From: Candidatus Wolfebacteria bacterium GW2011_GWB1_47_1 | GTDB taxonomy: Bacteria > Patescibacteriota > Minisyncoccia > UBA6257 > UBA9933 | NCBI GenBank assembly: GCA_001029635.1 | Contig: CP011209.1 | Location: forward strand, 80,983 to 144,982 | DNA: 64,000 nt | Direction of reading: 5' to 3' | Shown here: positions 1 through 64,000 of the stretch, in pieces | Layout: each line of letters opens with the position of its first letter | How positions within the stretch are numbered: position 1 is the first letter of the stretch | Position numbers and translations under genes: made by a program | The notes under the pieces: model-generated | Database searches by the model: none | What the model was told of the DNA's origin: nothing | The model's input: only the letters and a program-made list of their open reading frames with translations

Positions 1-1399
1 CATAAGCGGCATAATCAACCGCTGAAGCTTCTTTATCAAAATGAGTCTTCTTTGGTGTGCTATGTGCGACAGCAGCCTTCTCCGGTTCAAGCGATGCTAC
101 GGTAACCGCAAACGCAAGAAATGCAAAAAACGGAATGATGGTTGAAATCTGATCGAATACGAACAACAGGTTAAAGAAGAATGCGGTGGCAAAGAAAAGA
201 ATTGCCATCATGTCGAACGAAAATCCTTTCTTGCGGAACACAAGCCAACCAACAGAGATCCAGATGCCAAGATACACAAGCAGCCCAAGTATACCGTTCA
301 TAACGGCAACGTCCATTAGCTTATTATGTGCGCGATCGAACCATGTATGTTCCAGATGGTAATAATCAGGATTATAATACTGGTTATAGGCAATGCTAAA
401 GTTCTCCGGCCCCCAGCCGATCAAAAACTTCTGCAAACCATTCTTCTGTGGATCTATGGCATTTTTACTTACACCCAGCGAGATTAAGCGGGTCTGCACG
501 GTAAAATCATTCAAGGTAAATGTGGCCGCACGGTTAAATCCAGGGATATTTTTCCAAAACGAATTACTACGCGTTGCATAAAATATTCCCCCGACCAATG
601 TCATTACGATCAACACCCAGGCAGAAGCTGTGCGCAAAGAAATGTTCTTTCTTACGGTAATATCCTTCCCATGAAATACACCGTACACAACAAGTGCCAA
701 TGTACCCATAACAAGCCCAAGCATTGCTGCACGCGTTTGTGTTATGAATAAGCCAATAACACCAACGGGAATCATGGTTGTGGCAAACCATCTCCAGATC
801 GGCTCTTTCTTTGCATAATAAAGTACTACGAGTGCGGCAAATACGACAAACAAGAGGTATCCACCAAGGAATGCCGGATTCCCGGTAAACGAACCAGGGC
901 GACCACCCCAATTGCAGATCGTTAAGCCTGCTTCATTAGTGGGGCATAATTCAAACAATTCCTTAATAAAAAGAATGGCACCTGTAACAAGATTCAGCTT
1001 AAAAAACATCACCCAATCCTTCTTTTCAAAAAGCAGAAGCGAATAGACAAAGAATGCATAGAAATATAGGAACCCAAGCAATCCCTCTCCACGTTCAACG
1101 TCGCCAAAAAATGCCCGGAATGGGTTTACTGCAAAGTACGTACTGATTGCGAAGATCGCCATAAATGCGGTCGTCATTACAAAAACCGGACTCTTAAAGA
1201 TCCTCTTGGCTCTTCCGTATGTTTCGCGACGAAATTCCTCATTTGCAACAAGGTGCACTGCAAAAAGAAGCGACGCAAGTGCGATGAATATGCGAATTAT
1301 TAATATCTTTCCAAAAATAAAGGGGAAGAATACAGACGTATTGACGATGAGCGGCACAAAGGCAAGCGCCCACAGGGTAAGTTTGATTAAAAATGCCAT
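1..1399 (-). CDS. O-antigen ligase (Wzy_C)-family polytopic membrane protein; C-terminal end lies beyond window start (not in ORF track because it runs off the edge)
   Basis: Manual minus-strand translation from ATG at 1399-1397: MAFLIKLTLWALAFVPLIVNTSVFFPFIFGKILIIRIFIALASLLFAVHLV... Frame stays open to position 1. About 10 hydrophobic segments, a loop motif TQTRAAMLG, and a later GWGPENFS...WFDRAHNKLMD region resembling the conserved Arg / His-Asn features of Wzy_C ligases. Confidence 0.5.
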   Translation of the reverse strand, partial: MAFLIKLTLWALAFVPLIVNTSVFFPFIFGKILIIRIFIALASLLFAVHLVANEEFRRETYGRAKRIFKSPVFVMTTAFMAIFAISTYFAVNPFRAFFGDVERGEGLLGFLYFYAFFVYSLLLFEKKDWVMFFKLNLVTGAILFIKELFELCPTNEAGLTICNWGGRPGSFTGNPAFLGGYLLFVVFAALVVLYYAKKEPIWRWFATTMIPVGVIGLFITQTRAAMLGLVMGTLALVVYGVFHGKDITVRKNISLRTASAWVLIVMTLVGGIFYATRSNSFWKNIPGFNRAATFTLNDFTVQTRLISLGVSKNAIDPQKNGLQKFLIGWGPENFSIAYNQYYNPDYYHLEHTWFDRAHNKLMDVAVMNGILGLLVYLGIWISVGWLVFRKKGFSFDMMAILFFATAFFFNLLFVFDQISTIIPFFAFLAFAVTVASLEPEKAAVAHSTPKKTHFDKEASAVDYAAY

Positions 1400-1408
1400 A
1401 ATTTTTTT

Positions 1409-1433
1409 GTCATTCCCGCGAAGGCGGGAATCC
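1409..1433. repeat. REP-like hairpin GTCATTCCCGCGAAGGCGGGAATCC (member of dispersed GTCATTCC...GGAAT family)
   Basis: Perfect palindrome ATTCCCGC-GAAG-GCGGGAAT with conserved flanks. Near-identical copy at 3476-3499; covarying copies at 47114, 35053, 26594 (inverted) and 21605. Confidence 0.6.
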
Positions 1434-1572
1434 ACTTCCTTTTGCCGTATATGGATTCCTATGTTCGCGAGAATAATCGAAGACCCACTTGAATAATGGT
1501 CTAATTGTACGCCACGAATAGGCCGATGACAAGAAAAAAAGTCCCCGGATTGCTCCGAGGACTACAGTCCTC

Positions 1573-2886
1573 CTATAGGATGACAAACAGGAATTCCTTA
1601 AACGAGCCGATCACATAATCGAGCATCTCGCGGGTCAGGCCCGGGTACACTCCGATCCAGAACGTATTGTTCATGATGGTATCGGTATTGGCTAGGTCGC
1701 CAACGATACGGTGCTCGATCGCATAGTTCTTGAAGTACGGTTGCCGCGTAGCATTGCCGGCAAACAGCAGTCGCGTGCCAATTTTCCGACTGTCCAGGAA
1801 TTTCAGCAAATCGATCCGATTAAAGCCCGCATTCGGTTTGATCGTAAGCGGGAATCCAAACCAGCTCGGATCCGCACGGGGATCCCAGCTGGGCAGTATG
1901 AAGTGGTCAAAAATAGCTTCATCCTGCTCGAACATGCGATACAGATACCTAAAGTTCTCCTTCCGCTTCTGGATAAATTCCGGCAGGCGTTCCAACTGGG
2001 CCAATCCAAGCGCCGCTTGGATGTCGGTACCCTTCAGGTTGTATCCGATCTCGCTGTACACATACTTGTGATCGTACCCATGGGGCAAATCGCCATGTTG
2101 GTTGCCGAACCGGTTGCCGCAAAAATTGTCGACACCAGTCGGGCAGACGCAATCACGTCCCCAATCCCGCAACGATCGAACGATCGTATTGAGTAGTGGG
2201 TCGTCGGTCAGTACCGCTCCCCCTTCAGCCGTCGTAATGTGATGAGCCGGGTAAAAGCTGCAGGTCGACAGATGCCCGAACGACCCGGTATGTCGGGTAT
2301 CGAGCTTTGATCCAAGTGCATCGCAGTTGTCCTCGATCAGCCACAGTCCACGGTTATAGCAAAACTCCCAAAGGGCTCTCACGTTAAACGGATTACCCAG
2401 CGTATGGGCGATGAAGACGACTTTGGTCTTGGGCGATACGGCACTTGCGATTGCCTCGATTGACGCGTTATACGTACTCAGTTCGACATCCACGAACACC
2501 GGCACCGCGCCGACCTGGATGATCGGGTTGATCGTGGTCGGAAACCCGGCCGCGACCGTGATCACCTCATCGCCCCGCTTAAGCCTACGCTTTTCCGGAA
2601 TTCGGAACGATGTAAGCGCCGAAAGCGCCAACAGATTCGCGGATGAGCCGGAATTGACGAAGGAGCAGTAGCGCGTGCCGATAAACTCGGCGAGCCGCTC
2701 CTCAAACTGTTTTGCGAACTTGCCTTCCGTCCACCAGCCTTCCAGCACCGCATCGATCATCATTACTAGTTCGTTCCTGCCGAAAACCTTGCCGGAAACC
2801 GGCACAGGAGTTACCCCGGGGACAAACGCGTGAGCCCCTACACTTCTTTTTCTTACCGCCTCGTCAATCAGCCGACTGATGTCCAT
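1573..2886 (-). CDS. DegT/DnrJ/EryC1/StrS-family PLP/PMP sugar aminotransferase/dehydrase (RfbH / CDP-4-keto-6-deoxyglucose-3-dehydrase E1-like, ~437 aa)
   Basis: ORF 1573..3027 translation has the DegT fold signature (GxxxFxxxLAEFIGTRYCSFVNSGSSANLLAL...). Internal ATG at 2886-2884 (MDISRLIDEAV) is preceded by GGGGAGG; the upstream 47 codons look like an ORF-finder extension. Family call is robust; the E1-versus-aminotransferase distinction is not verified. Confidence 0.7.
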   Translation of the reverse strand: MDISRLIDEAVRKRSVGAHAFVPGVTPVPVSGKVFGRNELVMMIDAVLEGWWTEGKFAKQFEERLAEFIGTRYCSFVNSGSSANLLALSALTSFRIPEKRRLKRGDEVITVAAGFPTTINPIIQVGAVPVFVDVELSTYNASIEAIASAVSPKTKVVFIAHTLGNPFNVRALWEFCYNRGLWLIEDNCDALGSKLDTRHTGSFGHLSTCSFYPAHHITTAEGGAVLTDDPLLNTIVRSLRDWGRDCVCPTGVDNFCGNRFGNQHGDLPHGYDHKYVYSEIGYNLKGTDIQAALGLAQLERLPEFIQKRKENFRYLYRMFEQDEAIFDHFILPSWDPRADPSWFGFPLTIKPNAGFNRIDLLKFLDSRKIGTRLLFAGNATRQPYFKNYAIEHRIVGDLANTDTIMNNTFWIGVYPGLTREMLDYVIGSFKEFLFVIL

Positions 2887-2959
2887 AGTGAACCTCCCCG
2901 TTCCCTTGATGGTAATGCGATGAAATTGACAAAAAGTTTCTGCCCCTAGCGTCGCCCAT

Positions 2960-3469
2960 TTAAAAAATTTTGTCAATGTCGGGGAAGTGGGACGTTCGCT
3001 TTGTGTCCAATATCGCCTTTCGAACATTCTTCCATAAAATCCGATGTTCAGGAATAATATCTTTCGGCATCGTTTTAAAAAACGTCCCCTGTGCCGGACG
3101 ATCGCTTTTACTTAAAAACACCAATGATACACCACTCCCCCGAGGGCTGTTCCAATAATTGAGCGGGAATAGGAATTTGTATTTTTTGATATGCAACCCT
3201 ACTTCGGCAATAGCCATTTTCTTGATCCGCTCATCAACCGTTTCCCGATACCGCATCAACCCTCCCGGAAAATGCCACCCTTTCCACCATTGGTCTTCAC
3301 GCCAAGTAAGGAGTATCTCTCCTTTTTCATTCATAACAACAAGCTCACACGCAATAAACGGTACTACATCACACAGGGCGTCAAATACCGGCTGAGGCAA
3401 TCCGCTATGAGGATCTTCTATTTTCCCCAAGAGCGTAGCGAGCTGTTCTGTTTCTTTTTTGGTAAGCAT
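2960..3469 (-). CDS. Nudix hydrolase, GDP-mannose mannosyl hydrolase (NudD/Gmm/WcaH)-like
   Basis: 169 aa; KGWHFPGGLMRYRETVDERIKKMAIAEVGL resembles the atypical Nudix box of E. coli Gmm ([30 protein letters not shown]). Paralog at 12549-13046. Confidence 0.65.
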   Translation of the reverse strand: MLTKKETEQLATLLGKIEDPHSGLPQPVFDALCDVVPFIACELVVMNEKGEILLTWREDQWWKGWHFPGGLMRYRETVDERIKKMAIAEVGLHIKKYKFLFPLNYWNSPRGSGVSLVFLSKSDRPAQGTFFKTMPKDIIPEHRILWKNVRKAILDTKRTSHFPDIDKIF

Positions 3470-3475
3470 GTATCT

Positions 3476-3499
3476 GTCATTCCCGCGAAGGCGGGAGTC
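3476..3499. repeat. REP-like hairpin GTCATTCCCGCGAAGGCGGGAGTC
   Basis: Second copy of the 1409-1433 element, between two minus-strand genes. Confidence 0.6.
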
Positions 3500-3541
3500 T
3501 ATTGCTGATCTAATTTTTATTCTGATAGTTTAATTATAAAC

Positions 3542-3569
3542 AAAAAAAATGAGGGGGTCGAACCCCCTC
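3542..3569 (-). terminator. rho-independent terminator after methyltransferase gene
   Basis: GAGGGGG-TCGAA-CCCCCTC perfect 7-bp GC stem followed by an 8-nt T-run on the minus strand, 30 nt downstream of the stop at 3600. Confidence 0.65.
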
Positions 3570-3599
3570 ATCGGATTGTATATTTTGCGCGATCAATTC

Positions 3600-4763
3600 C
3601 TATGCGAACTCGATTTTGTTGTCCCGGAGTACTGCAACGTCCGCTCCGAAATTCAACTGTCTCAACGTTTTCAGTACTTCGTCAGGATAGAGCCCGGGGA
3701 CCATGACGATCACAAGATCGACCGGATTTTCCTCCAAGTGGCTCGGTGCCACGATATTAAAATGTGTGACCGGAGTGAATCTTCCCTGTTTGAACTTTGC
3801 GGAATCAATCACATAGGCAATATCGGTGATATTACTCAGTGCCAGCAGCGTTAATGTTCTATGACCCGCCCCCCACACCGCTATCTTCTGGTTATTTGTC
3901 ACGTAGGTTGCGACGAGACGCTGCAGCTCGTTAATGAGCAAATGCATCGGACCGCGGCGACCAAAAAGGTTTAGAGCCTCTCGCTTTTTCACCGTTGCCG
4001 CAATGTCATTCTCTTCGTTGATGATCCGGCATTCCAGTACGTCAAACCCGTTTGCCTCAAAAGCATGGGTCAACGTCCTCGTCGTGAAGTACGAAATGTG
4101 ATCGGGAACGAATTCGTAGAGACATTTCGTCTTAAGCAGGTATTCCAGGTTGGGGACAGTTACAAACCCCACGGCATTGGCCGCCAAGTTGCCGGATATG
4201 TTTTCGATAATCCTACCAGGATCGGGCAAATGCTCGAGATAGTTCAGACAGATGAACGCATCGAAGGGGCCTCCGGCTATCGCGCCCCTGTCTCCGATGT
4301 ACCGCTGGACCATCGTCCTACCCAAAGCCGCTCCCCTCTCTACCGATTTTCCGGACGCTTCCACCCCTGTTGCTTGCATGCCGACTTCTTCCAAAACATC
4401 CAGCATCGCACCTTCGCCACAGCCGATATCCACTACCTTTTTACCTGCAAGTCCGAATCGCTCGACCAACTCTTGCATCTGGCCCAGCCGGGACAATCTT
4501 GCCTTCTCGGATAATGAAGCGGCGGTAATAACCTCCTTGAAGTAGTCCACTGGCTGCATCCCATGCTGCACCAGTCCGCAATGCGAACACTGCTTGATCG
4601 CCAGGGTAATGCCGGTGTCCTCGGCAAATTCATCGATTTCCGGATAATACTGGGCAGCTTTTGGCATCCCTTTCAAAAGAAGAATCTGACCTGCGGGTAG
4701 TGCGTGATTGCACAAATGACAGCGGTTGTTCGAATCCATGGTTCTCTCCTCCTCTGTATTCAA
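3600..4763 (-). CDS. SAM-dependent sugar C-methyltransferase (TylCIII/NovU-like: N-terminal Zn-ribbon + class I MTase + C-methyltransferase C-terminal domain)
   Basis: 387 aa; CHLCNH...CSHCG zinc-ribbon, a VVDIGCGEGAML SAM-binding motif, and a long C-terminal domain. Architecture is typical of NDP-hexose C-methyltransferases. RBS GAGGAGGAGAGAA upstream. Confidence 0.6.
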   Translation of the reverse strand: MNTEEERTMDSNNRCHLCNHALPAGQILLLKGMPKAAQYYPEIDEFAEDTGITLAIKQCSHCGLVQHGMQPVDYFKEVITAASLSEKARLSRLGQMQELVERFGLAGKKVVDIGCGEGAMLDVLEEVGMQATGVEASGKSVERGAALGRTMVQRYIGDRGAIAGGPFDAFICLNYLEHLPDPGRIIENISGNLAANAVGFVTVPNLEYLLKTKCLYEFVPDHISYFTTRTLTHAFEANGFDVLECRIINEENDIAATVKKREALNLFGRRGPMHLLINELQRLVATYVTNNQKIAVWGAGHRTLTLLALSNITDIAYVIDSAKFKQGRFTPVTHFNIVAPSHLEENPVDLVIVMVPGLYPDEVLKTLRQLNFGADVAVLRDNKIEFA

Positions 4764-4858
4764 TTTTTTAGCGCATAACCCAAAATATATGTGGATATAT
4801 GCACTTTTATATACTGACTATCTTATACTGCTTCAAACAATACGTGTCAAGAAAATAC

Positions 4859-5818
4859 TTACGCTTCCTCCTTTTTAAAATACTTACTGCGTAATTCTTT
4901 TGCGTAATTCAAATACAGGTCCTGTCCTACCGCGTCGACATCCAGATTGTCCTGAATGGTCCTGTAATATGCATACAGCTCGGCGATTGCTGCTTTAGAT
5001 GAGGTGAATTTAAAATCACCCATCTCAGAAAGAAGTTTTTTATTGTCCCCGGAATATTCCACCCCGATCCCCGGATTCAATACCTGTATTTCAGTGGTGT
5101 TACCACTAAGCTCATTAATGATGTTTGCGATCGTCACCAGGTCGATCGATTCCGTCGGCGTAACATTGAATATCTTTTCTTTCGAATCGTTATGTATGAA
5201 ATGCCCGATGATCTTATATAAGTCATTAATATAGAGATAATCGTAAACGACATTTTGATTGATCACGATAGGCATCCCCAATAGGCTTTTCACGATCGCA
5301 TTAGCTATGAATTTATACCGATAATCCTCGTATTTTCCGAATATGCCAAATAGCCTGAGGCACACGAGCTGCTCGCTGTTTATATCGCGGACGTACTTGG
5401 AGATTAGGTATTTTGAGTAGCTATGGCTGTCCTCAGGAATATGCTCGTCAAAATATTCCTCTGCCATTTTTTTGTGCCAATGACTCCTTCCATATTCGGA
5501 ACCGCTCCCTAGATTTATCAGCTTTATCGCCGGCGTCATATGCTTCTGCAAATTGAAGAACATGCGCAAATTATGTTCGCACACCTCCAGAGGATAGGTC
5601 TTACCGGATAGGGATGTCGTCGCGGAATGAATGATGACGTCTATATTATTTTTCTTTAAAAATACCCCGACAGCATCGTCGTCGATCAAATTCAACTCAT
5701 TTCTCAATGGAGCAAATACAACATAATTATCCTGCGAAAACAACTCTGTCAAATTGCGCCCGACAAAACCCCTCGCGCCGGTCACTAGGATATGTATAGT
5801 TTTGTTGTCCTTATGCAT
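4859..5818 (-). CDS. NAD(P)-dependent epimerase/dehydratase-family (SDR) sugar nucleotide reductase/epimerase
   Basis: 319 aa; N-terminal Rossmann ILVTGARGFVGRNL. The gene is visibly AT-richer than its neighbours and has no SD. Confidence 0.6.
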   Translation of the reverse strand: MHKDNKTIHILVTGARGFVGRNLTELFSQDNYVVFAPLRNELNLIDDDAVGVFLKKNNIDVIIHSATTSLSGKTYPLEVCEHNLRMFFNLQKHMTPAIKLINLGSGSEYGRSHWHKKMAEEYFDEHIPEDSHSYSKYLISKYVRDINSEQLVCLRLFGIFGKYEDYRYKFIANAIVKSLLGMPIVINQNVVYDYLYINDLYKIIGHFIHNDSKEKIFNVTPTESIDLVTIANIINELSGNTTEIQVLNPGIGVEYSGDNKKLLSEMGDFKFTSSKAAIAELYAYYRTIQDNLDVDAVGQDLYLNYAKELRSKYFKKEEA

Positions 5819-5904
5819 TGATTCAGGATTGTAGGAAAATTATTGCACGCATGACGATACTACTTACAATATTGTCTAATGTAGACCATGCCCATATAAA
5901 AATC

Positions 5905-5940
5905 AAATAAAAAAAGGCCCGGGCATTACGCACCGGGCCT
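5905..5940 (-). terminator. rho-independent terminator after aldolase gene
   Basis: GGCCCGG-loop-CCGGGCC stem followed by a T7 run on the minus strand, just downstream of the stop at 5959. Confidence 0.6.
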
Positions 5941-5958
5941 TCGCAATCCATCGCTAGA

Positions 5959-6741
5959 CTACTGTAATCGCTTCTCAAGCATCTCGATCCTCTTCTCGTC
6001 CTCTGCCTTGACGCGAGAGTAGTACCGACGCTTGCTTTTGAGCCACAGGAGCTCGAATTCGACTGCCTTCAGGATCGCGGCATCGCCGTATTTCCAGGAA
6101 CTGGCCGGGAACACAACCTTGCGCGTCTCGAACTTGTCCACAAGCCCCTCCTGCTCTAACCGCTGTATAACGGGGATTGCTTCCGTGGAAATACCTCCAC
6201 CAAGGCCGGTTTTCAGACCGACCTTCTTCGCCTTTTCCATCGTCCCTTTGCAGATGTCATACACCTCCCCCGAGGTATTAATGACATCGCGACTCAGGCC
6301 CATCGACCCGACAAGGTCGACACGCCCAAGCGTAACTCCGCTCAACCTGGATACATCCGGCAACGCAAGCATCTCATCGAGATTGCGGTATGCCGTAATC
6401 GTTTCCATGTTGAAGGCGAACTCGATGTCACTTGCGTTATCTTCCGCGATCATGTCGCGGATGAGTATCAGAAATTTCGACAAAGCAAACGGCGTTTCCG
6501 CCATAGGGGCGATCAACCCCTTCACGCCGAGACTCAATGCGTTGTACACATCGGTCACCGCCTCAACGCCGCCGATCTTCAGGATGATCGGCAGGCCAAC
6601 GGCCCCCGTAACATCCTTAAGCCGCATCATTTCTTCTATACGGCTTCCTTCGGCCTCGAATTCGGCTTTAATTTCGAATACACCGAAGTCATTTTTCAGC
6701 GACTTCAGCACCTCGATCATCTCGCGCTCTAATACGTTCAT
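5959..6741 (-). CDS. HpcH/HpaI aldolase / citrate-lyase beta-like family (TIM-barrel, pyruvate/2-keto-acid C-C lyase)
   Basis: 260 aa; METITAYRNLDEMLALPDVSRLSGVTLGRVDLVGSMG matches the conserved VDxxxIGxxDLsxsxG region of HpcH/CitE enzymes. RBS AAAGGAGG precedes the ATG. Confidence 0.5.
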   Translation of the reverse strand: MNVLEREMIEVLKSLKNDFGVFEIKAEFEAEGSRIEEMMRLKDVTGAVGLPIILKIGGVEAVTDVYNALSLGVKGLIAPMAETPFALSKFLILIRDMIAEDNASDIEFAFNMETITAYRNLDEMLALPDVSRLSGVTLGRVDLVGSMGLSRDVINTSGEVYDICKGTMEKAKKVGLKTGLGGGISTEAIPVIQRLEQEGLVDKFETRKVVFPASSWKYGDAAILKAVEFELLWLKSKRRYYSRVKAEDEKRIEMLEKRLQ

Positions 6742-6783
6742 CGGTCTACCTCCTTTTCCTTGAGTGATGTCTGGGATCTACGA

Positions 6784-7833
6784 TCACCAGTTGATGTCTT
6801 TCCAGCTTGCGGGATACTGCTTGGACTTCTCTATTTGCGGCAGGATCTTCTGATAAAACTCGGAGTCCCGGTTACCGCAGAGGCAACTCTGCTTGCAATC
6901 GTACGAGAACCACTGCATCGCCAGTCCGCGTTTGACGATCGTCTCAAGATCTTCTTCGAAGATATTCCCGAGACTGATCGGAATCCACGGGCAAGGCAAT
7001 ACGTCGCCGTATGCCGTGATTGAGAAGTGCTTTTTGAGACACAGGCAACCGAACTCGTGGCCATTGTTGACCGACAGATGCGTAGACGCATTATATATAT
7101 CGGTCAACGACTGGATGTACTGCAGATCCTTGGTATCCAGGATCTCATCCTTGGAATCCTCGAACGCGCCGGTCGCCTTCGCATAGATCATGCTGACGTG
7201 CTGATTGAACTGTTTAACGAATTCCAGCTGCTCGATCAGCTCGCCCGACCCGACGAGACTCTTCGTGACTACGATGTTGATGATGACGCCCAAGCCATGC
7301 TTCCTGCACAACTCCAGGGCATCGATGCATTTTTGCCACGATCCTTCCACACCCCTGAATGCGGTATGGTTAGCTTCCAGGCCGTCGATGCTCAGGTGGA
7401 TCCGGTCGACGCCGATGTCGACCAGCCACTTGATCGTTGCTTCATCCAGTCGGGACCCGTTCGTATCCATGCTGATCACAAACCGTTCCGGCCCGATCGC
7501 ATCGACGATGTCCTTGAGGTTGGGGAAGATCAACGGCTCTCCGCCGGATATGCAGATGCTCGCCAGGCCCATTGCATCTGCCTGATCAGCAATTCGCTCG
7601 ATGTCGGCGATAGCCAGAGACCTTCCGCCCCTTTGCTTAAACCGCTCGATGGCGCAATGCTTGCATTTGAAGTTGCACCGGTAATCGCACTGCAACTGGA
7701 TCAGGGCAACGCTTTCCTTGTTCGCAATCTTCTCCGGATGCCTGATGATCTTTGCGTATGCAAGCGGCTTCCGCTCCTTCAATTCACCCCGTGTCTTTAT
7801 TTCCCGTTCCGTCTGTCCATGCTGGTTAGCCAT
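6784..7833 (-). CDS. radical SAM protein with C-terminal Cys-rich (SPASM/twitch-like) auxiliary-cluster region
   Basis: 349 aa; CNFKCKHC = CX3CX2C motif, GGEPL. C-terminal cysteines (CLCLKKH...CPWIP...CKQSCLCG). RBS AGGGAGGT. Tightly coupled to the HAD gene. Confidence 0.7.
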   Translation of the reverse strand: MANQHGQTEREIKTRGELKERKPLAYAKIIRHPEKIANKESVALIQLQCDYRCNFKCKHCAIERFKQRGGRSLAIADIERIADQADAMGLASICISGGEPLIFPNLKDIVDAIGPERFVISMDTNGSRLDEATIKWLVDIGVDRIHLSIDGLEANHTAFRGVEGSWQKCIDALELCRKHGLGVIINIVVTKSLVGSGELIEQLEFVKQFNQHVSMIYAKATGAFEDSKDEILDTKDLQYIQSLTDIYNASTHLSVNNGHEFGCLCLKKHFSITAYGDVLPCPWIPISLGNIFEEDLETIVKRGLAMQWFSYDCKQSCLCGNRDSEFYQKILPQIEKSKQYPASWKDINW

Positions 7834-7837
7834 TTGT

Positions 7838-8599
7838 CTACCTCCCTTTCTTCAGTAATGAGATTATCTCGTTGAGTGCTCTTGCCTTCATATTCGAAAA
7901 ATCCGAAAAGTTGCCGCCAGGATCAAACAGTATGCTTTGACAGTTGAAGTTGTTGGCCATCCTAATGTCGCTTTCGGGCATGTCCCCTACGACGCAAATT
8001 CTCTCCGGCGAAAGCCCGTGCTCTCTGCATAGCAGTTCGAGCATGTACGTATTGGGCTTTCCGACGTGAACATCTGGAGCATGACCCGTTGCGTTGACGA
8101 TTGCGGCAACCAAAGCGCCGCAACCCGGCAATCTTCGATTATTCTCAATCGGATACGAAGAATCGCCATTTGCGACTATTAGCTTGGCTCCTCCATCGAT
8201 CGCGTCCAGCGCCATTGCTATTTTTTGATAGCTGAATGCTGGGTCGATTCCTACGACCACGGCGGATACGCCCGGATCTTCCTTGATGACAATTTCATTA
8301 GACATCAGCTCTCTCCGCAGATCATTGGTGCCGATTAAGTAAATGGGTCCGATCTCTTCCTCTACTAGATAATGAGAAATGCCACGAGCAATGCAATACG
8401 TATTCCCGCTGTGTGCCGGAAAACCAAGGTTGTTCAACTTGTCGACGATCTGCTTCCGCATCTTCCCGGAATTATTCGTCAGGTAGAATATTCGATACCC
8501 CTCCGCTTCAAGAGCGGCAATGGTTTCGATTGCCCCTTCGACGACTTTTTCACCGAGATACAGAGTGCCGTCCAAATCAAAAACAATGCTATCGATCAC
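7838..8599 (-). CDS. HAD-superfamily hydrolase, subfamily IIA (NagD-like sugar-phosphate phosphatase)
   Basis: 253 aa; FDLDGTLY (motif I), GKP, VGD(M) motifs. GTG start preceded by GGGAGGTGG. Confidence 0.7.
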   Translation of the reverse strand: MIDSIVFDLDGTLYLGEKVVEGAIETIAALEAEGYRIFYLTNNSGKMRKQIVDKLNNLGFPAHSGNTYCIARGISHYLVEEEIGPIYLIGTNDLRRELMSNEIVIKEDPGVSAVVVGIDPAFSYQKIAMALDAIDGGAKLIVANGDSSYPIENNRRLPGCGALVAAIVNATGHAPDVHVGKPNTYMLELLCREHGLSPERICVVGDMPESDIRMANNFNCQSILFDPGGNFSDFSNMKARALNEIISLLKKGR

Positions 8600-8724
8600 T
8601 TTACCACCTCCCTATTTTTCTAGATTATAAAAGGCCTTTTGTACTGAAATCGGTATACAACAATTATAGGTTTAAAGCAAGTATTTTACCTAAAAATATC
8701 TATGCCCACACAACCACTGCATTT

Positions 8725-8758
8725 TAAAAAAAGAGCCCCGTAAAGTATAGGGACTCTT
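8725..8758 (-). terminator. probable rho-independent terminator after TPP-enzyme gene
   Basis: Imperfect AAGAGCCCC...GGGACTCTT hairpin followed by T7 on the minus strand. Confidence 0.45.
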
Positions 8759-8766
8759 AAGACAGA

Positions 8767-10566
8767 TCATTCGGGATCGTCAGCGACGATTATCATATTG
8801 GCACCGAATTCATTCCGCGGAAGTAACGGGCTCATATCTTCCAGCGGATTTGATATCATGCGACCGTCTGACTCCTTCCTCGATGCCAACCGTGGAGCAA
8901 AACCATAGTCGGCATCCAGAATAACTTCGCACAACGCCCCTCCCTTGCTCGACAGGACATTGATAATGCCTTGTCTCATATGCACGGTCGAATCTATCCT
9001 GAAATAGTTTAGACCGTACAGATCCGCAAGCTTTGCATTGTCCGGGAAGGAGACACCACAATCCTCGTCGCACCCGATGAAATTGCCCTCGAAGAATCCA
9101 GCTTGGGTCATTCTGATCGAGTGATACCCTTGATTGTTTAGGATAAATATCTTTATCGGCAGATCGTAATGCTTGATAACCTGCAGTTCCTGAAGATTCA
9201 TCTGAATGCTACCGTCCCCTGCGAGGCAGATAACATCCCGATTACCCGCAAAAGCGGCGCCGATGGCGGCAGGTAGGTCGTACCCCATTGCCGCACAACC
9301 TGAGTTCCAGAAAATGCGCTGCCCTAGCTTAACAATACCCGCATGAAATAAACCGACACATGCCGTTCCATTCCCGGCGACTACGATGGCATTTTCATCC
9401 AGTGCGCCCGTCAGCTCCTCGATAAAATGATAGGGATGTACGGACCATTCATTCGGCTTCTTGTACTCGTCTAGAACAACAGGGTACTGCTTCTTGCGCG
9501 CCTGACACCATTCCAGCCATGGTTTATCAACCTGAAAACCTTTGGGAAGATTACCGAGAAGCTTGGTGATAAAAACGTTGGCATCGGAATGAATCAGGAT
9601 GTCGCCTTTGACCGTCGGTTTGCGCAATTCAGCCTCGTCAATGTCGACGATAATCTTTTTTGCGCGGCTGGCGAATGAAGACCAGTTGTAACTTGCCTGC
9701 CTAATGTTATTTCTAGTGCCAAGAAAAACGACGAAATCGGAGTTTTGCAACGCGAAATTTCCCGCGCGACTCCCCAAGGTTCCTATCCTCCCGATAAAAT
9801 GGTTAGATTCGGAAGCGATCAGATCGAAGCCATTGAACGTCGAGACAACGGGGATATTGATCAGGTCGACCAGTCCCAGAAATTCCTTCTGAGCCTTCGC
9901 GATCCTGATACCGTGGCCGGCGACGAGCAAAGGCCGCTTGGCCTTTTGCAATTCATCGACAACCTGGGAGATTGTTTCGTCTTCCGGAGCGATCACGACG
10001 TGCTCCATGCACTCGCCTTGCAGATTCTGCTCCTCGATCAATGCGCCTTGCACATTCAGCGGGATGTCCAGCCATACCGGACCAGGCCTCCCTGAGGTGG
10101 CGATGCGGATGGCCTTTTCTAATTCCGCTCGTATCCTCGTAGGGTCGGCGACCATTGTTGCATACTTGGTCATCGGCTTGACGATGTCAACGATGTTGAT
10201 CTCCTGATCTCCGAGTTGACGCAATCCGATGTCCGAACAGGATGCGAGAGTAGTCTCGAATTTTACCTGACCGGATAAGTAGAGCACCGGGACGGAATCA
10301 AGCCACTGTCCCAAAACTCCCGTCAAGGCATTGGTCCCTCCAGGACCGGACGTGACGCTAACAACTGCCAGATTTCCCGATACACGGGAGTACCCTTCGG
10401 CGGCGATCGCAGAAGCCTGCTCGTGATGGTTGCAGATGTATTTGATACGCCGTTCGTTCTTCAAGGCGTCATTCAAATGCATCGCCCCTCCGCCCGTTAT
10501 GACAAACACGTGCTCAACTCCATATTCGGCCAGATACTTAAAAATATAGTCAGCTACTCTCATCAT
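8767..10566 (-). CDS. thiamine-diphosphate-dependent enzyme, acetolactate synthase large-subunit-like (YerE-type two-carbon branch-forming candidate)
   Basis: 599 aa; N-terminal Pyr domain; central domain; C-terminal TPP motif GDGSIQMNLQELQ...NNQGY. Confidence 0.8.
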   Translation of the reverse strand: MMRVADYIFKYLAEYGVEHVFVITGGGAMHLNDALKNERRIKYICNHHEQASAIAAEGYSRVSGNLAVVSVTSGPGGTNALTGVLGQWLDSVPVLYLSGQVKFETTLASCSDIGLRQLGDQEINIVDIVKPMTKYATMVADPTRIRAELEKAIRIATSGRPGPVWLDIPLNVQGALIEEQNLQGECMEHVVIAPEDETISQVVDELQKAKRPLLVAGHGIRIAKAQKEFLGLVDLINIPVVSTFNGFDLIASESNHFIGRIGTLGSRAGNFALQNSDFVVFLGTRNNIRQASYNWSSFASRAKKIIVDIDEAELRKPTVKGDILIHSDANVFITKLLGNLPKGFQVDKPWLEWCQARKKQYPVVLDEYKKPNEWSVHPYHFIEELTGALDENAIVVAGNGTACVGLFHAGIVKLGQRIFWNSGCAAMGYDLPAAIGAAFAGNRDVICLAGDGSIQMNLQELQVIKHYDLPIKIFILNNQGYHSIRMTQAGFFEGNFIGCDEDCGVSFPDNAKLADLYGLNYFRIDSTVHMRQGIINVLSSKGGALCEVILDADYGFAPRLASRKESDGRMISNPLEDMSPLLPRNEFGANMIIVADDPE

Positions 10567-10723
10567 CCCATCCTCCTTTTAGCTTTCGCCTAATGACAAT
10601 CTTGTTATTTTTAGTAATGATTCTGATTCAGCAATACCATAGACTACGGTTTAAAGCAAGGATTTGCCTTAATCAAAATACGGAAGACCATATAAAAAAG
10701 AACGTTTAAATAACGAATGATTT

Positions 10724-10752
10724 AAAAAAGAGGGGCGTATTTCGCCCCCTCT
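10724..10752 (-). terminator. rho-independent terminator after B12-radical SAM gene
   Basis: GAGGGGCG-loop-CGCCCCCTC stem followed by a T-run on the minus strand. Confidence 0.6.
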
Positions 10753-10753
10753 G

Positions 10754-12406
10754 TTAAATCAGCTCATATATGCCGAATGTACTCGCATACCGTTGCCACG
10801 AGTGGTCCCGCTGTACTATCTGCTTTGCGATGCCCATATAACGACTTGCCCGTTCCACGTCGCCAAGTTTTCCATAACACTTCGACGCATAGTAATAGGC
10901 GAGCGCATGGTCGGCTCGTACCCGTATCGTGTTTTCAAACCCCTTCAGAGCAGTGGCGTAATTTCCCAATCGCAAGTCGTTATTCTCAACGAAATTCAAC
11001 TCGAGATTAAGTAAGTACACCTTTTCCTGTATCCATTCCGGAGTGAACTCGTCGGTCTCGATAACCGCCCGCTTAAAATCACTCCCAATGTGACTGCCCT
11101 TCAAATAGTTCTTGTCGACGCAGATGTCGTACATCTCGCTTCCCACAAGAGGAGCTGCCGTGTAAATACAAAACCACGAAACATCGATGCTCCTTAAAAA
11201 GGATCGAGTATCCTCGATGTCCTGTTTCGTTTCCCCGGGAAGTCCGATGAGGATGTTCGCGTCCGTATTGATTCCCAGTTTGCGGCAATCCTCAATAACG
11301 CGTTTTATCATCGCCGTATTGATCGGTTTATGCATCACCTCCTTCAAGACCCTGTCGCTTCCCGATTCCATAGCCAACACAAGCTCATCAAGCCCGGCGC
11401 TTTTTATCGCCTCGAGCATTTCTTGATCAAGTGCGTACAAGGCCAATCCGCTGTTGAAGAAGATCTTTATCTTCAACTCCCTCGCAATCTGGATTATCTG
11501 CAAGGCCCGCTTCCGATTGATCATGAAACTGTCATCCTGGAATCCGATTGTCTTGGCTCCATATTCTTTTTGAAGCCGGGTAATATCTTCCTTGACCCGA
11601 TCCACGGTGTGATAGCGCATCTTCCGTCCGTGCACCTTATGCGATGCGCAGAAACAGCACAGATGGGGGCATCCTCGTGATGTGGCGACATGAAAGATCC
11701 TTTTTTTATCCGGATCGAAAGAGGAATAGGCATTAACCGTAGGGCTTAATCCATAATCCTCAACTCTCAGGAGCTTGTAATCATAGAACGGTATTTCATC
11801 AAGATCGGAAATGAAATCGTATTGAAACTGGAATCCCGCCTCGCTTTTTCCTCGGGTGATCCACGACGGATGGGAATTCAAAAATCCCCTTTTGTCGACT
11901 GCGTTCACTAATCCCAGCAACGGCCTTTCGCCTTCGCCATAACACAACGCGTCGAAACACGAAGTGACGGCAAAGATCTCCCGGTGCATGATGGTGGGGA
12001 CCCCGCCTCCGGCAATCATCATCGCATCCGGAAATGCGCGCCGCGCCACCTCGGAGATGGCGACCATGTTATGGTACGCGGGAGTGAACAGGGTCGATAT
12101 CCCGATGATGGTCGGATCGAAATCCAACCATTCCTTTCCAGAAAGAACCTCAAGGAACATTTCCGAAAAAGATTTGTAGATGAAATTATCGGTCTTATTC
12201 AGAATAACATTGAAGTCGAGGAGTTTTACCTCGACCGAAGAATGTTTTTTTAAATAAGCACTGAGAGACAAGAGTCCGATGGGCATATCCGTGACTACGC
12301 TGCCGTAATCCCCCGATTTCTTGGAAACAATCCTTTCGCTCGGGAGCGGGTTCACGTAATTTTCATAGCTCACGTACGGTGGCACTACAAATAGAATTCG
12401 TTCCAT
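10754..12406 (-). CDS. B12-binding (class B) radical SAM enzyme, probable C-methyltransferase, with C-terminal TPR-like tail
   Basis: 550 aa; N-terminal cobalamin-binding-like domain; CPHLCCFC (CX3CX2C) radical SAM core. Confidence 0.7.
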   Translation of the reverse strand: MERILFVVPPYVSYENYVNPLPSERIVSKKSGDYGSVVTDMPIGLLSLSAYLKKHSSVEVKLLDFNVILNKTDNFIYKSFSEMFLEVLSGKEWLDFDPTIIGISTLFTPAYHNMVAISEVARRAFPDAMMIAGGGVPTIMHREIFAVTSCFDALCYGEGERPLLGLVNAVDKRGFLNSHPSWITRGKSEAGFQFQYDFISDLDEIPFYDYKLLRVEDYGLSPTVNAYSSFDPDKKRIFHVATSRGCPHLCCFCASHKVHGRKMRYHTVDRVKEDITRLQKEYGAKTIGFQDDSFMINRKRALQIIQIARELKIKIFFNSGLALYALDQEMLEAIKSAGLDELVLAMESGSDRVLKEVMHKPINTAMIKRVIEDCRKLGINTDANILIGLPGETKQDIEDTRSFLRSIDVSWFCIYTAAPLVGSEMYDICVDKNYLKGSHIGSDFKRAVIETDEFTPEWIQEKVYLLNLELNFVENNDLRLGNYATALKGFENTIRVRADHALAYYYASKCYGKLGDVERASRYMGIAKQIVQRDHSWQRYASTFGIYELI

Positions 12407-12548
12407 CTCGCATCTCCTTTTCTATTGGTTTGGTAATGAACTCCTATCTGCCCATAAAGTACAACGACTTCTGATTTAATACAAGACCCAGAGGCAATAT
12501 GGGCAACTTTATTAAATAGCGAATATTTTAATTAAAAAGTTTTACAGC

Positions 12549-13046
12549 TTATAAATATTGCCTGTAAATAGCGTCATGAAATTTCAATAAATTGTCGGGG
12601 CAAGTTTCATGCCACTGCAAGTAGCCAGGATCGGTTTCTTTCATCCCTTTATTTTCCGGAGCAAAATCAGGCGGTAACGAACATTTATACAAGATGGAGA
12701 TAAAATGACCCCTGACATCGCGCTCCTCGTTTATTATTTGATTTATTGCCAGCGGGTTGGGGTCAAAGTCAACTTCCGTGCCTATTTCAGATTTCGCAAC
12801 CTTTTTTATTCTTGTCTCGAATGTTTCTTTAAACCTGATAATTCCGCCTGGTATATGCCATCCTTTTCCGGCGTACTGATCATCTCTCCATGCCAGGAGC
12901 GTACGACCTTTTTCGTCCTGTATTAAAAGATCGACATTGATAAGTGGAGTTGTCTCGCTGATATAATAAAAAATTTCGTCCGGCAAGCCATAGGACGGAT
13001 TCGGAACATGCTTTTTGAGAATTTCAATAGCATCTTTAATTTCCAT
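12549..13046 (-). CDS. Nudix hydrolase, GDP-mannose mannosyl hydrolase (NudD/Gmm)-like, paralog of 2960-3469
   Basis: 165 aa; GKGWHIPGGIIRFKETFETRIKKVAKSEIG. Confidence 0.65.
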   Translation of the reverse strand: MEIKDAIEILKKHVPNPSYGLPDEIFYYISETTPLINVDLLIQDEKGRTLLAWRDDQYAGKGWHIPGGIIRFKETFETRIKKVAKSEIGTEVDFDPNPLAINQIINEERDVRGHFISILYKCSLPPDFAPENKGMKETDPGYLQWHETCPDNLLKFHDAIYRQYL

Positions 13047-13130
13047 ATAAATAACTTACGCCCCCCAACAAGGCATGTCAATTTTATATTGTAGGCGATA
13101 AACCTAGCACGAGTTCATATTAAAGGTATA

Positions 13131-13159
13131 TAAAAAAACCCGCAGCAAAGCCGCGGGGG
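13131..13159 (-). terminator. probable rho-independent terminator after dehydratase gene
   Basis: CCCGCAGC-AAA-GCCGCGGG hairpin followed by T7 on the minus strand. Confidence 0.5.
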
Positions 13160-13175
13160 ATGAGGTAGAGATGTA

Positions 13176-14147
13176 TTACCGTTCCATCTTGAAGTACTTG
13201 CGATACCACATAGACGTATACTCGATGCCCTCCTCGAACGTGTATTGCGATCTCCATCCGAGGATACTAGTCGCCTTCTCGAAGCTCAGGCTTTGAGAGG
13301 GGATCTCGTTCTTCTGTGTGCTGCGGATCACATACTCACACTTTCGCTTCAACGTCTTCGCGATCGCATCGATCAACTCGATAACGGTGAAGTTGTACCC
13401 GGTGCTGAAATTGAACGCTTCGCCTTTGGAGATATCCATCTGCTCCATAAGGGCAACGTACCCGTCGGCGACGTCCTTTACGTAGACATAGTCACGGACG
13501 AACTGTCCGTCGCTGCGAAGCTCGAGCGGCTCGCAACACCAGGTAGCCCGCATGATGCCGGGCACGATACGGTTGAGGTTGAGATCCCCGGGGCCGTAGA
13601 TGTTCCCAAACCGACTGACTGCAACGGGCAGGCCATAGGTCTTCGCGTAGGTCCGCGCGATCAGGTCGGTGCATGACTTGGAGACATCATACGGATGATC
13701 TCCTGCCATCGGCGCATCCTCGGTCGCATTGTCGCACTTCTTTCCGTACGCCTTGTCGCTCGAAGCAACAACGACGCCTTTGACCATCGTCGAACGCCGA
13801 GCTGCTTCCAAGACATTCACCGTCCCCATGATGTTGGTTTCCAACGTCTCACGTGGATTGACGAATGCCGTGTTGACGATCGGCTGTGCGGCGACGTGAA
13901 AGATGTGTTCGATTTCATACCGGGTGACCACGTCAAGTACGCGTTGCGCATCCTTGATGTCGCACGTTGCGCTGACGACATGATCACCAAGCTTCTTGCC
14001 AGCGAAGTAGGACCACGGATTCGATGCTCGGCACGTGATGTGCACATGCGCACCCATGGCGATCAACTTCTCGGTCAGATGTCCTCCGACAAGTCCTGTC
14101 GCTCCGGTGACCAGAACGTTTCGGCCTCTTAAGTCGTGCTTTGTCAC
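13176..14147 (-). CDS. CDP-glucose 4,6-dehydratase-like NAD-dependent epimerase/dehydratase (RfbG/DdhB-like)
   Basis: ORF track gives 13176..14300. The track's start lies upstream of a terminator hairpin at 14243-14260. A GTG start at 14147-14145 (VTKHDLRGRNVLVTGATGLVGGHL) is preceded by AGGAGG with 6-nt spacing. Rossmann GATG motif; SxxxxxYxxxK-type catalytic region (YDVSK). Confidence 0.7.
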   Translation of the reverse strand: MTKHDLRGRNVLVTGATGLVGGHLTEKLIAMGAHVHITCRASNPWSYFAGKKLGDHVVSATCDIKDAQRVLDVVTRYEIEHIFHVAAQPIVNTAFVNPRETLETNIMGTVNVLEAARRSTMVKGVVVASSDKAYGKKCDNATEDAPMAGDHPYDVSKSCTDLIARTYAKTYGLPVAVSRFGNIYGPGDLNLNRIVPGIMRATWCCEPLELRSDGQFVRDYVYVKDVADGYVALMEQMDISKGEAFNFSTGYNFTVIELIDAIAKTLKRKCEYVIRSTQKNEIPSQSLSFEKATSILGWRSQYTFEEGIEYTSMWYRKYFKMER

Positions 14148-14235
14148 ATGCCACCTCCTGTATGCGATTGTCTTAATGCATGGATATGCTATTAGTGTTC
14201 TGACTTTTGTATAGTGATTTTTAATGAAAAAGTCA

Positions 14236-14262
14236 ACAAAAAGAGGGGCCGAAGCCCCTCTC
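14236..14262 (-). terminator. rho-independent terminator after rfbF
   Basis: GAGGGGC-CGAA-GCCCCTC perfect stem followed by a T-run on the minus strand. Confidence 0.6.
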
Positions 14263-14266
14263 ACGT

Positions 14267-15049
14267 TTACCAGACCTTCCAAAACGGATCGCACTCCCAC
14301 AGCTCATTCAGCTCAAGAACTTCCTTTTGAGTGTCCATGGGTTTCCACCTTCCCCCATGGGAAAAGACAGACAGCTCTCCGCGCTCCGCCAGCGGGATGA
14401 ACACGTGTTCGATCATCGAATCGGGGTCAATCAGGTCGAGCGCCTCGTTCTTGAACACCATGAACCCGCCGTTTACGTAGTCGGCGTGTTCGCCGCCTAT
14501 AAAGTCTTTGACCTTCGCCTGGTGAAAATCCCTAGCCTTACCGGTACTGTCATCGACGGAGATCAGGCCGAATCGCTCTTCCTTGTGTACGCCGGTGATC
14601 GTGCCGATCGTACCCTGCTTTTGATGGAACTCGACCAGCTTGATTACGTTGACATTGCCAACCCCGTCACCGTAAGTAAGCATAAAATCTTCACCACCGA
14701 GATGGCGCCGTAAGCGCCTGACGCGCTCGCCCGTAAGAGAATTCAGACCGGTTTCTACAAATGTGACTTTGAAGTCGTCGCAATCGTTGTTGTGAAACGT
14801 CAGCTCGGCGGTCTTCGTGTCGAGCGTGAAGTCGTTCAGGAATGTCCTCCAGTGCAGGAAGTATTCCTTGATCATATCGCCACGATACCCTAATGCGAGG
14901 ATGAATTCGTTATATCCGTAGTGGGCGTAGATCTTCATGATGTGCCACAAGATCGGCTTACCGCCGACGAGCACCAACGGCTTCGGCTTAAACTCCGTTT
15001 CCTCCTTCATGCGAGTGCCTTGCCCTCCGCACAGAATCACCGTTTTCAT
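14267..15049 (-). CDS. rfbF: glucose-1-phosphate cytidylyltransferase
   Basis: 260 aa; MKTVILCGGQGTRMKEETEFKPKPLVLVGGKPILWHIMKIY closely resembles Salmonella/Yersinia RfbF (DdhA). Confidence 0.85.
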   Translation of the reverse strand: MKTVILCGGQGTRMKEETEFKPKPLVLVGGKPILWHIMKIYAHYGYNEFILALGYRGDMIKEYFLHWRTFLNDFTLDTKTAELTFHNNDCDDFKVTFVETGLNSLTGERVRRLRRHLGGEDFMLTYGDGVGNVNVIKLVEFHQKQGTIGTITGVHKEERFGLISVDDSTGKARDFHQAKVKDFIGGEHADYVNGGFMVFKNEALDLIDPDSMIEHVFIPLAERGELSVFSHGGRWKPMDTQKEVLELNELWECDPFWKVW

Positions 15050-15176
15050 ATACCCCCCCTTATTCGGTTGTATCCGCTGTATGTACAGCTAGTTCTAGTT
15101 ACTGTATAAAAATTTTCTCATTAAAAGTCAAACGGTTCTTTGTTGTCCTGCTGCACTTGTTAACGATTAACCAGCC

Positions 15177-15260
15177 CAAACACCACCACCCCGAACGCAA
15201 CTCCGACATTCAAAGATTCCTTTTTTGCCACGCATTGGGATTTTCAAAAATAGTGTGCTT
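15177..15260. repeat. duplicated remnant of the 3' end of the SpoU methyltransferase gene (52 bp identical to 16424-16475, ~70% over a further 30 bp)
   Basis: Direct sequence match CCCAAACACCACCACCCCGAACGCAACTCCGACATTCAAAGATTCCTTTTT. The two copies flank the Fic gene. Confidence 0.65.
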
Positions 15261-15261
15261 A

Positions 15262-16317
15262 TTAATTTACCGCATAATTTCTCGCAGCAAAATCATATTG
15301 GGCAATAAAAATACTCTTGAACGGCGTCAGAATATTTAATTCATAGAATACAAGAACAGCCTCTCGATATTCCTGCTCGTTCACGCTGCGGTAAGAAAGT
15401 GGCGCCAAATCATATGCCAGCAAGATAGCATCAGCCAAAAGTCTACCAGTTCGCTTGTTTCCATCTTCGAATGGCTGTATATACGAAATGCCAATAACCG
15501 CCAAGAGTGCTTTTCCGTAAGGAGAATCACATTGCACTATTTTTTGAGTAAGTGCGTGTAATGCTTCAGATATCTGAAATTCATTGTCAAGAGGTCTATA
15601 AATAGAGCCAGTAACGCCAACTGCTCTTTTTCTTAAATTAAAACCCACATTAAGATCTTTTACTAAGATCTTATGCAGCTCCTCAATATCATTTTTTGAA
15701 AGACTCTTAAATCGATCAGCATTCTTGTGGACATATTCAAAGGCGCTCTTATGATTCAAGATCATCTGAGTTTCATCTTTTGTCTTCCCCGGTGCTGCAA
15801 TGTGTCGGAGAATTAACATCTCAGTATCTAGGAGACTATACGTATTTCCTTCAATCTTTGACGACTTCCAAGAAAGCTCGATAATCAGCCGCTCTAGCTC
15901 CTTTCTTCGTATGCTTTCTGGCAGATCATTGATCCTCCGCCGATATTCATGAGTCGCTTCATCAAGAACCCGCTCTTCTGTCTCATTAAAAAGAACCGTG
16001 GGCATTTCAACAAATAGATCAAAGTTATATCGGGTCATCCCATATCGATTATCGGGGTCAACTGAACAATAAGCAGAAGCGTCTATATCTGCAAAAACTC
16101 TCCCGGTCGTACTTATTGCATACGCCGTGGATCGTCCCGACCCAGAAACCCTTAACACATTCAACTTGACCAATTCGGACAAGATTCTCTTTACAGTCAC
16201 GAGAGAAATTTGCTCGCCAGATTCCTTTAAATCGGAGTATATCTGAGATGACGAAAAAGTCTCCCCTTTTAGTAAGGTTGTCACTATTAGTTGTTGTTTT
16301 TGATTCAATTGGGTCAT
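15262..16317 (-). CDS. Fic-family protein (AMPylator/adenylyltransferase-like) with N-terminal winged-HTH
   Basis: 351 aa; canonical Fic motif HPFEDGNKRTGR. Confidence 0.8.
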   Translation of the reverse strand: MTQLNQKQQLIVTTLLKGETFSSSQIYSDLKESGEQISLVTVKRILSELVKLNVLRVSGSGRSTAYAISTTGRVFADIDASAYCSVDPDNRYGMTRYNFDLFVEMPTVLFNETEERVLDEATHEYRRRINDLPESIRRKELERLIIELSWKSSKIEGNTYSLLDTEMLILRHIAAPGKTKDETQMILNHKSAFEYVHKNADRFKSLSKNDIEELHKILVKDLNVGFNLRKRAVGVTGSIYRPLDNEFQISEALHALTQKIVQCDSPYGKALLAVIGISYIQPFEDGNKRTGRLLADAILLAYDLAPLSYRSVNEQEYREAVLVFYELNILTPFKSIFIAQYDFAARNYAVN

Positions 16318-16336
16318 ATTCGTATCATTTATATAT

Positions 16337-16365
16337 AATTATCGTATCATTATGATACGATAATT
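16337..16365. promoter_or_regulatory. perfect 14+1+14 bp palindrome AATTATCGTATCAT-T-ATGATACGATAATT immediately upstream of fic start (candidate autoregulatory operator)
   Basis: Seen directly in sequence; additional half-site-like CGTATCAT / TGATACGA copies flank it. Confidence 0.55.
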
Positions 16366-16401
16366 ACAATACTTTGATACGAAAACACGCCCTGGTCTTA
16401 T

Positions 16402-16887
16402 TCACTTGGCCCTATTCAGAATCCCAAACACCACCACCCCGAACGCAACTCCGACATTCAAAGATTCCTTTTTCCCGTGCATCGGAATTTCCAAAATATG
16501 GTCTGTGCGGGCCAGGATCCCCTTTGGCAGTCCTTCTACCTCATTGCCCATTATCAGGGCTAATTTGGCCGTTTTTGGGGCGTTAAAGCCTATATACGGC
16601 ACCGAATCAGCAGATTGTTCGACTGCGCAAATGGTATACCCCTCCTTTTTTAATCTCCCTATGAGGCGAACAGCCGATTTTGAATATTCCCAAGGAATAT
16701 AATCCTCCGCACCAAGCGATACCTTGGAAATATCTTGACGCTTACGCCCAAATTGGTCGACGGGTTGTGGCGTGATGCCACACAAAAACACCTTCTTTAC
16801 ACCCGCCGCATCGGCAGTCCGGAATATGGATCCGACATTATGCGTACTGCGAATGTCGGGCAAGATGACTACGATTTCCATTCGCAA
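16402..16887 (-). CDS. SpoU-family (SPOUT) RNA 2'-O-methyltransferase, TrmL/TrmH-like
   Basis: 161 aa; size and LCGITPQPVD...ALIMGNEVEGLP...NVGVAFGVVVF match minimal SpoU (TrmL-type) methyltransferases. Confidence 0.7.
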   Translation of the reverse strand: MRMEIVVILPDIRSTHNVGSIFRTADAAGVKKVFLCGITPQPVDQFGRKRQDISKVSLGAEDYIPWEYSKSAVRLIGRLKKEGYTICAVEQSADSVPYIGFNAPKTAKLALIMGNEVEGLPKGILARTDHILEIPMHGKKESLNVGVAFGVVVFGILNRAK

Positions 16888-16924
16888 AGTATATCATAAA
16901 AGACCCGCTTAAGCGGGTCTTTTA

Positions 16925-19900
16925 TTAATTAATCTCGAAATACATATCATGAACACCAACATCACGTCCTTCGCTCCCCACGTATGTCGTCAATCCTCCG
17001 TTCACATATGCGCCATACTCAGCAGCACCATACACACTACTTAGAGCATCGGACGGCGGGATAAAGTACAAAACATAATTAATAGCAGGATCAAGTGCGA
17101 TCAAATTGCCAAAATCAAACACCATCGACGTCTTTACATCCGCGACGTTATTTTCTTCACTTGAATAAACCTCTGCGATACTTGTCTTTGCACACGAAGC
17201 GAGGTCGGTACAAATGCCGACGCGCCATCGCCCGGCCCTTTCGCTTTCGCCATAGATCCGAACTATTTTTATTGATGAGATAGCATTCTTTCCAATTACC
17301 TGCTGATAACGCGCTTTTACGGTCGGGGTAGAGCGTATGGAATCATTCAGCTGGGAGAGCGTTGCGGGGCCGGAAGGGAACGCCACTACATCACTATCGA
17401 CAAAATCGGTCGTTGTTGATTCTGTAGACGTGGGTTCAGGTTCGAGTACGACTACAGGCATAACATTTTCCATCCCTGGAGTTGATGATGCCGCTTGCCA
17501 TACATCGCCGAACTTTTGCAATGAATTACCGTCGCCCTGTGCGCCGGTAGCCGATGCGTACATTGTTGTATCGATAACCAAGTCGCCATTCTTTAACACA
17601 AGAAATTCGCCCTCATTACTCAATGAGAACGTGCTATCAAAAAGCGTTCCAGTAAAACCGCTGTTATCAGCAAGAAACGCCGTACTATCATTTCCAATAA
17701 CCGCATACCCCGCCGGAAGTAGCGAGGGACTGCCTTGTTTTAGAGTCAGCCCATGATGCGTTTCGTTCTCGTAGAATTTCCATTCGGCAATATCAACAGT
17801 TGTGGTCCCGTTATTATACAACTCAATCCACTCGCGACCCTCATCAGCCCCCGGGAGGTCATACATGGCCTCGTTAATAATAACCGGATAAAACTGCATT
17901 ATAGTGGTTGTGGCAGTAGTGGTAGCAATATCTTCTGTCGAAGACTCAGTTACCTGCGTTGTTGTCGCAAGTGCAATAGAACTGATCGCAAAATACATAT
18001 CCGCGAGACCCGTATCGATTGCCTCATTGATGTAATAGGGCTCATATTGTCCAAACGCATACAACTTTCCGCCGAGATATACATCAGCAGCAGATCCCCG
18101 AATATGCGATACTCTATCTTTGGCAGGAACGCTTCCCGTCGGTTCAACAAACAGCGCATATAGCATGCCAGCATCAAGCGCCACGGGTTCATTAAATCCA
18201 AACGTAAGCAACGTTTCAGTATCTCCACCAGGCATATCCCGATCAGCAAAGGCCTGAACCAAAACAGTTGAGCACTTGAGAGTCAACGGGTTGAATGCAC
18301 AAACGCCACCTCTCCACTTACCCGCAACTCCCGAACCATATACCGAAAAAGATCCGACGGTATACGAAGTACTGGTCGCTAATGATTGATAATAGGTTAT
18401 CACGCTCAACCCTCCCGAATCGGCACTGTGAATTGACTGCGAAGACGTTGCATACATATCCGCAGTCGTCGTGGCCACATTAACAATAGGCGCACTGTTT
18501 ATGCGCCCGGGAGTCGAAGATGCGGCAACCCAAACGCCATCAATCAATTGCAGTGAAGCACCATCACCGTAGGCACCTGTACTCGACGCATAGGAAGTCG
18601 AGTCTATGGTCAACGTGCCATTTTTAAAAGAAAGCTGTTCTCCGTCATTGTTAAGCGAAAAGGAGCTTTCAAGAATACTCCCGGTAAACCCTGCGTTATC
18701 CTTTAAAAATTCATCTTTACTTCCCGTGATAATTACATAGCCATCAACCGACATAACGGAAGATCCCTGCACAGCAGCGAGTTCATGGTTCACCTCGCCC
18801 TCGAATAATTTCCAATCTAGAATATCAACAGTAGTCGAACCGGTATTGCGCAGCTCTATCCATTCCCGATTTGTATCAGCCCCCGGTAGATCATACATGA
18901 TCTCGTTGATGGTAACCGGATAAAACTGCGGTTCGGCAATCGAAAGCGAATCGCCACCGCGCCCACTTTGCGCCGAACTCAAAGAAACGGAAATTCCCCC
19001 GCCATTTGAATACGTGACGCCGGCAGAATTTTCTTTCTTAGGTGTTCCTCCCACGCTCGAAGATGTGCGCCAGCCACCACCTGAGTTGCGCTCCATCGTC
19101 TGCTTGGAATCATTACTCCCTGCAGTCCAATGCGCCGCAACGGGGATCTCGTCAACAATACTGCACGAGGAATCAAACAAATGCAGTCCATCGCTGGAAT
19201 TTCCGAGCGCACCCGAATAAATAAGATCTGCCGTGACGCCAACCGCAGAATTATTATCGGTTCGCTCCAGAAGCACGATCTGCCCTGCCTTAACGGTTGA
19301 ATTTTTTAAATCATCTAATCGAATTTTAACGCCACCTCCTTTGTTTAATAATTGCCAACCCGAAACATCGACATCGTTTGAAGAAACGTTTTTGAGCTCG
19401 ATCCACTCGTCACCTGCACTGCGCACACCGCCCATCCATGCCACCTCATTTATAACGACACCCCTCTGTATAGATTTAGTGGTAGACCCATATGGGCATA
19501 AAGGAGCATCTAATTGCTTTGACGAAGCACTCTTCACTAGCTCTACCTCCTGCGCATCAGACTCAACAACTTCGGGCTTTTTCTTCTCTAGGGCAAGTAC
19601 CGTTTTATCTTGCACTTGCGCTTCCTTCTGCAATTGAGCTATCTGCAGCTTTAACGCAGCAATCTCATCATTCTTCTTTGTAGCCGCGTCTTTTTTAACC
19701 GTAGTCGTATTGGGACCGGCAGACGCATCCGCTTCGTCATTACTACCGGTATCAAGCTCACTGGATTCCAGTCCTACACTGCCCACATCAGTCAATCCAT
19801 TGTCGTTAGTAAACAACCCTCCGACAAATTTTGCCGAAGAAGTAATGCCATTTCCGATAGCACCCAGTACGTTTCCAAAGAACGCTCCTGTCTTCACTGT

Positions 19901-20983
19901 AACACTCTTCACACCACCCCAAATAGAACTAACAACGTTAGAAGCCCTTGCGACAATACTCGGCTTCGGCGTTTCTTCTTTCAAAAAATCAGGATCTTGT
20001 CGAGCCTTTTCAACATCGTGGAAGAATAGGTCAATCACCCCAGCGCTATAGTGAACCGTACGGACGGAAAGAAGGGACCAGTAGGATTCCATAACTAAAT
20101 CCTTAGTCACAGAAGTATTAGCACTATTCGTTCCATAAATATCATCTAGATTTCGCTGGGCAACTAAGAAATATTGACTCCCCTCATCATCCTTACTCTT
20201 AAAATAATACCATCCGTCATTTTTAGACTCAGCAGTCTTAAAATCAAGCTCCGGGAAATCGTACGCCCCTATAGATTCGGGACTATAGAAATATTTATTG
20301 GAATACTTTGCCAACCCATCGAAGTACTTATCGAGCGAACGAAGACTGACGGGCTTTTTATCTCCGATGCGACTCCTAAGCTGATCATCAGGACTATTTG
20401 AATCGTACCGGGCTGTGTATTCTTCATATTTACTACCCTTTACGTGACTGTCGTTTCTTGTATGCTCAGGTACCCCCATATCCTCCATAAGATGGAGAAT
20501 GTGGCCGAGCACCTCCATGGCCATTGCTTCGTCGCCATTAAGCCAATAGCGAATCCCCTCATTCCATGCAAAGTTCGAGGTTGGATAAAATCCTTCTATT
20601 TTTTCTTTATCAACCGGAGCAAGAGAGGAATCCGAAAGGAGTGTGTATTCAACACCGCCCTGACTCACTAAGTCATTAGCCCATTCCTTCGCCGACTCAC
20701 CGTCAAGAAGACCATCACTAAGCCCCGCATCATTAATGGGATCATAAAAATGATTCCGATACCGAGGATCGTCATCCTCGTGGATAGATCCGTCTATCAA
20801 GAAGCGCTTCAGATCAGCAGATATCTTATTCTCCGCCGTGTTTTTGTTATACAGCTCGATTGCTTCAGCAGTTAGATAGGCATGCGTATTGACTTCGTAT
20901 CCATACACCAATTGCGCAGAAAAAAATAAACCAACCACCAGTAGAAGCGAGGGAATCAAAACGCCAAATTTTCTATTTTCCAT
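16925..20983 (-). CDS. giant secreted protein: N-terminal Zn-dependent phospholipase C-like domain + coiled coil + three lamin-tail-domain (LTD) repeats
   Basis: 1352 aa; signal peptide; HFYDPINDAG matches the PLC zinc-binding region (B. cereus ASHFYDPD). LTD signatures VINEVAWMGG...EWIELKN, QFYPVTINEIMYD...REWIELRN, QFYPVIINEAMYD...REWIELYN. Two ~300-aa internal tandem repeats. Confidence 0.7.
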   Translation of the reverse strand: MENRKFGVLIPSLLLVVGLFFSAQLVYGYEVNTHAYLTAEAIELYNKNTAENKISADLKRFLIDGSIHEDDDPRYRNHFYDPINDAGLSDGLLDGESAKEWANDLVSQGGVEYTLLSDSSLAPVDKEKIEGFYPTSNFAWNEGIRYWLNGDEAMAMEVLGHILHLMEDMGVPEHTRNDSHVKGSKYEEYTARYDSNSPDDQLRSRIGDKKPVSLRSLDKYFDGLAKYSNKYFYSPESIGAYDFPELDFKTAESKNDGWYYFKSKDDEGSQYFLVAQRNLDDIYGTNSANTSVTKDLVMESYWSLLSVRTVHYSAGVIDLFFHDVEKARQDPDFLKEETPKPSIVARASNVVSSIWGGVKSVTVKTGAFFGNVLGAIGNGITSSAKFVGGLFTNDNGLTDVGSVGLESSELDTGSNDEADASAGPNTTTVKKDAATKKNDEIAALKLQIAQLQKEAQVQDKTVLALEKKKPEVVESDAQEVELVKSASSKQLDAPLCPYGSTTKSIQRGVVINEVAWMGGVRSAGDEWIELKNVSSNDVDVSGWQLLNKGGGVKIRLDDLKNSTVKAGQIVLLERTDNNSAVGVTADLIYSGALGNSSDGLHLFDSSCSIVDEIPVAAHWTAGSNDSKQTMERNSGGGWRTSSSVGGTPKKENSAGVTYSNGGGISVSLSSAQSGRGGDSLSIAEPQFYPVTINEIMYDLPGADTNREWIELRNTGSTTVDILDWKLFEGEVNHELAAVQGSSVMSVDGYVIITGSKDEFLKDNAGFTGSILESSFSLNNDGEQLSFKNGTLTIDSTSYASSTGAYGDGASLQLIDGVWVAASSTPGRINSAPIVNVATTTADMYATSSQSIHSADSGGLSVITYYQSLATSTSYTVGSFSVYGSGVAGKWRGGVCAFNPLTLKCSTVLVQAFADRDMPGGDTETLLTFGFNEPVALDAGMLYALFVEPTGSVPAKDRVSHIRGSAADVYLGGKLYAFGQYEPYYINEAIDTGLADMYFAISSIALATTTQVTESSTEDIATTTATTTIMQFYPVIINEAMYDLPGADEGREWIELYNNGTTTVDIAEWKFYENETHHGLTLKQGSPSLLPAGYAVIGNDSTAFLADNSGFTGTLFDSTFSLSNEGEFLVLKNGDLVIDTTMYASATGAQGDGNSLQKFGDVWQAASSTPGMENVMPVVVLEPEPTSTESTTTDFVDSDVVAFPSGPATLSQLNDSIRSTPTVKARYQQVIGKNAISSIKIVRIYGESERAGRWRVGICTDLASCAKTSIAEVYSSEENNVADVKTSMVFDFGNLIALDPAINYVLYFIPPSDALSSVYGAAEYGAYVNGGLTTYVGSEGRDVGVHDMYFEIN

Positions 20984-21609
20984 ACGCTTGAATATTTATC
21001 CTTAGTTATTTCAACACCTATCTGAGCTCTTCCATTCTCAAGATAAGAAAACCAGACATTATTATCCGAGGAGTTTGAATCTTTTTCCAACTTCGCCTTC
21101 CCTAAATAATCAAGCAGCGTCTCAAACTTTCCCTCCGCACGAATCCGATCGAGATTTGCTATCAGCATGTCCTGCCGCTTCTGCGGTTCAATCACAAAAT
21201 ATTTTTCCGCTTGCTCAATGTCGCCTTTTTTTAACGCCGCAGTAAATAACTGCAACGTTTCTTCCGGCGTTGCGCCGCCATCCTTGTCATTCTTCAACCG
21301 CTCTTGCAGTTCGCTCATCGCTTGCTGATTGCGCTCCATGCCCTCCACAAATTCCATATCCTCCTGCTTCTGTATGTACATACCAATGGCAGGGATGCCG
21401 ATAAATCCGACCAATAACAATGCAAAAAATCCTCCAATAAACTTCCAATAATGGTTTTTGATCGAGCCTTGCTCACTGTTCCCATTAGTTCCCTTATCCC
21501 GTTGTTCCGTCCCCGCAATGCCGTTCTCCCCTAAAAGCTCTGCGTCCTTTTCCAAATATTGTGCAATAATACCTTCCTTTTGCTGTTCTTCCATAGTTTT
21601 CTTTGTCAT
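20956..21609 (-). CDS. hypothetical single-pass membrane protein
   Basis: 217 aa, one TM helix (FIGGFFALLLVGFIGIPAIGMYI), charged N-terminus; overlaps downstream gene start by 28 nt. Confidence 0.4.
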   Translation of the reverse strand: MTKKTMEEQQKEGIIAQYLEKDAELLGENGIAGTEQRDKGTNGNSEQGSIKNHYWKFIGGFFALLLVGFIGIPAIGMYIQKQEDMEFVEGMERNQQAMSELQERLKNDKDGGATPEETLQLFTAALKKGDIEQAEKYFVIEPQKRQDMLIANLDRIRAEGKFETLLDYLGKAKLEKDSNSSDNNVWFSYLENGRAQIGVEITKDKYSSVWKIENLAF

Positions 21610-21790
21610 TCCTGCGCATGCAGAAATCCATTACCCTAATTAATTTTTCCTAACCTTTTACGTCGTCATTCCGATCTCATTCGACAGGCTCAGGGCAAAC
21701 TCCGAAGTACTCTTCGGAGTCGAGGAATTTGTTGCAGATTAGTCGACTGCACTCCCTTTCGCTCGGGATGACAGAGTGGGCAAGCTCACA
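21605..21790. repeat. cluster of degenerate GTCATTCC-type hairpin repeats (REP-like) next to the RAYT gene
   Basis: GTCATTCCTGCGCATGCAGAAATCC (21605-21629), GTCATTCCGAT...CTCCGAAGTACTCTTCGGAG, and an inverted GTCATCCCGAGCGAAAGGGAGTG copy (~21741-21775). Confidence 0.4.
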
Positions 21791-21943
21791 AAATAAAAAC
21801 GGGCGTCAAAGACCCCGCATTCCAAAAAAATTACTGAATAAAGTTGTTGTCGATCATCTTCTTCATCTGTCGATAACAAAGTGAAATAGAGAAACGACGC
21901 AAGTGGATACAGTATACCATACTTTTATTTTGTATGCACAAAT

Positions 21944-22737
21944 ATGTACGTCATCTGATGACGTACATACCGGAATATTATTTTTCCAGAAGAACATCAT
22001 ATATTTCTCCAATACTGATATCCTTCACCCATTGATCCAACGCCTGCGCATACCCCTTCTCTCCTCCAAAAAATTCGAGCAGCAATTCTCGCTGTGTAAC
22101 CGATGGAAAGTTTTTCTTTCCTAAATAATCCAAGTGACTCGACCACCGATAATTCTCCAAGTAACTCATCGCATCAGCATGATTATGTACAGCACGCTCT
22201 CGCCACCCATAATCAAACATATCGAGTGGATTTAAGTGAATATAATATGGCAGATGAACAAAATGTGCATGCGCCGTAACTAATATCGACTTATATCTCC
22301 CTTCAAATAGTGTCCCTTTTCGTTCATATCGTTCATTAAAATATCGCGAATACCCCATATTTAATTTCTTCATAAACTTCGAGATGCCACCTTCGATCGC
22401 GGGACTAAGTAATAGATGATAATGATTTGGCATTAAACAGAAAGCATGAATATGAACCAAAAGCTTCCGGGTATGTCCTTCATCTATGGCGATATGTCCT
22501 TCGTCGGCTATTTGCTTGGCTTTTTCGAAAATGCGGTGACTCGTACCAACAGATTCAACGTCATTAAACTCATAAAGGTCATGAATAAATCTAAGATAAT
22601 CAAAAGTATCCTTAAAAATTTCTCGCTTATCGACTCCCCGAGTCAACGCATGATAAAGATCTGCCATATAATACATCGTACTACAATACACGCGCCATCG
22701 CTACATATGTACGTCATCTGATGACGTGCATATGTAG
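21944..22737 (-). mobile_element. IS200/IS605-like element: HUH Y1 transposase (RAYT-like) flanked by palindromic hairpins
   Basis: Flanks are ATGTACGTCATC-T-GATGACGTACAT (21944-21968) and an 18+1+18 version with one mismatch (22701-22737). A third inverted copy is at 22921-22945. Confidence 0.65.
21978..22691 (-). CDS. IS200-like / REP-associated tyrosine transposase (HUH Y1)
   Basis: 237 aa; HUH motif HAFCLMPNHYHLLL and catalytic YRWSS region. Confidence 0.75.
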   Translation of the reverse strand: MYCSTMYYMADLYHALTRGVDKREIFKDTFDYLRFIHDLYEFNDVESVGTSHRIFEKAKQIADEGHIAIDEGHTRKLLVHIHAFCLMPNHYHLLLSPAIEGGISKFMKKLNMGYSRYFNERYERKGTLFEGRYKSILVTAHAHFVHLPYYIHLNPLDMFDYGWRERAVHNHADAMSYLENYRWSSHLDYLGKKNFPSVTQRELLLEFFGGEKGYAQALDQWVKDISIGEIYDVLLEK

Positions 22738-22920
22738 ATGAGAAGCGCCTTCAGAAGCTTTCCTACTCCGCGCTCATAGGTTTATCGTATATGTCATATA
22801 TCATGGCTAATTTGACCCATTTTATGGCATTAAAGGGCACGACAAATACCTTATCACATCGCTTTATATACCTGTTAACTATTTTTCAGTCTAGCATAAG
22901 GGAATCCCACCTGATGCGGA

Positions 22921-22945
22921 ATGTACGTCATCAGATGACGTACAT
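22921..22945. repeat. third copy (inverted orientation) of the RAYT-associated palindrome
   Basis: ATGTACGTCATC-A-GATGACGTACAT. Confidence 0.6.
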
Positions 22946-22960
22946 ATTTTTATAAAACAA

Positions 22961-22989
22961 AAGACCCACACATTGTGTGGGTCTTTTGA
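22961..22989. terminator. bidirectional terminator-like hairpin
   Basis: AAGACCCACAC-ATT-GTGTGGGTCTT perfect 11-bp stem with A-run before and T-run after. Confidence 0.5.
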
Positions 22990-23387
22990 AAGTATTTTAT
23001 TGCTTCGTGGTCATCATATACATAATCCTGCCTTCGCAGTCATGCACATGTCTTGCGTCAACCATGAAGTTTTTTGCTTATTCGCATCTGGCGAATAAGT
23101 ACATGGGATTTGATTTGGTTGTCCCGACTCCCTTTTGTCAAAGACGAAAGGCTTGCGTGAATCGGAGCCAAACGATTGTTTAGTTCTTTTATCCTTTGCG
23201 ATAAAAGATTCAAAGTTTTGTTCATATCGGTTTTCCCGGACCACCCTCCCCTAGACGAATCAAGGGGAGAATGACCTGGGTCACACACACCTATTACAGG
23301 AGTAGTGAGACCGATATTCAGAATTGGTTTCCTCAAGCCGCCGAAGCGACTTGAGGATAGAGTTCAGTCAAACGATAAGCAAGAAGC

Positions 23388-26300
23388 TTATTGTCGTACT
23401 GAGTAGCTCTGGGTTGGGAAGTTATACAAGTTGGCAGCAGTCAATCCAAGTCCGCCTCCTGTTACATCATCCCAAAGGAAATTCGTGGTTCCCTGCACCT
23501 GTGCAGAAACTGCAGCAGTTGCACCTGAAGATACTACGCCGCCAGTGTTGGTTGCGAAGAGGCTAAAGGTCTTCGAGGTTCCCGCCGGGATGGAATATCC
23601 ATCGCTGGTGGTTGCGGTATCACCAAAGTCAACAGTGATGACCGGGGAAGTGGTCGAAGTGGTGGTTGTTGCGGTCGTTCCGCTGATGGTCGTTGAACCA
23701 TCTGCGATGCGAACAGCCGAGAGAGCAGGACCAGTGCTGAATCCTGAGTATCCAATGTTGAATACCAACTTGTTCAGCTTGATGTCACCCTTTGCGTCAG
23801 CAATGACGGTGACTTCTCCGATCTTGTTCTCAGAACCAAGCAACAATCCGCCCTGCTGAGTTCCATTGACGGTCAAGCTCGGCTTAGAAGCAACGAGCTG
23901 CATCGCATTGGAAACAAGCGTGGTGGAAGCTGTGGTCAAAGTAGCAGAAGTGTTTCCACTGGTGTACTTAACAGCAGTAAGCGTGATGGTATCAACCGCA
24001 GCAGACTGCGAAGCGATTCCACCATTCGTGTTAACGTTACCAAAGGTTACGTCAACAGCAATGTTCAATCCAGAAGCACCGGCCGGAACAGCAATGTTCA
24101 AACCAGTTACTACATTACCTGAAGTTGCAGTGATCGTCTTGGTAACTCCACCAACCTTGAGCGCAGTGATTGCGTCGGTTGAAGTAGCTACGTCGAAGGT
24201 CAACTCAGTGATTGTTACCGGAGCAGTTGAAGCCTTTACGTTATAGGTAACGGTCGGCATAACGGTTCCAGAAACAACGAGCTGGCTCGGAGCAGACGAC
24301 GAAAGCTTAGTTACATCAGCCGCTACGAGAGTTGCCGTGTTGGCAGTCATCGAAACGCCAGTTGCAGCTGCGGTCGTCGAAACACCTGAGCTGATTCCGC
24401 GGTATGAAGAAGTTGCGTTCGTAAGAACAGATGCTGTTGAAGAAGCAGAAGCTCCAAGATCAGCAGTAACTTCAAATACCTTGGTCGAATTCATCGGGAC
24501 AACAACATCCATCGTGAAGTTGTTGGCCGCAGTCGGCTGAGCAACGATGGTTGCTGAGTCGGTTACGCGCAAGTTGGAGATGTTCGAAAGAGCCATCTGT
24601 CCTGCGGTAACAACCAAACCAACTGCCATGTTCGTGACTCGGACATCCTCGTAGTTAGAGTTCGAGATCGTGAACGATCCAAGCTTAACATTCGAGTTCG
24701 GAGTAACGGTCTGGCCCAAGAATCCTCCAGTCTTGCTAAAGGAAACAGTAGCAGAACCAATGGTCAAGTTCTTTCCGGTTGCAGAAGCGCTCGTGGCAGT
24801 AGCCTGAGACTGCTGTCCGCGTCCAACAAAGGAGGTTACGTCAACCTGCACAGATCCTGCGGTGTAGTTGTTGCCAGCTCCATCGCGCAAATCTCCGCGC
24901 ACTTCAAGGGTAACAGTTCCAGCTGCCGGGATGATCATGTTTGCGCCCGGAGTGAATGTAAGGGTTCCAGAAGTCCAGTTCTGTGAAGAACCGACTGCTA
25001 CGCCATTTACATACAACGTTGCATTCTGGATCTTAGCACCGGAAACATATCCAGTGAAGGTTCCAGACGGGGTCAAAACCAACGTTTCGATCTTAACATC
25101 TTCTCCGTATGCCTTGAAAGCAAACTTACCAAGGATAACATTTGAAGATCCACCCACTACCTGAGTAGCAGAGTAAGACTGATCCTGGTTAACCGTTACG
25201 GTCCCCTTCTGGATCTGGAAGTTGTAACCATAGACGTTAGCTCCACTGATCGGGGCGATAAACGCACCCATAACCTGTGAATCCTCAATCATATAGTCAG
25301 CCAAGTTCTGTATATAGAACTGAGCAGATCGATCTGAACCCTTTACGAAGTCGCCGCGCAACTCAATAGTGCGGTTGCCAGCAGCCATATTTACCGGAGA
25401 TCCGGAGAAGTCGAAGGCAACAAGGCCATTCGCATTCACAGTCGCAGTAGAACCAACCTTTACACTATCAACAAAGACGGAAAGGTTTGCAACTGAATCA
25501 GATGAAGCAGAACCGACGTACTTGAAGGTGATTCCCTTCAATACAACGGCGCGAGTTCCAATAGTAAAGGTTGAATTCCAAACGCTCTGGTTAACTGCAC
25601 CAGCATCTACGTTCAAGTTGGTGTTCCCTTGGCTGTTGGTCTGCAAGGTTACAGTAGCCAATGAAGCGGCCGAGATCTGCATCGTATTACCCTTTACGCC
25701 GGTAACTGCAGTTGCAGTTCCACCGCTCATGGTGTACGAAACAACTTCGATCGCAACAGTGGTCTGGCTTGTTGTAGCTGTCGAAGGAACATCTCCTCGG
25801 ATCTCGATAGCCTTTGGAGAAGTGAACAATCCAGACGGATTGTTGAAGGTGATCATGCCTTCTGCATTGATGGAAGCTGCATCAGAGATGCGGGTATTTC
25901 CATCGTACAAGTAGACATTAGTCAACACATCATTGGTCGAAAGACCAGTGCGGCGGAGCTGCAAGTTGGTAACTGCACCGGTTCCTGAGAACTGGAGAGA
26001 AACCATACGAGCGGCTGCCTGTCCTGCTACGATGTATCCTGCTGCCGGGTTATTGGAAGCGAGAGATACCGGACCGGTTGCGGTCGGAGTAGTAGGAGTA
26101 GTAGGAGTAGTCGGAGTGGTCGGAGTGGTCGGAGTTGTGCTCGTCATCATTCCGTTTACTTTGCCGCGAGTCAACGCGCCAAAGTATCCAACTGCTGGGG
26201 AAATGCCGTTAGCTGCCTGGAACTTTGCCAAAGCTGCTTTAGTTGCATTACCGAAGTAAGCGGTCGGGGTTGCGAGAACCAGGTGTCCTTGTGCAACAAG

Positions 26301-26552
26301 GAACTTCTGGAGCTCAGTGACATCTGCTCCACGTGAACCAACAGTGAGGTTGCGGGTAAACGTGTACGACGATGTCATTGTCGTTGCCGGAGTTCCGGAC
26401 AACTGAGTGTTGAGGGCATTGATCTGGGCCATCAAGGCTGCGATCTGTGCCTGCAACTCTTCAGTCGTCGCGGCCGAAGCCGGAGCTGCTACGCCTGCCA
26501 ACAAGGCAAACGAGAGCACAACGATGGAAAGTTTTTTAAATACTTTACTCAT
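23388..26552 (-). CDS. large secreted S-layer-like surface protein with N-terminal coiled coil, peptidoglycan-binding domain (PG_binding_1-like) and (TP)n linker, then long beta-rich Thr/Ser/Gly/Val region
   Basis: 1054 aa; signal peptide MSKVFKKLSIVVLSFALLAGVAAPASA; GSRGADVTELQKFLVAQGHL...FGNATKAALAKFQAANGIS matches the PG-binding-domain consensus; TTPTTPTTPTTPTTPTTPT linker. Confidence 0.6.
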   Translation of the reverse strand: MSKVFKKLSIVVLSFALLAGVAAPASAATTEELQAQIAALMAQINALNTQLSGTPATTMTSSYTFTRNLTVGSRGADVTELQKFLVAQGHLVLATPTAYFGNATKAALAKFQAANGISPAVGYFGALTRGKVNGMMTSTTPTTPTTPTTPTTPTTPTATGPVSLASNNPAAGYIVAGQAAARMVSLQFSGTGAVTNLQLRRTGLSTNDVLTNVYLYDGNTRISDAASINAEGMITFNNPSGLFTSPKAIEIRGDVPSTATTSQTTVAIEVVSYTMSGGTATAVTGVKGNTMQISAASLATVTLQTNSQGNTNLNVDAGAVNQSVWNSTFTIGTRAVVLKGITFKYVGSASSDSVANLSVFVDSVKVGSTATVNANGLVAFDFSGSPVNMAAGNRTIELRGDFVKGSDRSAQFYIQNLADYMIEDSQVMGAFIAPISGANVYGYNFQIQKGTVTVNQDQSYSATQVVGGSSNVILGKFAFKAYGEDVKIETLVLTPSGTFTGYVSGAKIQNATLYVNGVAVGSSQNWTSGTLTFTPGANMIIPAAGTVTLEVRGDLRDGAGNNYTAGSVQVDVTSFVGRGQQSQATATSASATGKNLTIGSATVSFSKTGGFLGQTVTPNSNVKLGSFTISNSNYEDVRVTNMAVGLVVTAGQMALSNISNLRVTDSATIVAQPTAANNFTMDVVVPMNSTKVFEVTADLGASASSTASVLTNATSSYRGISSGVSTTAAATGVSMTANTATLVAADVTKLSSSAPSQLVVSGTVMPTVTYNVKASTAPVTITELTFDVATSTDAITALKVGGVTKTITATSGNVVTGLNIAVPAGASGLNIAVDVTFGNVNTNGGIASQSAAVDTITLTAVKYTSGNTSATLTTASTTLVSNAMQLVASKPSLTVNGTQQGGLLLGSENKIGEVTVIADAKGDIKLNKLVFNIGYSGFSTGPALSAVRIADGSTTISGTTATTTTSTTSPVITVDFGDTATTSDGYSIPAGTSKTFSLFATNTGGVVSSGATAAVSAQVQGTTNFLWDDVTGGGLGLTAANLYNFPTQSYSVRQ
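26084..26140. repeat. hexanucleotide tandem repeat (GGAGTA / GTCGGA units) encoding the (Thr-Pro)n linker
   Basis: tcggagtagtaggagtagtaggagtagtcggagtggtcggagtggtcggagt read directly. Confidence 0.6.
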
Positions 26553-26593
26553 TTTAATGTTTATTCTTTTTCAGCGGCAACGAGAGTAGTACT

Positions 26594-26618
26594 GGATTCC
26601 CATTTTCACGGGAATGAC
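26594..26618 (-). repeat. REP-like hairpin (GTCATTCCCGTGAAAATGGGAATCC on minus strand)
   Basis: Same conserved flanks as 1409 / 3476 / 47114 with covarying stem. Confidence 0.5.
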
Positions 26619-27127
26619 AAATAGTTCATTCGTTGTTCGCTTTTGTGTTTTTCAGTAATTCTGAATGGTTAATTTCAATTCTAATTCAATTCGGTCTCAG
26701 AAAGTAATCGCCCCATCAATCGACCAACAGCCGAACCGGTGTGAGGTAAGGTGGCGGTTTGATCAAGGGATACTCTGATTTCTTTCCTCGCACTCGCCGA
26801 ACCGAAGTTCGGCAAGAACGCGAAAGCCTCGCCGGAGCGAGGCTAAATAAGATTCCAAAGAAACGCACAAAAACATCACAATGGATGCCTTTGTGCCTAT
26901 CCCCCACCACCGTGTATGCACAAGGTGTGCGGGGAATTTTTAGAATCTTGGTTTAGCCTCACTCCAAACCAGTTATATACATTGTAAAGTATGCATGCAC
27001 TTTGTCAACAACTGAGACCAGCCAGCGACTAGTATGCATCCATACTTAAGATAACGGTGCTGTCCTGTATTTGTTACACAAACACAGGACAGCGACAAAT
27101 AACTTATAACGAATGACAGGAAATGCA

Positions 27128-27168
27128 GAAAAACAAAGGGTCCGCCGTAGGCGGACCCTTTGTTTTGT
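27128..27168 (-). terminator. rho-independent (bidirectional) terminator
   Basis: AAAGGGTCCGCC-GTA-GGCGGACCCTTT 12-bp perfect stem with T-runs on both strands; 30 nt downstream of the gene end at 27196. Confidence 0.65.
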
Positions 27169-27195
27169 CATAAGTTATCAGTCACTAGTCGCTGG

Positions 27196-28227
27196 TTATT
27201 TCGCCCGATACGCAGCCCCCGGACCGGTAGATCCGATACGATCAATGGATCCGTTATCCACAAGCTTTTGCAGATAGAAACGAATGGTTCGCTCGCTGAT
27301 CTCGGGGAAGTTTGCAGTCAGCTCTTTAGTGGTGGTCTGTCCAAGATCCTTCACCTTTTGCAGGATAACATTCTGCCATGAGCCAGTTGTGGCGACTTGC
27401 GCTTGCCTGGTCGGGGTAATGACCGGAGCAGTAGTCGCGACTGGTCGGGACTGCGCCGGGACTGCCGGACTCTGCGCGATGAACTCAGACTGCCGAGCTG
27501 ATTGAGTAGGCTGAACAACCTCCTGTACTGCCGATTGCATGAATTGATTCAAAGGATTGGCATTTGCCGATATTGCCGAATTTGATCCTCCATCCGCCGT
27601 GATGCTTGGGCGAGTAGCTACGGAAAGCAATTGTTCAATACTGCCGAATTGGCTTGCCTTGTCCTGAGTTTGCCGAATGGCTGAATTATCAACGCCCTGT
27701 TTCTGAACGCTCTGAATTCCAGATTCCGCCGGAACAGCAAGAGAGGCGCTTAGGATAGTCGAGGCAATACTTGCCGAATTGGCATTCGGCAATCCGTTGT
27801 CGGTTGTGAGTTGTAGGTTATTTGTATATGCCGAATTGGTAAACATACTATCCAGCGATACAGAAATGTTCTTCTTGTCTCGACGCTCGGAAATCTCGAA
27901 TCGAATGGCCTTCGACAAATTATCAAGTTCTCGGTACAGGACACTCGCATTCACGGATGCGATCTGCCCAACGGACTCTGCCAAACGAATCAAAGAAGTT
28001 AGCTTCTCGATACGGGGAGATTCGTTTTCCGCTACCTCTAATAGGGTTCCGGGGTCGACGGTGAGCTCAACAGCCGCAGCTTCAACCTCCTTGCGCAACT
28101 TGTCTTGAGTGAACAATTCAGTACATCGGAATACTGCCCACGAAAGTTCGAAGGTCTGCGTCTTAATAAACTCGTAGTTGCTGATCATGGGGGTATTGTA
28201 TACGGCAGTTCGGCAAGGTGTCAACAC
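27196..28227 (-). CDS. hypothetical DNA-binding protein: N-terminal helical domain, low-complexity Ser/Ala/Gln/Asn linker, C-terminal winged-HTH
   Basis: 343 aa; C-terminus ISERTIRFYLQKLVDNGSIDRIGSTGPGAAYRA is wHTH-like. Confidence 0.45.
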   Translation of the reverse strand: MLTPCRTAVYNTPMISNYEFIKTQTFELSWAVFRCTELFTQDKLRKEVEAAAVELTVDPGTLLEVAENESPRIEKLTSLIRLAESVGQIASVNASVLYRELDNLSKAIRFEISERRDKKNISVSLDSMFTNSAYTNNLQLTTDNGLPNANSASIASTILSASLAVPAESGIQSVQKQGVDNSAIRQTQDKASQFGSIEQLLSVATRPSITADGGSNSAISANANPLNQFMQSAVQEVVQPTQSARQSEFIAQSPAVPAQSRPVATTAPVITPTRQAQVATTGSWQNVILQKVKDLGQTTTKELTANFPEISERTIRFYLQKLVDNGSIDRIGSTGPGAAYRAK

Positions 28228-28298
28228 CTATATCTGATTCGGCATTAAAGTAATGAAAAGGCCGGCATAAGCCGGCCATAATGAGAAGGAAGTGTGCA

Positions 28299-28706
28299 TT
28301 AGACCAAAAAGCATCTATGCCGCACACGAAGAAAGGAAAGGGCCATATCGGTATCCTCCGACCAGCGCAAATCTCGCAAATACAGCTCGGGGGTTGCCCA
28401 GCACGCGATTGCCTTACGCAACGAAGGGAATGCCGCGACTAGACCAACGACGGCCATCGACCCGGCTTCGGACAGAAGGCCAAGCTTTTCGTCGCGCACG
28501 CAAATGGCGCGCAACGATACATACATATCCTTACTACACATTGGCGATGCTCCGATGTGTCGAGTAAGCACAGCCTCTCCCCTACTAAAGATGACTTTCA
28601 AAACCGAGGTTTGTGCCCCGACCTGAGTTACCAAATAATAAACTCCGTTCACGCATCCTCCTCTACAAATAGATAATAGCTGCCCGAAGGATACGGTAAA
28701 TAACAC
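28299..28706 (-). CDS. hypothetical protein (weak; may be non-coding)
   Basis: 135-aa ORF with no recognisable motifs. Confidence 0.2.
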   Translation of the reverse strand: MLFTVSFGQLLSICRGGCVNGVYYLVTQVGAQTSVLKVIFSRGEAVLTRHIGASPMCSKDMYVSLRAICVRDEKLGLLSEAGSMAVVGLVAAFPSLRKAIACWATPELYLRDLRWSEDTDMALSFLRVRHRCFLV

Positions 28707-28835
28707 ACCTGGTCAACCCAGAAAAATTCGGCAAAGCGTATCGCATTATTCGGCAATATGTGAACTTGTACTGAGTCCGCCGAAATATTGCCGAATTCGG
28801 CAAAGCGCATAAATACTAGAGTATATACATGCCGA

Positions 28836-28863
28836 ACAAAAAAAGAGCGGCCGAAGCCGCTCT
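28836..28863 (-). terminator. rho-independent terminator
   Basis: GAGCGGC-CGAA-GCCGCTC perfect stem followed by T7 on the minus strand, after the gene ending at 28879. Confidence 0.6.
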
Positions 28864-28878
28864 GTGCGTAGTACTCGA

Positions 28879-29271
28879 TCAGACCGTGAGTTCAACTACT
28901 CCGAAAGAGCACCGCTGACCAGGAGCTGTCTTAAAGAGTCCCAGAACCTCGGCGGTGAACCCAGCCCAACGGGAATCGCAGGGTCGAACATCCATGACGC
29001 CGTAACATTCCGTTGCCCTGGAGAAGGAGGTGAACGCGCCGATGAGCTTGCGTGTCACCTCTTCTGCATTTCCGTAGAACGTCATCCGGTCTGCCGAAAG
29101 GGTTACTTTACGTAACTCCTTTTCGGAGATCAGTGACGTCGCGCCGCTTCTCCCCCTGGCCATCTTCTCGCTCAGCATAAGAATGCCGTCGCGCTGGTCA
29201 ACCGAGTACAGGATCCGATGTTCCGGAGCCTCCACCGCAACTGCAACGAAATACAACTTTCTGTCTGGCAT
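28879..29271 (-). CDS. hypothetical protein (~130 aa)
   Basis: ORF track 28879..29391; internal ATG at 29271-29269 (MPDRKLYFVAV) preceded by AGGAGG. Confidence 0.45.
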   Translation of the reverse strand: MPDRKLYFVAVAVEAPEHRILYSVDQRDGILMLSEKMARGRSGATSLISEKELRKVTLSADRMTFYGNAEEVTRKLIGAFTSFSRATECYGVMDVRPCDSRWAGFTAEVLGLFKTAPGQRCSFGVVELTV

Positions 29272-29350
29272 ATGATTCCTCCTTGGAAGGTGCGGTACAT
29301 AGGTCAGATTGACCGTTGGTATACTATACTCACATATTGATAACGATGTC

Positions 29351-29377
29351 AAAAAAGACGCCTCACTAAGAGGCGCC
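29351..29377 (-). terminator. probable rho-independent terminator after MFS gene
   Basis: GGCGCCTC-TTAGT-GAGGCG(T)C hairpin followed by T6 on the minus strand. Confidence 0.5.
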
Positions 29378-29383
29378 TTTTGG

Positions 29384-30595
29384 CTAGCCATCCCCGTTCT
29401 TTAACTTAAGAAACACGGGGATTGTAATCGCAAGGGCGACACCCGAAACGATCCAAGCGGTCGAGATCGAGTAGTACTTTGCCAACCACCCGCCAACCAC
29501 CAGGCCGATAAACGCACCTGCATTGTTGACCATCGAGTCGAAGGACAAAATTGTCGCACGCTGCTTGCTCGGGATACGCTTGTTCATGTACGCCCGCTTA
29601 AGTGGAACAATCATTCCCCGACCAATCTCGTGAACAAGAAATGCGGGCAGAACAATCCACGCTCCGACCATACATGCTGCGACAAGTACGCCAGCGGTGG
29701 TAATGGCCTGAGACAAAATGAGCGCCCGCTTTTCATTCCCAACACGCTCCATGAATTTGCGAGAGAGGAAGCTGCCAAGCATGACGAATATCGATATGCC
29801 CACATACCCCCAACTAAGCCCCATAGTGTTAAAAGAAAAATCCTGCACAAGACGCAACTGCCATTGCATATTCAATGGCTGCACGCACATCGTAATGAGG
29901 GATCCGAAGATAACCACATAGAGTACCGATTTGCGCCTAACCCCATAGCGAATACTTTCGACAATGACCGTTCGAATCACAGAGAGGCTAAACGTGAACT
30001 GTTTACGCTCAAAGTATTCCTCCCTCATGATGCAAAGCGCAACAATGCCAAGCACGAACAATCCAACGCTCGAATAGAGCCAGGGCAACGCCAAGTCGCC
30101 CTGGGCGATATACCCTCCCAGCAGGCTACCGATAATACTGCCAATGCGTACAACATACTGCTCGCGACGAAAGATGCTATGCAACTGTCCCCGCATACCA
30201 GTATGCTTTACCGAATCAACGGCCCACGCCTCGAGCGAACCCGAACAGAAGGCAGACCCTGCAGCTCCTATAAGCTCAGCAAGGACACACATCCAGAACG
30301 AATCAGCCATATAATAGATTCCCATGGCAGCAGAAAGCACGAAGCAAGCAGCGATGAACGAATTTCTTCGCCCCAAAACATCTGCATACGCTCCCGTAGG
30401 AATCTCCATGCAGAATACCCCTACCACAAAGAAACAATTGACGAGATTCATCTGCAGCAGATCGAATCCTTTTGCGATAAGGAATACGGAATAGGTAGAA
30501 AAGATAAATGAGAGTGCAGTGGTAAAACATCCCGAGAACAGGTAGTACTGCCAAACAATACTTCGCACCTTGTGCCGATCGATAGACTGCCGCAT
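29384..30595 (-). CDS. MFS (major facilitator superfamily) transporter
   Basis: ~12 TM helices; ATG at 30595-30593 (MRQSIDRH) preceded by AAGGAGGTG; ORF-track start 30739 is probably an extension. Confidence 0.7.
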   Translation of the reverse strand: MRQSIDRHKVRSIVWQYYLFSGCFTTALSFIFSTYSVFLIAKGFDLLQMNLVNCFFVVGVFCMEIPTGAYADVLGRRNSFIAACFVLSAAMGIYYMADSFWMCVLAELIGAAGSAFCSGSLEAWAVDSVKHTGMRGQLHSIFRREQYVVRIGSIIGSLLGGYIAQGDLALPWLYSSVGLFVLGIVALCIMREEYFERKQFTFSLSVIRTVIVESIRYGVRRKSVLYVVIFGSLITMCVQPLNMQWQLRLVQDFSFNTMGLSWGYVGISIFVMLGSFLSRKFMERVGNEKRALILSQAITTAGVLVAACMVGAWIVLPAFLVHEIGRGMIVPLKRAYMNKRIPSKQRATILSFDSMVNNAGAFIGLVVGGWLAKYYSISTAWIVSGVALAITIPVFLKLKNGDG

Positions 30596-31116
30596 AACAC
30601 ACCTCCTTTGATTGGCTGCTTGCCTAGATATGCGCACAATGCGCCCTTCTACTACTGCCAACGCGTCATCACCTCCCCCGTTTGTTGTGCTTCCTATATA
30701 GTATTGTGAATGTTCTCCCCAGATGAGCACCGGATACAAAAAATCTCGGCTTTCTATCTGGCCGAGATCGTCTTATACGCACATGGTTATAGCGAAAAAG
30801 CTATAGATTGGGGTATGGAGATAGAACACTGCCTTGGCCAAACAGAAATGGGGTTTGCAAAATGAGGCCTCCCTTGGAGACGACAAATGCCTGCGAAATC
30901 GCGAAAGGATTCACTATTCCGCACATATTCTGTTGTTTGGTGGTATACCAAGACATATAAATGTTGTGTGTTATATCGCCTACTATATAGTGTAGGCTGT
31001 ACTGAATATAACGACACAAATGGTGATTTGTTTCAAGTTTCGCCCTGCGATGTATACCGCTGCTGATTTTTGACAAATGGCATAAAATCTATACAATTAT
31101 ATATACGTTTAAATAA

Positions 31117-31196
31117 GCCCGGGTGGCGGAACTGGTAGACGCACACGACTCAAAATCGTGCGAGAAATCGTGGGAGTTCGAGTCTCCCCCTGGGCA
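31117..31196 (+). tRNA. tRNA-Leu (anticodon CAA), class II with long variable arm
   Basis: GCCCGGG acceptor stem, D-loop GGAACTGGTAGA, anticodon loop CT-CAA-AA, long variable arm, T-arm GGGAGTTCGAGTCTCCC, discriminator A; no encoded CCA. Confidence 0.8.
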
Positions 31197-31226
31197 CATA
31201 TATAAAAATACCCTTGCGGGTATTTT

Positions 31227-31688
31227 TTATTCAAACCTTACTTTCACCTTCTTCATCTTTTGCTTATTCACCTTAGGCAAGGTGATGCGCAAGACGCCGT
31301 TTTTAAATGTGGCAGTCGAATGATCCGGGTTGATCTCCTGCGGAAGGATGATCGAACGGGAAAACTTACCCCAATAGCACTCCTGATACAGATAGTCGTT
31401 ATCTTCAACCTTTTCACGCTGTTCGCGCTTACCCCGAATGGCGACGGATTCCGGTGATATTTCCAGATCCAGGTCATCAATGCCTACGCCCGCGACAGGT
31501 GCTTCAATAATGATGTCATTCCCCGCCTGATACACATCAATGGCGAGCTGCCCCTCCCCTTCCTCAAAATCATCAGATTCGTCATCGTCCGATTCTATTT
31601 CATCAACTTTGGCCAATTTCGGTTCAAATTCTTCCTGCTCGGTTGCACCCGCGAGCTTCTCGAAGAATTTCTTGGTGTCATTGTTCAT
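31227..31688 (-). CDS. Hsp20 / alpha-crystallin-family small heat-shock protein
   Basis: 153 aa; ...ATFKNGVLRITLPKV C-terminal alpha-crystallin signature. Confidence 0.8.
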   Translation of the reverse strand: MNNDTKKFFEKLAGATEQEEFEPKLAKVDEIESDDDESDDFEEGEGQLAIDVYQAGNDIIIEAPVAGVGIDDLDLEISPESVAIRGKREQREKVEDNDYLYQECYWGKFSRSIILPQEINPDHSTATFKNGVLRITLPKVNKQKMKKVKVRFE

Positions 31689-31728
31689 AGTGTAATGGTA
31701 TCATTTTTCGCAAAACCTGTCCAAATGA

Positions 31729-32436
31729 TCAGAGACTTGTAGACTGCTTAAGCTTTTCAAAATCATAAAACACAAAGAATGCCGCCAAGATTAATGCACC
31801 GATGGAATATAGCAGTCCGCCTTCAAATACGACAATGTAATAATTGAAGATCGTATGCAGCAGGGTCGCCATAATAAGTCCCCAGATCAAATAGATAAAG
31901 GTATGTTTTTTGATGATCCCGCGAGCCCAATAATACCCCATCACAGAAGAGCTCAATGCGTGAAGCAATGTAGCTCCCAAAAATCTAAACATCAGTGATC
32001 CAATAGTAATCGCGGCAAATCCGTTTTCGAAGGCAACTGCGATGTTTTCCACGGCAGCAAGTCCCATGGCAGCCGCCATCATATAGATCATTGCGTCGAC
32101 AGGCTCATCAAAATACTTGCTATGCCGAATGACCGCATATGCGGCAAGGAATTTAATCAACTCCTCGATCGCGGCAAATGCCGTAGCATAGCGCAACGAG
32201 TCTTGGAAGATGCCGAAGGTAATGAGGTAACTACTAGTCCATACCTGGGCAAAATACGCCCCCAAGGCAGCAAGCGCGCCGACCACAAAGACGGAAAAGA
32301 TCATCTTACGGGGCTCGGGGTGGAGGTCTTCCTGTAAAAAGAAACTGAGCCAGATGAAACTCGGAAGGAGCCCAAGAATAAGAACGAGAAAATTCATGTA
32401 TCCAGTATAGCAAAAATGCCGCACAAAGCGCGACAT
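31729..32436 (-). CDS. PrsW-family intramembrane metalloprotease-like membrane protein
   Basis: Multi-TM; conserved-looking acidic/His motifs AAIEELIKFLA, AAVENIAVAFENG, TLLHAL. Confidence 0.5.
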   Translation of the reverse strand: MSRFVRHFCYTGYMNFLVLILGLLPSFIWLSFFLQEDLHPEPRKMIFSVFVVGALAALGAYFAQVWTSSYLITFGIFQDSLRYATAFAAIEELIKFLAAYAVIRHSKYFDEPVDAMIYMMAAAMGLAAVENIAVAFENGFAAITIGSLMFRFLGATLLHALSSSVMGYYWARGIIKKHTFIYLIWGLIMATLLHTIFNYYIVVFEGGLLYSIGALILAAFFVFYDFEKLKQSTSL

Positions 32437-32450
32437 TATTGCTGATCAGC

Positions 32451-33728
32451 TTAGAGCTCCATATAGCCCTTGATGATATATTCCTTCATCATAGCTTCCA
32501 TTTCCTCTTGTCCAAAATATTCAAGGAATATCTTATTCCACATTGACTCCTGGTGATGGTAGAGATATTTGACCATCTCCTTCTGCTGTACCAGTGCCAT
32601 GGCTGTGTCAACAAGGTTGAAGCTTACCAACACGTCGATCCCGGCATCACTCTTAAAGTAATCACCAACCCAGTTTAAGTTCTTCCAGAACGCAAGATCG
32701 GTAGAAAATCCATCAATCTGGCGGGCAACAACCATAAGGAGATGTTCTGCCTTTTCCCAGTGCAATGCCTCAGGGTTAATATGCGGAGCAAACAAGCGCC
32801 AGTCAAATTCATCATCCTTTGCGAGATAGCGTTGCACAACCATCCATGGCATCTTGCCTCCGTCGGCAGTAATTTGAGTATCAAGCACATCACCGCGGAG
32901 CAATGACTGCAGATTTCCCACGAATGTTTCCGGCTGGTTTGCAAACTTACGGATGATGTCCGAATAAAACGGAATTTCATTGAAGTAGTGGAGAAGCAAT
33001 GCGAGATTACGCAACGTTTCACCGGAGATCTCGAGCGGTAACGGGATCACGTAAATGATACCCATTTCCTTCAAATGACTGATGTTATGGTACTTCTTCT
33101 TCATGAAGCCCTCGGCAAGCGTTCCCCACTTCTTTGGCAACGCGATCGGAGTGATGGGGCGCTCTTCAAAATCATCCGGAGTAACCTTCTCGTATTGCTT
33201 AAAGAATACGGTATTGAGCCATTCGCCACCCTGGAGGAAGCGCAACGCACAGTAGATTTCCATCAGGTCTTCATTTTCGAGTAACTGGTCGATATTGTCA
33301 TACCCTAATGCTTCGATGACTTTCGTTGGCGGCTCAGCCTTCAAAAACTCGATTGCCTTTTCCTTCTTAAGGAAGAAGCCTGGCTTTGGATTAATAGAGG
33401 TTACGATTGTATCAAGTACACGCTGCCAATCGGCAGGTTCGGTGACCTGCGGACGACCAAACGCTTCATAGAACGATGCGTCATCTGCCTCGATCTTACT
33501 GATCAATGCATCATAAATCTCCTTAGCGGATGACTCGCGCGTCAACCCAAGAATATTGAGCCGCCCGTCGATAGAGGTCCAATTTTCCTCCATGATCTTA
33601 TCCAGCACGCCGACCTTCCCCGTCAAAGCGGAGAGTCGTTCTTCTGCAACGCGGATCGTATCTTGGTCCGTGCGCAGTATCTTTGCGATCTTTTCATATG
33701 ATTTCATAATGGTCTCATTATACAGCAC
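32451..33728 (-). CDS. hypothetical cytoplasmic protein (425 aa)
   Basis: Long ORF with coherent composition; no recognised motifs. Confidence 0.4.
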   Translation of the reverse strand: MLYNETIMKSYEKIAKILRTDQDTIRVAEERLSALTGKVGVLDKIMEENWTSIDGRLNILGLTRESSAKEIYDALISKIEADDASFYEAFGRPQVTEPADWQRVLDTIVTSINPKPGFFLKKEKAIEFLKAEPPTKVIEALGYDNIDQLLENEDLMEIYCALRFLQGGEWLNTVFFKQYEKVTPDDFEERPITPIALPKKWGTLAEGFMKKKYHNISHLKEMGIIYVIPLPLEISGETLRNLALLLHYFNEIPFYSDIIRKFANQPETFVGNLQSLLRGDVLDTQITADGGKMPWMVVQRYLAKDDEFDWRLFAPHINPEALHWEKAEHLLMVVARQIDGFSTDLAFWKNLNWVGDYFKSDAGIDVLVSFNLVDTAMALVQQKEMVKYLYHHQESMWNKIFLEYFGQEEMEAMMKEYIIKGYMEL

Positions 33729-33804
33729 CAGAGCCGGGATAACAAAATGGCGCCCGAGGGCGCCATTTTTATCTCATATCGCTTACTTCAAAATCTCTAT
33801 TCTC

Positions 33805-35025
33805 TTATTGCGCCTCCGTGTGATCCCCGCAATGCGGGCAAAACGGTAACCCGACAAATCGATCCTTGCCACAGTGCGCACATACTGCACGCGTATGCGC
33901 ACCGCAATTCGGGCAATACATCGCAGCGAGATCGAGATTCGTCTGACACTGCGGGCATTCCTTCGCGCGGAATCGCCTAATAATCACACGTCGCGGATCA
34001 AAGATCTTCTTTTGCAGGAAGTAGACCGCGCCTCCGAAGATGGCAAACGAAAGGAACATGCCGAAGTAGAAGAGTAATGATCGAAGAATATTATACTTCC
34101 CAAACCACTCAATCAGTACACGCAAGATCTCCGCAAGGAACAATCCCCAGAACCAGAAGAGGACCGTCTTAAGTAGTAATAATCCAAGAACCGCAACGAT
34201 GGTCGTTATGATGACCGTATACGGACTGTTCTTGCGATGCAATTCGAGGTACTTGCGCAACGCAAGGAAGAAGAACGGGATAATCAAAAGAAATTGCAAC
34301 AGGAACACTTTGAACTCATACCATCGCATCGCACGCTCATGCGCCTTGAATACTGGTTTGTATGCAGTAGTAAGATCCTTGTCGATCGCATCAAACGCAG
34401 GGCGAAATGCGTCAACCTGCATCCGAAGCTGGTTCAACCGTGAGACCAATGGCGCTTCTCGCTGACGCAACTGTACAATGGATTGCTGTGATGGGGTTGT
34501 GGGAAATATCGGCTTATCGATTTCTGCCTGTTTTTCCTGCAATCCAACACCATACTCGCCCGTCGCCCGCTCAATCTGTGAGCGGATTGATTGTAAATTG
34601 TTATCAAGCTGTATATATTCGGTCACAACCGGGTCGATCTGTTGCTCGATGGTGATACGTCGCTGATACAGGGCGGCAACGCCTCCAGCCTCCTCCAACG
34701 GGCTGAGCCGGATGGCGCAGTTATTCGAATCTTCATAGGCTAATGAACGAACCAAATCTTCCTCGTAATAAGTCGGTAGCTTATTTTCATACGGTCGCTC
34801 TCCCGCTGTATTAGTCTGATATCGATACGAACAACTTGAAAGTGCCTTTGGCCGATCAGGGATATTTGAGAGGTCGTCCATTGCATAGAGCCCAAAGTAG
34901 ATGCCCGCAATAAACATCAAGATAAGCAATATAATACCGGTCTTCGGCGTTCGCCGCTCGGTTTCCTCATATCCCGGCGTTGTGCGGGATATCTCTTCTT
35001 GGTTTTTTTTAAATAGATTGAACAT
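33805..35025 (-). CDS. membrane protein with coiled-coil segment and C-terminal double zinc-ribbon
   Basis: 406 aa; TM helices; C-terminus CPQCQTNL...CPNCGAHTRAVCAHCG...CPHCG. Confidence 0.5.
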   Translation of the reverse strand: MFNLFKKNQEEISRTTPGYEETERRTPKTGIILLILMFIAGIYFGLYAMDDLSNIPDRPKALSSCSYRYQTNTAGERPYENKLPTYYEEDLVRSLAYEDSNNCAIRLSPLEEAGGVAALYQRRITIEQQIDPVVTEYIQLDNNLQSIRSQIERATGEYGVGLQEKQAEIDKPIFPTTPSQQSIVQLRQREAPLVSRLNQLRMQVDAFRPAFDAIDKDLTTAYKPVFKAHERAMRWYEFKVFLLQFLLIIPFFFLALRKYLELHRKNSPYTVIITTIVAVLGLLLLKTVLFWFWGLFLAEILRVLIEWFGKYNILRSLLFYFGMFLSFAIFGGAVYFLQKKIFDPRRVIIRRFRAKECPQCQTNLDLAAMYCPNCGAHTRAVCAHCGKDRFVGLPFCPHCGDHTEAQ

Positions 35026-35052
35026 AGTTGTTTATCTGAAACTATTAGTTTA

Positions 35053-35087
35053 GGGTGTCATTCCCATAGAGGCGAGAATGGCACCCT
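35053..35087. repeat. hairpin of GTCATTCC family (GGGTGTCATTC-loop-GAATGGCACCC)
   Basis: 11-bp stem with 1 mismatch; shares the GTCATTC/GAATG core. Confidence 0.4.
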
Positions 35088-35120
35088 CCCTTTCCGTATT
35101 TCGTATTTCTTTTTTCGCAC

Positions 35121-35993
35121 TTAGTTATGTTCCGCTTCAATCTTCCCCCACAACGTGCGCAGCTCACGGATGGCATCCTTTGCCTGTTCCTTGTTGGGCG
35201 GCATGCCGTGCCAGGCATAATTGTTTTCCATGAAGCTAACTCCTTTGCCGGGGATTGTGTGGACGATAATAGCAGTCGGACGCTCGTAGATCGCCTGGGC
35301 TTCGACGACAGCCCCGGCGATGGCACGGAAGTTGTGCCCACCCACATCGATTACGTGCCAATTAAATGCTTCGTATTTATCGCGCAATGGCTCAAGCGGC
35401 ATCACATCCTCCGTAAACCCACTGATCTGGATATTGTTTCGATCAATGATCGCAGTAATATTATTCATGCGATTCTTCCCCGCGTAGAGGATGGCCTCCC
35501 AAGTATTGCCCTCGTTATGCTCACCATCGGACATCAAGCAGTAAATACGATGTTTCTTATTGTCGAGCTTCGCCGCATGCGCCATGCCAATTGCTTGTGA
35601 CAATCCCGATCCGAGCGGCCCCGATGTCGTCTCAATACCCGGCAATGCCGTGCGATGCGGGTGTCCCTGTAGTCGGGATCCGAGCTTACGTAGCGTCTTA
35701 AGCTCCTCGACCGGGAAGTATCCGGCATGAGCAAGTGTCGCGTAGAGCACGGGACAAATATGTCCGTTCGATAATACGACGCGATCCCGATCGGCCCAAT
35801 GAGGGTTCTTCGGATCGTGGTTAAGCAAATGAAAATACAGCGTAGTAAACACATCAGCCATACCAAGCGGCCCGGCGCTATGCCCGGAGCCGGCCTCTTC
35901 GAGCATCGCAATAACGTCCTGCCGGATCACATTTGCCTTTTCTTCTAATAATTTCAACTTCCGTTCATGCAATTGGTCCATATAAATAAGCAT
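35121..35993 (-). CDS. transketolase, N-terminal (TPP-binding) subunit of a split transketolase
   Basis: 290 aa; SGHSAGPLGMADV...GHPHR...GPLGSGLSQAIGMA...CLMSDGEHNEG matches the transketolase N-terminal section. Confidence 0.8.
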   Translation of the reverse strand: MLIYMDQLHERKLKLLEEKANVIRQDVIAMLEEAGSGHSAGPLGMADVFTTLYFHLLNHDPKNPHWADRDRVVLSNGHICPVLYATLAHAGYFPVEELKTLRKLGSRLQGHPHRTALPGIETTSGPLGSGLSQAIGMAHAAKLDNKKHRIYCLMSDGEHNEGNTWEAILYAGKNRMNNITAIIDRNNIQISGFTEDVMPLEPLRDKYEAFNWHVIDVGGHNFRAIAGAVVEAQAIYERPTAIIVHTIPGKGVSFMENNYAWHGMPPNKEQAKDAIRELRTLWGKIEAEHN

Positions 35994-36160
35994 ACCATAT
36001 TACACAATACTTCTGCACGCATAATTCAAAGCACAAATTACCTACTTCTAATACGGCGGGATGATGTAATATGTATAATTATACCATCATCGCAAAGCAC
36101 ACTATATTATTTAATCCGCCAATTGAGTATACTATATACCATAATTCACTTACTTAAAAT

Positions 36161-36481
36161 ATGGAGATAATAAATCAAATACTCGGCAGCATAAGTGTGC
36201 TCATAAGTGTCGTACTTGCCATCGTTTTAATTCGATCGAGTAAATCACTCACCGGTTCATTTTTTAAAAAATACTACCGGCTCATGACTATCGCTGCAGT
36301 TATGTTTGCCGCAGGCTTTTTAATCGAAGTCATTAGAAAACCGGCGGCATTGGATTACGAGATTATGGAATTTTTCCACCATATTTCACTCATAACCGGA
36401 GCAGTTGTTCTTGTGTATGCTTCCATCGTAATGCCAAAAGAAGCAGTAAAAATATCGGAAGTCGTTAACACGCTACAATAA
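36161..36481 (+). CDS. small hypothetical membrane protein
   Basis: 106 aa with 3 hydrophobic helices; preceded by a 170-bp AT-rich region. Confidence 0.4.
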   Translation: MEIINQILGSISVLISVVLAIVLIRSSKSLTGSFFKKYYRLMTIAAVMFAAGFLIEVIRKPAALDYEIMEFFHHISLITGAVVLVYASIVMPKEAVKISEVVNTLQ

Positions 36482-36518
36482 TAAAAGTTTCAAAATGTGG
36501 CAATCACCACACGCAATT

Positions 36519-36552
36519 TAAAGGGGCCGGTCATTTGACCAGCCCCTTTAAA
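36519..36552. terminator. bidirectional terminator hairpin between convergent genes
   Basis: AAAGGGGCCGGTCA-TT-TGACCAGCCCCTTT long imperfect palindrome. Confidence 0.5.
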
Positions 36553-37242
36553 TTATTCCCCTTTCTTTTCTATATCAATCGGGGTCTTCATTTTCATAAA
36601 TGTCGGGAATCGAAATGGAATAGTGATGGTTGCCTTGGGCATGACCAGGTCAGGAACCATCAACAATAACATGGCACTAAAGAACGAAAATACGCTCGCA
36701 AGAATGAATACGATATCGAATCCAAATGCATTTGCGAGTCCACCTCCAACAAATGCGGCAACCCCGGAGGCAAGCCCGATCGTCGTACTATCAAGCGACC
36801 AATCAAACGCATAATGTTCCTTGTCTAGATGGCGGGAAAAAATGCCAGACCATGCCGGCGCATACAACCCGAATGATAAACCCTGCAAAAATGCGACGAT
36901 ATACAATGTTGAGATATCTGTAACAAGCAGGTATGCAAGCGCAGTAAACCCGGCAAGCAACAAGGCGAGGATGAGCGTATAGAAATCATCACGCTCTCCC
37001 TCGTGGCGATCAAGCGTGATGGCGACCGGCAATTGAACCAACGACTTGGTGATCCAATAGGTTGCCACAACACCGCCAACAGTGGCGACCGTCGCTCCAG
37101 GGATGGATTCAACAAGGAAGATTGAGAAGATCGGCCCAATCAATCCCCATCCACCCCACAGCATAAGGTCGGACATGACAAAAAACTTGATAATGCGATT
37201 GATTTTCAATCCGGTCGTATCGATGTTTATTTTGATTCTCAT
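36553..37242 (-). CDS. hypothetical 6-TM membrane protein (MFS-like half)
   Basis: 229 aa, hydrophobic. Confidence 0.4.
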   Translation of the reverse strand: MRIKINIDTTGLKINRIIKFFVMSDLMLWGGWGLIGPIFSIFLVESIPGATVATVGGVVATYWITKSLVQLPVAITLDRHEGERDDFYTLILALLLAGFTALAYLLVTDISTLYIVAFLQGLSFGLYAPAWSGIFSRHLDKEHYAFDWSLDSTTIGLASGVAAFVGGGLANAFGFDIVFILASVFSFFSAMLLLMVPDLVMPKATITIPFRFPTFMKMKTPIDIEKKGE

Positions 37243-37271
37243 ATAATATAATTTTAAAATTGAAGGGATGC

Positions 37272-38087
37272 TTATTCTAAGGGACTTTTAATGTTCTTCA
37301 ACATCGGGTTTGTCACTTTCGTATATATTTGCGTCGTCCTAATGTTAGCATGACCGAGTAATTCTTGCACATAGCGCACATCGACACCATTTTCCAATAA
37401 GTGTGTAGCAAAGCTGTGACGCAAAGAATGGAATGTCGCATCTTTTTGAATTCCCGCATTTTGTAATGCGCTTTCAAAAACCTTTTGTGCGGTCCGCTCA
37501 GTTAATTTTCCGCCACGTTCGCTCGCAAGTAAATATTCATTAAAATCACGCCCCGCTATCAATTTACTTATACCATTATTTAATATTTCCGGGAATACCG
37601 TAATGCGATCCTTATTTCCTTTTGCACCCTTGATATGGATTGTTAGCTCTGCCAAGTTTATGTCTTTGATCTTCATATTGACAACCTCACTAACTCGCAA
37701 TCCTCCGGCATAAGCCAATGAAACCATCAGGTTATGTTTTTCATTAGCAATGCCATCTAATAGCGATTGAATTTCGGAGCGGGACAGCACTACTGGCAAT
37801 TTGCTCGGTGTCTTGGCAAAACGGATATCTATTTTTCCGCGATAATTCAACACATTCCAGTAGAAGAAATTGATGGCCTGCAAAGCTTGGTTGGTTGTTT
37901 GTGAAGATTTACCGGCATCTACCTTAGACAGCAGATATGTTTTAATAAAATCCACATCGACTAAATTGAGATTCTCGCCTTTTGCGCGTAAATAGTCGGC
38001 AACACACACACGATAACTCTTGATCGTTTTAGGGCTATAATTCCGCAGCCGCAATTCGTCCTCCAGCTTTTTTAAATAGACGTCCAT
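37272..38087 (-). CDS. tyrosine site-specific recombinase, XerC/XerD-like (phage integrase family)
   Basis: 271 aa; C-terminal catalytic region HSLRHSFATHLLENGVDVRYVQELLGHANIRTTQIYTKV (R...HxxR...Y). Confidence 0.8.
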   Translation of the reverse strand: MDVYLKKLEDELRLRNYSPKTIKSYRVCVADYLRAKGENLNLVDVDFIKTYLLSKVDAGKSSQTTNQALQAINFFYWNVLNYRGKIDIRFAKTPSKLPVVLSRSEIQSLLDGIANEKHNLMVSLAYAGGLRVSEVVNMKIKDINLAELTIHIKGAKGNKDRITVFPEILNNGISKLIAGRDFNEYLLASERGGKLTERTAQKVFESALQNAGIQKDATFHSLRHSFATHLLENGVDVRYVQELLGHANIRTTQIYTKVTNPMLKNIKSPLE

Positions 38088-38192
38088 ATAGACATGGTAT
38101 ATAATAATGAAGGTGTGTTCAAATTATATGTGATATTCGCCTAGTCAGCAATATTGAGTAGCATATACGAAAACACTTCGCATATAAATGAG

Positions 38193-38367
38193 TTACGCAA
38201 AATGTCGTTCGGCTTCACTCCATTTTTCGTAACGTGGAGCTTTGCGAGGGTTGGGCTTCCTCTCTTCCCTATCGGGACAAGTAAACAAGCCTCGCACCAC
38301 ATCGCCTAACAACCGCTTGGCGGCGTCCGCCCAAATCCCGCTCCGCGGGACTTCGCAAAGCTCCACG
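38193..38367 (+). repeat. 175-nt structured repeat, copy 1 (with a diverged ~28-nt 5' extension from 38166)
   Basis: 100% identical to copies 2 and 3. Contains a 12-bp hairpin (TTACGCAAAATG...CATTTTTCGTAA), a 15-bp closing stem (CGTGGAGCTTTGCGA...TCGCAAAGCTCCACG) enclosing ~106 nt with small GC hairpins (GGCGG-CGT-CCGCC; CCCGC-TCC-GCGGG), and an internal GCCTAAC. Confidence 0.8.
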
Positions 38368-38523
38368 TTCAACGAAATAAATTTTTTATCTTGGTGAAAA
38401 TTTAAAGTTTTGTGAGATAAATGGGGACAGAAAATTTGATTTTTTATTAATTTAAAGAGGGGGATACGGAGTTTTTCTGCTCTTTGGGGAGCAGAAAAAA
38501 TTAATTCATTTATAATCAAAAAT

Positions 38524-39135
38524 ATGCTCGAAAAACCTTACATTCCATCGCAAGCTGAAATGGAAAAAGCTGAAACAATGGCAGCTGATTATCAAAAAAC
38601 ACCCGAACAAGTCAAGGAGGATGAAGAAAAAAAAGACAAAAACAATGAGGCTCTAATTTCAGATTTAGCTGGAATAGAGATTTACGGCTCTAATTCAGTG
38701 AGTGAGCAGATAAAACAAAATTATGCTGAAATGGCAATTAAAGTCATCACTGATATAAATAAAAGCGCAGGAAAAAAATTATCATGGACTTTTAGGTTAT
38801 TTGGACCGAAATCAGATAAGGATATGAAATTCAAAATGGAGGAAACATTGAATAATATGGCAGCAGCTTTACGTCTTGAGCATGAGAAGGCAGCAAACGA
38901 GGTGGGCCTAATTCGCAAGAGAGGCGATAATACAGAAATGGATAAATTTATTGCGGAAAGAGAACTAGAAAGAAAAGGCCTCTTGAAAAGTTTAAAGGAA
39001 GGATATGCCGATTTTGTATTAAATAAAGACGAAGGAACAATTCAGATAGGTATGACATCGGATGGCTATAAACTTAAATCTGGAGAATTAATGAATTTTG
39101 ATGAAATAACAAAATACATCAGAGAGAATATGTAA
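38524..39135 (+). CDS. hypothetical Lys/Glu-rich protein (cassette ORF between repeat copies 1 and 2)
   Basis: 203 aa. Confidence 0.4.
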   Translation: MLEKPYIPSQAEMEKAETMAADYQKTPEQVKEDEEKKDKNNEALISDLAGIEIYGSNSVSEQIKQNYAEMAIKVITDINKSAGKKLSWTFRLFGPKSDKDMKFKMEETLNNMAAALRLEHEKAANEVGLIRKRGDNTEMDKFIAERELERKGLLKSLKEGYADFVLNKDEGTIQIGMTSDGYKLKSGELMNFDEITKYIRENM

Positions 39136-39388
39136 TGCCGATGAGGAGTTTTGAAAAATGAAATTCACCCCTAGCCCCTCTTTCATTTTTCAAAAGAAAA
39201 AATCAAATTTTCTTATACGATAAACTAATGTATAATGAATTTAATAACGAGATAAAAAATTGACATCGTCGAACAACTCATATCTGGCTCAAGAAATTGA
39301 CACTTTAATGTTTCAGATGAAAGCCAATTTCTTTCGACCCAAATTTTTTCGCAATTGCATTGCGCAAAAACTTCAGATATAAGTAACG

Positions 39389-39563
39389 TTACGCAAAATG
39401 TCGTTCGGCTTCACTCCATTTTTCGTAACGTGGAGCTTTGCGAGGGTTGGGCTTCCTCTCTTCCCTATCGGGACAAGTAAACAAGCCTCGCACCACATCG
39501 CCTAACAACCGCTTGGCGGCGTCCGCCCAAATCCCGCTCCGCGGGACTTCGCAAAGCTCCACG
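39389..39563 (+). repeat. 175-nt structured repeat, copy 2
   Basis: Identical core; 5' flank GTAACG shared with copy 3; 3' junction ...CCACG|TTGGAC. Confidence 0.8.
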
Positions 39564-39683
39564 TTGGACGAAATGCCATAAGGAAATTAGGGGGATGGCA
39601 CATCGTCCAACACTGTGTATCTGGTTTCATGAAAAGGGATTCAACAAATAATCTTTTACAATTCAAAATGCCATTTTTTGGGA

Positions 39684-39716
39684 TAAAAAAATCCGCCAAT
39701 CTTTCGAGAGGCGGAG
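39684..39716 (-). terminator. rho-independent terminator after small cassette ORF
   Basis: TCCGCC-loop-GGCGGA hairpin followed by T7 on the minus strand. Confidence 0.5.
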
Positions 39717-39743
39717 GATGTGTTGTTTGCTGATTTATTATGT

Positions 39744-39941
39744 TCAGCTCATATTTTTCTTGACGACCTCGAGATTGCTTTCGAGCAGCTCTTCCTTGAC
39801 GTCGTCGTCGATGTCATCCCATGCGTTGTCCAATCCTCTGCGGCCTGTCAGATCGCCGAGGATAGCAAACAGAATTTTTTTTGCCGGTTCGGTCGGCTTG
39901 GTTGTGTAGCGCTCCTGAAACTCCTCAAGTAACGTTGTCAT
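39744..39941 (-). CDS. small acidic hypothetical protein (65 aa; cassette ORF between repeat copies 2 and 3)
   Basis: ATG at 39941 preceded by GAGGAGG (6-nt spacer); MTTLLEEFQERYTTKPTEPAKKILFAILGDLTGRRGLDNAWDDIDDDVKEELLESNLEVVKKNMS. ORF-track 118-aa version is probably over-extended. Confidence 0.45.
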   Translation of the reverse strand: MTTLLEEFQERYTTKPTEPAKKILFAILGDLTGRRGLDNAWDDIDDDVKEELLESNLEVVKKNMS

Positions 39942-40171
39942 AAAGTCCTCCTCATGATTTTGATATATTATCCAAATGTTGTTGAATAATATATTATGAT
40001 AGCACATTATTCGTTGTATGTCAAATATAGAGGAGTAAAAATTCCAAAAATGGCTCAAGTTAAGGAAATTATTTGTTGAATTCCTTTTCATTCCACCCAA
40101 ATTTTTGCTTCTTTTATCTATTTGAACTAATATTGAGGAAGCGAAGCAAAAACTTCAGATACACAGTAACG

Positions 40172-40346
40172 TTACGCAAAATGTCGTTCGGCTTCACTCC
40201 ATTTTTCGTAACGTGGAGCTTTGCGAGGGTTGGGCTTCCTCTCTTCCCTATCGGGACAAGTAAACAAGCCTCGCACCACATCGCCTAACAACCGCTTGGC
40301 GGCGTCCGCCCAAATCCCGCTCCGCGGGACTTCGCAAAGCTCCACG
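40172..40346 (+). repeat. 175-nt structured repeat, copy 3
   Basis: Identical core; 3' junction ...CCACG|CTATGCGAAGACGTTGTAC differs from copies 1 and 2. Confidence 0.8.
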
Positions 40347-40392
40347 CTATGCGAAGACGTTGTACGAAATTACTTCTTTATTAGGTACTATA

Positions 40393-40426
40393 AAAATCCC
40401 GCCGATACGATCGGCGGAATTTTTTA
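40393..40426 (-). terminator. rho-independent (bidirectional) terminator after Clp ATPase gene
   Basis: CCGCCGAT-ACG-ATCGGCGG stem flanked by A5 / T6. Confidence 0.55.
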
Positions 40427-40467
40427 TGCTTCCCACGCAAAACCCCGGGAGTGAGCCCATGAGGACT

Positions 40468-43002
40468 TCATTCTCCCATATTCACGAACCGCACCTCCTC
40501 GCCTTCGAGCGTTAGGTGTAAATGACTCCCCTTTCGCACCTCCCCCCGCAAGATCATCTCGGCAAGCTCACTCTTGATGCGATCGTTGATCACGGTGCGT
40601 AGCGGACGGGCGCCGAATACCGGATCATAGCCAACGTTCGCCAAATGTTCCACGACGGCATTGTCGATCTCCATCGCGATGCCTTGTTCTTCGCCGAGCG
40701 TCTTTGCCAACTTTTGTATCTGCATGCGCGCAATGGCGATTGTGTCGTCGACCGACAGATTCTTGAATATGATCACATCGGAAAAACGATTCAATAATTC
40801 AGGACGGAAATATCCAGTCAATTTCTTCTTAAATTCATCCTTAATATCTTCAATATTACGCCCCGCCTCGATAGATTCCTTAATGAAATCGGAATTTGCG
40901 TTGGACGTTGCGATGACGATAGTGTTCTGGAAATCAACCACGCGCCCCACGTTGTCGGTGATGCGCCCATCGTCGAGTACCTGCAGGAAAAGATTCAATA
41001 CGTCCGGATGCGCCTTTTCGAATTCATCCAATAGAATTAGGCTATACGGCTTCTGAATCACCGACTCGGTAAGCGTGCCGCTCATCTTGCCGTCAGGGGT
41101 TCCGATAAATCGAAAGATGCTTTGCTTGTCCTGATATTCGGACATATCGAAGCGGAGCAGCAGCTGGTCAGACCCAAACTGCGTCTTTGCCAAAATCTTT
41201 GCAAGCTCCGTCTTACCGACGCCCGTAGGCCCAACAAAGAGAAATGTGGCAATCGGCCCGTTGGATCGGGCAAGTCCGCTGCGATACTGACGCAATGCGC
41301 GTGCGACTGCGGTGACCGCCTGTTCCTGGTCGATCAGATTCTGATGAATAATATCCTCGAGATTGAGTAGTTTCTCTGCTTCCTCCTTGGTCGTCTTATG
41401 GATCGGGATATTGATCTTCCGCTCGGCAACGGCGATGACGATCTCATCGGTAAGCATCTTTTCTCCCCGCTGGGTTGCGTCGGCAAGTGCCTCTTTAAGC
41501 AGATCTTCCGCACTCGCGGGAAGAAGCTTTTGTTTAAAATATTTATGAGCGATCGAAACGGCGGCTTTAATGGCTTCAAAGCTGATGACGACGTTGTATT
41601 GCCGTTCCAGGATGATGCCGGAATAGATCAAGACACGAATGGAATCATCCTCAGAAAGCTCTTCGACGCGAACCACTTCAAATGCATTGAGAAAATCGGT
41701 ATGCGGTTCGATCTCGGTCTTCATTTCCTTTGCATAAGAAGACCCGATAACCTGAAACGCATCACTGGCAATGGCCGGCAACATAAGCGTGGCCACATCC
41801 ATATACCCTTCCCCCGACGTCTTGAATAGATTATGAATATCGGGGATATAGAGGATGATATTCTTTGCCGCAATGATCTCCCGAACGACGGTATTGACCC
41901 GAGTAGAAATTTCTTCAGGCCCCGCGCCGGAAACAAGTTCTCCAATAGAAAGCGCAACAAGCCGCTTATCGAATAGCTCCTCAGGAACTTTGTCTTTGAC
42001 GATATTAAATGCCAAATGGCTGACGATGGTCTCTTTTCCACTTCCCGGATCGCCCACTAAAAGAACATTCTGCTTTGCGGCGCGAGAAAGAACATTAACA
42101 ATTGTTCCATATTCCTGTTCGTGGCCAATCAAAAACCCGACACGCTGTTCGCGAGCAAGATCGGTCAGGTCGTCGCTAAACATATCCAATGTCGGCGTAA
42201 CGCGCGCAGTCCACGCACGATTCATAATACGATGTCGCCCTCCTTTGCGACCAAACCCGCCAAGCGTGGAAGGGATAGTCTTGAGCCACGCAAATCGCTG
42301 TCGATAACGGCTAAAGATGAGTGCCTTTTGTAGATCATTTGTATCAAGCGAGAAGAGATAGAACACGCGCCGCACGGCGGCATCGTCAACCGTACCCAAT
42401 GCGGAAAAAAGATCATTGAGAGCAATATACTTTCCCCCGTTGTCATAGGCATCCATGAATGCGACCTTCACCAATATATGAATGCGCGAAAGCAGTTCGT
42501 CATGAGCATAAAGGTTCGTATTTTTGTACTTCTCGACTTCTTCATCAATCTTATGCTCAAACTCCTCCGGAGAAATCTCAAGCCGCCACAAAGCGCCACG
42601 AATGCCGTCATCCCGAATAAGCGTCTTCATGAGATGCAAATAATAGTTACCCCCGGCGATCGCGGTTTTATCAAGCGCACGGATAATTACGCGGAAACTC
42701 TTTGGTAAAAGATATTGGGTAATATTAACTCCTTCGATCTCATCTGCCTTCAGATCGGTGATCGCATGCAATGGAGTGTTAATATGTAAGGCTCGGTCGA
42801 TCAGCACCAGGGTGCACAAGATGCCGAACCAATACAACCATTCGATATCGGACAATACCGCAAGGATAGTGCCTACGGTGAATATGGCATAAAACGCATA
42901 CGTGATCAGCCCCCATAAGAAGCGCAATGATGCGGAGAATTCGAGACGCGGATCAGAGAAGGTGAGTTTTTCAACGGGAAAGTTCGTGTTCATACCAATC
43001 AA
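40468..43002 (-). CDS. Clp/Hsp100-family AAA+ ATPase (ClpA/ClpB/ClpC-like) with N-terminal transmembrane region instead of Clp_N
   Basis: 844 aa; D1 Walker A is GDPGSGKE (non-canonical), D2 GPTGVGKT canonical; N-terminal ~60 aa hydrophobic. ORF-track start is TTG; ATG (MNTNFPV) at 42993 is an alternative. Confidence 0.7.
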   Translation of the reverse strand: MIGMNTNFPVEKLTFSDPRLEFSASLRFLWGLITYAFYAIFTVGTILAVLSDIEWLYWFGILCTLVLIDRALHINTPLHAITDLKADEIEGVNITQYLLPKSFRVIIRALDKTAIAGGNYYLHLMKTLIRDDGIRGALWRLEISPEEFEHKIDEEVEKYKNTNLYAHDELLSRIHILVKVAFMDAYDNGGKYIALNDLFSALGTVDDAAVRRVFYLFSLDTNDLQKALIFSRYRQRFAWLKTIPSTLGGFGRKGGRHRIMNRAWTARVTPTLDMFSDDLTDLAREQRVGFLIGHEQEYGTIVNVLSRAAKQNVLLVGDPGSGKETIVSHLAFNIVKDKVPEELFDKRLVALSIGELVSGAGPEEISTRVNTVVREIIAAKNIILYIPDIHNLFKTSGEGYMDVATLMLPAIASDAFQVIGSSYAKEMKTEIEPHTDFLNAFEVVRVEELSEDDSIRVLIYSGIILERQYNVVISFEAIKAAVSIAHKYFKQKLLPASAEDLLKEALADATQRGEKMLTDEIVIAVAERKINIPIHKTTKEEAEKLLNLEDIIHQNLIDQEQAVTAVARALRQYRSGLARSNGPIATFLFVGPTGVGKTELAKILAKTQFGSDQLLLRFDMSEYQDKQSIFRFIGTPDGKMSGTLTESVIQKPYSLILLDEFEKAHPDVLNLFLQVLDDGRITDNVGRVVDFQNTIVIATSNANSDFIKESIEAGRNIEDIKDEFKKKLTGYFRPELLNRFSDVIIFKNLSVDDTIAIARMQIQKLAKTLGEEQGIAMEIDNAVVEHLANVGYDPVFGARPLRTVINDRIKSELAEMILRGEVRKGSHLHLTLEGEEVRFVNMGE

Positions 43003-43376
43003 ATGTTCACATTAAATACATGCGCTGCAGGCGTTTGTCCGGCGATCTTGAGTAGGACATAAATAGGAATACCCGCCCATGCGAGAAAAATAACCGCGGC
43101 AACCCCAATAACTACAGCATAGAGTACGCTGCCGATCACCAGACGGATCGCGCGAAAGATAAATCCCAGTACATACCCGAAGATGTTATACTCCTGATAG
43201 AGTGGTTGAAAGATATTACGCCAGGTAACCTTCAGAGCGATAGATTGATCCATTTCTTCCAAGCGCGCGATAATAAACCTACTATAGGACATAAAACTAT
43301 CGACGTACCAATGTCGGATAAAATGGGAGATGCGATAAACGAACCGATCAAAAAGATAGACAAGAAAGATATCCAT
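42999..43376 (-). CDS. small hypothetical membrane protein
   Basis: C-terminal 125 aa of ORF 42999..43652, starting at MDIFLVYLF; two TM helices; stop overlaps Clp start codon. Confidence 0.25.
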   Translation of the reverse strand: MDIFLVYLFDRFVYRISHFIRHWYVDSFMSYSRFIIARLEEMDQSIALKVTWRNIFQPLYQEYNIFGYVLGFIFRAIRLVIGSVLYAVVIGVAAVIFLAWAGIPIYVLLKIAGQTPAAHVFNVNI

Positions 43377-43667
43377 GATAGAGCCAATTGATCTATTACG
43401 AGTTACGGGTTGACTCACATTACAGATCCGTATTTTTCTAAATTCGCAATTCGTAATCGAGTAATTCTTCCAATAGTATATCCGATTTCCGCCCGCCGAA
43501 CAAAAAAGACACCACGCAAGCGGATGTCTTTTTATTGAACATGTAAATTGTACAAATTTTGATGAGATGTGAGACGCGGGCATGGCGCAAGGAAGTCGTA
43601 CTACCAGTACGCGACCGAAGCGCCAGGAGACCCGCAACAAAGCAGCTCGCAAAATATGTAGAGTTAT

Positions 43668-44351
43668 TTACTTTTCGGAGGTCTCCCGCTTTAACTTCTC
43701 AATAAGAGAAGCTGCGTAGTCCTTTCCGCCGAGGCCGAAGGCAATACCACCTGCGAGGGCGAGCATAGCAACAACACCGGTAATGACCGTCTGGAGAACA
43801 TAGACGTTGATTCCAAGCTGCATCAAAGCAGTAATGAGACCAAAAACGACAACAATCCACCAAACGAACGATCCGAGGAAGTTAGCTGCGTAAAGCTTCG
43901 CACTCGAAACGGAGGCCTTTACCAATGATTTTGAAAACTTCGCAACTACCAAGGTCGCGAGCATTATCAATGCAGCGGCAACGATATTTGGAAAATACAA
44001 GAGTACTTGTTTCAAGAAATCAGAAAAGACATCCAATCCCAAGAGACTGGAAACTGCCAAAATGGCAACGATCGCGAAGAACCAATAGACAGCCCGACCC
44101 AAGAATCGTCCTGAGTCAAGACGCATATCGCCGCGCTCAACATATTGAGCAACGCCGATTTTCTTCAACAATTCGTCCAATTTAATCGCTTTAATAATCT
44201 GTTCAACTACCGTTCCGAATACGGAAGCGATGACCAAACCGATAATCAACACGATAAGAGCTCCAAGAAACTTAGGCACGAACGCCATTACTCCAAGCCA
44301 CACGTTTGCCAGCGAACCGTAAAGCGTGCTTGTTAAATTTTGTACGAACAT
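43668..44351 (-). CDS. membrane protein with conserved TM-helix repeats (MscS-associated TM_helix family-like)
   Basis: 227 aa, 5-6 TM helices. Confidence 0.45.
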   Translation of the reverse strand: MFVQNLTSTLYGSLANVWLGVMAFVPKFLGALIVLIIGLVIASVFGTVVEQIIKAIKLDELLKKIGVAQYVERGDMRLDSGRFLGRAVYWFFAIVAILAVSSLLGLDVFSDFLKQVLLYFPNIVAAALIMLATLVVAKFSKSLVKASVSSAKLYAANFLGSFVWWIVVVFGLITALMQLGINVYVLQTVITGVVAMLALAGGIAFGLGGKDYAASLIEKLKRETSEK

Positions 44352-44674
44352 TTGTTTGTTATCACCCGCCGATCGAAACCGACAGATGACACCATTATGT
44401 GTTTTCGACCTTTCAACTTGTTACCAGTATACCCCGTTAGAGAATTTATTCCAACACCCACTAATAAAATCAACGCTTATCGACTACAAATGGCACACCT
44501 TAGATATATCGTGGCGTTAAATTCTCTAACGGGTATATATATCAAAAAGTCATTTGATCGCATAGAGGACAATTAGCCAAGGTTCAAATCCATGATCCCC
44601 AGCGTATAAATACTACAAATACAAAAATCTCCATAATCTCGCAGAGGTACTGGCTCTGTGATATAATAGGGACA

Positions 44675-45064
44675 ATGAAATTCTTATCTCGATTCCTGTT
44701 TTCAATATTCTCAAACCTCCTGGCGTTTCTGATCGCGATCAAATTCGTCGAAGGGTTTACGATCGCCGATGGGTCCACAACATTATTCGGCATCAGTGTG
44801 CCGGTCCTGGTCGCCGTAGTGGCGCTATTCACGGTCATTAACCTATTTATCCGACCGATTATCAAGCTTATCCTGAGTCCGATCATCATCCTAACCTTCG
44901 GGCTCGGCATCCTTGTTGTAAACGCATTAATGCTGTATCTGCTTGATTATTTCTCGAAAAATGTTACCATACAGGGACTTGAGCCACTCGCCTACGCGAC
45001 ACTCATCATTAGTGTCGTCAACCTCATTATAGGTGTGTCGGCGCGTAAAACCTACAAAGACTAA
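44675..45064 (+). CDS. YvlD / phage-holin-4_2-family small membrane protein
   Basis: 129 aa, 4 TM; preceded by TATAAT -10 box. Confidence 0.45.
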   Translation: MKFLSRFLFSIFSNLLAFLIAIKFVEGFTIADGSTTLFGISVPVLVAVVALFTVINLFIRPIIKLILSPIIILTFGLGILVVNALMLYLLDYFSKNVTIQGLEPLAYATLIISVVNLIIGVSARKTYKD

Positions 45065-45069
45065 CTACC

Positions 45070-45288
45070 ATGGACTATTTATCAATTGCTCAGCTCGTTT
45101 TATCGATTGTATTGATTATCATCATTCTTCTACAGGAGCGTTCTTCGGGCCTTTCTGGCGCTTTTGGTGGCGGAACCGAGGGAGGAACCTACCAGACCCG
45201 TCGCGGATTTGAACGTATAATCTTCGGAGCAACCATTGTCATTGCGGTTGCATTTGCGGCGCTTTCCCTTGTCGACCTCATTAAATAA
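45070..45288 (+). CDS. secG: preprotein translocase subunit SecG
   Basis: 72 aa; LLQERSSGLSGAFGGGTEGGTYQTRRG matches the SecG signature. Confidence 0.75.
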   Translation: MDYLSIAQLVLSIVLIIIILLQERSSGLSGAFGGGTEGGTYQTRRGFERIIFGATIVIAVAFAALSLVDLIK

Positions 45289-45458
45289 ATTAGAGGCGTT
45301 CTTGTTTTACCGAACTGCTTCGCATGTTGTCGTTACTAACGATTCATTAGTAGCTGAAGCATATACGAAATACCCGAGTACCGACGAGACATCCGCGCGA
45401 TAACGAAGCCCGGAGCATCTCCTCCTTACCCTTAAAATAAGGACGTCTTACTACTTTC

Positions 45459-47096
45459 TTGTTAAAGACAGCTCTCAATCTTTTCTTTTTATTCTCCCGC
45501 AAAGAACGCATCGCGTTCATTGCGGCATTTTTTGTATTGATCATCTCGTCATTACTCCTTCTAATCAGTATCATAAAAACGAATACGGTATTATCCCCTG
45601 TTGATGGTGGCGAATATGTCGAGGGTATCGTCGGTCAGCCGATCTATATCAACCCGATTTTCGCGGAAAACAACAATCCCGACAACGACCTTTCGCAGCT
45701 ATTTTTCGCGAACATGCGGGCGATCGCAGAAAAGGTGGAAATGGGCGAAGACGGAAGAACGTTCACTATTCGCCTCAAGGGAGACATCGCATGGCAAGAC
45801 AATCAGCCGCTTACGGCAGATGATATCATTTTTACCCTGCAGTTAATCCAAGACCCGGACGTGGGGTCTTCGCTTGCGGCGGCATGGAAAGGGGTCCAGA
45901 TCAATCGCATCAGTGAACGCGAGTTACAAATCATCGCCCCCACGACCTATTCCTTCTTCGAAAACACACTTTTATCGCTACAGCCGATCCCAAAGCACCT
46001 CTTTGAAAGCATCCCGCCCGCGAACATACGCCTCTCGGACTACAACCGAGAACCGATCGGTAGCGGCCCGTACAAATTTGATTCCTTTGAAAAACGCCGG
46101 GACGGGTTCATCACGCAAATCACTGCAAAGAAGAACGACAAATACTTCGGAAATCACGCCTACATAGAAACGCTCATAGTGCGGTTCTATCAAAACGAAC
46201 CAGACGCAGTGGAAGCGCTCAATGATGGAGATATCGACGGCATGGCTATTATCGATCCGAAGAATTTCGACGGGGTATCTATTCCCTCCCGTATTCATAA
46301 GCTCGAAATGCCAAGGTATTATGCGGTATTTCCGAATTCCTTTGCTAACCCGATTCTCACGCCGATGAGTATGCGAACTGCGCTCGATCTCGCGATAGAC
46401 AAAGTGGCAATCACGCAGGAGATCTTTGGAGAAAATGCTGTCATGATAACCGATCCGATCCCTCCGTTTACGCCGGAAACGCAAGGCGTGCAGGAATATT
46501 CTCCGGAAAAGGCAAGTGCGATCCTCGAAGAGTATGGGTGGCGTATGACCGACTCAGGCATTCGAGAAAAAGATGGGGAACGACTCGAATTCATATTGAC
46601 GGTATACCCAACACCATTTCTTGAACAAACAGCGGAAATACTTAAAAAACAATGGAAGGTGGTTGGCATTGACGTACAAGTCCATATCGCATCGGCACAC
46701 AACTTCAACAGCGAAGTGATCAAGCCACGTAATTATGAGTTACTCCTCTTTGGGAACAATTACGGTAAAAACCTCGACCCCTATTCCTTCTGGCACTCAA
46801 GTCAAAAGCTAGCACCGGGACTAAATCTATCTGTCTATAGCAATAAGGATGTCGATAAATTCATTGATGTAGTTCGCACGGATTTCGACCCCGCGAGCAG
46901 AGCCATTGGTATGGGACAGATCGAACCGGTTATTATGGAAGATAAACCGGCGGTATTCCTCTACTCACCGTACTATCTCTACGTCAGTAATAAATCTCTT
47001 AAGGGATTTGATGTGCCGTCAATAGGAACACCAAGCGAACGCTTCACGCTCATCGATACATGGTATATCAAGACGGTGCGAACATTCAAAAAATAA
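45459..47096 (+). CDS. ABC transporter substrate-binding protein, family 5 (oligopeptide/nickel OppA-like) with N-terminal membrane anchor
   Basis: 545 aa; TTG start; REPIGSGPYKF signature region. Confidence 0.75.
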   Translation: MLKTALNLFFLFSRKERIAFIAAFFVLIISSLLLLISIIKTNTVLSPVDGGEYVEGIVGQPIYINPIFAENNNPDNDLSQLFFANMRAIAEKVEMGEDGRTFTIRLKGDIAWQDNQPLTADDIIFTLQLIQDPDVGSSLAAAWKGVQINRISERELQIIAPTTYSFFENTLLSLQPIPKHLFESIPPANIRLSDYNREPIGSGPYKFDSFEKRRDGFITQITAKKNDKYFGNHAYIETLIVRFYQNEPDAVEALNDGDIDGMAIIDPKNFDGVSIPSRIHKLEMPRYYAVFPNSFANPILTPMSMRTALDLAIDKVAITQEIFGENAVMITDPIPPFTPETQGVQEYSPEKASAILEEYGWRMTDSGIREKDGERLEFILTVYPTPFLEQTAEILKKQWKVVGIDVQVHIASAHNFNSEVIKPRNYELLLFGNNYGKNLDPYSFWHSSQKLAPGLNLSVYSNKDVDKFIDVVRTDFDPASRAIGMGQIEPVIMEDKPAVFLYSPYYLYVSNKSLKGFDVPSIGTPSERFTLIDTWYIKTVRTFKK

Positions 47097-47113
47097 TCTT
47101 GGTCATAAAGGTT

Positions 47114-47137
47114 GTCATTCCGGCGGAGGCCGGAATC
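47114..47137. repeat. REP-like hairpin GTCATTCCGGCGGAGGCCGGAATC
   Basis: Conserved GTCATTCC/GGAATC flanks with covarying stem CCGGC/GCCGG. Confidence 0.55.
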
Positions 47138-47184
47138 TAGAAGTCTTCTTTAAGGTAATATCTACTCATAAAACTCTGGATCCC

Positions 47185-48036
47185 GTGTCGTGGCACGGGA
47201 TGACAGATACAAAAATGCTCAACCTCAAAAAACAAAGTGGGATCTCCGCAACATTCGAAGATAACATGATCGCATTCGGTAAGGATATCGTCTCCGAGCC
47301 CGTGCGCACACGCACGCTCGAAGACGTCCGCCCGTATTTAATGCACAAGGATGCAACGTCGCGCCGAAAGAATTTCTACTTGATGTACCGAGATCCACAT
47401 CGCACACAGGACGAGGCAGTCTTTAGACAATACGGCATCCGTTATGACATCACCGTCCTCTTTCCCGGCACGATCGGTGGAAAGAAAGGCGAGTATGTTA
47501 AAACGATCGGACATACCCATTCGGCTGCCGAACTCTACGAGGTCCTTCACGGGACCGCCCTCTTCGTGCTTCAAGAAATAGCGGGAGAAAATCGAATATT
47601 CTTTATCAAGGCGACTAAAGGGGAGAAGGTCATCATCCCTCCGGAGTTTGGCCACATCACCACCAATATAAGCGATGAGCCGTTGATCCTCGCTGATCTA
47701 TTCCAAGATAGCGTGAAGTCGGATTATTCGTTCTTTAAGGAGCACCAGGGGGCAGCATACTGGGTAAGCGCGCTTGGCCTAAGCTCAGATACAAAGGACA
47801 ACGCATTGGCTACAGAGGGCATTACGCTCACTCAGAACACGAAACATAAGAACGTAGGTGAAGTAATCATGGGAACTCCTGCGGAATATACCGGACTCTC
47901 AAAGAAAACTCCTATCTACACCGCATTCGTGTCCGATCCGAAGCAATTCTCTTTTCTTCTGGATCCTAAAAAAGCATGGAAGATTCTCGATGAACAGGGC
48001 CTTTGTTATGCGGAATGGAAAGAGCAGCTTGCATAA
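47185..48036 (+). CDS. cupin-type (archaeal-type) glucose-6-phosphate isomerase with C-terminal extension
   Basis: 283 aa; TIGHTHSAAELYEVLHGTA and IPPEFGHITTN match the cPGI motifs TxGHxHxxxxExY and PPxxxHxxxN. Confidence 0.65.
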   Translation: MSWHGMTDTKMLNLKKQSGISATFEDNMIAFGKDIVSEPVRTRTLEDVRPYLMHKDATSRRKNFYLMYRDPHRTQDEAVFRQYGIRYDITVLFPGTIGGKKGEYVKTIGHTHSAAELYEVLHGTALFVLQEIAGENRIFFIKATKGEKVIIPPEFGHITTNISDEPLILADLFQDSVKSDYSFFKEHQGAAYWVSALGLSSDTKDNALATEGITLTQNTKHKNVGEVIMGTPAEYTGLSKKTPIYTAFVSDPKQFSFLLDPKKAWKILDEQGLCYAEWKEQLA

Positions 48037-48096
48037 TACCCCTAATAAGGGTATTATGGGGTATTATTTCGGCGGCTGAACAAGCCCCGAACACCT

Positions 48097-48181
<85 letters not shown>

Positions 48182-48447
48182 CATCTTTCAGCATTACTAC
48201 ATAAGAGAGTTGTGGTTCTGCCAGAAAAATATATAATCCGTCAACCGACGGACAAACAAACAATAATCATACGAACAACGTATTGGCGTAAAAATTGGCA
48301 CCCATCCGTCCTAACGGACACGCGCCACTTTTTATAGTTTCCTATTATGCAGGGCGTATGTTTGCGAAATGTGTCAGATCACAATGCGTAAACATAGGCC
48401 CTCCATGAGAAGGCATCCAGACGTACTACGTATATATCTAAAGAAAA

Positions 48448-50529
48448 ATGGAACAAAAAAACACACCATCTCGACGACCGTTCCGGCCACGCACCGCGCA
48501 GCCAGGAGCAGTACCAAAAACACACAACATAGGCGAAGGAGCCCCAAGCGTAAGGCCACAACGACCTGTAAAGCCGTTTGGTGAAGGAGCAAGACCACAC
48601 CGACCCGCAGGTGCCCCGCGTGACGGCGGCACACCACAACGCACCGAAGGACCTCGCCCATTTGGAGCTCAGCGTGAAGGAGGACGCCGCCCACGCCCGC
48701 AAAGCATCGGAGGACAATATATCCCCCGCCGTGGACGTGAAAAGCACGACTACGACCCAAAGATGCTCCCGGTAACAACCGACCAACCGCTTAAGCCCGA
48801 ACGCCCTATGGGTACCGTACGCCGCGCAGAGCATGGCAAGCGCGCGGGATTCCGCGAATCCGCAAAGGATATCGTTCGTTTTTGTGCACTCGGAGGACTC
48901 GAAGAAATCGGGCGCAATATGTCTTTCTTCGAATATGGAGATGAGATCGTCATCTTTGATGCCGGACTTGAATTCGCAGGAGAAGAAAACCCGGGAGTCG
49001 ACTACATTATCCCGAACACAACCTACCTCGAGCAAAACAAGCATAAAATCCGCGCAATGGTGGTAACCCACGCACACTACGACCACATCGGTGCAATTCC
49101 ACACATTATGGAAAAGTTAGGGAACCCGACCATCTATACAACCCCACTGACGAAGGAGATTATCAACAAGCGCCAAGGAGATTATCCCAACACGCCAAAG
49201 CTCGACTTCGAGATTGTGAAGAATCGCGACGTCATTAAAGTGTCTGACAACATAACGTTGGAATTCTTTAACATCATCCACAGTATCCCGGATTCCATTA
49301 GCATCCTAGTCAAGACACCGGTAGGAAATTTTGTATACGCGACCGATGTAAAGGTTGAATACGATACAAAGGGCAACGAACACGGACTGGATGAGTACAA
49401 GCGGGTTGCCGAACAAGGCATCCTTGGCCTCTTCCTCGAAAGTACCAATGCGGAAGTTCCCGGCAAATCGCTTGCAAGTGATTTGATCATGGACAACATC
49501 GAGAACATCTTCCTTAAGACCAAGGGGCGCATGGTTATTGCGATGTTTGCATCCATGCTGACTCGCGTTGGCGAAGTGATCACCCTTGCAGAAAAACACA
49601 ACAAAAAAATCGCATTCTCGGGACTGTCAATGAAAACCAACGTGCAGATCGCGCAAAATCTTGGATATATCAAGATCAAACAAGGCACGGTCATCCCGCT
49701 CGATGATATTCATAAATATCCGGACGATAAGGTTGTTATTCTCTCAACAGGAGCACAGGGAGAAGAAAATGCAAGTCTCATGAAGATCGCAACGGGAGAA
49801 AATCGATCATTTCAGGTTCGCCCAGGAGATACGATCATGTTCTCGTCATCGATCATTCCAGGCAATGAGCGCGCCGTACAGACCGTCAAGGACGCACTAG
49901 CACGCCAAGGAGCAATCATTTATCACTCAAAGAACTCCGACATTTATTCCAGTGGTCATGCCACGGCAGATGAATTGAAGGCGATTATCAAAGCGGTCAA
50001 ACCGAAGTACTACGTACCGATCCATGGATACTACTTCATGCGATCAACTAACGCGTTGCTCGCACAGGAATGTGGCGTTTTAAAGGAAAATACCATAGTA
50101 GCCGATAATGGATTGGTTGTTGAATTCTCAAAGACAGGGTTCCAGGTGGATATGGATCACCAGCTTCCCGCTCATTACGTCATGGTTGATGGATTGGGCG
50201 TCGGCGATGTCGGAGAGATCGTCATGCGCGACCGCAAAATGCTCGCAGAAGAAGGCATGGTCGTGATCGTTGCCACGATCGACAAGAAAACCGGAAACAT
50301 CATCAAAAATCCGGATATCATATCTCGCGGATTCATCTATCTTAAGGAAAATGTTGGAATCGTTGAAGAAATGCGCAAGAAGATCAAGGGAATCATCGTG
50401 CAAATGCCGGTACACAAAGAAGTCGAGATGGACTATCTAAAGTCGCTCGTTCGTGACCAGATCGGCCAATTCCTGTATACTAAAACGAAGCGAAGACCAA
50501 TGGTCCTCCCAGTCATTATATATGTGTGA
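48448..50529 (+). CDS. rnj: ribonuclease J (metallo-beta-lactamase / beta-CASP) with ~130-aa Arg/Pro/Gly-rich N-terminal extension
   Basis: 693 aa; VVTHAHYDHIGAIPHI motif 2, beta-CASP and C-terminal domains. Confidence 0.8.
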   Translation: MEQKNTPSRRPFRPRTAQPGAVPKTHNIGEGAPSVRPQRPVKPFGEGARPHRPAGAPRDGGTPQRTEGPRPFGAQREGGRRPRPQSIGGQYIPRRGREKHDYDPKMLPVTTDQPLKPERPMGTVRRAEHGKRAGFRESAKDIVRFCALGGLEEIGRNMSFFEYGDEIVIFDAGLEFAGEENPGVDYIIPNTTYLEQNKHKIRAMVVTHAHYDHIGAIPHIMEKLGNPTIYTTPLTKEIINKRQGDYPNTPKLDFEIVKNRDVIKVSDNITLEFFNIIHSIPDSISILVKTPVGNFVYATDVKVEYDTKGNEHGLDEYKRVAEQGILGLFLESTNAEVPGKSLASDLIMDNIENIFLKTKGRMVIAMFASMLTRVGEVITLAEKHNKKIAFSGLSMKTNVQIAQNLGYIKIKQGTVIPLDDIHKYPDDKVVILSTGAQGEENASLMKIATGENRSFQVRPGDTIMFSSSIIPGNERAVQTVKDALARQGAIIYHSKNSDIYSSGHATADELKAIIKAVKPKYYVPIHGYYFMRSTNALLAQECGVLKENTIVADNGLVVEFSKTGFQVDMDHQLPAHYVMVDGLGVGDVGEIVMRDRKMLAEEGMVVIVATIDKKTGNIIKNPDIISRGFIYLKENVGIVEEMRKKIKGIIVQMPVHKEVEMDYLKSLVRDQIGQFLYTKTKRRPMVLPVIIYV

Positions 50530-50609
50530 GTTTTGAGTGGTGAGGTATAGGGCACGAAAAATGCAATTGTACTCAACACCTTACCTCTTACCTCAATCTC
50601 TAATATCTT

Positions 50610-51632
50610 ATGCAAAAGCCAGTCCTCTTCTCCGGCATGCAGCCGACCGGAAAACTCCATATCGGAAACTACTTCGGCGCGTTAAAAAATTGGGTTGAGC
50701 TGCAAAACTCAGGGAGATACCAATGCTACTTCTTCGTCGCCGACCTGCATTCAATCACCGCGTCATTTGATCCGGCTGAAAAATATAGACAATCAGTAGA
50801 AGTGATCGCGGATTACATTGCCGCAGGTATCAGTCCGGAAAAATCCATTGTATTTATACAATCGCAGATTCCGGAACACAGCGAGCTCGCATGGGTACTT
50901 AATTGCATTACTCCATTCGGAGAATTACGTCGCATGACGCAATTCAAGGACAAATCGACGACACAAGCAGAAAACATCAATGTCGGACTATTCGACTATC
51001 CAGTCCTGATGGCAGCAGATGTCCTACTCTATGACACAGAAGTCGTACCGGTCGGAGAAGATCAGCTGCAGCACCTTGAACTTACCCGCACCATCGCGCG
51101 CAAGTTTAATGGACAATTCACAAAGATCATGCAAGAACCGGAGCCGCTATTGACTGAAGTTCCGCGTCTTATGAGCTTGAGCGATCCGCTCAAGAAGATG
51201 TCCAAGTCGATGCCAGAGGGGTGCCTTTTTCTCGACGACGAGCCCGATGTCATTCGCGATAAAGTAAAGCGCGCGGTGACCGACTCGGATGCGAAAGTGC
51301 TCTATAGTCCATCCAAAAAACCGGGCATTGCAAACCTAATGCGTATCTACCGCGGATTTACCAATCTACCAATCAAAGAAATCGAAAAGAAGTACGCAGG
51401 TGCAAACTACGGTGTGTTCAAGAAAGAGCTTGCCGAAGTGATTGTCGAAGGCTTGCGACCATTCCAGGTGCGTAAAAAGCTGCTCATGAAGAAGTCGGGT
51501 GAAATAGATCGGATCATTGAGAAAGGACGAAAAAAAGCTCAGAAAAAAGCGACTGAAAAGATGGACCAGGTAAAGGTAACGCTCGGCATCGCAAAAAAAC
51601 CGATGAAGAAAACAGTCACAAAAAGCGCATAA
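50610..51632 (+). CDS. trpS: tryptophan--tRNA ligase
   Basis: 340 aa; SGMQPTGKLHIGNY (HIGH) and KMSKS motifs; Lys-rich C-terminal tail. Confidence 0.85.
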   Translation: MQKPVLFSGMQPTGKLHIGNYFGALKNWVELQNSGRYQCYFFVADLHSITASFDPAEKYRQSVEVIADYIAAGISPEKSIVFIQSQIPEHSELAWVLNCITPFGELRRMTQFKDKSTTQAENINVGLFDYPVLMAADVLLYDTEVVPVGEDQLQHLELTRTIARKFNGQFTKIMQEPEPLLTEVPRLMSLSDPLKKMSKSMPEGCLFLDDEPDVIRDKVKRAVTDSDAKVLYSPSKKPGIANLMRIYRGFTNLPIKEIEKKYAGANYGVFKKELAEVIVEGLRPFQVRKKLLMKKSGEIDRIIEKGRKKAQKKATEKMDQVKVTLGIAKKPMKKTVTKSA

Positions 51633-51649
51633 TGCGCTTTTTGTTTTTT
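51622..51649 (+). terminator. rho-independent terminator of trpS
   Basis: AGCGCAT-AA-TGCGCT hairpin spanning the stop codon, followed by TTTTTGTTTTTT. Confidence 0.6.
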
Positions 51650-51696
51650 AGTGAATTGCGCAACTCAACAAAGTCGCGCACTCCTGCCCATTAAAA

Positions 51697-51734
51697 TTGC
51701 TGTCCAAATTGACGGTCGTCAATTTGGACAGCAA
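51697..51734. repeat. perfect 17-bp inverted repeat TTGCTGTCCAAATTGAC-GGTC-GTCAATTTGGACAGCAA
   Basis: Seen directly; no T-run, so more likely a protein-binding palindrome or REP than a terminator. Confidence 0.4.
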
Positions 51735-51971
51735 CTACCAAGCCTTAATGTAATCAGTTTTTTCACATACATCTCTGCGTCCCCATCCTCTACTCACCAG
51801 GAAGTATCTAGGTACTGGGATTTTTAAGTGATGTATTTTACACGGTATGCGTGTTCGACAGCCCAATTCTTGCTTTTAGCGTAGCAAGGCGAAAATGGCA
51901 ATATTCTATGACAGGTGGATCACACGTGGTTTTCTGATAAGGTGGTACCGAGATTGAATGGCCCACAATAC

Positions 51972-52006
51972 AAAAGCCCCTCGAATAATCGAGGGGCCGT
52001 TTTTTT
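51972..52006. terminator. bidirectional rho-independent terminator
   Basis: GCCCCTCGA-ATAA-TCGAGGGGC 9-bp stem flanked by A4 / T8; downstream of the minus-strand lipoprotein gene. Confidence 0.6.
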
Positions 52007-52023
52007 ACCGGGGAAGATTTTTA

Positions 52024-52683
52024 TTATCCTTTCCCGGGGAAGAAGGGGTCGAAGAGAAGCACGGGGCTACCCAACGCCTCCCCGTGCACGTGCAAGATCT
52101 TACCGCTCGTCGCTCCGCGGACGACGATATGGCTACCGATCCCGCCGGAAAACATACCCGTCCCCGCATCGGGAAGCGTGACCACGATCTGCTCAAGCAA
52201 GGACCATCCGATATCGGCAACAATCCGGAAGGTTACCACCTTTCCCTTGGGGATAAGAACCCCGCACGGGATGTACGCATAGGTCGTATCGACCCATCCG
52301 TTTTCCGGTGATGCCTGTCTGGGCATCACCGATGTCGCCGTGGGACTTGCCTGGATGTCATTTTGCGTAAGGCGGATGTTGTGCAAGACATTTTCCTGCA
52401 GTAGTTCCTGATACCGGGAACTGTAGATTTCCGGGATCACGAATTCCAGGATACCATCTTCGACATCGTCGACGGCAACTGCGAATTCATTGACAACGAC
52501 ACTTCGCTGTCCGTAATCCACACACTGTAGATAGCCATCGTTGAAGTTCGTCGAGGAAACGTATACGTTCCCCGAAGGCCCATTGTCGGGAAGCGTCGCG
52601 GTGGATACATATTGCGTATCCCCACATCCGGCAAACAACGCCACCAGAGCTCCCAAAACCACCGCCAAAAACATTCTCTTCAT
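52024..52683 (-). CDS. hypothetical lipoprotein
   Basis: 219 aa; signal peptide with lipobox LFAGC. Confidence 0.5.
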   Translation of the reverse strand: MKRMFLAVVLGALVALFAGCGDTQYVSTATLPDNGPSGNVYVSSTNFNDGYLQCVDYGQRSVVVNEFAVAVDDVEDGILEFVIPEIYSSRYQELLQENVLHNIRLTQNDIQASPTATSVMPRQASPENGWVDTTYAYIPCGVLIPKGKVVTFRIVADIGWSLLEQIVVTLPDAGTGMFSGGIGSHIVVRGATSGKILHVHGEALGSPVLLFDPFFPGKG

Positions 52684-52775
52684 ATATACCCCCTTAGTTT
52701 TTTAACTGCTGAATATATTGTATACTAAAAACATATTTATGTCAATAGGAAAGAAAACCCCGCTTTCGCGGAGGG

Positions 52776-53294
52776 TTATGTAGTATTCTCCTTTTCTTCA
52801 TTCTCCGGGGCATCTTCTGCTTCTTCCGCAGATTCTCCAACAATGGGCCCAAGTTCAAGTTCCGTAATCTTGTCGATCCTTCGCTGGTGATGCTCGGCTC
52901 CGTCATATGCAGTTTCAATGAACGCATCAACGATTGCCTTTGCCGTATCTGCATCAAGAAAATCGGCAGCGAGTGCAAGCACATTCGCATCATCATCGTT
53001 CCGCGCAGCCTTTGCTTGATCTGAGTTAGAGATCAATGCCGAGCGAATATCGATAAACTTGTTCGCCACGATATCGACACCCACTCCCGAACCGCAAATC
53101 ACGATCCCCCGATCCTCGACAGGATTATTCGAAACAGCATCGGCAACCGCAGCGGCGAAATCAGGATAATCATCCCCCTCCTCCTCTACTTCATTACCCA
53201 TATCGACGACATCATACCCTCTATCAAACAAAAACGCCTTAAGCTCTTCCTTTAATGCGAACCCACGATGATCCGCGCCAAGATAAATAATCAT
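52776..53294 (-). CDS. rpiB: ribose-5-phosphate isomerase B / LacAB-family sugar-phosphate isomerase with acidic C-terminal tail
   Basis: 172 aa; MIIYLGADHRGFALKE...VICGSGVGV matches RpiB. Confidence 0.75.
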   Translation of the reverse strand: MIIYLGADHRGFALKEELKAFLFDRGYDVVDMGNEVEEEGDDYPDFAAAVADAVSNNPVEDRGIVICGSGVGVDIVANKFIDIRSALISNSDQAKAARNDDDANVLALAADFLDADTAKAIVDAFIETAYDGAEHHQRRIDKITELELGPIVGESAEEAEDAPENEEKENTT

Positions 53295-53381
53295 ATGTAA
53301 ATAAATTTCTAATTTTTAACTTCTAAAAAATACGAATTTTAACATGCGCTCTTAGAAATTCGTAATTAGTAAATTCGCTAT

Positions 53382-54410
53382 TCAAGTAAGCGCTACTGAC
53401 TTCTCTACATGTTTTTCAAGCGTCGAAACATACCCCCACTCGTTATCATACCACGACAAGACCTTTACCAAATCGCCATCGACAACCTTGGTCATCCGCA
53501 AGTCGACAAGTGCTCCCGTTTCTTGTCCAAGCACATCACTTGATACGATCTGTTCATTCGTAACCGTCAAGATGCCCTTCCAGCGCGGAGATTGTGCCGC
53601 TTCCTTCAAAATAGTGTTCACTTCTTCGACAGTAGTCGGCCGAGATGCGACAAAGGTGATGTCGGCAACTGATCCGGACGCGACGGGGGTTCGCAAAGCA
53701 ATGCCATCAAACTTCCCCTCAAGTGCCGTAAATGCGCGCGTTACCGCAATGGCTGCCCCCGTCGTAGAAGGCACGATATTCTGTGCGCCTGCCCGACCGC
53801 GACGAAAATCGCTTCCTTTGACAGGGCTGTCGACCATGGTCTGCGTATTGGTATACGCGTGTGCAGTGGTCATCATAGCTTTAAGAATACCAAGCTTCTC
53901 GGATAGTACCGCAACAACAGGCGATATGCCATTGGTCGTACATGACGCATTTGAAGTTACCGCGCATGAGCTCATGACGTCATCATTAATACCCATTAGT
54001 ACTGTACGGCCAAGCTCGCCGTCCGCATCCTTTGCAGGGGCAGAAATGACAACTCGCTTCGCGCCCGCTTTGATATGTGCCTGGTTCTTCTCGAATGATT
54101 CGTAGACTCCGGTGGATTCGATAACAAGATCAACCCCCAAAGCACCCCACGGGAGCATGGTCGGATCCTTTTCGGATACAAACGCGATCTCCTTGTCATC
54201 GACAACAATGGCATTCTTGCCCTCACTCTTAATGAAGGAGACTTCTTTATCGTATTGGCTATAGACCGTATCATACTTCAAAAGATATGCGAGATTCTCG
54301 ACATCTCCCAGGTCGTTAATGGCTACTATTTCGAAATTCGGATTACCGAACGCTTTACGGAAGAATAATCGTCCAATGCGTCCAAACCCATTGATGGCAA
54401 CTTTTTTCAT
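53382..54410 (-). CDS. gap: type I glyceraldehyde-3-phosphate dehydrogenase
   Basis: 342 aa; INGFGRIGR, ASCTTN active site. Confidence 0.85.
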   Translation of the reverse strand: MKKVAINGFGRIGRLFFRKAFGNPNFEIVAINDLGDVENLAYLLKYDTVYSQYDKEVSFIKSEGKNAIVVDDKEIAFVSEKDPTMLPWGALGVDLVIESTGVYESFEKNQAHIKAGAKRVVISAPAKDADGELGRTVLMGINDDVMSSCAVTSNASCTTNGISPVVAVLSEKLGILKAMMTTAHAYTNTQTMVDSPVKGSDFRRGRAGAQNIVPSTTGAAIAVTRAFTALEGKFDGIALRTPVASGSVADITFVASRPTTVEEVNTILKEAAQSPRWKGILTVTNEQIVSSDVLGQETGALVDLRMTKVVDGDLVKVLSWYDNEWGYVSTLEKHVEKSVALT

Positions 54411-54517
54411 ATCCTCATTATACCAATTGTTGTCATATTTAATAACCCTTGACGAAAGAGCCCAAGCCCTGTTATACAGTAATCTGCTGTTTATAGATCA
54501 CAGGGCGTGGAGGCTGT

Positions 54518-54874
54518 ATGAAAAAGTTATTAGTAGTAGGAAGGATCATCCCCCAAGAGTTGCTCGAACGCCTCAAGGGTGGCGGCGTACAAGCGAATGT
54601 AATGCGCTTTCCGGAGCAACACGACTTTCAGGAAACGCTCAGGACATTTGAGCCCGATGCGGCAGTGTTCCTATGGCCAAGCGGGCAAGAGGAAACAACG
54701 CTCCAAACGAAGCTTATCGATGACCATATGAAGAACATCCCGACGCTCGTGCTGAGCCCTGCCTTATGGCAGCGATACGCGCAAGCAGAAGAAATGGACA
54801 TCCACATCGGAGCCATCTCAGAACCGCGCGCGATTCTGGAATGGGTGCATCAGGTATGCCCCGGACACACCTAG
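54518..54874 (+). CDS. hypothetical protein (first of tandem paralog pair)
   Basis: 118 aa. Confidence 0.35.
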   Translation: MKKLLVVGRIIPQELLERLKGGGVQANVMRFPEQHDFQETLRTFEPDAAVFLWPSGQEETTLQTKLIDDHMKNIPTLVLSPALWQRYAQAEEMDIHIGAISEPRAILEWVHQVCPGHT

Positions 54875-54999
54875 CAACCCATAGATACAAGCCGCCGGCA
54901 CTACGCTGGCGGCTTTTTTGTCTTTATGCGTTTCTTGACACACTGTACCATCACTGCTATAAAAAGAGCAGAACCATATCACACACGATCGGAGGAAGT

Positions 55000-55347
55000 A
55001 TGGGCCACAGAATATTGATCGTAGGACGAGCGATCTCATGCACTATGACCGAACATCTCGAAGCACATGGGATCGAGGTGAAACGCCTACAAGAGATCAA
55101 AAGGGAGCGGTTTGAAGAAGAGCTGGAGACGTTCAAGCCCGACGGGATCATCTTCACGCAAATGCCGTTTACCGCCGACGAGCGCCAAAGGCAACGCATG
55201 ATACTCGAAACGAAAGTGATTCCCATCCTTGTCACCGGATCCTTCACATGGAGCGACTGCGTAATAGCGCGGTCACCTCATGTGTATTTCGCATCGATCG
55301 TAACGCCAGACCAAGCATTGGCCTGGTTCAAGTGCGCGTGCCAATAG
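55000..55347 (+). CDS. hypothetical protein (second of tandem paralog pair)
   Basis: ATG at 55000 preceded by GGAGGA; MGHRILIVGRAISCTMTEHLEAHG...; ORF-track version 54766..55347 overlaps the first paralog. Confidence 0.35.
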   Translation: MGHRILIVGRAISCTMTEHLEAHGIEVKRLQEIKRERFEEELETFKPDGIIFTQMPFTADERQRQRMILETKVIPILVTGSFTWSDCVIARSPHVYFASIVTPDQALAWFKCACQ

Positions 55348-55434
55348 CATCGGCGCTGCACTGCATACACAAAATCCGTGCGCCCTGGGCGCACGGATTT
55401 TTTCATCTACACACCTCTTTGTACGCGCCTCGCA

Positions 55435-56454
55435 TCATGCCTTCGGCGCAGGAATCGGACACTTTGCAATGCCCTTTCCAAGAAACTCCTGAATGTTGCA
55501 AATATCCGTATCAAGAATGCGCTGCAATGCCTCCTGCGTATTGAACGCATTGTGCGGCGTAACGAGCACATTCGGCATATCGATCAGAACATGATTTTCA
55601 AGAACGGTCTTGAGATTATGCTCCTCTGGATGTCCATAGAGCACAAGGGTTTTTTCATCAGCAAGAACACCTTCTTCTTCGAGCACGTCGAGTCCCGCTC
55701 CACCGAGGATGCCATCAGCCAAACCTTTTACCAACGCGTCCGTTTCGACAACCGCCCCCCGAGCAGTATTGATAAGCAACGCGCCCTTCTTGATCTTGGT
55801 AAGGCTATCCATATTGATCAAATGGTGCGTAGAAGGAAGATACGGCACATGGATCGTGATCACGTCGGATCGTCCCAAGAGATCATCGAGCCCAACATAT
55901 TCGAACCCGAGCTCGGTGGCAAGCTCAGCCTTAGGGAACGCATCAAACGCAATGACCTGCATACCAAATCCTTTTGCGATACGGATCACGTGCTGACCGA
56001 TACGGCCGGTCCCCATAACTCCAATGGTCTTGCCCTGCAAATCAAATCCGCGCAAGCCAACATAGGAATACACGCCTGTTTCACGCAAGCGATCGACAGA
56101 ATCGTAGATCTTACGGGAGAGCGCAAGAATGAGCCCAAAGGCAAATTCAGCGACCGTATTATCGCCATATCCCGGAACATACCCGGTGGCAATATTCATG
56201 CTTTGCGCCATAGGCAGATCGACATGATCGAATCCGGTCGAACGAGTCGTGACCAATTTAAGATTTGGCAATGCGGCAAGCACCGCTTGATCAATTTTTG
56301 AACCGACGAATACGGAAACAATGTCAAAATCGCGCTGCTCCGGGAGCGCCTCCGCGGAAAGCTTTTCCTTACTGAAAAACAATTCGTGACCGGCGAGCTG
56401 TTCTTTAATGTGCTCGATTTCCCAGTCTTCGATCTGAAAGAATGCTATTTTCAT
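55435..56454 (-). CDS. D-isomer-specific 2-hydroxyacid dehydrogenase (D-lactate / glycerate dehydrogenase-like)
   Basis: 339 aa; GVMGTGRIGQHV NAD motif and catalytic His region VTPHNAF. Confidence 0.75.
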   Translation of the reverse strand: MKIAFFQIEDWEIEHIKEQLAGHELFFSKEKLSAEALPEQRDFDIVSVFVGSKIDQAVLAALPNLKLVTTRSTGFDHVDLPMAQSMNIATGYVPGYGDNTVAEFAFGLILALSRKIYDSVDRLRETGVYSYVGLRGFDLQGKTIGVMGTGRIGQHVIRIAKGFGMQVIAFDAFPKAELATELGFEYVGLDDLLGRSDVITIHVPYLPSTHHLINMDSLTKIKKGALLINTARGAVVETDALVKGLADGILGGAGLDVLEEEGVLADEKTLVLYGHPEEHNLKTVLENHVLIDMPNVLVTPHNAFNTQEALQRILDTDICNIQEFLGKGIAKCPIPAPKA

Positions 56455-56737
56455 ATAACCCTAGTATATCAAAAGAAATAAGCATCCGCTATCGCATAAT
56501 ACTTCTCCTGCGAGCATGTAAAAACGACGATCAAATAGATGAAATGAATTTCCCCAGAAACCGAAGGTCGGGGTCCCGGTCAGCCAGGCGGGCGATCCTT
56601 CGGTTTCGTAAGAAATTCATGAGCCTATTAGTCGTTTTTACTCCGCTCGCGAATTTTTTGGTACTTTTTTAGGAAAAAAGTACAGAAAAATAAGCTCTAA
56701 ACTTCGCGCTCCGCTGGACATAGCCTTTGGCCATGTG

Positions 56738-56771
56738 CAACCGGAAAATACAAAGGAGCGCAATGCGCTCA
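56738..56771 (-). terminator. probable terminator after clpP
   Basis: GAGCGC-AAT-GCGCTC hairpin followed by CTTTGTATTTT on the minus strand. Confidence 0.5.
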
Positions 56772-56787
56772 TTTGTATTTTCCACTA

Positions 56788-57375
56788 TTATTTCTTACTC
56801 GCTTTAAACACCTCATCGATCAATCCATACTCCTTCGCCTCGGTGGCCGAAAGATAGAAGTCCCGATCAGAATCCTTTTCGACTCGATTGAGTGGCTGTC
56901 CGGTCGCCTTGGAAAGGAATTGATTCAACTTCTCCTTCGTTTTCAAAATATGCTTTGCATTGATTTCGATATCAGAAGCCTGGCCCTCGAATCCACCCAT
57001 GACCTGATGCAACATCACTTCGGAATTCGGGAGTGCAAAACGCTTTCCTTTCTTTCCTCCGGCAAGCAATACGGCACCCATCGAAGCAGCGATGCCGACA
57101 CAAATGGTCGACACCTCCGGCTTGATATAGTTCATGGTGTCCAAGATGGCGAGCCCGGCAGTCACCGATCCGCCCGGCGTATTCAGGTACAATTGGATAT
57201 CCTTTTTCGGATCTTCATGCGCCAAGAACAACAGCTGTGCAATGACCGTATTGGCAACGTTATCATCGATCACACCTCCCAAAAAAATAATGCGATCGCG
57301 CAGTAGACGGGAATAAATATCATACGCCCGCTCGCCATAGGTACTCTTTTCAATTACGGTTGGAATTAAATTCAT
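56788..57375 (-). CDS. clpP: ATP-dependent Clp protease proteolytic subunit
   Basis: 195 aa; GIAASMGA catalytic Ser, LHQ His. Confidence 0.85.
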
Positions 57376-57457
57376 GCTGCGAGAAAAATGAAATATGAAA
57401 TATGAAAAATGAATGAATGCATTTTTCCCTATTCCTTTTTTCCTTTTTCATGTTGCG
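57376..57457 (-). promoter_or_regulatory. ~80-bp leader/promoter module with tandem heptad direct repeats (TCATATT x3-4), copy 1 upstream of clpP
   Basis: Minus strand: ATGAAAAAGGAAAAAAGGAATAGGGAAAAATGCATTCATTCATTTTTCATATTTCATATTTCATTTTTCTCGCAGC-ATG; about 90% identical to 57986-58072. Confidence 0.5.
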
Positions 57458-57985
57458 TTATTCGTGCTTATACGCCTCTTGAGACTTCTTGATTTCTGTA
57501 ATGGCTGATTCCTTTCCTTCCCATCCCTTGATCTCAACCTCCTTACCCTGTAAGTCCTTGTATACCTTGAAGAAATGCGCAATCTCCTTCAAAAGATGTG
57601 GGTTGTGCAACTCGACATCGCTTAAATCCTTGATCGAATCAAAGCGAGGATTTTTTGCTTGTACACCCAAGATCTTTGCGTCTGGATCCCCCGAATCAAT
57701 CATATGGAACACGCCGATCGGACGCATCTCGACGACACACCCGGTAAATACCGGATCGCTACCGATGATAAGTGCGTCCAAATGATCGCCATCCTCAGAG
57801 CGGGTCTGCGGAATGAATCCGTAGTCAAGCGGATAATGCATCGGGGAATACAATACGCGATCTAATTTAAATACGCCCGTTTCCTCGTCATACTCATACT
57901 TGTTATGGCTCCCTTTCGGAATCTCCACGACAACATTTACAACTTCAGGGGCCTTCTTTCCCACTCCTAATGCTTCAAAATCCAT
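57458..57985 (-). CDS. ppa: inorganic pyrophosphatase (family I)
   Basis: 175 aa; EIPKGSHNKYEYD...DGDHLDALI...HMIDSGDPDAKIL motifs. Confidence 0.85.
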   Translation of the reverse strand: MDFEALGVGKKAPEVVNVVVEIPKGSHNKYEYDEETGVFKLDRVLYSPMHYPLDYGFIPQTRSEDGDHLDALIIGSDPVFTGCVVEMRPIGVFHMIDSGDPDAKILGVQAKNPRFDSIKDLSDVELHNPHLLKEIAHFFKVYKDLQGKEVEIKGWEGKESAITEIKKSQEAYKHE

Positions 57986-58072
57986 ATTGCAAGAAAAATG
58001 GAATATGAAATATGAAAAATGAATAAATGCACTTTTCCCTATTCCTTTTTTCCTTTTTCATATTTCGATTTG
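57986..58072 (-). promoter_or_regulatory. ~80-bp leader/promoter module, copy 2, upstream of ppa
   Basis: Near-identical to 57376-57457. Confidence 0.5.
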
Positions 58073-59326
58073 TTATTCGTTTTCAGTTATCGGTTCTGAG
58101 ATGTTACTTGCCGGTTCTTCTCCAAAATCAACGACACCTTCATCTTCTGCCTGCCCGTACACACCACCCGAATGGGCTGCGTCCGGATGCGCCTGAGAAC
58201 GGATATCGATCTTCCATCCGGTCAATCGGGCCGCAAGTCGCGCATTCTGCCCGTCTTTTCCGATAGCAAGACTGAGTTGGTCTTCAGGAACAATAACCTT
58301 CGCTTCGCGACGATCATGCACCTCGACACTGGTAACCTTTGCCGGAGAAAGTGCCGCGGAAATAAACTGTCCCGGATCTTCGTGCCACTGGATAATATCG
58401 ATCTTTTCATTACCCAGTTCATTAGTAACAGTCATAACACGTGTTCCGCGCTGTCCAACACATGCTCCAATCGGATCAATTCCTTCTTCCTTGCTATACA
58501 CGGCGATCTTCGTGCGGCTTCCCGGCTCTCGTGCGATGGATTTAATTTCCACCAGCCCTTCGGCAATCTCAGGAACCTCCAACTCAAACAACTTGCCAAC
58601 AAACTTCGGATGCGATCGGGACAAGATGATCCCCGGTCGTTTGCCCTCTTCATCCTGTACGGCAACAACGTAGAAGCGCATGCGCTCACCTATATTATAT
58701 CGTTCGCCACGAATGACTTCGTTGTAGAACATAACGCCCATAGCGCGCCCAAGGTCGATAAACGTATTTCCACGCTCAACGCGCTGAATAATACCACTCA
58801 CGATTTCTCCTTCTTTGCCCTGATATTCCTTGCGTACGGAATCACGCTCAGCTTCGCGGATCTTCTGTAGCACAACCTGTTTTGCGGTCTGTGCAGCGAT
58901 ACGTCCAAAGTCTTGCTTTTCTTCCAAAGGGAACGAAAGTTCATCCCCCAATTCAGCGTCCTTTTTAATCTGTTTTGCCTCCTCAATCATAATATGACGA
59001 TCGGGATTGTAGCGCGGAAGTAAGTCTTCTTCGTCTTCAAGCTCAATAATTGGCTCTTTTTCTACCGCAACTTCACCTTCGACAAGCTCCTCTTCTTCTA
59101 TGATGCGCACGGTTGATTCATCGACGACAGTTTTTGTCTTCCAGAATGTAAATGTCCCGGCATCCGTATCAATCTTCGCGTGCACGATCTCTCCCTTTTC
59201 GCAATATTCCTTTTTATACGCGGCAGCAAGAGCCGATTCAACGGCTGATAGTATCTGATCTTCCGGGAGGGCTTTTTCCTCAGAAATCTGCTTGATTGCG
59301 TAATTTAATGATTTTAAATCTAACAT
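58073..59326 (-). CDS. nusA: transcription termination/antitermination factor NusA
   Basis: 417 aa; N-terminal domain, S1 domain, two KH domains. Confidence 0.85.
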   Translation of the reverse strand: MLDLKSLNYAIKQISEEKALPEDQILSAVESALAAAYKKEYCEKGEIVHAKIDTDAGTFTFWKTKTVVDESTVRIIEEEELVEGEVAVEKEPIIELEDEEDLLPRYNPDRHIMIEEAKQIKKDAELGDELSFPLEEKQDFGRIAAQTAKQVVLQKIREAERDSVRKEYQGKEGEIVSGIIQRVERGNTFIDLGRAMGVMFYNEVIRGERYNIGERMRFYVVAVQDEEGKRPGIILSRSHPKFVGKLFELEVPEIAEGLVEIKSIAREPGSRTKIAVYSKEEGIDPIGACVGQRGTRVMTVTNELGNEKIDIIQWHEDPGQFISAALSPAKVTSVEVHDRREAKVIVPEDQLSLAIGKDGQNARLAARLTGWKIDIRSQAHPDAAHSGGVYGQAEDEGVVDFGEEPASNISEPITENE

Positions 59327-59454
59327 ATGTTGTTTTTATTTAGTTGTTTATTAAATTGTCCAACCACAAACAGTTACACCATCCCGAAATGTTCCAATTC
59401 CGTTGTTGGTCGTGAGTTGTTTATTGTTGGTTAGTATTAGTATACGACGATTGT

Positions 59455-59486
59455 ATAAAATAGAAAATCCGCACAAGTGCGGAATT
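59455..59486 (-). terminator. probable terminator
   Basis: TCCGCAC-AAG-TGCGGA hairpin followed by TTTCTATTTT on the minus strand. Confidence 0.4.
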
Positions 59487-59563
59487 TCTACTAAGAATAT
59501 AAACAACAATAGGAATGCTGTCAATAGGCAAAGAATTAGCAGATTAAACGCTCTTCTTTATGG

Positions 59564-60097
59564 TTACTTAATAGCCTTTACTCCTTTAGGCTCAGGAATT
59601 ACATATATATCCAAAAATGCAACAGGGCTATCAGTAGAAATATCGGTGCCAACCGTCTCGTAGCGGGCAAGATACGTCAAGGCAGGATCAATAATAGTAA
59701 GATCGTTAGACCGCAGCTCTTCGATCACAGGAGCCTTCCCGGCGACAGTGGTTATCTTCGTAATCTTAGTATTCCCGTCTATGCGCACGGCGTGTACCTC
59801 AGCATCTGAAGCGTGCACCGTTTCATATGCCGGGATATCCTGCGTAGACTGATGTCCTTTAAGATCGAGAATTTTTACCGAACCATCCATTCGAAGAACG
59901 GAGGTGGTGGGTTTTCCGATAAATCCGCGGGTAACGAGATTTGGAGCTTCGGGAGAACCTCCAACGACGATCGGCATACTATCAGACTGATTCGATCGGA
60001 CCAAGAGAAAAACAGCCATTCCTAACGCAACAAGTCCGACGAGACCGGTTGCAATCACTCCACCCGTAACCAATTTGTTTATTTTTGATTGTTCCAT
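59564..60097 (-). CDS. small N-terminally membrane-anchored protein (module A, gene 1)
   Basis: 177 aa; MEQSKINKLVTGGVIATGLVGLVALGMAVFLL TM; paralog of 62904-63404. Confidence 0.4.
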   Translation of the reverse strand: MEQSKINKLVTGGVIATGLVGLVALGMAVFLLVRSNQSDSMPIVVGGSPEAPNLVTRGFIGKPTTSVLRMDGSVKILDLKGHQSTQDIPAYETVHASDAEVHAVRIDGNTKITKITTVAGKAPVIEELRSNDLTIIDPALTYLARYETVGTDISTDSPVAFLDIYVIPEPKGVKAIK

Positions 60098-60112
60098 GGT
60101 TAAGTAAGTAGG

Positions 60113-61132
60113 TTATTTATACAAAACCTCCATTGTGCAGTTTACCGCCCCCGCCGACGGACCATCCACAAAGTTTGACTTTAGTGTGAACACAGTCTCT
60201 GCCAAAACATTCAATATGCTCGGGGTTGTTTTGGTGGCAAACCCTCCGGCACCCCAAGGATTCTGGCAAATTTTTGCAGTTCCGTCATTGGTAAAGAGGG
60301 CGGGGTTCGTTGGACACGTATTGTACCCTTCAAAACATAGATAATGATCAGAGTCATCAGGATTTGTCGCAAGTATTAACTGTAGCTCTCCTCTTGGACA
60401 GGTATACCCGCCCGTACTTGGTACGTAAATAGGGTTTGAGTAAATAGACGATCCATCATAATATCTATTATTGACATTATACACCCCCACAGAGGTGTCG
60501 TGCCGCCATGTCGCGATATTGCCGCTTCCCCATGATGCATAGCAATATCCACCGTCGTCAGACCCCCCCGATACGCGAACGCCCGCAATAGGTCCATTGG
60601 AAGTCCATGATACGCTCTTTTCGGTAGCCCATATTTCATCCGTGCTCTGGGAAGGCTTATTCGCCGTAGCAACAGCTACCCAGTTCGTCTCGCGAGTCGC
60701 ATTGCATGGGGAGCTAATTCCCCCTCCAGACCCGTTACAAAGCCATGACCAGGTCGTCCCACTTGTAGAAACTGCGGAAGCAATCCCTGATACGCACAGT
60801 TCGTCGTTGGGAGCTGTTGCGAACAACCTGCTAGCCGCAGGACCGCAGACACCATTGACCAAATCTCCCGTAGGAATAGGGGCTGCGGCGTCCGGCCAAG
60901 CACTAAGGCAAACCCCTCCTAAACAAACTCTTCCGTTAACGGTGAGATCGGATCCGATAGTAAGGGCGCCAGTTTTTGTTTGCGATGCAGCGCCTACATT
61001 AAGAGGCGCAGGAGTATTGGATGCCGGAGGAAGTCCTAGGGGATTCGACCAATCGGCAAGAACAGAAATGACTCCAATAAGAACAGTAAGAACCACGGAG
61101 CCAATAATGGTGAATAGCTTTGTTTTGTTCAT
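60113..61132 (-). CDS. secreted Cys-containing Gly/Ser/Thr-rich protein (module A, gene 2)
   Basis: Start taken at MNKTKLFTIIG (signal anchor); 12+ Cys; paralog of 63439-64000 partial ORF. Confidence 0.4.
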   Translation of the reverse strand: MNKTKLFTIIGSVVLTVLIGVISVLADWSNPLGLPPASNTPAPLNVGAASQTKTGALTIGSDLTVNGRVCLGGVCLSAWPDAAAPIPTGDLVNGVCGPAASRLFATAPNDELCVSGIASAVSTSGTTWSWLCNGSGGGISSPCNATRETNWVAVATANKPSQSTDEIWATEKSVSWTSNGPIAGVRVSGGSDDGGYCYASWGSGNIATWRHDTSVGVYNVNNRYYDGSSIYSNPIYVPSTGGYTCPRGELQLILATNPDDSDHYLCFEGYNTCPTNPALFTNDGTAKICQNPWGAGGFATKTTPSILNVLAETVFTLKSNFVDGPSAGAVNCTMEVLYK

Positions 61133-61210
61133 AGTGAATATATATTGCATATAGTATACACCATTGACGAGTATTTTGACACAAACAAAAAATGAATTAC
61201 GTATAGCCAA

Positions 61211-62836
61211 TCAAAACGGGGTCATAATGGCATAGTTAGGAGCAAATACACGACTAGCTCGCACATCCTCAAGCGAAAGATCAGAAAGTTTTTCCCATGG
61301 TAAACCGGATAGATACTCTTTTGCAGAAGAAACAGTTTCGTTGCGATCATAATCGAACGTGCGAACACCTTCACGCTTGGTAAATACATAAAAAATATCA
61401 CCTGTAAATTGAGATCGATATATCGAATTACGCGCATGATAAACAAAGTAATCGTTAAATCCTGCCTCGGAAATACCCTTGAACAAAACTTTTAGATGTT
61501 CATGGCGGTCATACGACTTTCCGGGGATCTGCCATGGCGCGCTTTCAAGCGATCCATATTCCCAGGTAACAAACATCCCCCGCTCCGAAAGGGACCGCCG
61601 CAAAAAAGTGAAGAATTCCTGCGATCCAAGATGGATAAGCTTCTCACTTCCGTATCCAGGCAGACTCACGACAACAAGATCATATTGTTTTTTATTTTGT
61701 CGAAGAAAGGCGAATGCATCCTGCTCATAGGTTGTGAGTCGTGGCGACTCAAATCTACCTTCATTAAGCGCAAGAAAAAACGGATCGGACTTTGCGTAAT
61801 CCAAAAACTTGCCGTCAATGTCGACTTGATCGATCTGCACATTATTATAATGCAATAGATTTTTGATCGGAAGCAGGCTCCCCCCACCCAATACAAGAAC
61901 ATCCATCGTCGTCGTAGCATCAAAAAATGCCATAGGCACGTGCACAAGTGCATCATGATACTCATCAGCCCAACTTTTGCAAATATTGGTATGATTACCC
62001 AATATGACGCACGTATCAGGGACACCGCCCGAAATACGGCGATATTTTGCAACCTCCTGATAGGGAGTCGTAAAATGGGCGAGCACCTTGACTGTCCGTC
62101 GTTCAGTACTAAAAAGAGCACTTTCGCGCTCAATATTAGTTAAGAGATATATCTTAGTAAAGAAAGAATCAATCAAACGACCATTCAATATTGCAAACAG
62201 GAACAAAAGGATAAGAGCTCCTCCAAAGACGATGAGCACGGTCTTCTTCCGTAGATACGCCCACGCAAATACAATAGAAATAGCTGCATTAATCGCGCCA
62301 ACGAGCAGCACAGTCCGGATAAGGCCAAGTTCGGGATAAAACACTAGCCCAAACAGCACTGCGCCGGCAAGACTACCAAAATAATCGATACCAAGAACTT
62401 CAACGAAGAAATTCTTCCTTTCATCATCGCGCTCTGCAAGGGCGGCGAGGAAAGGAATCTGTATTCCCGCAAGGATTCCTACGACAAGTATCGGAAGGTG
62501 GGAGATCATGACGACTAGCCGATCATACCGCAGCATACCAAGATCGAATGCAGCGCTATTAAGCCATATGATAAAAAAGACGCCAAGCGGACCGATCAAC
62601 GCAAGGAGCGTTTCAATGGACCAAAAAGAGATTGCAAGATTTTTACGGGGAAAAAGTCTAAACAAAAAGGCACCGATTCCCAAAGAAAAAAGATAGAGTC
62701 CGATCGTCATCGCATACCGCAAAACGGTATTGCCTAGGAGGACGGAGAGAAGCTGAGAGTACAGTAATTCGTAGATGATGCTACAAAACGCGGCAAAAAA
62801 AGTAATGATAAAAATATTCAACTGCTTTCGATGCAT
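61211..62836 (-). CDS. membrane-anchored polyamine aminopropyltransferase (spermidine synthase)-like protein: N-terminal ~7-TM domain + C-terminal SpeE-like Rossmann domain
   Basis: C-terminal motifs VLVLGGGSLL, VDIDGKFLDYAK, DLVVVSLPGYG resemble SpeE. Start taken at the internal Met (MHRKQLNIF); the ORF-track TTG start at 62938 would overlap the neighbouring gene. Confidence 0.5.
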   Translation of the reverse strand: MHRKQLNIFIITFFAAFCSIIYELLYSQLLSVLLGNTVLRYAMTIGLYLFSLGIGAFLFRLFPRKNLAISFWSIETLLALIGPLGVFFIIWLNSAAFDLGMLRYDRLVVMISHLPILVVGILAGIQIPFLAALAERDDERKNFFVEVLGIDYFGSLAGAVLFGLVFYPELGLIRTVLLVGAINAAISIVFAWAYLRKKTVLIVFGGALILLFLFAILNGRLIDSFFTKIYLLTNIERESALFSTERRTVKVLAHFTTPYQEVAKYRRISGGVPDTCVILGNHTNICKSWADEYHDALVHVPMAFFDATTTMDVLVLGGGSLLPIKNLLHYNNVQIDQVDIDGKFLDYAKSDPFFLALNEGRFESPRLTTYEQDAFAFLRQNKKQYDLVVVSLPGYGSEKLIHLGSQEFFTFLRRSLSERGMFVTWEYGSLESAPWQIPGKSYDRHEHLKVLFKGISEAGFNDYFVYHARNSIYRSQFTGDIFYVFTKREGVRTFDYDRNETVSSAKEYLSGLPWEKLSDLSLEDVRASRVFAPNYAIMTPF

Positions 62837-62903
62837 ATACAGACAACTATAACAGAGAACCACGGGTGTGTAAAAAAACAAGCCCAATAAGGCTTGTTTT
62901 GCG

Positions 62904-63404
62904 TCATGGATTAATATGAATCGACAGTGAGCTCGCAACAGATTTATCGAATGCGATACTGTCTCCAGGCGTCTCGTAAGAGACCAGGTAGATCTCGTCC
63001 AAAGATCCTATTGAGAAAGCTTCAAATGGAACTTCTATAACATCAGGAGCCTTTCCTTCCTCTCCCGAAGGGACGACTTTGTAGATCTTTGTTGTCTCAT
63101 CAATCGCCACTGTTACAAGATCGCCGCCTTCAGTAGAGCTGAGCTGGTACGGATTGTCATTTCCCGTAGAGATCTGTCCGCGCAAGGAAAATATTTTTTT
63201 ACCACCACGAGTGTTAATCGATTCAGACTCGGGAAGACCAATAAAACCTTTGCGATTGATTGGCTCACTGGCGATCTCATTTACTTTGCCTTCTCCATCA
63301 TTTCTAAGAAGCTTCATGTAGATGACTCCACTCATTGCAATAACGCCAACAAAGCTAAGTAGGGCAAGAACAAGAGTTATAATCTGCAGTTTTTTTGATT
63401 CCAT
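62904..63404 (-). CDS. small N-terminally membrane-anchored protein (module B, gene 1)
   Basis: Start taken at MESKKLQIITLVL. Confidence 0.4.
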   Translation of the reverse strand: MESKKLQIITLVLALLSFVGVIAMSGVIYMKLLRNDGEGKVNEIASEPINRKGFIGLPESESINTRGGKKIFSLRGQISTGNDNPYQLSSTEGGDLVTVAIDETTKIYKVVPSGEEGKAPDVIEVPFEAFSIGSLDEIYLVSYETPGDSIAFDKSVASSLSIHINP

Positions 63405-63438
63405 AGTTAATGTATTAATAATGGTTGTCTTATATGAA

Positions 63439-64000
63439 TCACTCGGCATATTGAATATCAAGACTGCAGTTGATCGAGTCCCCTAGATTTCCAATGACGT
63501 GTGCGCCTTGTAGCGTAACGGTCGTCCCGGCAGGGATGGTTCCAGGACCCGTTCTCCCTGAAAATGAAAGGATTTTCGTCATCATCGCTCCTGCATCATA
63601 ATTAAGCTGGCATAATCGCGCAGTTCCATCATTAGAAAAGAACGGGGTTGCGGTCGGACAGGTGTTGTAGGTAGTGGGGGCATACACAACGCTCGCACTC
63701 GCACCGGTACCCGTAGTCACAAGACTTGCGTCTTTACCCGTGCCTGTCGTTAATGGAGTAGCATCTTTAGCGCTAATACTTGCACGCCCATCATAATAAA
63801 GATTATTAACGCTATAGACGCCAATTGTTCCGTCATGTCGCGTTGTTGCCAAATGTCCAGTACCCCAATACACATAGCAATACCCCCCATCATCCGAGAA
63901 TCCACGTACGCGAATATCATCGATCGCGTACTTCGTAGTAAACGATGTCTTTTGCGTAATGCCCCAGGTATCGTCAGAATCATTTTGGACATAGTTAATG
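63439..64000 (-). CDS. secreted Cys-containing protein, paralog of 60113-61132 (module B, gene 2); N-terminal part beyond window end
   Basis: Frame stays open from 63873 to 64000; TRHDGTIGVYSVNNLYYDG matches WRHDTSVGVYNVNNRYYDG in module A. Confidence 0.4.
   Translation of the reverse strand, partial: INYVQNDSDDTWGITQKTSFTTKYAIDDIRVRGFSDDGGYCYVYWGTGHLATTRHDGTIGVYSVNNLYYDGRASISAKDATPLTTGTGKDASLVTTGTGASASVVYAPTTYNTCPTATPFFSNDGTARLCQLNYDAGAMMTKILSFSGRTGPGTIPAGTTVTLQGAHVIGNLGDSINCSLDIQYAE

What the first reader, a model, noticed from the sequence alone, without database searches (positions are those of the whole stretch)
1409..47137. Dispersed family of intergenic hairpins with conserved GTCATTCC...GGAAT(C) flanks and covarying stems (REP/REPIN-like)
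At least six copies carry the same 8-nt flank and its complement around a stem whose sequence changes with compensatory substitutions:
- 1409-1433 and 3476-3499 (CCCGCG / CGCGGG);
- 47114-47137 (CCGGCG / GCCGG);
- 26594-26618 inverted (CCCGTG / ...GGG);
- 35053-35087 and 21605-21629 (degenerate).

Several sit immediately 3' of genes. A cluster of decayed copies at 21605-21790 lies right next to the RAYT-like transposase gene. REP-associated tyrosine transposases are the enzymes proposed to disseminate REP/REPIN elements.

Conservation of the flanks while the stem covaries argues for selection on structure, either for RNA stability/termination or for recognition by the Y1 transposase.
Basis: seen in the sequence. 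Interest (0 to 1): 0.55.

Follow-up and report, generated by a model that had tools for sequence, protein, structure and literature searches.

The report
CGTC-type REP hairpins in Wolfebacteria
The hairpins are real copies of an already described class of small bacterial palindromic repeats (CGTC-tagged REPs, the type called dRS3 in Neisseria), found here in a candidate-phyla-radiation bacterium, and the neighbouring transposase gene carries a different palindrome of its own and so is probably not what spreads them.

Summary
The window has 8 to 10 intergenic copies of a 27-nt unit: TGTC head, 8-bp stem starting AT, 4-nt loop, CCA tail. The strict pattern gives 3 hits against 0.07 expected. Across 18 copies from the window and a sister species, 97% of stem positions pair and 4 of 8 pairs show compensatory changes.

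The unit matches the published CGTC-1 REP family (Di Nocera et al. 2013), which includes Neisseria dRS3 (ATTCCC-N8-GGGAAT). That paper found no dedicated transposase for it. The same 24-mer occurs in more than 120 viral or prophage contigs with GC from 32 to 72%.

The host is a Candidatus Wolfebacteria (Patescibacteria) genome. I found no paper reporting REPs in this phylum.

The proposed RAYT link is not supported. The Y1 gene is bracketed by a different palindrome, ATGTACGTCATC-N-GATGACGTACAT, which is itself a dispersed low-copy repeat. In 80 other genomes the homologous Y1 genes carry their own lineage-specific palindromes, and 1.07 Mb of their flanks holds only one good CGTC REP.

The hairpins lack U-tracts, so they are not intrinsic terminators. 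They do not form REPIN doublets.

Verdict: a new member of a known kind, of modest interest.

The parts
1408..1434 (+). CGTC-1-type REP, perfect: TGTC ATTCCCGC GAAG GCGGGAAT CCA. Its head lies 8 nt upstream of the ATG (1399) of a minus-strand membrane-protein gene, and its tail 138 nt after the DegT stop codon.
   Evidence: (dG -13.7 kcal/mol)
3475..3501 (+). CGTC-1-type REP with one T·G position (TGTCATTCCCGCGAAGGCGGGAGTCTA). Its head lies 5 nt upstream of the NUDIX gene ATG (3469, minus strand).
21604..21630 (+). CGTC-1-type REP with one C/A mismatch (TGTCATTCCTGCGCATGCAGAAATCCA). It lies 9 nt upstream of the likely ATG (21594) of the 212-aa gene. It is orthologous to an intact REP in sister species L206.
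21664..21728 (+). Long or interrupted variant: CGTCATTCC...(internal hairpin CTCCGAAGTACTCTTCGGAG)...GGAAT. Long variants with the same head and outer stem are common in L206.
21748..21773 (-). Degenerate relative (TGTCATCCCGAGCGAAAGGGAGTGCA), conserved at the orthologous site in L206.
26592..26619 (-). CGTC-1-type REP with one G·T position (TGTCATTCCCGTGAAAATGGGAATCCAG). It lies 39 nt upstream of the 1054-aa surface-protein gene. An orthologous copy is present in L206.
35056..35082 (+). Decayed REP (TGTCATTCCCATAGAGGCGAGAATGGC) between the transketolase-N stop codon (35121) and the next ATG (35025).
47113..47139 (+). CGTC-1-type REP, perfect, with a covaried stem (TGTC ATTCCGGC GGAG GCCGGAAT CTA). 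It lies 16 nt after the stop codon of the SBP_bac_5 gene.
47177..47205 (-). REP variant with a 6-nt loop (TGTC ATCCCGTG CCACGA CACGGGAT CCA). Its head lies 9 nt upstream of the GPI gene ATG (47215). It forms a tail-to-tail pair with the copy at 47113.
1565..1585 (-). Doubtful short relative (TGTCATCCTATAGGAGGACTG) overlapping the DegT stop codon.
21978..22667 (-). Y1 (HUH) transposase-like gene of 229 aa. The HYH motif and the RYK tyrosine are conserved across homologues. It is not shown to act on the REPs.
21944..21968 (.). The Y1 gene's own palindrome, ATGTACGTCATCTGATGACGTACAT, about 10 bp (9-12 by the boundaries used) after the Y1 stop codon.
22707..22731 (.). Second copy of the Y1 palindrome, just upstream of the Y1 start codon.
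22921..22945 (.). Third copy of the Y1 palindrome, next to a bidirectional terminator hairpin (22958-22988).

Best explanation
**What it is.** The hairpins are members of the CGTC-tagged REP superfamily, family CGTC-1, the same kind as Neisseria dRS3. Here they carry the TGTC head variant and sit in a Candidatus Wolfebacteria (Patescibacteria) chromosome. Each unit is about 27 nt: an unpaired TGTC head, an 8-bp stem that begins A-T then T-A, a 4-nt loop and a CCA tail.

**Shown.**
- The units are multi-copy and almost entirely intergenic.
- The hairpin is maintained through compensatory changes.
- Some copies are inherited at orthologous sites between sister species, while others are present in one species and absent in the other.
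- They lack U-tracts.
- The adjacent Y1 transposase gene has a different palindrome family of its own.

**Inferred.**
- They are non-autonomous, largely selfish palindromic elements.
- They multiply through a single-strand hairpin intermediate. The enzyme acts in trans and is still unidentified, as for all CGTC REPs.
- Once inserted between co-directional genes they are co-transcribed and form a stable RNA hairpin of about -13.7 kcal/mol.
- That hairpin can act as a local barrier to RNA decay or processing. The genome encodes RNase J.
- It does not act as a terminator.
For: **Family match.** Head, stem length, AT at the first two stem positions, loop length and CCA tail all agree with the published definition. 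That definition also says CGTC-1 equals dRS3 (alignment). Two copies fit the dRS3 pattern ATTCCC(N8)GGGAAT, with 0.00 expected by chance.

**Wide distribution.** The same 24-mer, followed by a CCAG tail, occurs in more than 120 IMG/VR contigs with GC from 32 to 72%.

**Enrichment and covariation.**

**Sister species L206 (Y1 protein 91% identical).** It has 15 intact short copies in 20.7 kb plus long variants. Of 41 GTCAT[TCA]C hits, 30 fall in the 24% of the locus that is intergenic.

**Turnover.** L206 has a 43-nt insertion carrying a REP, and about 130 nt more with a second REP, both absent from the orthologous window spacer. Copies that appear orthologous differ by two compensatory double changes (L206 has two near-duplicate copies there, so the pairing is not certain). 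Another copy is conserved at an orthologous site in both species.

**Not terminators.** No REP is called as a terminator, while the true terminator at 22958-22988 is called.

**The Y1 gene has its own palindrome.**

**Host and RNase J.** RNase J is encoded at 48448-50529.
Against: - No direct evidence of transcription, RNA function or transposition is available; only DNA was analysed.
- The whole genome was not available. Copy number rests on 64 kb of the window plus about 20 kb from a sister species.
- Head-to-head dimers, described as the predominant arrangement for CGTC REPs, do not occur in the window, which has two tail-to-tail pairs. They do occur in L206.
- In the sister species CGTC REPs flank the Y1 gene on both sides with their tails facing it. 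That resembles a REPtron, so a Y1 link is not strictly excluded.
- Compensatory changes in palindromes can arise by templated repair or copy replacement, without selection on RNA structure.
Confidence: 0.8

Rival explanations
1. The hairpins are REP or REPIN elements spread by the adjacent RAYT-like Y1 transposase, and the cluster at 21605-21790 is a remnant of the REPs that flank a RAYT gene.
For: - A Y1 (HUH) gene is present, and degenerate copies lie 205-375 bp from its 3' end.
- In sister species L206, intact REPs lie on both sides of the Y1 gene with their tails facing it: 2 upstream and 3 downstream.
- The Y1 gene's own palindrome contains CGTCAT, the invariant head plus first stem bases of CGTC REPs.
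- In two metagenome loci that palindrome sits 10-11 nt from a TGTCATT head, joined by a similar linker.
Against: - The elements immediately flanking the Y1 gene are a different palindrome, which is itself dispersed.
- 80 homologous Y1 loci have their own palindromes but essentially no CGTC REPs in 1.07 Mb.
- Three other Wolfebacteria-like loci (L210, L212, L213) have the Y1 gene and no REPs. Two of these (L210, L213), and L129 among the 80 other loci, have CGTCAT-containing palindromes all the same.
- The CATC-N-GATG top is common to the palindromes of many lineages, so only about 2 extra bases match the REP head.
- REPs fill nearly every intergenic region in L206, so flanking the Y1 gene is expected by chance.
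- There are no REPIN doublets.
- The NCBIfam RAYT model scores below its cutoff.
- Di Nocera et al. found no transposase association for CGTC REPs.
Confidence: 0.1
2. The hairpins work mainly as DNA sites for site-specific recombination or integration. In Neisseria, dRS3 is the attachment target of the Nf filamentous prophage recombinase. This role need not exclude the selfish-repeat model.
For: - dRS3 serves as the Nf1 integration site and is proposed to drive rearrangements.
- The same motif is frequent in viral or prophage contigs, sometimes at contig ends.
- The synteny breakpoint between two 99.86%-identical strains (L208 and L206) falls inside a long REP variant.
Against: - No IS110/Piv-type recombinase or prophage lies next to any copy in the window.
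- The L208 breakpoint could be an assembly chimera at a repeat; that contig has low coverage.
- Near-identical strains L001-L005 show no rearrangement at the REPs.
Confidence: 0.1
3. The hairpins are ordinary gene-specific regulatory hairpins, such as intrinsic terminators or attenuators, that evolved in place rather than a repeat family.
For: They are intergenic, stable and probably co-transcribed.
Against: - Identical 24-27-mers occur at unrelated loci and across phyla.
- No T-run follows any copy in either orientation, and none is called as a terminator.
- They occur in both orientations relative to transcription.
- Sister species differ in presence or absence of copies.
Confidence: 0.03

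Closest known systems
CGTC-tagged REPs, family CGTC-1 (Di Nocera, De Gregorio & Rocco 2013, BMC Genomics 14:522)
   Same: Unpaired CGTC/TGTC head, 8-bp stem starting AT, 4-nt loop, CCA tail, intergenic multi-copy distribution, variable stems, occasional dimers, and no transposase gene flanked by the repeats.
   Different: The host phylum is Patescibacteria (Candidatus Wolfebacteria); the paper lists Proteobacteria, Chlorobi, Bacteroidetes, Spirochaetes and Thermotogae. Every copy here has the TGTC head. The window shows tail-to-tail rather than head-to-head pairs. Long variants with 14-15-bp stems coexist with the short form in the sister species.
Neisseria dRS3 repeats and NIME arrays
   Same: Two window copies fit ATTCCC(N8)GGGAAT exactly. 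The full 24-mer GTCATTCCCGCG-NNN-GCGGGAATC is shared.
   Different: There are no RS elements or long NIME arrays in the window. Density is far lower than about 700 copies per genome. No Nf-type prophage or recombinase is present.
GTAG REPs / REPINs with RAYT (E. coli, Pseudomonas)
   Same: Short intergenic palindromes with an unpaired 5' tag and covarying stems. A Y1 HUH gene is present nearby.
   Different: The tag is TGTC, not GTAG. The Y1 gene is not flanked by these repeats. There are no REPIN doublets. The Y1 protein falls below the RAYT equivalog cutoff.
TIRYT / TIRtron (Y1 genes flanked by inverted repeats unrelated to REPs; same 2013 paper)
   Same: The window's Y1 gene is bracketed by a self-complementary repeat that forms a small dispersed family, as described for some TIRYT genes.
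   Different: This applies to the Y1 gene, not to the hairpins of the finding. The flank here is a perfect 25-nt palindrome rather than a pair of long TIRs. The family is near-universal in Patescibacteria.

Membership tests
CGTC-1 REP | Unpaired terminal tag CGTC (or TGTC/CCTC) | tested here: met
   TGTC in 18 of 18 aligned copies. CGTC at 21664. Definition.
CGTC-1 REP | 8-bp stem with complementary A-T and T-A in the first and second positions | tested here: met
   Pair 1 is A-U in 18 of 18 copies. Pair 2 is U-A in 17 of 18. Overall 97.2% of stem cells pair.
CGTC-1 REP | 4-nt loop | tested here: met
   All 18 aligned copies have a 4-nt loop. One window copy, at 47177-47205, has a 6-nt loop.
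CGTC-1 REP | 3-nt unpaired tail, mostly CCA | tested here: met
   CCA in 14 of 18 copies and CTA in 3 of 18.
CGTC-1 REP | Multi-copy, predominantly intergenic | tested here: met
   8-10 copies in 64 kb, all intergenic. In L206, 30 of 41 motif hits fall in the 24% of the locus that is intergenic. The whole genome was not available.
CGTC-1 REP | Head-to-head dimers predominant, tail-to-tail dimers rare | tested here: inconclusive
   The window has two tail-to-tail pairs (47113/47205 and 21664/21773). L206 has three head-to-head pairs (3618/3643, 16461/16478, 20655/20667). The sample is small.
Neisseria dRS3 | Pattern ATTCCC(N8)GGGAAT | tested here: met
   2 window copies against 0.00 expected. 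Pattern taken.
Neisseria dRS3 | Embedded with RS elements in NIME arrays; target of the Nf prophage recombinase | tested here: not met
   No arrays and no prophage or IS110-type gene in the window. Integration activity cannot be tested with these tools.
REP/REPIN-RAYT system | The RAYT gene is flanked by the same REPs that are dispersed in the genome | tested here: not met
   The immediate flanks are ATGTACGTCATC-N-GATGACGTACAT, not the TGTC hairpin.
REP/REPIN-RAYT system | REPIN doublets: two inverted, near-identical REPs that fold into one long hairpin | tested here: not met
   The 47113/47205 pair folds as two independent hairpins with different stems.
REP/REPIN-RAYT system | Y1 protein with HUH motif and catalytic Tyr that scores as a RAYT | tested here: inconclusive
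   HYH is invariant and the RYK tyrosine nearly invariant across homologues. Pfam Y1_Tnp E=1.2e-10. NCBIfam REP_Tyr_transpos scores 36.5 bits against a cutoff of 80.
Intrinsic terminator | GC-rich hairpin followed directly by a U-tract | tested here: not met
   No REP is called, while the true terminator at 22958-22988 is called. The flanks can be read.

The most novel reading that the evidence does not exclude
In this Wolfebacteria lineage the TGTC-tagged REPs are mobilised in trans by the neighbouring Y1 enzyme. Its own palindromes carry the same CGTCAT core and, at some loci, sit a fixed 10-11 nt from a REP head. If so, this would be the first candidate transposase for the CGTC REP superfamily, which the 2013 survey found to have none.
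Probability: 0.08. Interest if true: 0.65.

Novelty: new member of a known kind. Interest (0 to 1): 0.3.

Why it matters
- It extends a described but poorly understood repeat superfamily (CGTC REPs, dRS3) to the candidate phyla radiation. The 27-nt sequence is essentially the same as in Proteobacteria, despite very different genome size, GC content and lifestyle.
- This sharpens an open question: what enzyme or host factor keeps this exact hairpin alive across phyla?
- Two sister Wolfebacteria species differ several-fold in REP density. They share some orthologous copies and differ by clean insertions or deletions at others. That makes them a small, tractable pair for working out insertion sites and turnover.
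- A practical point for annotation: the ATG inside the GGAATGAC head creates false start codons. An example is ORF 20956-21609.

Tried and rejected
1. **CGTCAT inside the Y1 palindrome as a link to the REP head.** Rejected as significant. The tops of the palindromes in many lineages share CATC-N-GATG or GACGTC-N-GACGTC. Loci with CGTCAT palindromes (L210, L213, L129) have no REPs.
2. **An apparent switch of REP orientation at the Y1 gene in L206** (7 of 8 '+' upstream, 7 of 7 '-' downstream). It dissolves once the long variants and the window's own copies are added.
3. **REP as a Shine-Dalgarno element for the genes 5-9 nt downstream.** Rejected. The GGGA lies 11-15 nt from the ATG, and most native genes here have no SD at all.
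4. **REPIN doublet.** Rejected.
5. **Intrinsic terminator.** Rejected.
6. **Rfam.** Only two tRNAs reach gathering score.
7. **Strain comparison L001-L005 for REP insertion polymorphism.** Uninformative, because the strains are at least 99.87% identical with no differences at the REPs.
8. **G·U versus A·C asymmetry to infer the functional strand.** Only 4 informative mismatches (3 G·U, 1 A·C in the transcribed sense), too few to conclude.
9. **Literature search for REPs in Patescibacteria.** Nothing relevant found.

Full report
**1. Observation**

The pattern GTCATTCC-N(8-25)-GGAAT has 3 exact hits in the window against 0.07 expected from shuffles. GTCATTCC alone has 8 hits against 2.3 expected. 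The 24-mer GTCATTCCCGCGAAGGCGGGAATC with up to 3 mismatches has 3 hits against 0.00 expected.

Reading every GTCAT[TC]C site gives these family members:
- 1408-1434 (+)
- 3475-3501 (+)
- 21604-21630 (+)
- 21664-21728 (+), a long, interrupted variant
- 21748-21773 (-), degenerate
- 26592-26619 (-)
- 35056-35082 (+), decayed
- 47113-47139 (+)
- 47177-47205 (-), with a 6-nt loop
- 1565-1585 (-), doubtful

The hit at 31515 is inside a gene, has no hairpin and looks like chance.

**2. Anatomy**

The unit is TGTC | ATTCCCGC | GAAG | GCGGGAAT | CCA. That is an unpaired head, an 8-bp stem, a 4-nt loop, the complementary arm and a 3-nt tail.

Intact copies fold at about -13.7 kcal/mol on either strand, with z-scores of about -3.5.

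I aligned 18 fixed-length copies, 6 from the window and 12 from the sister-species locus L206. On that alignment:
- 97.2% of stem cells form standard pairs.
- 4 of the 8 pairs show changes on both sides, in 18 cells in total.
- No shuffle out of 500 reaches the observed pairing or covariation score.
- Sliding the 3' partner by 1-3 columns drops pairing to 19-52%.

The L206 copies were chosen with a pairing filter, which inflates the percentage paired. An unfiltered list of the head motif in L206 shows the same hairpins.

**3. Host and context**

The window is 100% identical to JGI contig Ga0209212_1000035, and nearly identical to NCBI GCA_001000945.1 LCNR01000002.1.

The best named homologues of its proteins come from Candidatus Wolfebacteria. 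Large LTD-domain and peptidoglycan-binding surface proteins fit a Patescibacteria genome.

The rest of the window is ordinary chromosome: sugar-nucleotide enzymes, ClpB, RNase J, TyrS/TrpS-type synthetase, GAPDH and NusA. There is no transposase other than the Y1 gene, and one tyrosine recombinase.

**4. Identification**

Their GC content ranges from 32 to 72%. The motif is usually followed by C(C/T)AG. Some of these contigs show the periodic arrays typical of Neisseria.

Di Nocera, De Gregorio & Rocco (2013; PMC3733652) defined 'CGTC-tagged REPs'. Their description reads as follows:
- The tag is CGTC, or TGTC in many repeats.
- Stems are 8 bp in families 1 and 2, and almost always start with AT.
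- The loop is 4 nt in family 1.
- The tail is mostly CCA.
- CGTC-1 in Neisseria is dRS3.
- The family was found in five phyla.

The window's copies meet every structural criterion. Two also fit the dRS3 pattern ATTCCC(N8)GGGAAT.

I found no paper in the library describing REPs in Patescibacteria.

**5. The Y1 ('RAYT-like') gene**

ORF 21978-22667 (-) is a Pfam Y1_Tnp protein (E=1.2e-10). Its HYH motif is invariant and the RYK tyrosine nearly invariant across 16 homologues. On NCBIfam's REP-associated tyrosine transposase model it scores only 36.5 bits against a cutoff of 80.

It is bracketed by a different, perfect palindrome, ATGTACGTCATC-N-GATGACGTACAT. Copies lie at 21944-21968 (12 bp after the stop codon), 22707-22731 (34 bp before the start codon) and 22921-22945. 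There are no others in the window.

The family is very large in Patescibacteria, with 4779 hits. I examined 80 genome loci. In almost all, the gene is flanked within 0-50 bp on both sides by one long, near-perfect palindrome. The sequence of that palindrome is lineage-specific, for example GGACATCNGATGTCC, GACGTCNGACGTC or GAGGTTSAACCTC at the top. This matches the 'TIRYT/TIRtron' situation of the 2013 paper.

The 1.07 Mb around those 80 genes holds just one convincing CGTC-1 REP, in L145. The window alone has six strict copies.

Three closer Wolfebacteria-like loci (L210, L212, L213; Y1 70-75% identical) have the gene and their own palindromes but no REPs in 15-20 kb.

A metagenome scan for the window's Y1 palindrome found it at the Y1 locus of the sister species and at about 8 distinct loci without a Y1 gene. 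It is therefore a small dispersed family of its own, and the better candidate for this enzyme's cognate REP.

**6. Sister species**

L206 (GCA_001793895.1) has a Y1 protein 91% identical to the window's and is syntenic with it. It has the same three Y1 palindromes and 15 intact short REPs in 20.7 kb. It also has long variants with the same head and outer stem, such as GTCATTCCGATCCGCCAGCTGGCGGATTCGGAATC, and three head-to-head dimers.

REPs lie on both sides of its Y1 gene. But they also lie in almost every other intergenic region, so this adjacency says little.

The orthologous spacer between the Y1 gene and the next gene shows turnover:
- L206 has a 43-nt insertion carrying a REP that is absent from the window.
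- It also has about 130 nt more with another REP.
- The aligned copies (window 21604 and L206 11163) differ by two compensatory double substitutions (T-A to C-G and C-G to T-A). L206 has two near-duplicate copies here (11163 and 11306), so which one is the true orthologue is not certain.

The REP upstream of the large surface-protein gene is conserved at the orthologous site in both species. Copies are therefore both inherited and gained or lost.

**7. Function**

No copy is followed by a T-run in either orientation. The terminator scan calls none of them, yet it does call the true bidirectional terminator at 22958-22988.

The only close inverted pair (47113/47205) folds as two separate hairpins, not as a REPIN.

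Copies occur in both orientations relative to transcription. Four window copies, and one in L206, lie with the head 5-9 nt upstream of a start codon, so the mRNA reads ...GGGAAUGACA-N5-9-AUG. This is not a Shine-Dalgarno arrangement, and most native genes here lack an SD anyway.

Because the flanking genes are co-directional and closely spaced, the copies are very probably co-transcribed.

My best inference is that these are largely selfish palindromic elements whose RNA hairpin can act as a local barrier to decay or processing. The genome encodes RNase J. This step is inferred, not shown.

**8. Rivals**

- **RAYT mobilisation.** The evidence in sections 5 and 6 argues against it, but it is not excluded. 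I put it at about 0.1.
- **A dRS3-like role as a recombination or integration site.** This is possible. One strain-level synteny breakpoint falls inside a long REP variant, though that may be an assembly chimera. No recombinase sits next to any copy.
- **In-place regulatory hairpins.** Cross-locus and cross-phylum sequence identity contradicts this.

**9. Verdict**

The 'REP-like' label is right. The RAYT link, the REPIN idea and the terminator idea are not supported.

This is a new host lineage for a known repeat family, so it is a new member of a known kind and of modest interest. The residual novel possibility is that this Y1 enzyme is the missing transposase of CGTC REPs. That is unlikely, at about 8%, but could be tested directly in vitro.

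Noticed in passing
window 38186-38376, 39382-39572, 40165-40355 (next to tyrosine recombinase gene 37272-38087, minus strand): Three direct repeats of about 191 nt, 96-98% identical, separate short ORFs beside a Phage_integrase-family gene. In the NCBI strain (L002) the segments between the repeats are in a different order from the window. This suggests a recombinase-driven cassette-shuffling or shufflon-like region.
   Followed up: partly
loci L126-L205, L210-L213 (Y1 homologues); window 21944-22945: A Y1 (HUH) transposase-like gene family with 4779 homologues, near-universal in Patescibacteria, is almost always bracketed within 0-50 bp on both sides by a lineage-specific, near-perfect palindrome (stem 10-25 bp, loop 1-3). 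In L210 and L213 its neighbours (MFS, UvrC) are conserved, which suggests a largely vertically inherited 'REPtron/TIRtron'.
   Followed up: partly
L217 10800-11250; L221 2700-2850 (= L224); L228: Mosaic clusters in related metagenome contigs interleave the Y1-type palindrome with CGTC REPs. One REP is TGGATTCCCGCCTGCGCGGGAATGACA, which fits the Neisseria Nf1-target subtype. At two loci the palindrome lies 10-11 nt from a TGTCATT head, joined by a similar linker (ATAYTCGYATT).
   Followed up: partly
L208 about 4886 versus L206 about 11241: Two 99.86%-identical strains lose synteny exactly inside a long REP variant. This is either recombination at a REP or a metagenome assembly chimera.
   Followed up: no
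window-wide, e.g. upstream of the ATGs at 54410, 56454, 37242, 38087: Most native genes have no Shine-Dalgarno sequence. Many have a TATAAT-like box only 5-12 nt before the ATG, which suggests leaderless or very short-leader mRNAs. The genes at about 5.9-12.4 kb (aldolase-like, radical SAM, HAD, TPP enzyme) instead have strong GGAGG sites, as if the block were acquired from elsewhere.
   Followed up: no
window 20956-21609 (minus strand): The ATG inside the REP head (GGAATGACA) makes a false start codon for this ORF. The sister species indicates that the real start is the ATG at 21594 (MEEQ...). This is a likely general annotation artefact in REP-rich genomes.
   Followed up: yes
IMG/VR loci L006-L125: The 24-mer GTCATTCCCGCG-NNN-GCGGGAATC occurs in more than 120 viral or prophage contigs with GC from 32 to 72%, sometimes at the contig ends. 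The loop is most often CAG, AAG or AAA.
   Followed up: partly
window 51702-51729 and 27062-27090: Two other strong palindromes that start with TGTC but are unrelated to the family: TGTCCAAATTGACGGTCGTCAATTTGGAC and TGTCCTGTATTTGTTACACAAACACAGGAC. They are probably gene-specific hairpins or terminators.
   Followed up: no

What the first reader, a model, noticed from the sequence alone, without database searches (positions are those of the whole stretch)
1573..15049. Large CDP-hexose tailoring island combining RfbF/RfbG/RfbH-like enzymes with a YerE-like TPP enzyme, two radical-SAM enzymes, a C-methyltransferase and two NudD-like Nudix hydrolases
Thirteen co-oriented genes with strong SD sites form several operons separated by clean terminators. 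In transcription order they are:
1. rfbF, glucose-1-phosphate cytidylyltransferase;
2. a CDP-glucose 4,6-dehydratase-like SDR;
3. Nudix paralog 2;
4. a B12-binding radical SAM protein;
5. an ALS-like TPP enzyme;
6. a HAD IIA phosphatase;
7. a radical SAM protein with auxiliary-cluster region;
8. an HpcH aldolase;
9. an SDR reductase;
10. a TylC3-like SAM C-methyltransferase;
11. Nudix paralog 1;
12. a DegT/RfbH-like enzyme;
13. a Wzy_C ligase-like membrane protein.

A full-length ALS-like TPP enzyme next to rfbF, rfbG and rfbH-like genes is the hallmark of the yersiniose-type pathway. There YerE attaches a two-carbon branch to a CDP-3,6-dideoxy-4-keto sugar and the SDR YerF reduces it.

This island additionally has two radical SAM enzymes, one of them class B / B12-dependent and typically a C-methylase. 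It also has a second SAM C-methylase, an aldolase and a phosphatase. That points to a heavily branched and C-methylated CDP-deoxysugar that I cannot match to a described pathway.

No E3 (DdhD/RfbI) reductase partner for the E1-like RfbH is present in the window. No glycosyltransferase is present either.

Two GDP-mannose-mannosyl-hydrolase-like Nudix paralogs bracket the core. They may control nucleotide-sugar pools.
Basis: partly seen in the sequence, partly recalled or inferred. Interest (0 to 1): 0.75.

Follow-up and report, generated by a model that had tools for sequence, protein, structure and literature searches.

The report
Branched deoxysugar pathway, radical-SAM elaborated
A tiny-genome groundwater bacterium (Candidatus Wolfebacteria) carries a 12-gene set that most likely builds an unusually decorated, carbon-branched surface sugar; the same core set recurs, highly conserved, in uncultured microbes named under about 19 phylum- or class-level groups, and its product has never been described.

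Summary
The gene content is real. Twelve co-oriented minus-strand genes lie at 1573-15049. The 13th gene (Wzy_C) lies at 1-1399 and is cut by the window edge.

The first three steps are well supported. RfbF and a CDP-glucose 4,6-dehydratase-like SDR are followed by a true E1-type RfbH (His-for-Lys, CX57CXCX7C, 533 bits to the Yersinia E1 structure).

The TPP enzyme is YerE-like, not acetolactate synthase. Its best solved relative is JanthE, and no ilvN or ilvC is nearby.

With the HpcH-like protein and an SDR, this matches the published aldolase + YerE-like + reductase scheme for long acyl-branched sugars (erwiniose, caryophyllose) better than two-carbon yersiniose.

The new part is a conserved block: Nudix – TPP – HAD – HpcH-like – sugar C-methyltransferase – SPASM radical SAM. 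It recurs at 58-80% identity in Omnitrophota, Elusimicrobia, Desulfobacterota, marine and other lineages. The B12 radical SAM and E1 are variable add-ons.

E3 is missing here, and also in 65 of 68 related loci. "No glycosyltransferase" is a window-edge artefact: Wzx and four glycosyltransferases follow just outside the window.

The product is unknown. I rate this a new variant of a known kind.

The parts
14267..15049 (-). rfbF-like glucose-1-phosphate cytidylyltransferase (260 aa)
   Evidence: TIGR02623 at 266.5 bits over its full length, slightly below the 300 cut-off. Pfam NTP_transferase. Co-occurs with the TPP gene in 28 of 37 related loci of at least 20 kb.
13176..14147 (-). CDP-glucose 4,6-dehydratase-like extended SDR. 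The ORF extends to 14300, but the likely start is GTG 14147.
   Evidence: TIGR02622 at 196.8 bits, below the 278 cut-off. Best solved structure is CDP-glucose 4,6-dehydratase 1rkx at 138 bits; SSDKAY and YDVSK align with its TSDKCY and YSNSK. AGGAGG lies upstream of 14147.
12549..13046 (-). Nudix 2: a GDP-mannose-mannosyl-hydrolase-like Nudix protein and a core gene of the conserved block (165 aa)
10754..12406 (-). B12-binding (class B) radical SAM enzyme with a TPR-like tail (550 aa); an accessory gene
   Evidence: Pfam B12-binding 52 bits and Radical_SAM 83.9 bits. A CPHLCCFC cluster motif is present. No NCBIfam equivalog is reached; the best is 150 bits against 575. Best solved structure is AprD4 at 76 bits. 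Clear orthologues occur only in L005 and L006/7, scored by phmmer; L081 carries a 549-aa B12-binding radical SAM gene by Pfam content and length only.
8767..10566 (-). YerE-like thiamine-diphosphate carboligase (599 aa)
   Evidence: Three TPP domains. Best solved structure is 8rph, JanthE, at 383.7 bits, against 265.7 for the best acetolactate synthase. Below all ALS cut-offs. The E49 and GDG-x24-NN motifs are present. More than 120 clusters share 66-84% identity.
7838..8599 (-). HAD-IIA phosphatase (253 aa)
   Evidence: TIGR01460 at 114.3 bits, above its cut-off of 100.15. Best solved structures are glycerol-3-phosphate/phosphoglycolate phosphatase, YutF and chronophin. Always adjacent to the TPP gene in the closest loci.
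6784..7833 (-). Radical SAM enzyme with a SPASM auxiliary-cluster domain (349 aa)
   Evidence: Pfam Radical_SAM 93.4 bits and SPASM 30.2 bits. No NCBIfam equivalog is reached. About 70% identical orthologues occur in L004 and L008, and phmmer orthologues (552-616 bits) in L076, L077 and L078; L080 has a 353-aa Radical_SAM/SPASM gene at the same position, by Pfam content only.
5959..6741 (-). HpcH-like pyruvate/PEP-superfamily TIM-barrel protein, a probable class II pyruvate aldolase (260 aa)
4859..5818 (-). Extended SDR, candidate reductase of the branch carbonyl with a YerF-like role (319 aa)
   Evidence: Pfam Epimerase and RmlD_sub_bind. Its family is the most frequent accessory gene next to YerE-like genes, present in 33 loci.
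3600..4739 (-). NDP-sugar C-methyltransferase of the TylC3/TcaB9 type (379 aa)
   Evidence: Pfam Methyltransf_23 and Methyltransf_14. Best solved structures are mycarose 3-C-methyltransferase, TcaB9 and KijD1. An N-terminal CxxC...CxxC motif is present. 59-67% identical in other closest-tier loci.
2960..3469 (-). Nudix 1: a second GDPMH-like Nudix paralogue (169 aa), 31% identical to Nudix 2
   Evidence: Pfam NUDIX 34.2 bits and NF011963 at 35.3 bits. Alignment. The closest homologue in the fetched loci is in a Saccharibacteria locus, at 58%.
1573..2886 (-). E1-type CDP-4-keto-6-deoxyglucose 3-dehydrase, RfbH/DdhC (437 aa)
   Evidence: NF011936 at 656.7 bits against 423. 533 bits to the Yersinia E1 structure 3bcx. 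SFYPAHHIT places His215 in the position of the Lys. C188-x57-C246-x-C248-x7-C256.
1..1399 (-). First 466 codons of a 735-aa Wzy_C-domain membrane protein (polymerase, ligase or O-oligosaccharyltransferase-like), cut by the window edge
   Evidence: The window is 100% identical to L001 over 20,566 bp, and L001 carries the full gene. Pfam Wzy_C 37.1 bits against 31.7. Wzx and four glycosyltransferases follow it in L079.
13139..13157 (-). Intrinsic-terminator-like hairpin after the dehydratase gene. Similar hairpins lie at 10731-10749, 3548-3572 and 1540-1563.
   Evidence: 7-11 bp GC-rich stems followed by a run of T, each placed in an intergenic gap.

Best explanation
**What it is.** The island is the nucleotide-sugar half of a Wzx/Wzy-type surface-glycan locus of a Candidatus Wolfebacteria (CPR) bacterium. 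It most likely makes a CDP-activated 3,6-dideoxyhexose that carries a long acyl-derived carbon branch at C-4 and extra C-methyl and radical-SAM modifications.

**Proposed order of steps**
1. RfbF makes CDP-glucose.
2. The 4,6-dehydratase makes CDP-4-keto-6-deoxyglucose.
3. E1-type RfbH, with electrons from a general ferredoxin or flavodoxin system (no dedicated E3), removes the 3-OH to give CDP-4-keto-3,6-dideoxyglucose.
4. The TylC3-type C-methyltransferase methylates a carbon next to the 4-keto group (C-3 or C-5). This must happen while the ketone still exists.
5. The HpcH-like enzyme condenses pyruvate with an aldehyde, probably a phosphorylated one, and the HAD-IIA phosphatase removes the phosphate. 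This gives a hydroxylated 2-keto acid.
6. The YerE-like ThDP enzyme decarboxylates that keto acid and adds the acyl anion equivalent to C-4 of the keto sugar, creating a tertiary alcohol.
7. The 319-aa SDR reduces the branch carbonyl.
8. The SPASM radical SAM enzyme (core) and the B12 radical SAM enzyme (accessory, probably a methylase of an unactivated carbon) perform late tailoring.
9. The sugar is passed to the glycosyltransferases, Wzx and Wzy_C encoded just downstream.

**Role of the Nudix proteins.** The GDPMH-like Nudix 2 is a core gene whose role is not settled. It may edit or clear CDP-sugar intermediates. Alternatively it may release a free sugar that serves as the aldehyde for the aldolase.

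**Shown versus inferred.** Shown by sequence and context: steps 1-3, the family assignments, and the linkage of the genes. Inferred: the order of steps 4-8, the donor keto acid, and all radical SAM chemistry.
For: **Family and active-site evidence**
- RfbH passes its equivalog cut-off, is closest to the Yersinia E1 structure, and has the His and the CX57CXCX7C features.
- The dehydratase is closest to CDP-glucose 4,6-dehydratase and has an SDK/YxxxK pattern.
- The TPP enzyme is closest to the YerE-like JanthE rather than to ALS.
- The C-methyltransferase is closest to the NDP-sugar 3-C-methyltransferases.
- The HpcH-like model falls in the pyruvate/PEP barrel superfamily, and E113 and D142 align with an E and a D of the HpcH/HpaI aldolase structure, which from memory are its metal ligands.

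**Context**
- Of 37 related loci from GTDB species with at least 20 kb of sequence, 27 carry an RfbH orthologue, 28 carry rfbF and 26 carry the dehydratase next to the TPP gene.
- The comparison recovers the published erwiniose architecture as a positive control: a DmpG/DmpF-like aldolase-dehydrogenase pair next to a YerE-like gene (PMC9306805).
- The published scheme is aldolase + YerE-like enzyme + reductase acting on CDP-4-keto-3,6-dideoxyglucose.

**Linkage of the new genes**
- In ten further independent loci whose TPP enzyme is at least 68% identical, the block Nudix 2 - TPP - HAD - HpcH-like - C-methyltransferase - SPASM radical SAM - SDR recurs with rfbF and the dehydratase. L009, a 2.3-kb contig, shows only Nudix 2 and TPP. 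These loci are the JGI contig L004, Desulfococcaceae L005, marine L006/7, Elusimicrobia L008, L009, Omnitrophota L076, L077, L078, L080 and Parcubacteria L081.
- None of HAD, C-methyltransferase, Nudix 2 or these radical SAM enzymes accompanies the more distant TPP homologues, except a weak HAD in four loci.

**Downstream use.** Wzy_C, Wzx, GT2 x2, GT-D and a GT10-like gene follow directly.
Against: - No product is known and no enzyme was assayed.
- rfbF and the dehydratase fall below their NCBIfam cut-offs.
- The HpcH-like protein is only a weak Pfam match. Structurally it is as close to pyruvate kinase as to aldolases, so aldolase chemistry is an inference.
- No E3 or other reductase partner for E1 was found among the window ORFs scanned.
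- E1-type RfbH is missing from the sampled stretch of four closest-tier loci (L005, L006/7, L080, L081). The 3-deoxy feature is therefore not universal to the block.
- A GDPMH-like hydrolase as a conserved core gene is not explained by a simple linear pathway.
- The window has only two SDRs.
- A cobalamin-dependent enzyme in a CPR genome requires scavenged B12, which was not checked.
Confidence: 0.65

Rival explanations
1. Plain yersiniose-type pathway. The TPP enzyme uses pyruvate to add a two-carbon acetyl branch and the SDR reduces it. The aldolase-like, HAD, Nudix and radical SAM genes serve other sugars of the same glycan or unrelated functions.
For: YerE itself uses pyruvate. JanthE, the closest solved relative, also accepts pyruvate. 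Many more distant loci have only TPP + rfbF/G/H with or without an SDR.
Against: The HpcH-like gene tracks the TPP gene in 18 of 22 loci of the intermediate tier and in all closest-tier loci. HAD and HpcH-like are immediately adjacent to the TPP gene, often with overlapping or 4-bp gaps. In the published cases such an aldolase supplies the longer donor, and ErwE rejects pyruvate.
Confidence: 0.12
2. Sugar-on-sugar, higher-carbon route. The GDPMH-like Nudix (with or without the HAD phosphatase) releases a free deoxysugar from a CDP-sugar. The aldolase extends it with pyruvate to a long 2-keto-3-deoxy acid. The TPP enzyme then couples this acid to a second CDP-keto sugar, or the acid itself is the end product, in nonulosonic-acid-like logic.
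For: It gives consecutive roles to the four tightly linked genes Nudix 2 - TPP - HAD - HpcH-like. Nudix 2 has the GDPMH-type reduced Nudix box and a nearly invariant W-H (H146), which from memory may correspond to the catalytic Q-H of GDPMH (not aligned here). GDPMH releases free sugar rather than sugar phosphate.
Against: No CMP-ulosonic-acid synthetase-type cytidylyltransferase is present in the island. No 4-ketoreductase is available in the window to make a stable free deoxysugar, because there are only two SDRs. GDPMH-like genes are also found in ordinary GDP-sugar clusters without any such role (general knowledge; JGI labels homologues WcaH).
Confidence: 0.1
3. The TPP - HAD - HpcH-like trio makes a non-sugar small molecule, for example a keto-acid- or phosphonate-derived substituent. 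This is later attached to the glycan, and the CDP-sugar genes act independently.
For: The best NCBIfam hits of the B12 enzyme are P-methyltransferase families, though far below cut-off. The HpcH-like fold belongs to the same superfamily as PEP-utilising enzymes.
Against: No PEP mutase or phosphonopyruvate decarboxylase signature was found. The TPP enzyme is a full three-domain YerE/ALS-type protein closest to JanthE. YerE-like genes are linked to rfbH/rfbF/dehydratase across 27-28 of 37 loci. The B12 enzyme is not part of the conserved core.
Confidence: 0.06

Closest known systems
Long acyl-branched sugar pathways: erwiniose (ErwE/F/I/J), caryophyllose (MMAR_2331/2332), gastriose (MyGE/MygI/MygF) and the R. 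palustris CGA009 sugar, described in the 'unifying scheme' of Steitz et al. 2022 (PMC9306805)
   Same: The logic and parts list are the same. Genes for CDP-4-keto-3,6-dideoxyglucose are combined with an aldolase or citrate-lyase-family protein, a YerE-like ThDP enzyme and an NAD(P)H reductase. In R. palustris a SAM methyltransferase is added.
   Different: This block adds a HAD-IIA phosphatase, a TylC3-type C-methyltransferase, a GDPMH-like Nudix and one or two radical SAM enzymes. The R. palustris sugar is 3-O-methylated, not C-methylated. The aldolase-like protein is a distinct, weakly HpcH-like family with no NCBIfam model. Neither is it the DmpG-like ErwI type. Whether it is orthologous to MMAR_2331 could not be tested.
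Yersiniose A pathway of Yersinia pseudotuberculosis (DdhA-D, YerE, YerF)
   Same: rfbF, CDP-glucose 4,6-dehydratase, an E1 very close to the Yersinia enzyme (533 bits), a YerE-like ThDP enzyme and an SDR.
   Different: There is no E3 (DdhD/AscD). An aldolase-like gene implies a donor longer than pyruvate. Six further tailoring or accessory genes are present.
JanthE (PDB 8rph), the YerE-like ThDP enzyme of Janthinobacterium
   Same: It is the closest solved relative of the TPP enzyme: 383.7 bits across 2-588.
   Different: JanthE has a CDG ThDP motif, whereas this protein keeps the canonical GDG. The physiological substrates of both are unknown.
GDP-mannose mannosyl hydrolase (WcaH/NudD/Gmm)
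   Same: Nudix fold, a reduced Nudix box with a single retained glutamate, a similar size, and a location inside an NDP-sugar 4,6-dehydratase-based glycan cluster.
   Different: It is far below the family cut-off (39.5 bits against 146). It is linked to CDP-sugar genes, not GDP-sugar genes. It is conserved as strongly as the catalytic core genes and is fixed directly upstream of the TPP gene.
Radical SAM enzymes that tailor sugars: class B methylases GenK and Fom3, the diol-dehydratase AprD4, and the twitch/SPASM dehydrogenases or epimerases BtrN, HygY and NeoN (named from general knowledge)
   Same: Domain architectures match. AprD4 is the best solved hit of the B12 enzyme.
   Different: None of these acts in a YerE-type branched-sugar pathway. 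Similarity is only at superfamily level.

Membership tests
YerE-like ThDP-dependent carboligases | Three-domain (N/M/C) decarboxylase-type ThDP enzyme with the catalytic Glu and a GDG-x-NN motif | tested here: met
   Pfam N, M and C domains. E49 and GDGS...NN are read directly from the sequence.
YerE-like ThDP-dependent carboligases | Closer to characterised YerE-like enzymes than to acetolactate synthase | tested here: met
   JanthE 8rph scores 383.7 bits; the best ALS scores 265.7 bits. The sequences of YerE, ErwE and MMAR_2332 were not available for a tree.
YerE-like ThDP-dependent carboligases | Encoded next to the genes that make CDP-4-keto-3,6-dideoxyglucose | tested here: met
   True in the window and in 26-28 of 37 related loci of at least 20 kb.
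YerE-like ThDP-dependent carboligases | Adds a 2-keto-acid-derived acyl group to a ketone acceptor | not testable with these tools
   This needs an enzyme assay.
Biosynthetic acetolactate synthase (IlvB) | Reaches the ALS equivalog score and is accompanied by ilvN and ilvC | tested here: not met
   TIGR00118 scores 350.7 bits against 538.35. All PRK ALS models are far below their cut-offs. No ilvN or ilvC was found among the window ORFs scanned (31 ORFs of at least 150 aa, 11 without any Pfam match).
E1, CDP-6-deoxy-L-threo-D-glycero-4-hexulose 3-dehydrase (RfbH/DdhC/AscC) | Equivalog-level sequence match | tested here: met
   NF011936 scores 656.7 bits against 423. The Yersinia E1 structure 3bcx scores 533 bits.
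E1, CDP-6-deoxy-L-threo-D-glycero-4-hexulose 3-dehydrase (RfbH/DdhC/AscC) | Active-site His in place of the aminotransferase Lys (PMP enzyme) | tested here: met
   SFYPAHHIT is identical to the Yersinia E1 segment in the alignment.
E1, CDP-6-deoxy-L-threo-D-glycero-4-hexulose 3-dehydrase (RfbH/DdhC/AscC) | Cysteine motif C-x57-C-x-C-x7-C for the [2Fe-2S] cluster | tested here: met
   C188, C246, C248 and C256 counted on the sequence. The motif definition is from memory of the E1 literature.
E1, CDP-6-deoxy-L-threo-D-glycero-4-hexulose 3-dehydrase (RfbH/DdhC/AscC) | Dedicated E3 reductase (FNR-like with a Fer2 domain) encoded alongside | tested here: not met
   None among the window ORFs scanned. 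An FNR+Fer2 gene was found in only 3 of 68 related loci.
Acyl-branched-sugar gene clusters (Steitz et al. 2022 scheme) | Aldolase + YerE-like enzyme + NAD(P)H reductase + keto-sugar genes in one locus | tested here: met
   compared with the published description.
Acyl-branched-sugar gene clusters (Steitz et al. 2022 scheme) | The aldolase is a pyruvate aldolase that makes a 4-hydroxy-2-keto acid | tested here: inconclusive
GDP-mannose mannosyl hydrolase | Family-level score and a reduced Nudix box | tested here: not met
   NF011963 scores 39.5 and 35.3 bits against 146. The reduced box is present. The proteins therefore resemble GDPMH and may work like it, but they are not members.
TylC3/TcaB9-type NDP-sugar C-methyltransferases | SAM domain plus the C-terminal C-methyltransferase domain, and an N-terminal zinc ribbon | tested here: met
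   Methyltransf_23 scores 77 bits and Methyltransf_14 scores 48.2 bits against 23.5. Best solved structures are MtmC-type mycarose 3-C-methyltransferase, TcaB9 and KijD1. CxxC...CxxC lies at residues 7-10 and 51-54. PF08421 is only a weak hit in the L004 and L005 orthologues.
Class B (cobalamin-dependent) radical SAM methyltransferases | N-terminal B12-binding domain plus a CX3CX2C radical SAM core | tested here: met
   for the domains and for the motif. No characterised equivalog is reached; the best is 150 bits against 575. Methylase chemistry is therefore assumed, not shown.

The most novel reading that the evidence does not exclude
The conserved block Nudix 2 - TPP - HAD - HpcH-like - C-methyltransferase - SPASM radical SAM makes a sugar class not yet seen: a C-methylated, higher-carbon, C-4-branched deoxysugar. 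In this reading a radical SAM enzyme acts directly on a CDP-sugar, for example by closing a carbocycle as in caryose or bradyrhizose, or by epimerising or oxidising the branch. The GDPMH-like Nudix would feed a released sugar back in as the aldehyde for the aldolase. This would be new radical SAM and Nudix chemistry in nucleotide-sugar metabolism, and it would be a common surface epitope of uncultured bacteria, including CPR and DPANN organisms.
Probability: 0.15. Interest if true: 0.85.

Novelty: new variant of a known kind. Interest (0 to 1): 0.6.

Why it matters
**A widespread unknown sugar.** Only a handful of C-4 acyl-branched sugars are known (yersiniose, erwiniose, caryophyllose, gastriose, the R. 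palustris sugar, aurantose). All come from cultured bacteria.

- The block found here is abundant in metagenomes. More than 120 clusters (90% identity) of the TPP enzyme share at least 66% identity. There are about 1,360 Nudix 2 relatives and about 4,500 HpcH-like relatives.
- It is 58-80% conserved across distant phyla.
- It sits in a roughly 1-Mb CPR genome that can afford few biosynthetic pathways.

Together these points imply a strongly selected, widespread surface sugar of unknown structure.

**New enzymes with a defined context.**
- A YerE-like carboligase subclade for making tertiary alcohols.
- A new pyruvate-superfamily aldolase-like family.
- Radical SAM enzymes that probably act on nucleotide sugars.

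**An example of E1 without E3.** It also provides a natural case of E1 working without a dedicated E3 partner.

Tried and rejected
**Tested and ruled out**
- A bona fide ilvB gene. Rejected on scores, on the closest solved structure and on the lack of ilvN/ilvC.
- RfbH as an ordinary aminotransferase. Rejected on the His substitution and the Fe-S motif.
- A phosphonate pathway, prompted by the P-methyltransferase-like top hits of the B12 enzyme. Rejected because there is no PEP mutase or phosphonopyruvate decarboxylase signature and the B12 gene is not core.
- The idea that the region left of RfbH is non-coding. The ORF listing showed no long ORF there because ORFs that run off the window are not listed. 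Comparison with L001 showed the Wzy_C gene.

**Attempts that led nowhere**
- I could not obtain the sequences of YerE, ErwE, MMAR_2331/2332 or the R. palustris cluster. The supplement of PMC9306805 is not held, and neither is Krug et al. 2024, the in-silico survey of more than 200 YerE-like clusters.
  - Orthology of the HpcH-like protein to MMAR_2331 is therefore untested.
  - It is also untested whether that survey already lists this block.
- Literature searches for YerE + radical SAM, and for CDP-glucose + radical SAM + thiamine + aldolase, found nothing relevant.
- The exact Wolfebacteria genome was not among the GTDB hits. The rest of the genome could therefore not be searched for E3, ferredoxin reductase or B12 uptake genes.
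- Rfam and tRNA scans found only two tRNA-Leu genes, both far from the island.

Full report
**1. Origin and observation**

The window is 100% identical over 20,566 bp to metagenome contigs (L001, L002). Its proteins are named in public records as Candidatus Wolfebacteria, a member of the Candidate Phyla Radiation (CPR) from groundwater.

The 13th gene (Wzy_C) is real but lies at 1-1399. It runs off the window, which is why ORF listing did not show it.

Gene starts were refined using ribosome-binding sites:
- RfbH starts at 2886 (437 aa).
- The C-methyltransferase starts at 4739 (379 aa).
- The dehydratase starts at GTG 14147.

Nine of the 13 genes have GGAGG-type sites. Four strong terminator-like hairpins fall in intergenic gaps.

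**2. The CDP-keto-sugar trunk**

*rfbF.* It matches the glucose-1-phosphate cytidylyltransferase equivalog over its full length, at 266.5 bits, just under the 300 cut-off.

*The dehydratase-like SDR.* It is closest to the Yersinia CDP-glucose 4,6-dehydratase structure 1rkx. Its SSDKAY and YDVSK segments align with TSDKCY and YSNSK of that enzyme.

*RfbH.* This assignment is unambiguous.
- It scores 656.7 bits against the 423 cut-off of NF011936.
- It scores 533 bits to the E1 dehydrase structure 3bcx.
- The SFYPAHHIT segment places His215 where aminotransferases have Lys.
- The cysteines C188-x57-C246-x-C248-x7-C256 match the [2Fe-2S] motif of E1 (sequence; motif definition from memory).

*E3.* No E3 reductase was found among the window ORFs scanned: 31 further ORFs of at least 150 aa, 11 of which gave no Pfam match. 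This is not unusual. Only 3 of 68 related loci carry an FNR+Fer2 gene. From general knowledge, E1 homologues such as SpnQ work with general ferredoxin or flavodoxin reductases.

**3. The TPP enzyme is YerE-like**

It has the three TPP domains, but it falls below every acetolactate synthase cut-off. TIGR00118 scores 350.7 bits against 538.

Its best solved relative, by a wide margin, is 8rph (383.7 bits, against 265.7 for the best acetolactate synthase). That entry is JanthE, a YerE-like aldehyde-ketone carboligase.

No ilvN or ilvC was found among the window ORFs scanned.

**4. The published framework**

Steitz et al. 2022 (PMC9306805) showed that long acyl-branched sugars are made in three steps:
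- An aldolase builds a hydroxylated 2-keto acid.
- A YerE-like enzyme adds that acid to CDP-4-keto-3,6-dideoxyglucose.
- A YerF-like reductase reduces the branch.

Erwiniose, caryophyllose, gastriose and the R. palustris sugar are made this way.

The island contains exactly this parts list. The HpcH-like gene therefore points to a branch longer than the two carbons of yersiniose.

**5. Comparative genomics**

I fetched 68 loci around TPP homologues from GTDB species genomes and further loci through exact-protein look-ups. I scored every locus with the twelve window proteins. Three tiers appear.

*Most distant tier (TPP 38-48% identical).*
- The TPP gene sits with rfbF, the dehydratase and RfbH, with or without an SDR.
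- A subset (Pedobacter, Bdellovibrionales and others) has a DmpG/DmpF-like aldolase-dehydrogenase pair. This is the published erwiniose architecture, so it serves as a positive control for the method.

*Intermediate tier (TPP 51-60% identical).*
- 18 of 22 loci add the HpcH-like gene, and 14 add the 319-aa-type SDR.
- They usually also carry a dehydroquinate-synthase-like gene and a FabG-like gene.

*Closest tier (TPP at least 68% identical).*
- This tier includes the window and ten further independent loci: the JGI 804-kb contig L004, Desulfococcaceae L005, marine L006/7, Elusimicrobia L008, L009, Omnitrophota L076, L077, L078, L080 and Parcubacteria L081. L009 is a 2.3-kb contig that shows only Nudix 2 and TPP.
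- Only this tier has HAD-IIA, the TylC3-type C-methyltransferase, Nudix 2 and radical SAM genes.
- Its typical gene order is rfbF - dehydratase - Nudix 2 - TPP - HAD - HpcH-like - C-methyltransferase - SPASM radical SAM - SDR, often with overlapping stop and start codons.

Variation inside the closest tier:
- The SPASM enzyme is orthologous (about 70% identity, or 552-616 bits) in L004, L008, L076, L077 and L078. L080 carries a 353-aa SPASM radical SAM gene at the same position (not scored). L005-7 carry a different SPASM family.
- Orthologues of the window's B12 enzyme occur only in L005 and L006/7 (scored). L081 carries a 549-aa B12 radical SAM gene, by domain content only.
- E1-type RfbH, with His and CxCx7C, is present in the window and in five of the ten further closest-tier loci.

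The two radical SAM enzymes therefore belong to the pathway, but the B12 enzyme is a lineage-variable add-on.

Names attached to homologues of the TPP enzyme, the HpcH-like protein and Nudix 2 span many groups. They include Patescibacteria, Omnitrophota, Elusimicrobia, Desulfobacterota, Chlorobium and Magnetococcales. They also include Calditrichia, Kiritimatiellota, Victivallales, Chloroflexota, Nitrospirae, Eremiobacterota, Desantisbacteria and a Nanoarchaeota archaeon.

**6. The other proteins**

*C-methyltransferase.* It has the C-terminal C-methyltransferase domain. It is closest to mycarose 3-C-methyltransferase, TcaB9 and KijD1. It therefore most likely methylates a carbon next to the 4-keto group, before the ThDP step consumes the ketone.

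*HAD.* It is a HAD-IIA enzyme closest to the glycerol-3-phosphate / phosphoglycolate phosphatase type. This suggests that the aldehyde partner or the aldol product is phosphorylated.

The intermediate tier carries a dehydroquinate-synthase-like enzyme in place of the HAD. That family removes phosphate by elimination, which would leave a terminal methyl group as in caryophyllose. This suggests, but does not show, a DAHP-like phosphorylated keto acid as a common intermediate.

*The two Nudix proteins.*
- They are 31% identical to each other.
- Both are closest to GDP-mannose mannosyl hydrolase (GDPMH), but far below its cut-off.
- Both have the reduced Nudix box of that enzyme.
- The Nudix 2 model is a Nudix fold.

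Nudix 2 is conserved at 65-79% and is fixed directly upstream of the TPP gene. A purely regulatory "pool control" role therefore seems too weak an explanation, but I cannot assign it a step.

**7. The wider locus**

Directly beyond the window edge lie, in order:
- Wzy_C (735 aa)
- an HTH gene
- a Wzx flippase
- two GT2 genes
- an FkbM-type methyltransferase
- a GT-D gene
- a GT10-like gene
- another methyltransferase

The island is therefore the precursor half of a Wzx/Wzy-type glycan locus.

**8. Verdict**

The pathway is a new, widespread variant of the YerE-type branched-sugar pathways. Its product is unknown. I found no description of this block in the searchable literature. Note that an in-silico survey of more than 200 YerE-like clusters exists (Krug et al. 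2024, cited in PMC12247030) and could not be read.

Noticed in passing
window 15175-15249 and 16423-16496: A 75-bp direct repeat (about 91% identical) flanks the Fic-domain gene (15262-16317), which lies between the sugar island and a SpoU methylase gene. It may be a duplicated regulatory element or an insertion scar.
   Followed up: no
window 1408-1428, 3475-3495 and 47113-47133 (minus strand): The hairpin motif TTCCCGC-CTTC-GCGGGAA followed by TGACA sits 5-12 nt upstream of the start codons of Wzy_C and Nudix 1, as exact copies. A 3-mismatch variant lies elsewhere in the window. None is expected by chance. These two genes lack a GGAGG site, so this may be a translational or transcriptional control element.
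   Followed up: partly
L079 11488-21314 (just beyond window position 1): Wzy_C (735 aa), HTH_17, a Wzx flippase, two GT2 genes, Methyltransf_21, GT-D, a GT10-like fucosyltransferase and further methyltransferases continue the locus outside the window.
   Followed up: partly
window 14241-14262: A terminator-like hairpin lies between rfbF and the probable true start of the dehydratase (GTG 14147). It falls inside the N-terminal extension of the longest ORF (14300). This suggests either that the public gene call is too long or that an attenuator lies between the two genes.
   Followed up: partly
window 16925-20983 and 23388-26552: Two very large proteins lie next to the island: 1352 aa with three lamin-tail domains, and 1054 aa with a peptidoglycan-binding domain. 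They are probably surface proteins and are candidate carriers or neighbours of the glycan.
   Followed up: no
window 21978-22691 and 36553-38087: An IS200-like Y1 transposase, and a phage-type integrase next to a short (229-aa) MFS gene that looks truncated. These are signs of mobile DNA within 7-22 kb of the island.
   Followed up: no
L010-L013, L018, L022-L025, L032, L038, L060, L066, L067, L071, L075: In the intermediate tier of YerE-like loci (Lentisphaerae, Nitrospirae, Bacteroidota, Geobacteraceae and some archaea), the HpcH-like gene is paired with a 3-dehydroquinate-synthase-like gene and a FabG-like SDR instead of a HAD phosphatase. This is an undescribed variant of the donor-forming module.
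   Followed up: partly
L004 20392-21794; L081 7000-9207: Some loci carrying the block add further carbon-branching or methylating genes. One has a pyruvate-dehydrogenase E1 alpha/beta pair, as in acetyl-branching of antibiotic sugars. Another has a 735-aa fusion of a B12 radical SAM domain with a SAM methyltransferase.
   Followed up: no

Follow-up and report, generated by a model that had tools for sequence, protein, structure and literature searches.

A Candidatus Wolfebacteria operon predicted to make a nucleotide-activated, C4-branched 3,6-dideoxyhexose by a YerE-type route with radical SAM tailoring

Which product could be assembled by a gene set that combines an aldolase, a phosphatase, a ThDP-dependent enzyme and two radical SAM proteins is the question raised by a locus of Candidatus Wolfebacteria bacterium GW2011_GWB1_47_1 (GCA_001029635.1, contig CP011209.1, positions 80,983-144,982 of the forward strand; the whole stretch of 64,000 nt is referred to here as the window). 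The host is a tiny bacterium of the candidate phyla radiation (CPR). The five open reading frames reported by a first-pass annotation for region 5959-12406 were confirmed by an ORF check and by their Pfam domains as intact minus-strand genes encoding an HpcH-fold aldolase, a SPASM radical SAM protein, a HAD-IIA phosphatase, a ThDP enzyme and a B12-domain radical SAM protein; all features described below lie on the minus strand. These five genes occupy the middle of an operon of 12 genes, which also encodes a glucose-1-phosphate cytidylyltransferase, a 4,6-dehydratase and the E1 3-dehydrase RfbH, and motif inspection revealed undamaged catalytic motifs in both radical SAM proteins, the HAD phosphatase and the ThDP enzyme. 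The gene order of the operon was identical in two independent assemblies (L089 and L090). Wzy_C, Wzx and GT2 genes are located downstream of the operon. The Wzy_C-family membrane protein (O-antigen ligase / polymerase / O-oligosaccharyltransferase family; 1-1399, Pfam Wzy_C) is truncated by the window start; its counterparts in L089/L090 measure 735-747 aa, with genes for Wzx (Polysacc_synt) and two GT2 proteins next in order.

The island was said to start with a cytidylyltransferase, and it does start with a nucleotidyltransferase. The sugar-1-phosphate nucleotidyltransferase (14267-15049; Pfam NTP_transferase) is RfbF-like, its top NCBIfam family being the glucose-1-phosphate cytidylyltransferase TIGR02623, which matched over the full length with 266.5 bits, slightly below the cut-off of 300. 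The RfbG-like NDP-hexose 4,6-dehydratase (13176-14300; Pfam GDP_Man_Dehyd and Epimerase) gave CDP-glucose 4,6-dehydratase as the top NCBIfam family (196.8 bits against a cut-off of 278), with an alignment starting at residue 58. A terminator-like hairpin (14262-14241) falls within the predicted N-terminal extension of this protein, and the true start probably lies downstream of 14300. The third enzyme, RfbH/E1 (CDP-6-deoxy-L-threo-D-glycero-4-hexulose 3-dehydrase; 1573-3027), scored 656.7 bits with NCBIfam PRK15407 RfbH, above the cut-off of 423, and carries a CVCx7C Fe-S motif and an AHH motif in which His replaces the PLP lysine. Its true start is probably 2886, corresponding to 437 aa, the length at which RfbH was called in other assemblies. 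Because RfbF and RfbG score below the equivalog cut-offs, the nucleotide was assigned mainly from E1, and it is most likely CDP. A gene for E3 (AscD-type reductase) was found neither in the operon and the window nor in the loci examined, so E1 would depend on electrons from a housekeeping donor unless the acceptor is not the canonical sugar.

The ThDP enzyme (8767-10566) contains the three Pfam domains TPP_enzyme_N, M and C, together with the motif GDG-X26-NN and the HHEQ glutamate, and is publicly annotated as 'acetolactate synthase'. The best PDB match was 8rph (JanthE) with 383.7 bits, aligned over residues 2-588, and the runner-up was 5ahk (PpYerE) with 265.7 bits; both YerE-like structures ranked above all genuine AHAS entries (233 bits at most). 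Acetolactate synthase (ALS) was the highest-scoring NCBIfam family, yet it reached 351 bits against a cut-off of at least 538, and every ALS equivalog score was far under its cut-off. Neither phosphonopyruvate decarboxylase (Ppd) nor Xsc occurred among the top 25 NCBIfam matches. The family classification proposed in the first-pass annotation was thereby carried out, and by sequence JanthE and PpYerE, both YerE-like carboligases, are nearer to the enzyme than phosphonopyruvate decarboxylase or true acetolactate synthase.

The companion classification, of the aldolase as HpcH or PEP mutase/ICL family, drew on Pfam and on fold. The protein (5959-6741) matched Pfam HpcH_HpaI weakly (27.5 bits), and the AF2 model (pLDDT 90.9) gave SbnG, HpaI, HpcH, SwHKA, YfaU and CitE as top Foldseek matches, with no PEP mutase/ICL entry among the top 50 structural matches listed. 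According to this model the fold is that of HpcH/CitE and not of PEP mutase, and the protein appears to be a divergent HpcH/HpaI/CitE-fold class II (metal-dependent) aldolase. Residues E113 and D142 line up with the YfaU motifs 'vqvE' and 'GpaDL', and an invariant lysine (K55) apparently occupies the position of the catalytic arginine of HpaI/YfaU; identity to solved HpcH members is 13-18%. We propose that this highly divergent aldolase forms an alpha-keto acid. The HAD-IIA phosphatase (7838-8599; Pfam Hydrolase_6, Hydrolase and Hydrolase_like) exceeded the cut-off of TIGR01460 (HAD-SF-IIA) and has the motifs DLDGT (DxDxT) and GDMPESD (GDx4D). It belongs to a conserved ThDP-HAD-HpcH module, which is contiguous in L028, L046, L091, L093, L111, L116 and L136. 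A non-orthologous HAD occupies the equivalent place in the Azonexus locus L070. The extended SDR (NAD(P)-dependent reductase/epimerase; 4859-5818, Pfam Epimerase) showed the motifs GARGFVG and YLISK and weak NCBIfam matches only, and is a candidate YerF-like side-chain ketoreductase.

Co-occurrence in other genomes, likewise suggested at the outset, was analyzed in two sets of loci. Among 45 genome loci with full flanks centred on the B12-domain radical SAM gene, the ThDP gene was present in 41, E1 in 32 and the 4,6-dehydratase in 31, and among 28 metagenome loci of at least 11 kb centred on the aldolase, the corresponding counts were 24 for the ThDP gene, 19 each for RfbF and RfbG, and 14 for E1. 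In the former set, HpcH was found in 12 loci and a NeuB-cupin fusion in 24, never together; identity to the ThDP enzyme of the window was about 45-71% in HpcH loci and 44% or less in NeuB loci. A keto-acid synthase gene was located within 1 kb of the ThDP gene in 38/50, 14/18 and 26/32 loci, and in the first two cases this was the aldolase. The partners were always deoxysugar genes over 125 related loci. A compact radical-SAM-free cassette, RfbF-RfbG-ThDP-HAD-HpcH-SDR-RfbH, with the SDR immediately after HpcH, was present in L111, L116 and L136, and its existence indicates that the window contains a core plus add-ons. Co-occurrence on this scale, in over 100 unrelated loci, greatly exceeds chance, and the adjacency is not fortuitous. 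Gene identities, folds and motifs, the conserved linkage and the modular architecture are all established for this locus.

The add-ons to the core are the B12-domain radical SAM enzyme, the SPASM radical SAM enzyme, a C-methyltransferase and two Nudix proteins, and no published link between them and the YerE-type route was found in the literature. The B12-domain enzyme (10754-12406; Pfam B12-binding, 52 bits, and Radical_SAM) has a CX3CX2C motif at residues 246-253 and a C-terminal helical TPR-like tail, and its family is tight, with 45-67% identity over many phyla. The top Foldseek match was AprD4 (E 1.7e-16, TM 0.67), followed by CysS, OxsB, TsrM and TokK, and AprD4 was the top solved relative by sequence as well (76-82 bits). 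The top NCBIfam match was a P-methyltransferase family (Sden_1168; 150 bits, far under the cut-off of 575), and the PhpK P-methyltransferase family also matched with 104 bits, again far under its cut-off. The enzyme is a candidate tailoring add-on that may act as a methylase or as an AprD4-like dehydratase. Members of its family also occur in flagellin glycosylation islands of cultured Proteobacteria. The SPASM protein (6784-7833; Pfam Radical_SAM and SPASM), another putative tailoring enzyme, contains CNFKCKHC (CX3CX2C) and C-terminal cysteine clusters and had no equivalog match in NCBIfam; some SPASM radical SAM gene was present in 42 of the 45 B12-domain loci. The TylC3-like SAM-dependent NDP-hexose C-methyltransferase (3600-4763; Pfam Methyltransf_23 and Methyltransf_14, the C-methyltransferase C-terminal domain) was found in 31 of them. 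Nudix A (12549-13046; Pfam NUDIX, NCBIfam PRK15434) resembles GDP-mannose mannosyl hydrolase (top PDB matches 2i8t, 2gt4 and 1rya, E 1.6e-7) with a degenerate Nudix box, and lies within 300 bp of the B12-domain gene in 19/46 loci. Its paralogue Nudix B (2960-3469; Pfam NUDIX), with 40% identity to it, had GDP-mannose mannosyl hydrolase as the top NCBIfam match.

These genes suggest that the operon quite probably makes a nucleotide-activated (most likely CDP-) 4-C-acyl- or hydroxyalkyl-branched 3,6-dideoxyhexose via a YerE-type route with radical tailoring. All chemical steps are predictions from the genes, as are the aldehyde used and what the two radical SAM enzymes act on and catalyse. RfbF, RfbG and RfbH (E1) would convert glucose-1-phosphate to CDP-4-keto-3,6-dideoxyglucose, while the HpcH-fold aldolase would join pyruvate and an aldehyde to a 4-hydroxy-2-oxo acid, with the HAD-IIA phosphatase dephosphorylating either the aldehyde precursor or the aldol product. 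The YerE-like enzyme would decarboxylate this acid and attach the acyl anion at the C4 keto group of the CDP-sugar, generating a tertiary alcohol and a carbon branch, and the SDR may then reduce the side-chain ketone as YerF does. Later diversification is attributed to the TylC3-like C-methyltransferase and the two radical SAM enzymes, of which the B12-domain enzyme would at best guess methylate an unactivated carbon or, alternatively, dehydrate a diol like AprD4. The two Nudix proteins may liberate a free sugar or keep the pool of CDP-sugar in check, and the end sugar would enter a Wzx/Wzy-type surface glycan in Wolfebacteria. In Proteobacteria, a homologous cassette is located within flagellin glycosylation islands. 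The first-pass annotation had treated the genes as a single functional unit of a cytidylyl-linked sugar pathway, which is supported, and the best reading is its fallback, a branched higher-carbon sugar built by 2-keto-acid C-C chemistry.

Its headline idea was a Fom3-like logic, in which the B12-domain enzyme C-methylates a cytidylylated, phosphonate-like non-sugar, the TIM barrel being PEP mutase and the TPP enzyme phosphonopyruvate decarboxylase. A B12-domain radical SAM gene and a cytidylyltransferase gene do share one operon, and P-methyltransferase families are among the top NCBIfam matches of the former, but folds and family assignments already speak against this reading, which is very improbable: the TIM barrel has the HpcH/CitE fold, the TPP enzyme has a central domain, aligns end to end with JanthE and is YerE-like, the RfbF-type nucleotidyltransferase adjoins a 4,6-dehydratase and E1, and only deoxysugar partners were seen in the 125 related loci. 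Fortuitous adjacency of a branched-chain amino acid ALS, an aromatic-catabolism HpcH aldolase and unrelated radical SAM genes is hardly credible. The public name of the ThDP protein and the ALS families topping its NCBIfam scores would fit it, but those scores miss their cut-offs, the YerE-like structures outrank AHAS, and neither a small ALS subunit gene nor ilv genes were found nearby. Neighbours in unrelated contexts, named earlier as evidence for chance adjacency, were looked for; the aldolase and ThDP genes instead stand side by side with CDP-sugar genes in dozens of unrelated loci.

Two further explanations were considered. The product of the aldolase or NeuB might itself be the end product, a Kdo-, Pse- or Leg-like ulosonic acid activated and transferred unchanged, with a ThDP role unrelated to branching; a NeuB-type synthase does replace the aldolase in 24 of 45 loci, and many NeuB loci are part of flagellin glycosylation islands, which typically involve nonulosonic acids. 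This is nevertheless very improbable, since a CMP-ulosonic acid synthetase (NeuA/KdsB type) is absent from the gene lists of L001, L003, L004 and the window, the synthase nearly always adjoins the ThDP gene, and E1 and the 4,6-dehydratase would be left without a role. A possible, though less likely, variant keeps the YerE-type pathway and makes the B12-domain enzyme an AprD4-like radical 1,2-diol dehydratase that, with an SDR, deoxygenates a position of the sugar or of its polyol side chain and might do so in the absence of cobalamin. Its top solved relative by sequence and fold is AprD4, which dehydrates a sugar diol, an SDR gene directly follows the B12-domain gene in Azonexus-type loci (L070, L062 and L056), much as in AprD4/AprD3, and multiple deoxygenation is typical of known sugars in the class. 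However, the AprD4 similarity is confined to the radical SAM core, the N-terminal domain counts as a genuine B12-binding domain by its Pfam score, and methyltransferase/cyclase NCBIfam families scored 150, 128, 117 and 114 bits against 82 for the AprD4 family; these closer families have no solved structures, so the PDB ranking is biased.

Among known systems, Fom3 of fosfomycin biosynthesis, a class B radical SAM C-methylase acting on cytidylyl-hydroxyethylphosphonate, shares with the operon the B12-binding and radical SAM architecture and a cytidylyltransferase in the same cluster, whereas the operon has no phosphonate genes, a sugar-1-phosphate-type cytidylyltransferase and deoxysugar neighbours. 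AprD4/AprD3, responsible for apramycin C3' deoxygenation, are similar in that AprD4 acts on a sugar and that an SDR partner adjoins the B12-domain gene in some loci, but the family described here has a TPR-like tail and a Pfam B12-binding match over threshold. The pseudaminic, legionaminic and sialic acid pathways, which use an NDP-sugar hydrolase and a NeuB-type synthase, resemble the sister loci in which a NeuB-type synthase replaces HpcH; GDP-mannose-hydrolase-like Nudix proteins occur in 19/24 NeuB loci, and the cassette neighbours flagellin genes. Unlike in those pathways, no CMP-activating enzyme appears in the gene lists of L001, L003, L004 and the window, NeuB is fused to a cupin, and the keto acid is apparently consumed by the adjacent ThDP enzyme.

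JanthE (Janthinobacterium sp. HH01, 8RPH) and PpYerE (5AHK), the nearest solved ThDP relatives with full-length alignment, are characterised ketone-accepting carboligases. JanthE has the motif CDG where the operon's enzyme has the canonical GDG, and its physiological substrates are not known, so it allows no prediction of the product. In yersiniose A biosynthesis (Yersinia pseudotuberculosis DdhA-D, YerE and YerF), a ThDP enzyme of the ALS-like decarboxylase superfamily couples an acyl anion to the C4 keto group before a reductase acts (PMC9306805). This pathway and the one predicted here both proceed from CDP-glucose via a 4,6-dehydratase and E1, the operon's E1 being RfbH above the cut-off, whereas YerE takes pyruvate and needs no aldolase. 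The yersiniose A pathway includes an E3 reductase, DdhD, and the operon encodes none; conversely, the radical SAM, Nudix, HAD and C-methyltransferase genes of the operon are not described for yersiniose A.

A further parallel is provided by erwiniose, caryophyllose and gastriose, for which an aldolase, a YerE-like enzyme and a reductase acting on CDP-4-keto-3,6-dideoxyglucose have been proposed (PMC9306805), and the earlier statement that the gene combination matches no standard deoxysugar route was therefore too strong. The gene sets concerned are ErwE-ErwI-ErwF, MMAR_2331-2332 and MyGE-MygI-MygF, and a 'ropiose' cluster of R. palustris, which includes a SAM methyltransferase, follows the same logic; MMAR_2331, the aldolase of M. 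marinum, is a member of the aldolase/citrate-lyase family (PMC9306805). As in these systems, a pyruvate aldolase in the operon would supply a functionalised 2-oxo acid for YerE-like coupling and a final reduction. The core route is most likely this already published YerE-type route, and no published counterpart of the radical SAM extension was found. In contrast to these clusters, the operon resides in a CPR bacterium, its product is predicted, its aldolase is of a very divergent HpcH-fold family, its module includes an integral HAD phosphatase, and it additionally encodes two radical SAM enzymes and two Nudix proteins.

The first-pass annotation had placed five minus-strand genes at 5959-12406, and exactly these five ORFs were found to be present. 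Pfam and NCBIfam searches assigned them to an HpcH/HpaI-type aldolase (5959-6741; weak Pfam match, 27.5 bits), a Radical_SAM plus SPASM protein (6784-7833; Pfam), a HAD-IIA phosphatase (7838-8599; Pfam and NCBIfam), a ThDP enzyme with TPP_enzyme_N, M, and C domains (8767-10566; Pfam and NCBIfam), and a B12-binding plus Radical_SAM protein, hereafter B12-rSAM (10754-12406; Pfam). A motif scan showed that the catalytic motifs of all five are intact. The genes are embedded in a longer co-directional block, also on the minus strand, which includes an RfbF-like glucose-1-phosphate cytidylyltransferase (14267-15049) and a CDP-glucose-4,6-dehydratase-like SDR (RfbG; 13176-14300), both scoring below their equivalog cut-offs, Nudix protein A (12549-13046), an extended SDR (4859-5818), a TylC3-like C-methyltransferase (3600-4763), Nudix protein B (2960-3469), and the 3-dehydrase RfbH, or E1 (1573-3027; 656.7 bits, above the equivalog cut-off of 423). 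E1 carries a CxCx7C Fe-S motif and a histidine replacing the PLP lysine, both established marks of a genuine 3-dehydrase. A Wzy_C-family polytopic membrane protein on the same strand (1-1399) is cut by the window start. The gene order was identical in independent assemblies, where it runs on into Wzy_C, HTH, Wzx, and two GT2 genes. Housekeeping proteins encoded in the window cluster with those of Candidatus Wolfebacteria at 90% identity or more, which places the host among the CPR/Patescibacteria.

Strong terminator-like minus-strand hairpins with T-runs were located between the operon blocks (14262-14241, 13157-13139, 10749-10731, 3572-3548, and 1563-1540), dividing the operon into RfbF, RfbG, Nudix A with B12-rSAM, the ThDP-HAD-SPASM-HpcH-SDR-C-methyltransferase block, and Nudix B with RfbH. 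Between positions 1 and 17000 of the window, the count of terminator-like sites was 27, with 15.2 ± 3.5 expected. An Rfam scan of the window returned two tRNAs only and no cobalamin riboswitch. Directly upstream of the operon lie Fic-domain and SpoU-methylase genes (15262-16887, minus strand). Positions 16925-20983 (minus strand) encode a protein of 1352 aa that contains three Lamin Tail Domains, followed by a 217-aa ORF without a family match (20956-21609). An IS200/Y1-transposase-like ORF is located at 21978-22691 (minus strand). Farther along, the N-terminal half of a split transketolase forms a separate 290-aa ORF (35121-35993, minus strand). The stretch of 36000-40000, which includes the ORFs 37272-38087 and 36553-37242 (both minus strand), has a low GC content (0.39-0.41 versus about 0.47 elsewhere) and holds a tyrosine integrase beside a short, possibly truncated MFS ORF; it may be an integrated element.

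The public name of the ThDP protein, as a member of a Candidatus Wolfebacteria GW2011_GWA2_47_9b cluster, is 'acetolactate synthase'. All three TPP_enzyme domains are present, with the catalytic glutamate in HHEQ at residues 46-49 and the ThDP motif GDG-X26-NN, within the usual spacing of 24-27 residues, from residue 450, and the NCBIfam equivalog models of acetolactate synthase (ALS) scored far below their cut-offs. Among solved structures, 8RPH was aligned over residues 2-588 with 383.7 bits, followed by 5AHK, presumably PpYerE, with 265.7 bits; all acetohydroxyacid synthase structures ranked behind these two, at 233 bits or less. 8RPH is JanthE, a characterised YerE-like carboligase that accepts ketones, and a solved structure of PpYerE is recorded in a review. 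The gene shares its operon with RfbF, RfbG, and RfbH, an association that is kept in related loci. These results indicate a YerE-like enzyme, predicted from sequence to add a 2-oxo acid decarboxylatively to a ketone acceptor. Since the evidence points to a sugar-branching carboligase of this kind, the public name is probably wrong.

The aldolase gave marginal sequence matches only to solved structures, and its AlphaFold (AF2) model, built from a less diverse alignment (A3), had a pLDDT of 90.9. The Foldseek neighbours of this model were SbnG, HpaI, HpcH, SwHKA, and YfaU, the best matches with E-values of 1e-5 to 1e-7, as well as CitE and malyl-CoA lyase. The protein is thus modelled as a TIM barrel with the fold of the HpcH/CitE family. 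Its invariant E113 and D142 align in YfaU with 'vqvE' and 'GpaDL', the motifs that hold the metal-binding Glu153 and Asp179. In enzymes of this type, a catalytic arginine (R70 in HpaI, R74 in YfaU) polarises the pyruvate carbonyl; by register this position is held by the invariant K55 ('ILKIGG'), in a segment where the alignment is weak. The aldolase is highly divergent and may carry an Arg-to-Lys change at the catalytic site. The family has 4498 detectable relatives and shows 68-92% identity across phyla. Encoded beside the ThDP enzyme, the aldolase is the predicted supplier of a functionalised 2-oxo acid. Two loci that have aldolase and ThDP genes but no radical SAM gene carry, beside the aldolase gene, a DHQ-synthase-like gene (sugar phosphate cyclase family) and a short-chain dehydrogenase gene (L086, 3281-5069; L087, 8183-9930), a pair that may provide another route to aldehyde supply or donor modification.

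The five genes had previously been read as a cytidylyl-linked C-methylation pathway with Fom3-like logic, or else as a route to a branched higher-carbon sugar. The former part fell away, while the latter stood. PEP mutase and isocitrate lyase were absent from the best 50 Foldseek matches listed for the aldolase, whose fold is that of HpcH, and the ThDP enzyme, which retains a central domain, is YerE-like. These fold and family results lead us to reject the pair of PEP mutase and phosphonopyruvate decarboxylase and give no support to phosphonate chemistry.

The conservation of the locus was analysed with two independent anchors. The B12-rSAM family is tight (~548 aa, 45-67% identity) across Patescibacteria, Omnitrophota, Nitrospirota, Desulfobacterota, Elusimicrobia, Victivallales, Magnetococcales, and cultured Proteobacteria; about 1000 relatives were detected. 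For this anchor, 45 species-level genome loci with full 10-kb flanks were searched by tblastn with the window proteins. The ThDP enzyme was found in 41 of the 45 loci, any SPASM radical SAM protein in 42, E1 in 32, and the 4,6-dehydratase, Nudix, and C-methyltransferase in 31 each. The HpcH aldolase was present in 12 loci and a NeuB-cupin fusion in 24, and the two were mutually exclusive (0 co-occurrences). The ThDP identity to the window protein was 42-71% in the loci with HpcH (at least 45% in all but one) and at most 44% in those with NeuB, which fits donor-specific pairs of synthase and carboligase.

The NeuB-type synthase fused to a cupin stands in the place of HpcH in L001 (4930-7058), L003 (2616-4775), and L004 (5979-7508), and no CMP-ulosonic acid synthetase appeared in the gene lists of these three loci. 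The next gene after the fusion often encodes a HAD-like protein of 206 aa that carries a DVDDV motif. The SpoU-(HTH)-Fic-RfbF synteny recurs in Candidatus Wolfebacteria RIFOXYD1 (L004/L005, 1183-2454), where the cassette at this site is of the NeuB type instead.

For the aldolase anchor, 28 metagenome loci, each 11 kb or longer, were compared, with the ThDP enzyme in 24, RfbF and RfbG in 19 each, E1 in 14, SDR in 13, and HAD in 6. A B12-rSAM of the same family was detected in a single locus (1/28). Individual look-ups of the aldolase agreed, and GT2, GtrA, and GT-C genes were seen in some of those loci. The distance between the keto-acid synthase and ThDP genes was at most 1 kb in 38/50, 14/18, and 26/32 loci. 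As adjacency was conserved from both the B12-rSAM and the aldolase anchors, and conserved neighbours in unrelated contexts were looked for from each without being found, the proposal that the genes belong together was borne out.

A cassette of seven genes without radical SAM, RfbF-RfbG-ThDP-HAD-HpcH-SDR-RfbH, was identified in the metagenome loci L111, L116, and L136, and the run ThDP-HAD-HpcH is likewise unbroken in L028, L046, L091, and L093 (in high-GC loci, gene positions were taken from tblastn coordinates and not from ORF calls). The window consists of this seven-gene core and add-ons: Nudix A with B12-rSAM, the SPASM radical SAM gene inserted between HAD and HpcH, and, as a third block, the C-methyltransferase with Nudix B. 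An FkbM-type methyltransferase, absent from the window, is a recurrent add-on in 15 of the 45 B12-rSAM loci (e.g., L047, 222-1193; L028, 12941-13903). Distant B12-domain or plain radical SAM paralogues with 26-29% identity to the window protein were also observed (L028, 1280-2863 and 20929-21644; L001, 19172-21650; L091, 1149-2294; L093, 5334-6353), and several radical tailoring steps per sugar appear likely.

The phosphatase is a consistent partner of the aldolase, as judged from the contiguous ThDP-HAD-HpcH genes and from Azonexus, where a non-orthologous HAD_2-type phosphatase fills the HAD slot. The simplest reading, by analogy with Kdo-8-P and Neu5Ac-9-P, is that the aldehyde or aldol product would be phosphorylated. 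Nudix and HAD vary together among the HpcH-type loci of the B12-rSAM anchor. Four loci of the aldolase anchor (L111, L116, L136, and L169) have HAD but lack Nudix, which places HAD with the aldolase. A coupled pair, in which Nudix yields a sugar-1-phosphate that HAD then dephosphorylates, is unsupported as a general rule. The two Nudix proteins share 40% identity, and their best relative in both PDB and NCBIfam is the E. coli GDP-mannose mannosyl hydrolase, a weak and partial match that covers the N-terminal half only (residues 23-92) and scores far below the family cut-off. That enzyme cuts the sugar off its nucleotide. Nudix genes were found in 19/24 NeuB-type loci versus 5/12 HpcH-type loci, and this distribution suggests that the Nudix proteins might supply the condensing enzyme with a free aldose, the part played by PseG and NeuC in nonulosonic acid biosynthesis. 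It is equally possible that they would police the nucleotide-sugar pool, like Gmm in colanic acid clusters.

In B12-rSAM, the B12-binding domain scored 52 bits in Pfam, above threshold, and a CPHLCCFC motif with the CX3CX2C core is located at residue 246. Its NCBIfam matches were all below cut-off, led by a P-methyltransferase family (150 bits) and followed by HpnJ (128), ApyD (117), BchE (114), and AprD4 (82). Fom3 was absent from the best 25 NCBIfam matches. We tentatively prefer a methylase, at somewhat less than an even chance. AprD4, OxsB, BchE, and HpnJ share the architecture yet do not methylate, and AprD4, a sugar 1,2-diol dehydratase, is the best solved relative both by sequence and by fold, ahead of the cobalamin enzymes CysS, OxsB, TsrM, TokK, and MgmA. 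A dehydration like that of AprD4 is considered less likely, and some other radical chemistry is a further alternative. A search for an informative relative of the SPASM radical SAM protein found none. No link between radical SAM or B12 enzymes and YerE-type clusters, CDP-ketosugars, or flagellin glycosylation was found in the literature searched, which lies apart from the key YerE-type survey.

In Wolfebacteria, the operon adjoins Wzy_C, Wzx, and GT2 genes. The Wzy_C protein has 735-747 aa in other assemblies, and its gene is followed there by HTH_17, a Wzx flippase, and two GT2 genes (L089/L090, 15300-20783 for the whole stretch); with these genes lying beyond the window start, the sugar operon is part of a larger surface-glycan locus. 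The destination is probably a lipid-linked surface glycan or, as Wzy_C includes O-oligosaccharyltransferases, O-linked protein glycosylation. In ten proteobacterial loci (L042, L058, L059, L065, L067, L070, L071, L072, L074, and L083; ~12-21 kb in each), the cassette is followed by a ~1260-aa multi-glycosyltransferase protein and then by flagellin, FlaG, FliD, and FliS. They derive from three species of Chromobacterium and from Azonexus, Rhodoferax, Methylophilus, Neptuniibacter, and relatives. Cultured carriers of the cassette include Chromobacterium subtsugae PRAA4-1, C. vaccinii MWU205, Azonexus fungiphilus DSM 23841, Rhodoferax sp. U11-2br, Magnetovibrio blakemorei MV-1, and Telmatospirillum siberiense 26-4b1. 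Similarly, the cassette adjoins flgFGAHIK in a Victivallales genome (L003/L015, 15668-21650). These settings are flagellin glycosylation islands.

A further reading, which we regard as improbable, is that the side-chain donor itself comes from a nucleotide sugar, so that the product would be a C-C-linked 'double sugar' of ~14 carbons. The GDPMH-like Nudix proteins, with or without HAD, would free a deoxyhexose from a CDP-sugar, and the HpcH aldolase (NeuB-cupin in the sister loci) would use pyruvate or PEP to lengthen it, giving a 3-deoxy-non-2-ulosonic-type acid. The YerE-like enzyme would then couple this acid, with decarboxylation, to a second CDP-ketosugar at its C4 ketone, and methylation, deoxygenation, or cyclisation of the product would fall to the two radical SAM enzymes (B12-domain and SPASM). 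If true, higher-carbon sugars of a new class would decorate CPR cell surfaces and proteobacterial flagellins.

Little is known of the surface glycans of CPR bacteria, which are probably important for the episymbiotic way of life of these organisms. The present analysis replaces a misleading 'acetolactate synthase' label in a ~1-Mb CPR genome with a specific, testable function, and it identifies a modular design in which a seven-gene core with interchangeable HpcH or NeuB receives radical SAM, Nudix, and C-methyltransferase add-ons. It also links a B12-domain radical SAM family that is conserved yet uncharacterised to nucleotide-sugar or glycan chemistry, where to our knowledge few such enzymes are known. 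The presence of the same cassette in the cultured, tractable Chromobacterium, Azonexus, and Rhodoferax opens its product and its radical chemistry to experiment, and the results from these carriers can be read back onto unculturable CPR organisms.

The preferred reading is a branched-sugar pathway of the YerE type, whose chemistry we infer at every step. Steitz et al. 2022 (PMC9306805) proposed, and in part demonstrated, one common scheme by which acyl-branched 3,6-dideoxyhexoses are made. In that scheme, the functionalised 2-oxo acid formed by a pyruvate aldolase is joined to CDP-4-keto-3,6-dideoxyglucose, at the C4 ketone, by a YerE-like ThDP enzyme (ErwE, MMAR_2332, MyGE), and a YerF-like reductase acts on the side-chain ketone; the M. 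marinum aldolase MMAR_2331 belongs to the aldolase/citrate-lyase family, and a putative R. palustris cluster includes a SAM methyltransferase (PMC9306805). The scheme is matched one-to-one by RfbF, RfbG, E1, the HpcH-fold aldolase, the YerE-like enzyme, the extended SDR, a candidate YerF-like reductase that directly follows HpcH in the core cassettes, and the C-methyltransferase of the window. The window differs in E3, the AscD-type reductase partner of E1: no Fer2/FNR-type gene was found in the operon or, by a plant-type 2Fe-2S motif scan, among the window ORFs, and beside RfbH in L028, L046, and L047 Pfam assigned GT2, FkbM, and similar families instead. In summary, the core is a new representative of the established class of YerE-type pathways, and this recently proposed route is extended here to a large and phylogenetically broad set of loci. 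What is new relative to that class is the conserved radical SAM/Nudix/C-methyltransferase extension, the exchange of HpcH and NeuB synthases, and the flagellin-island context.
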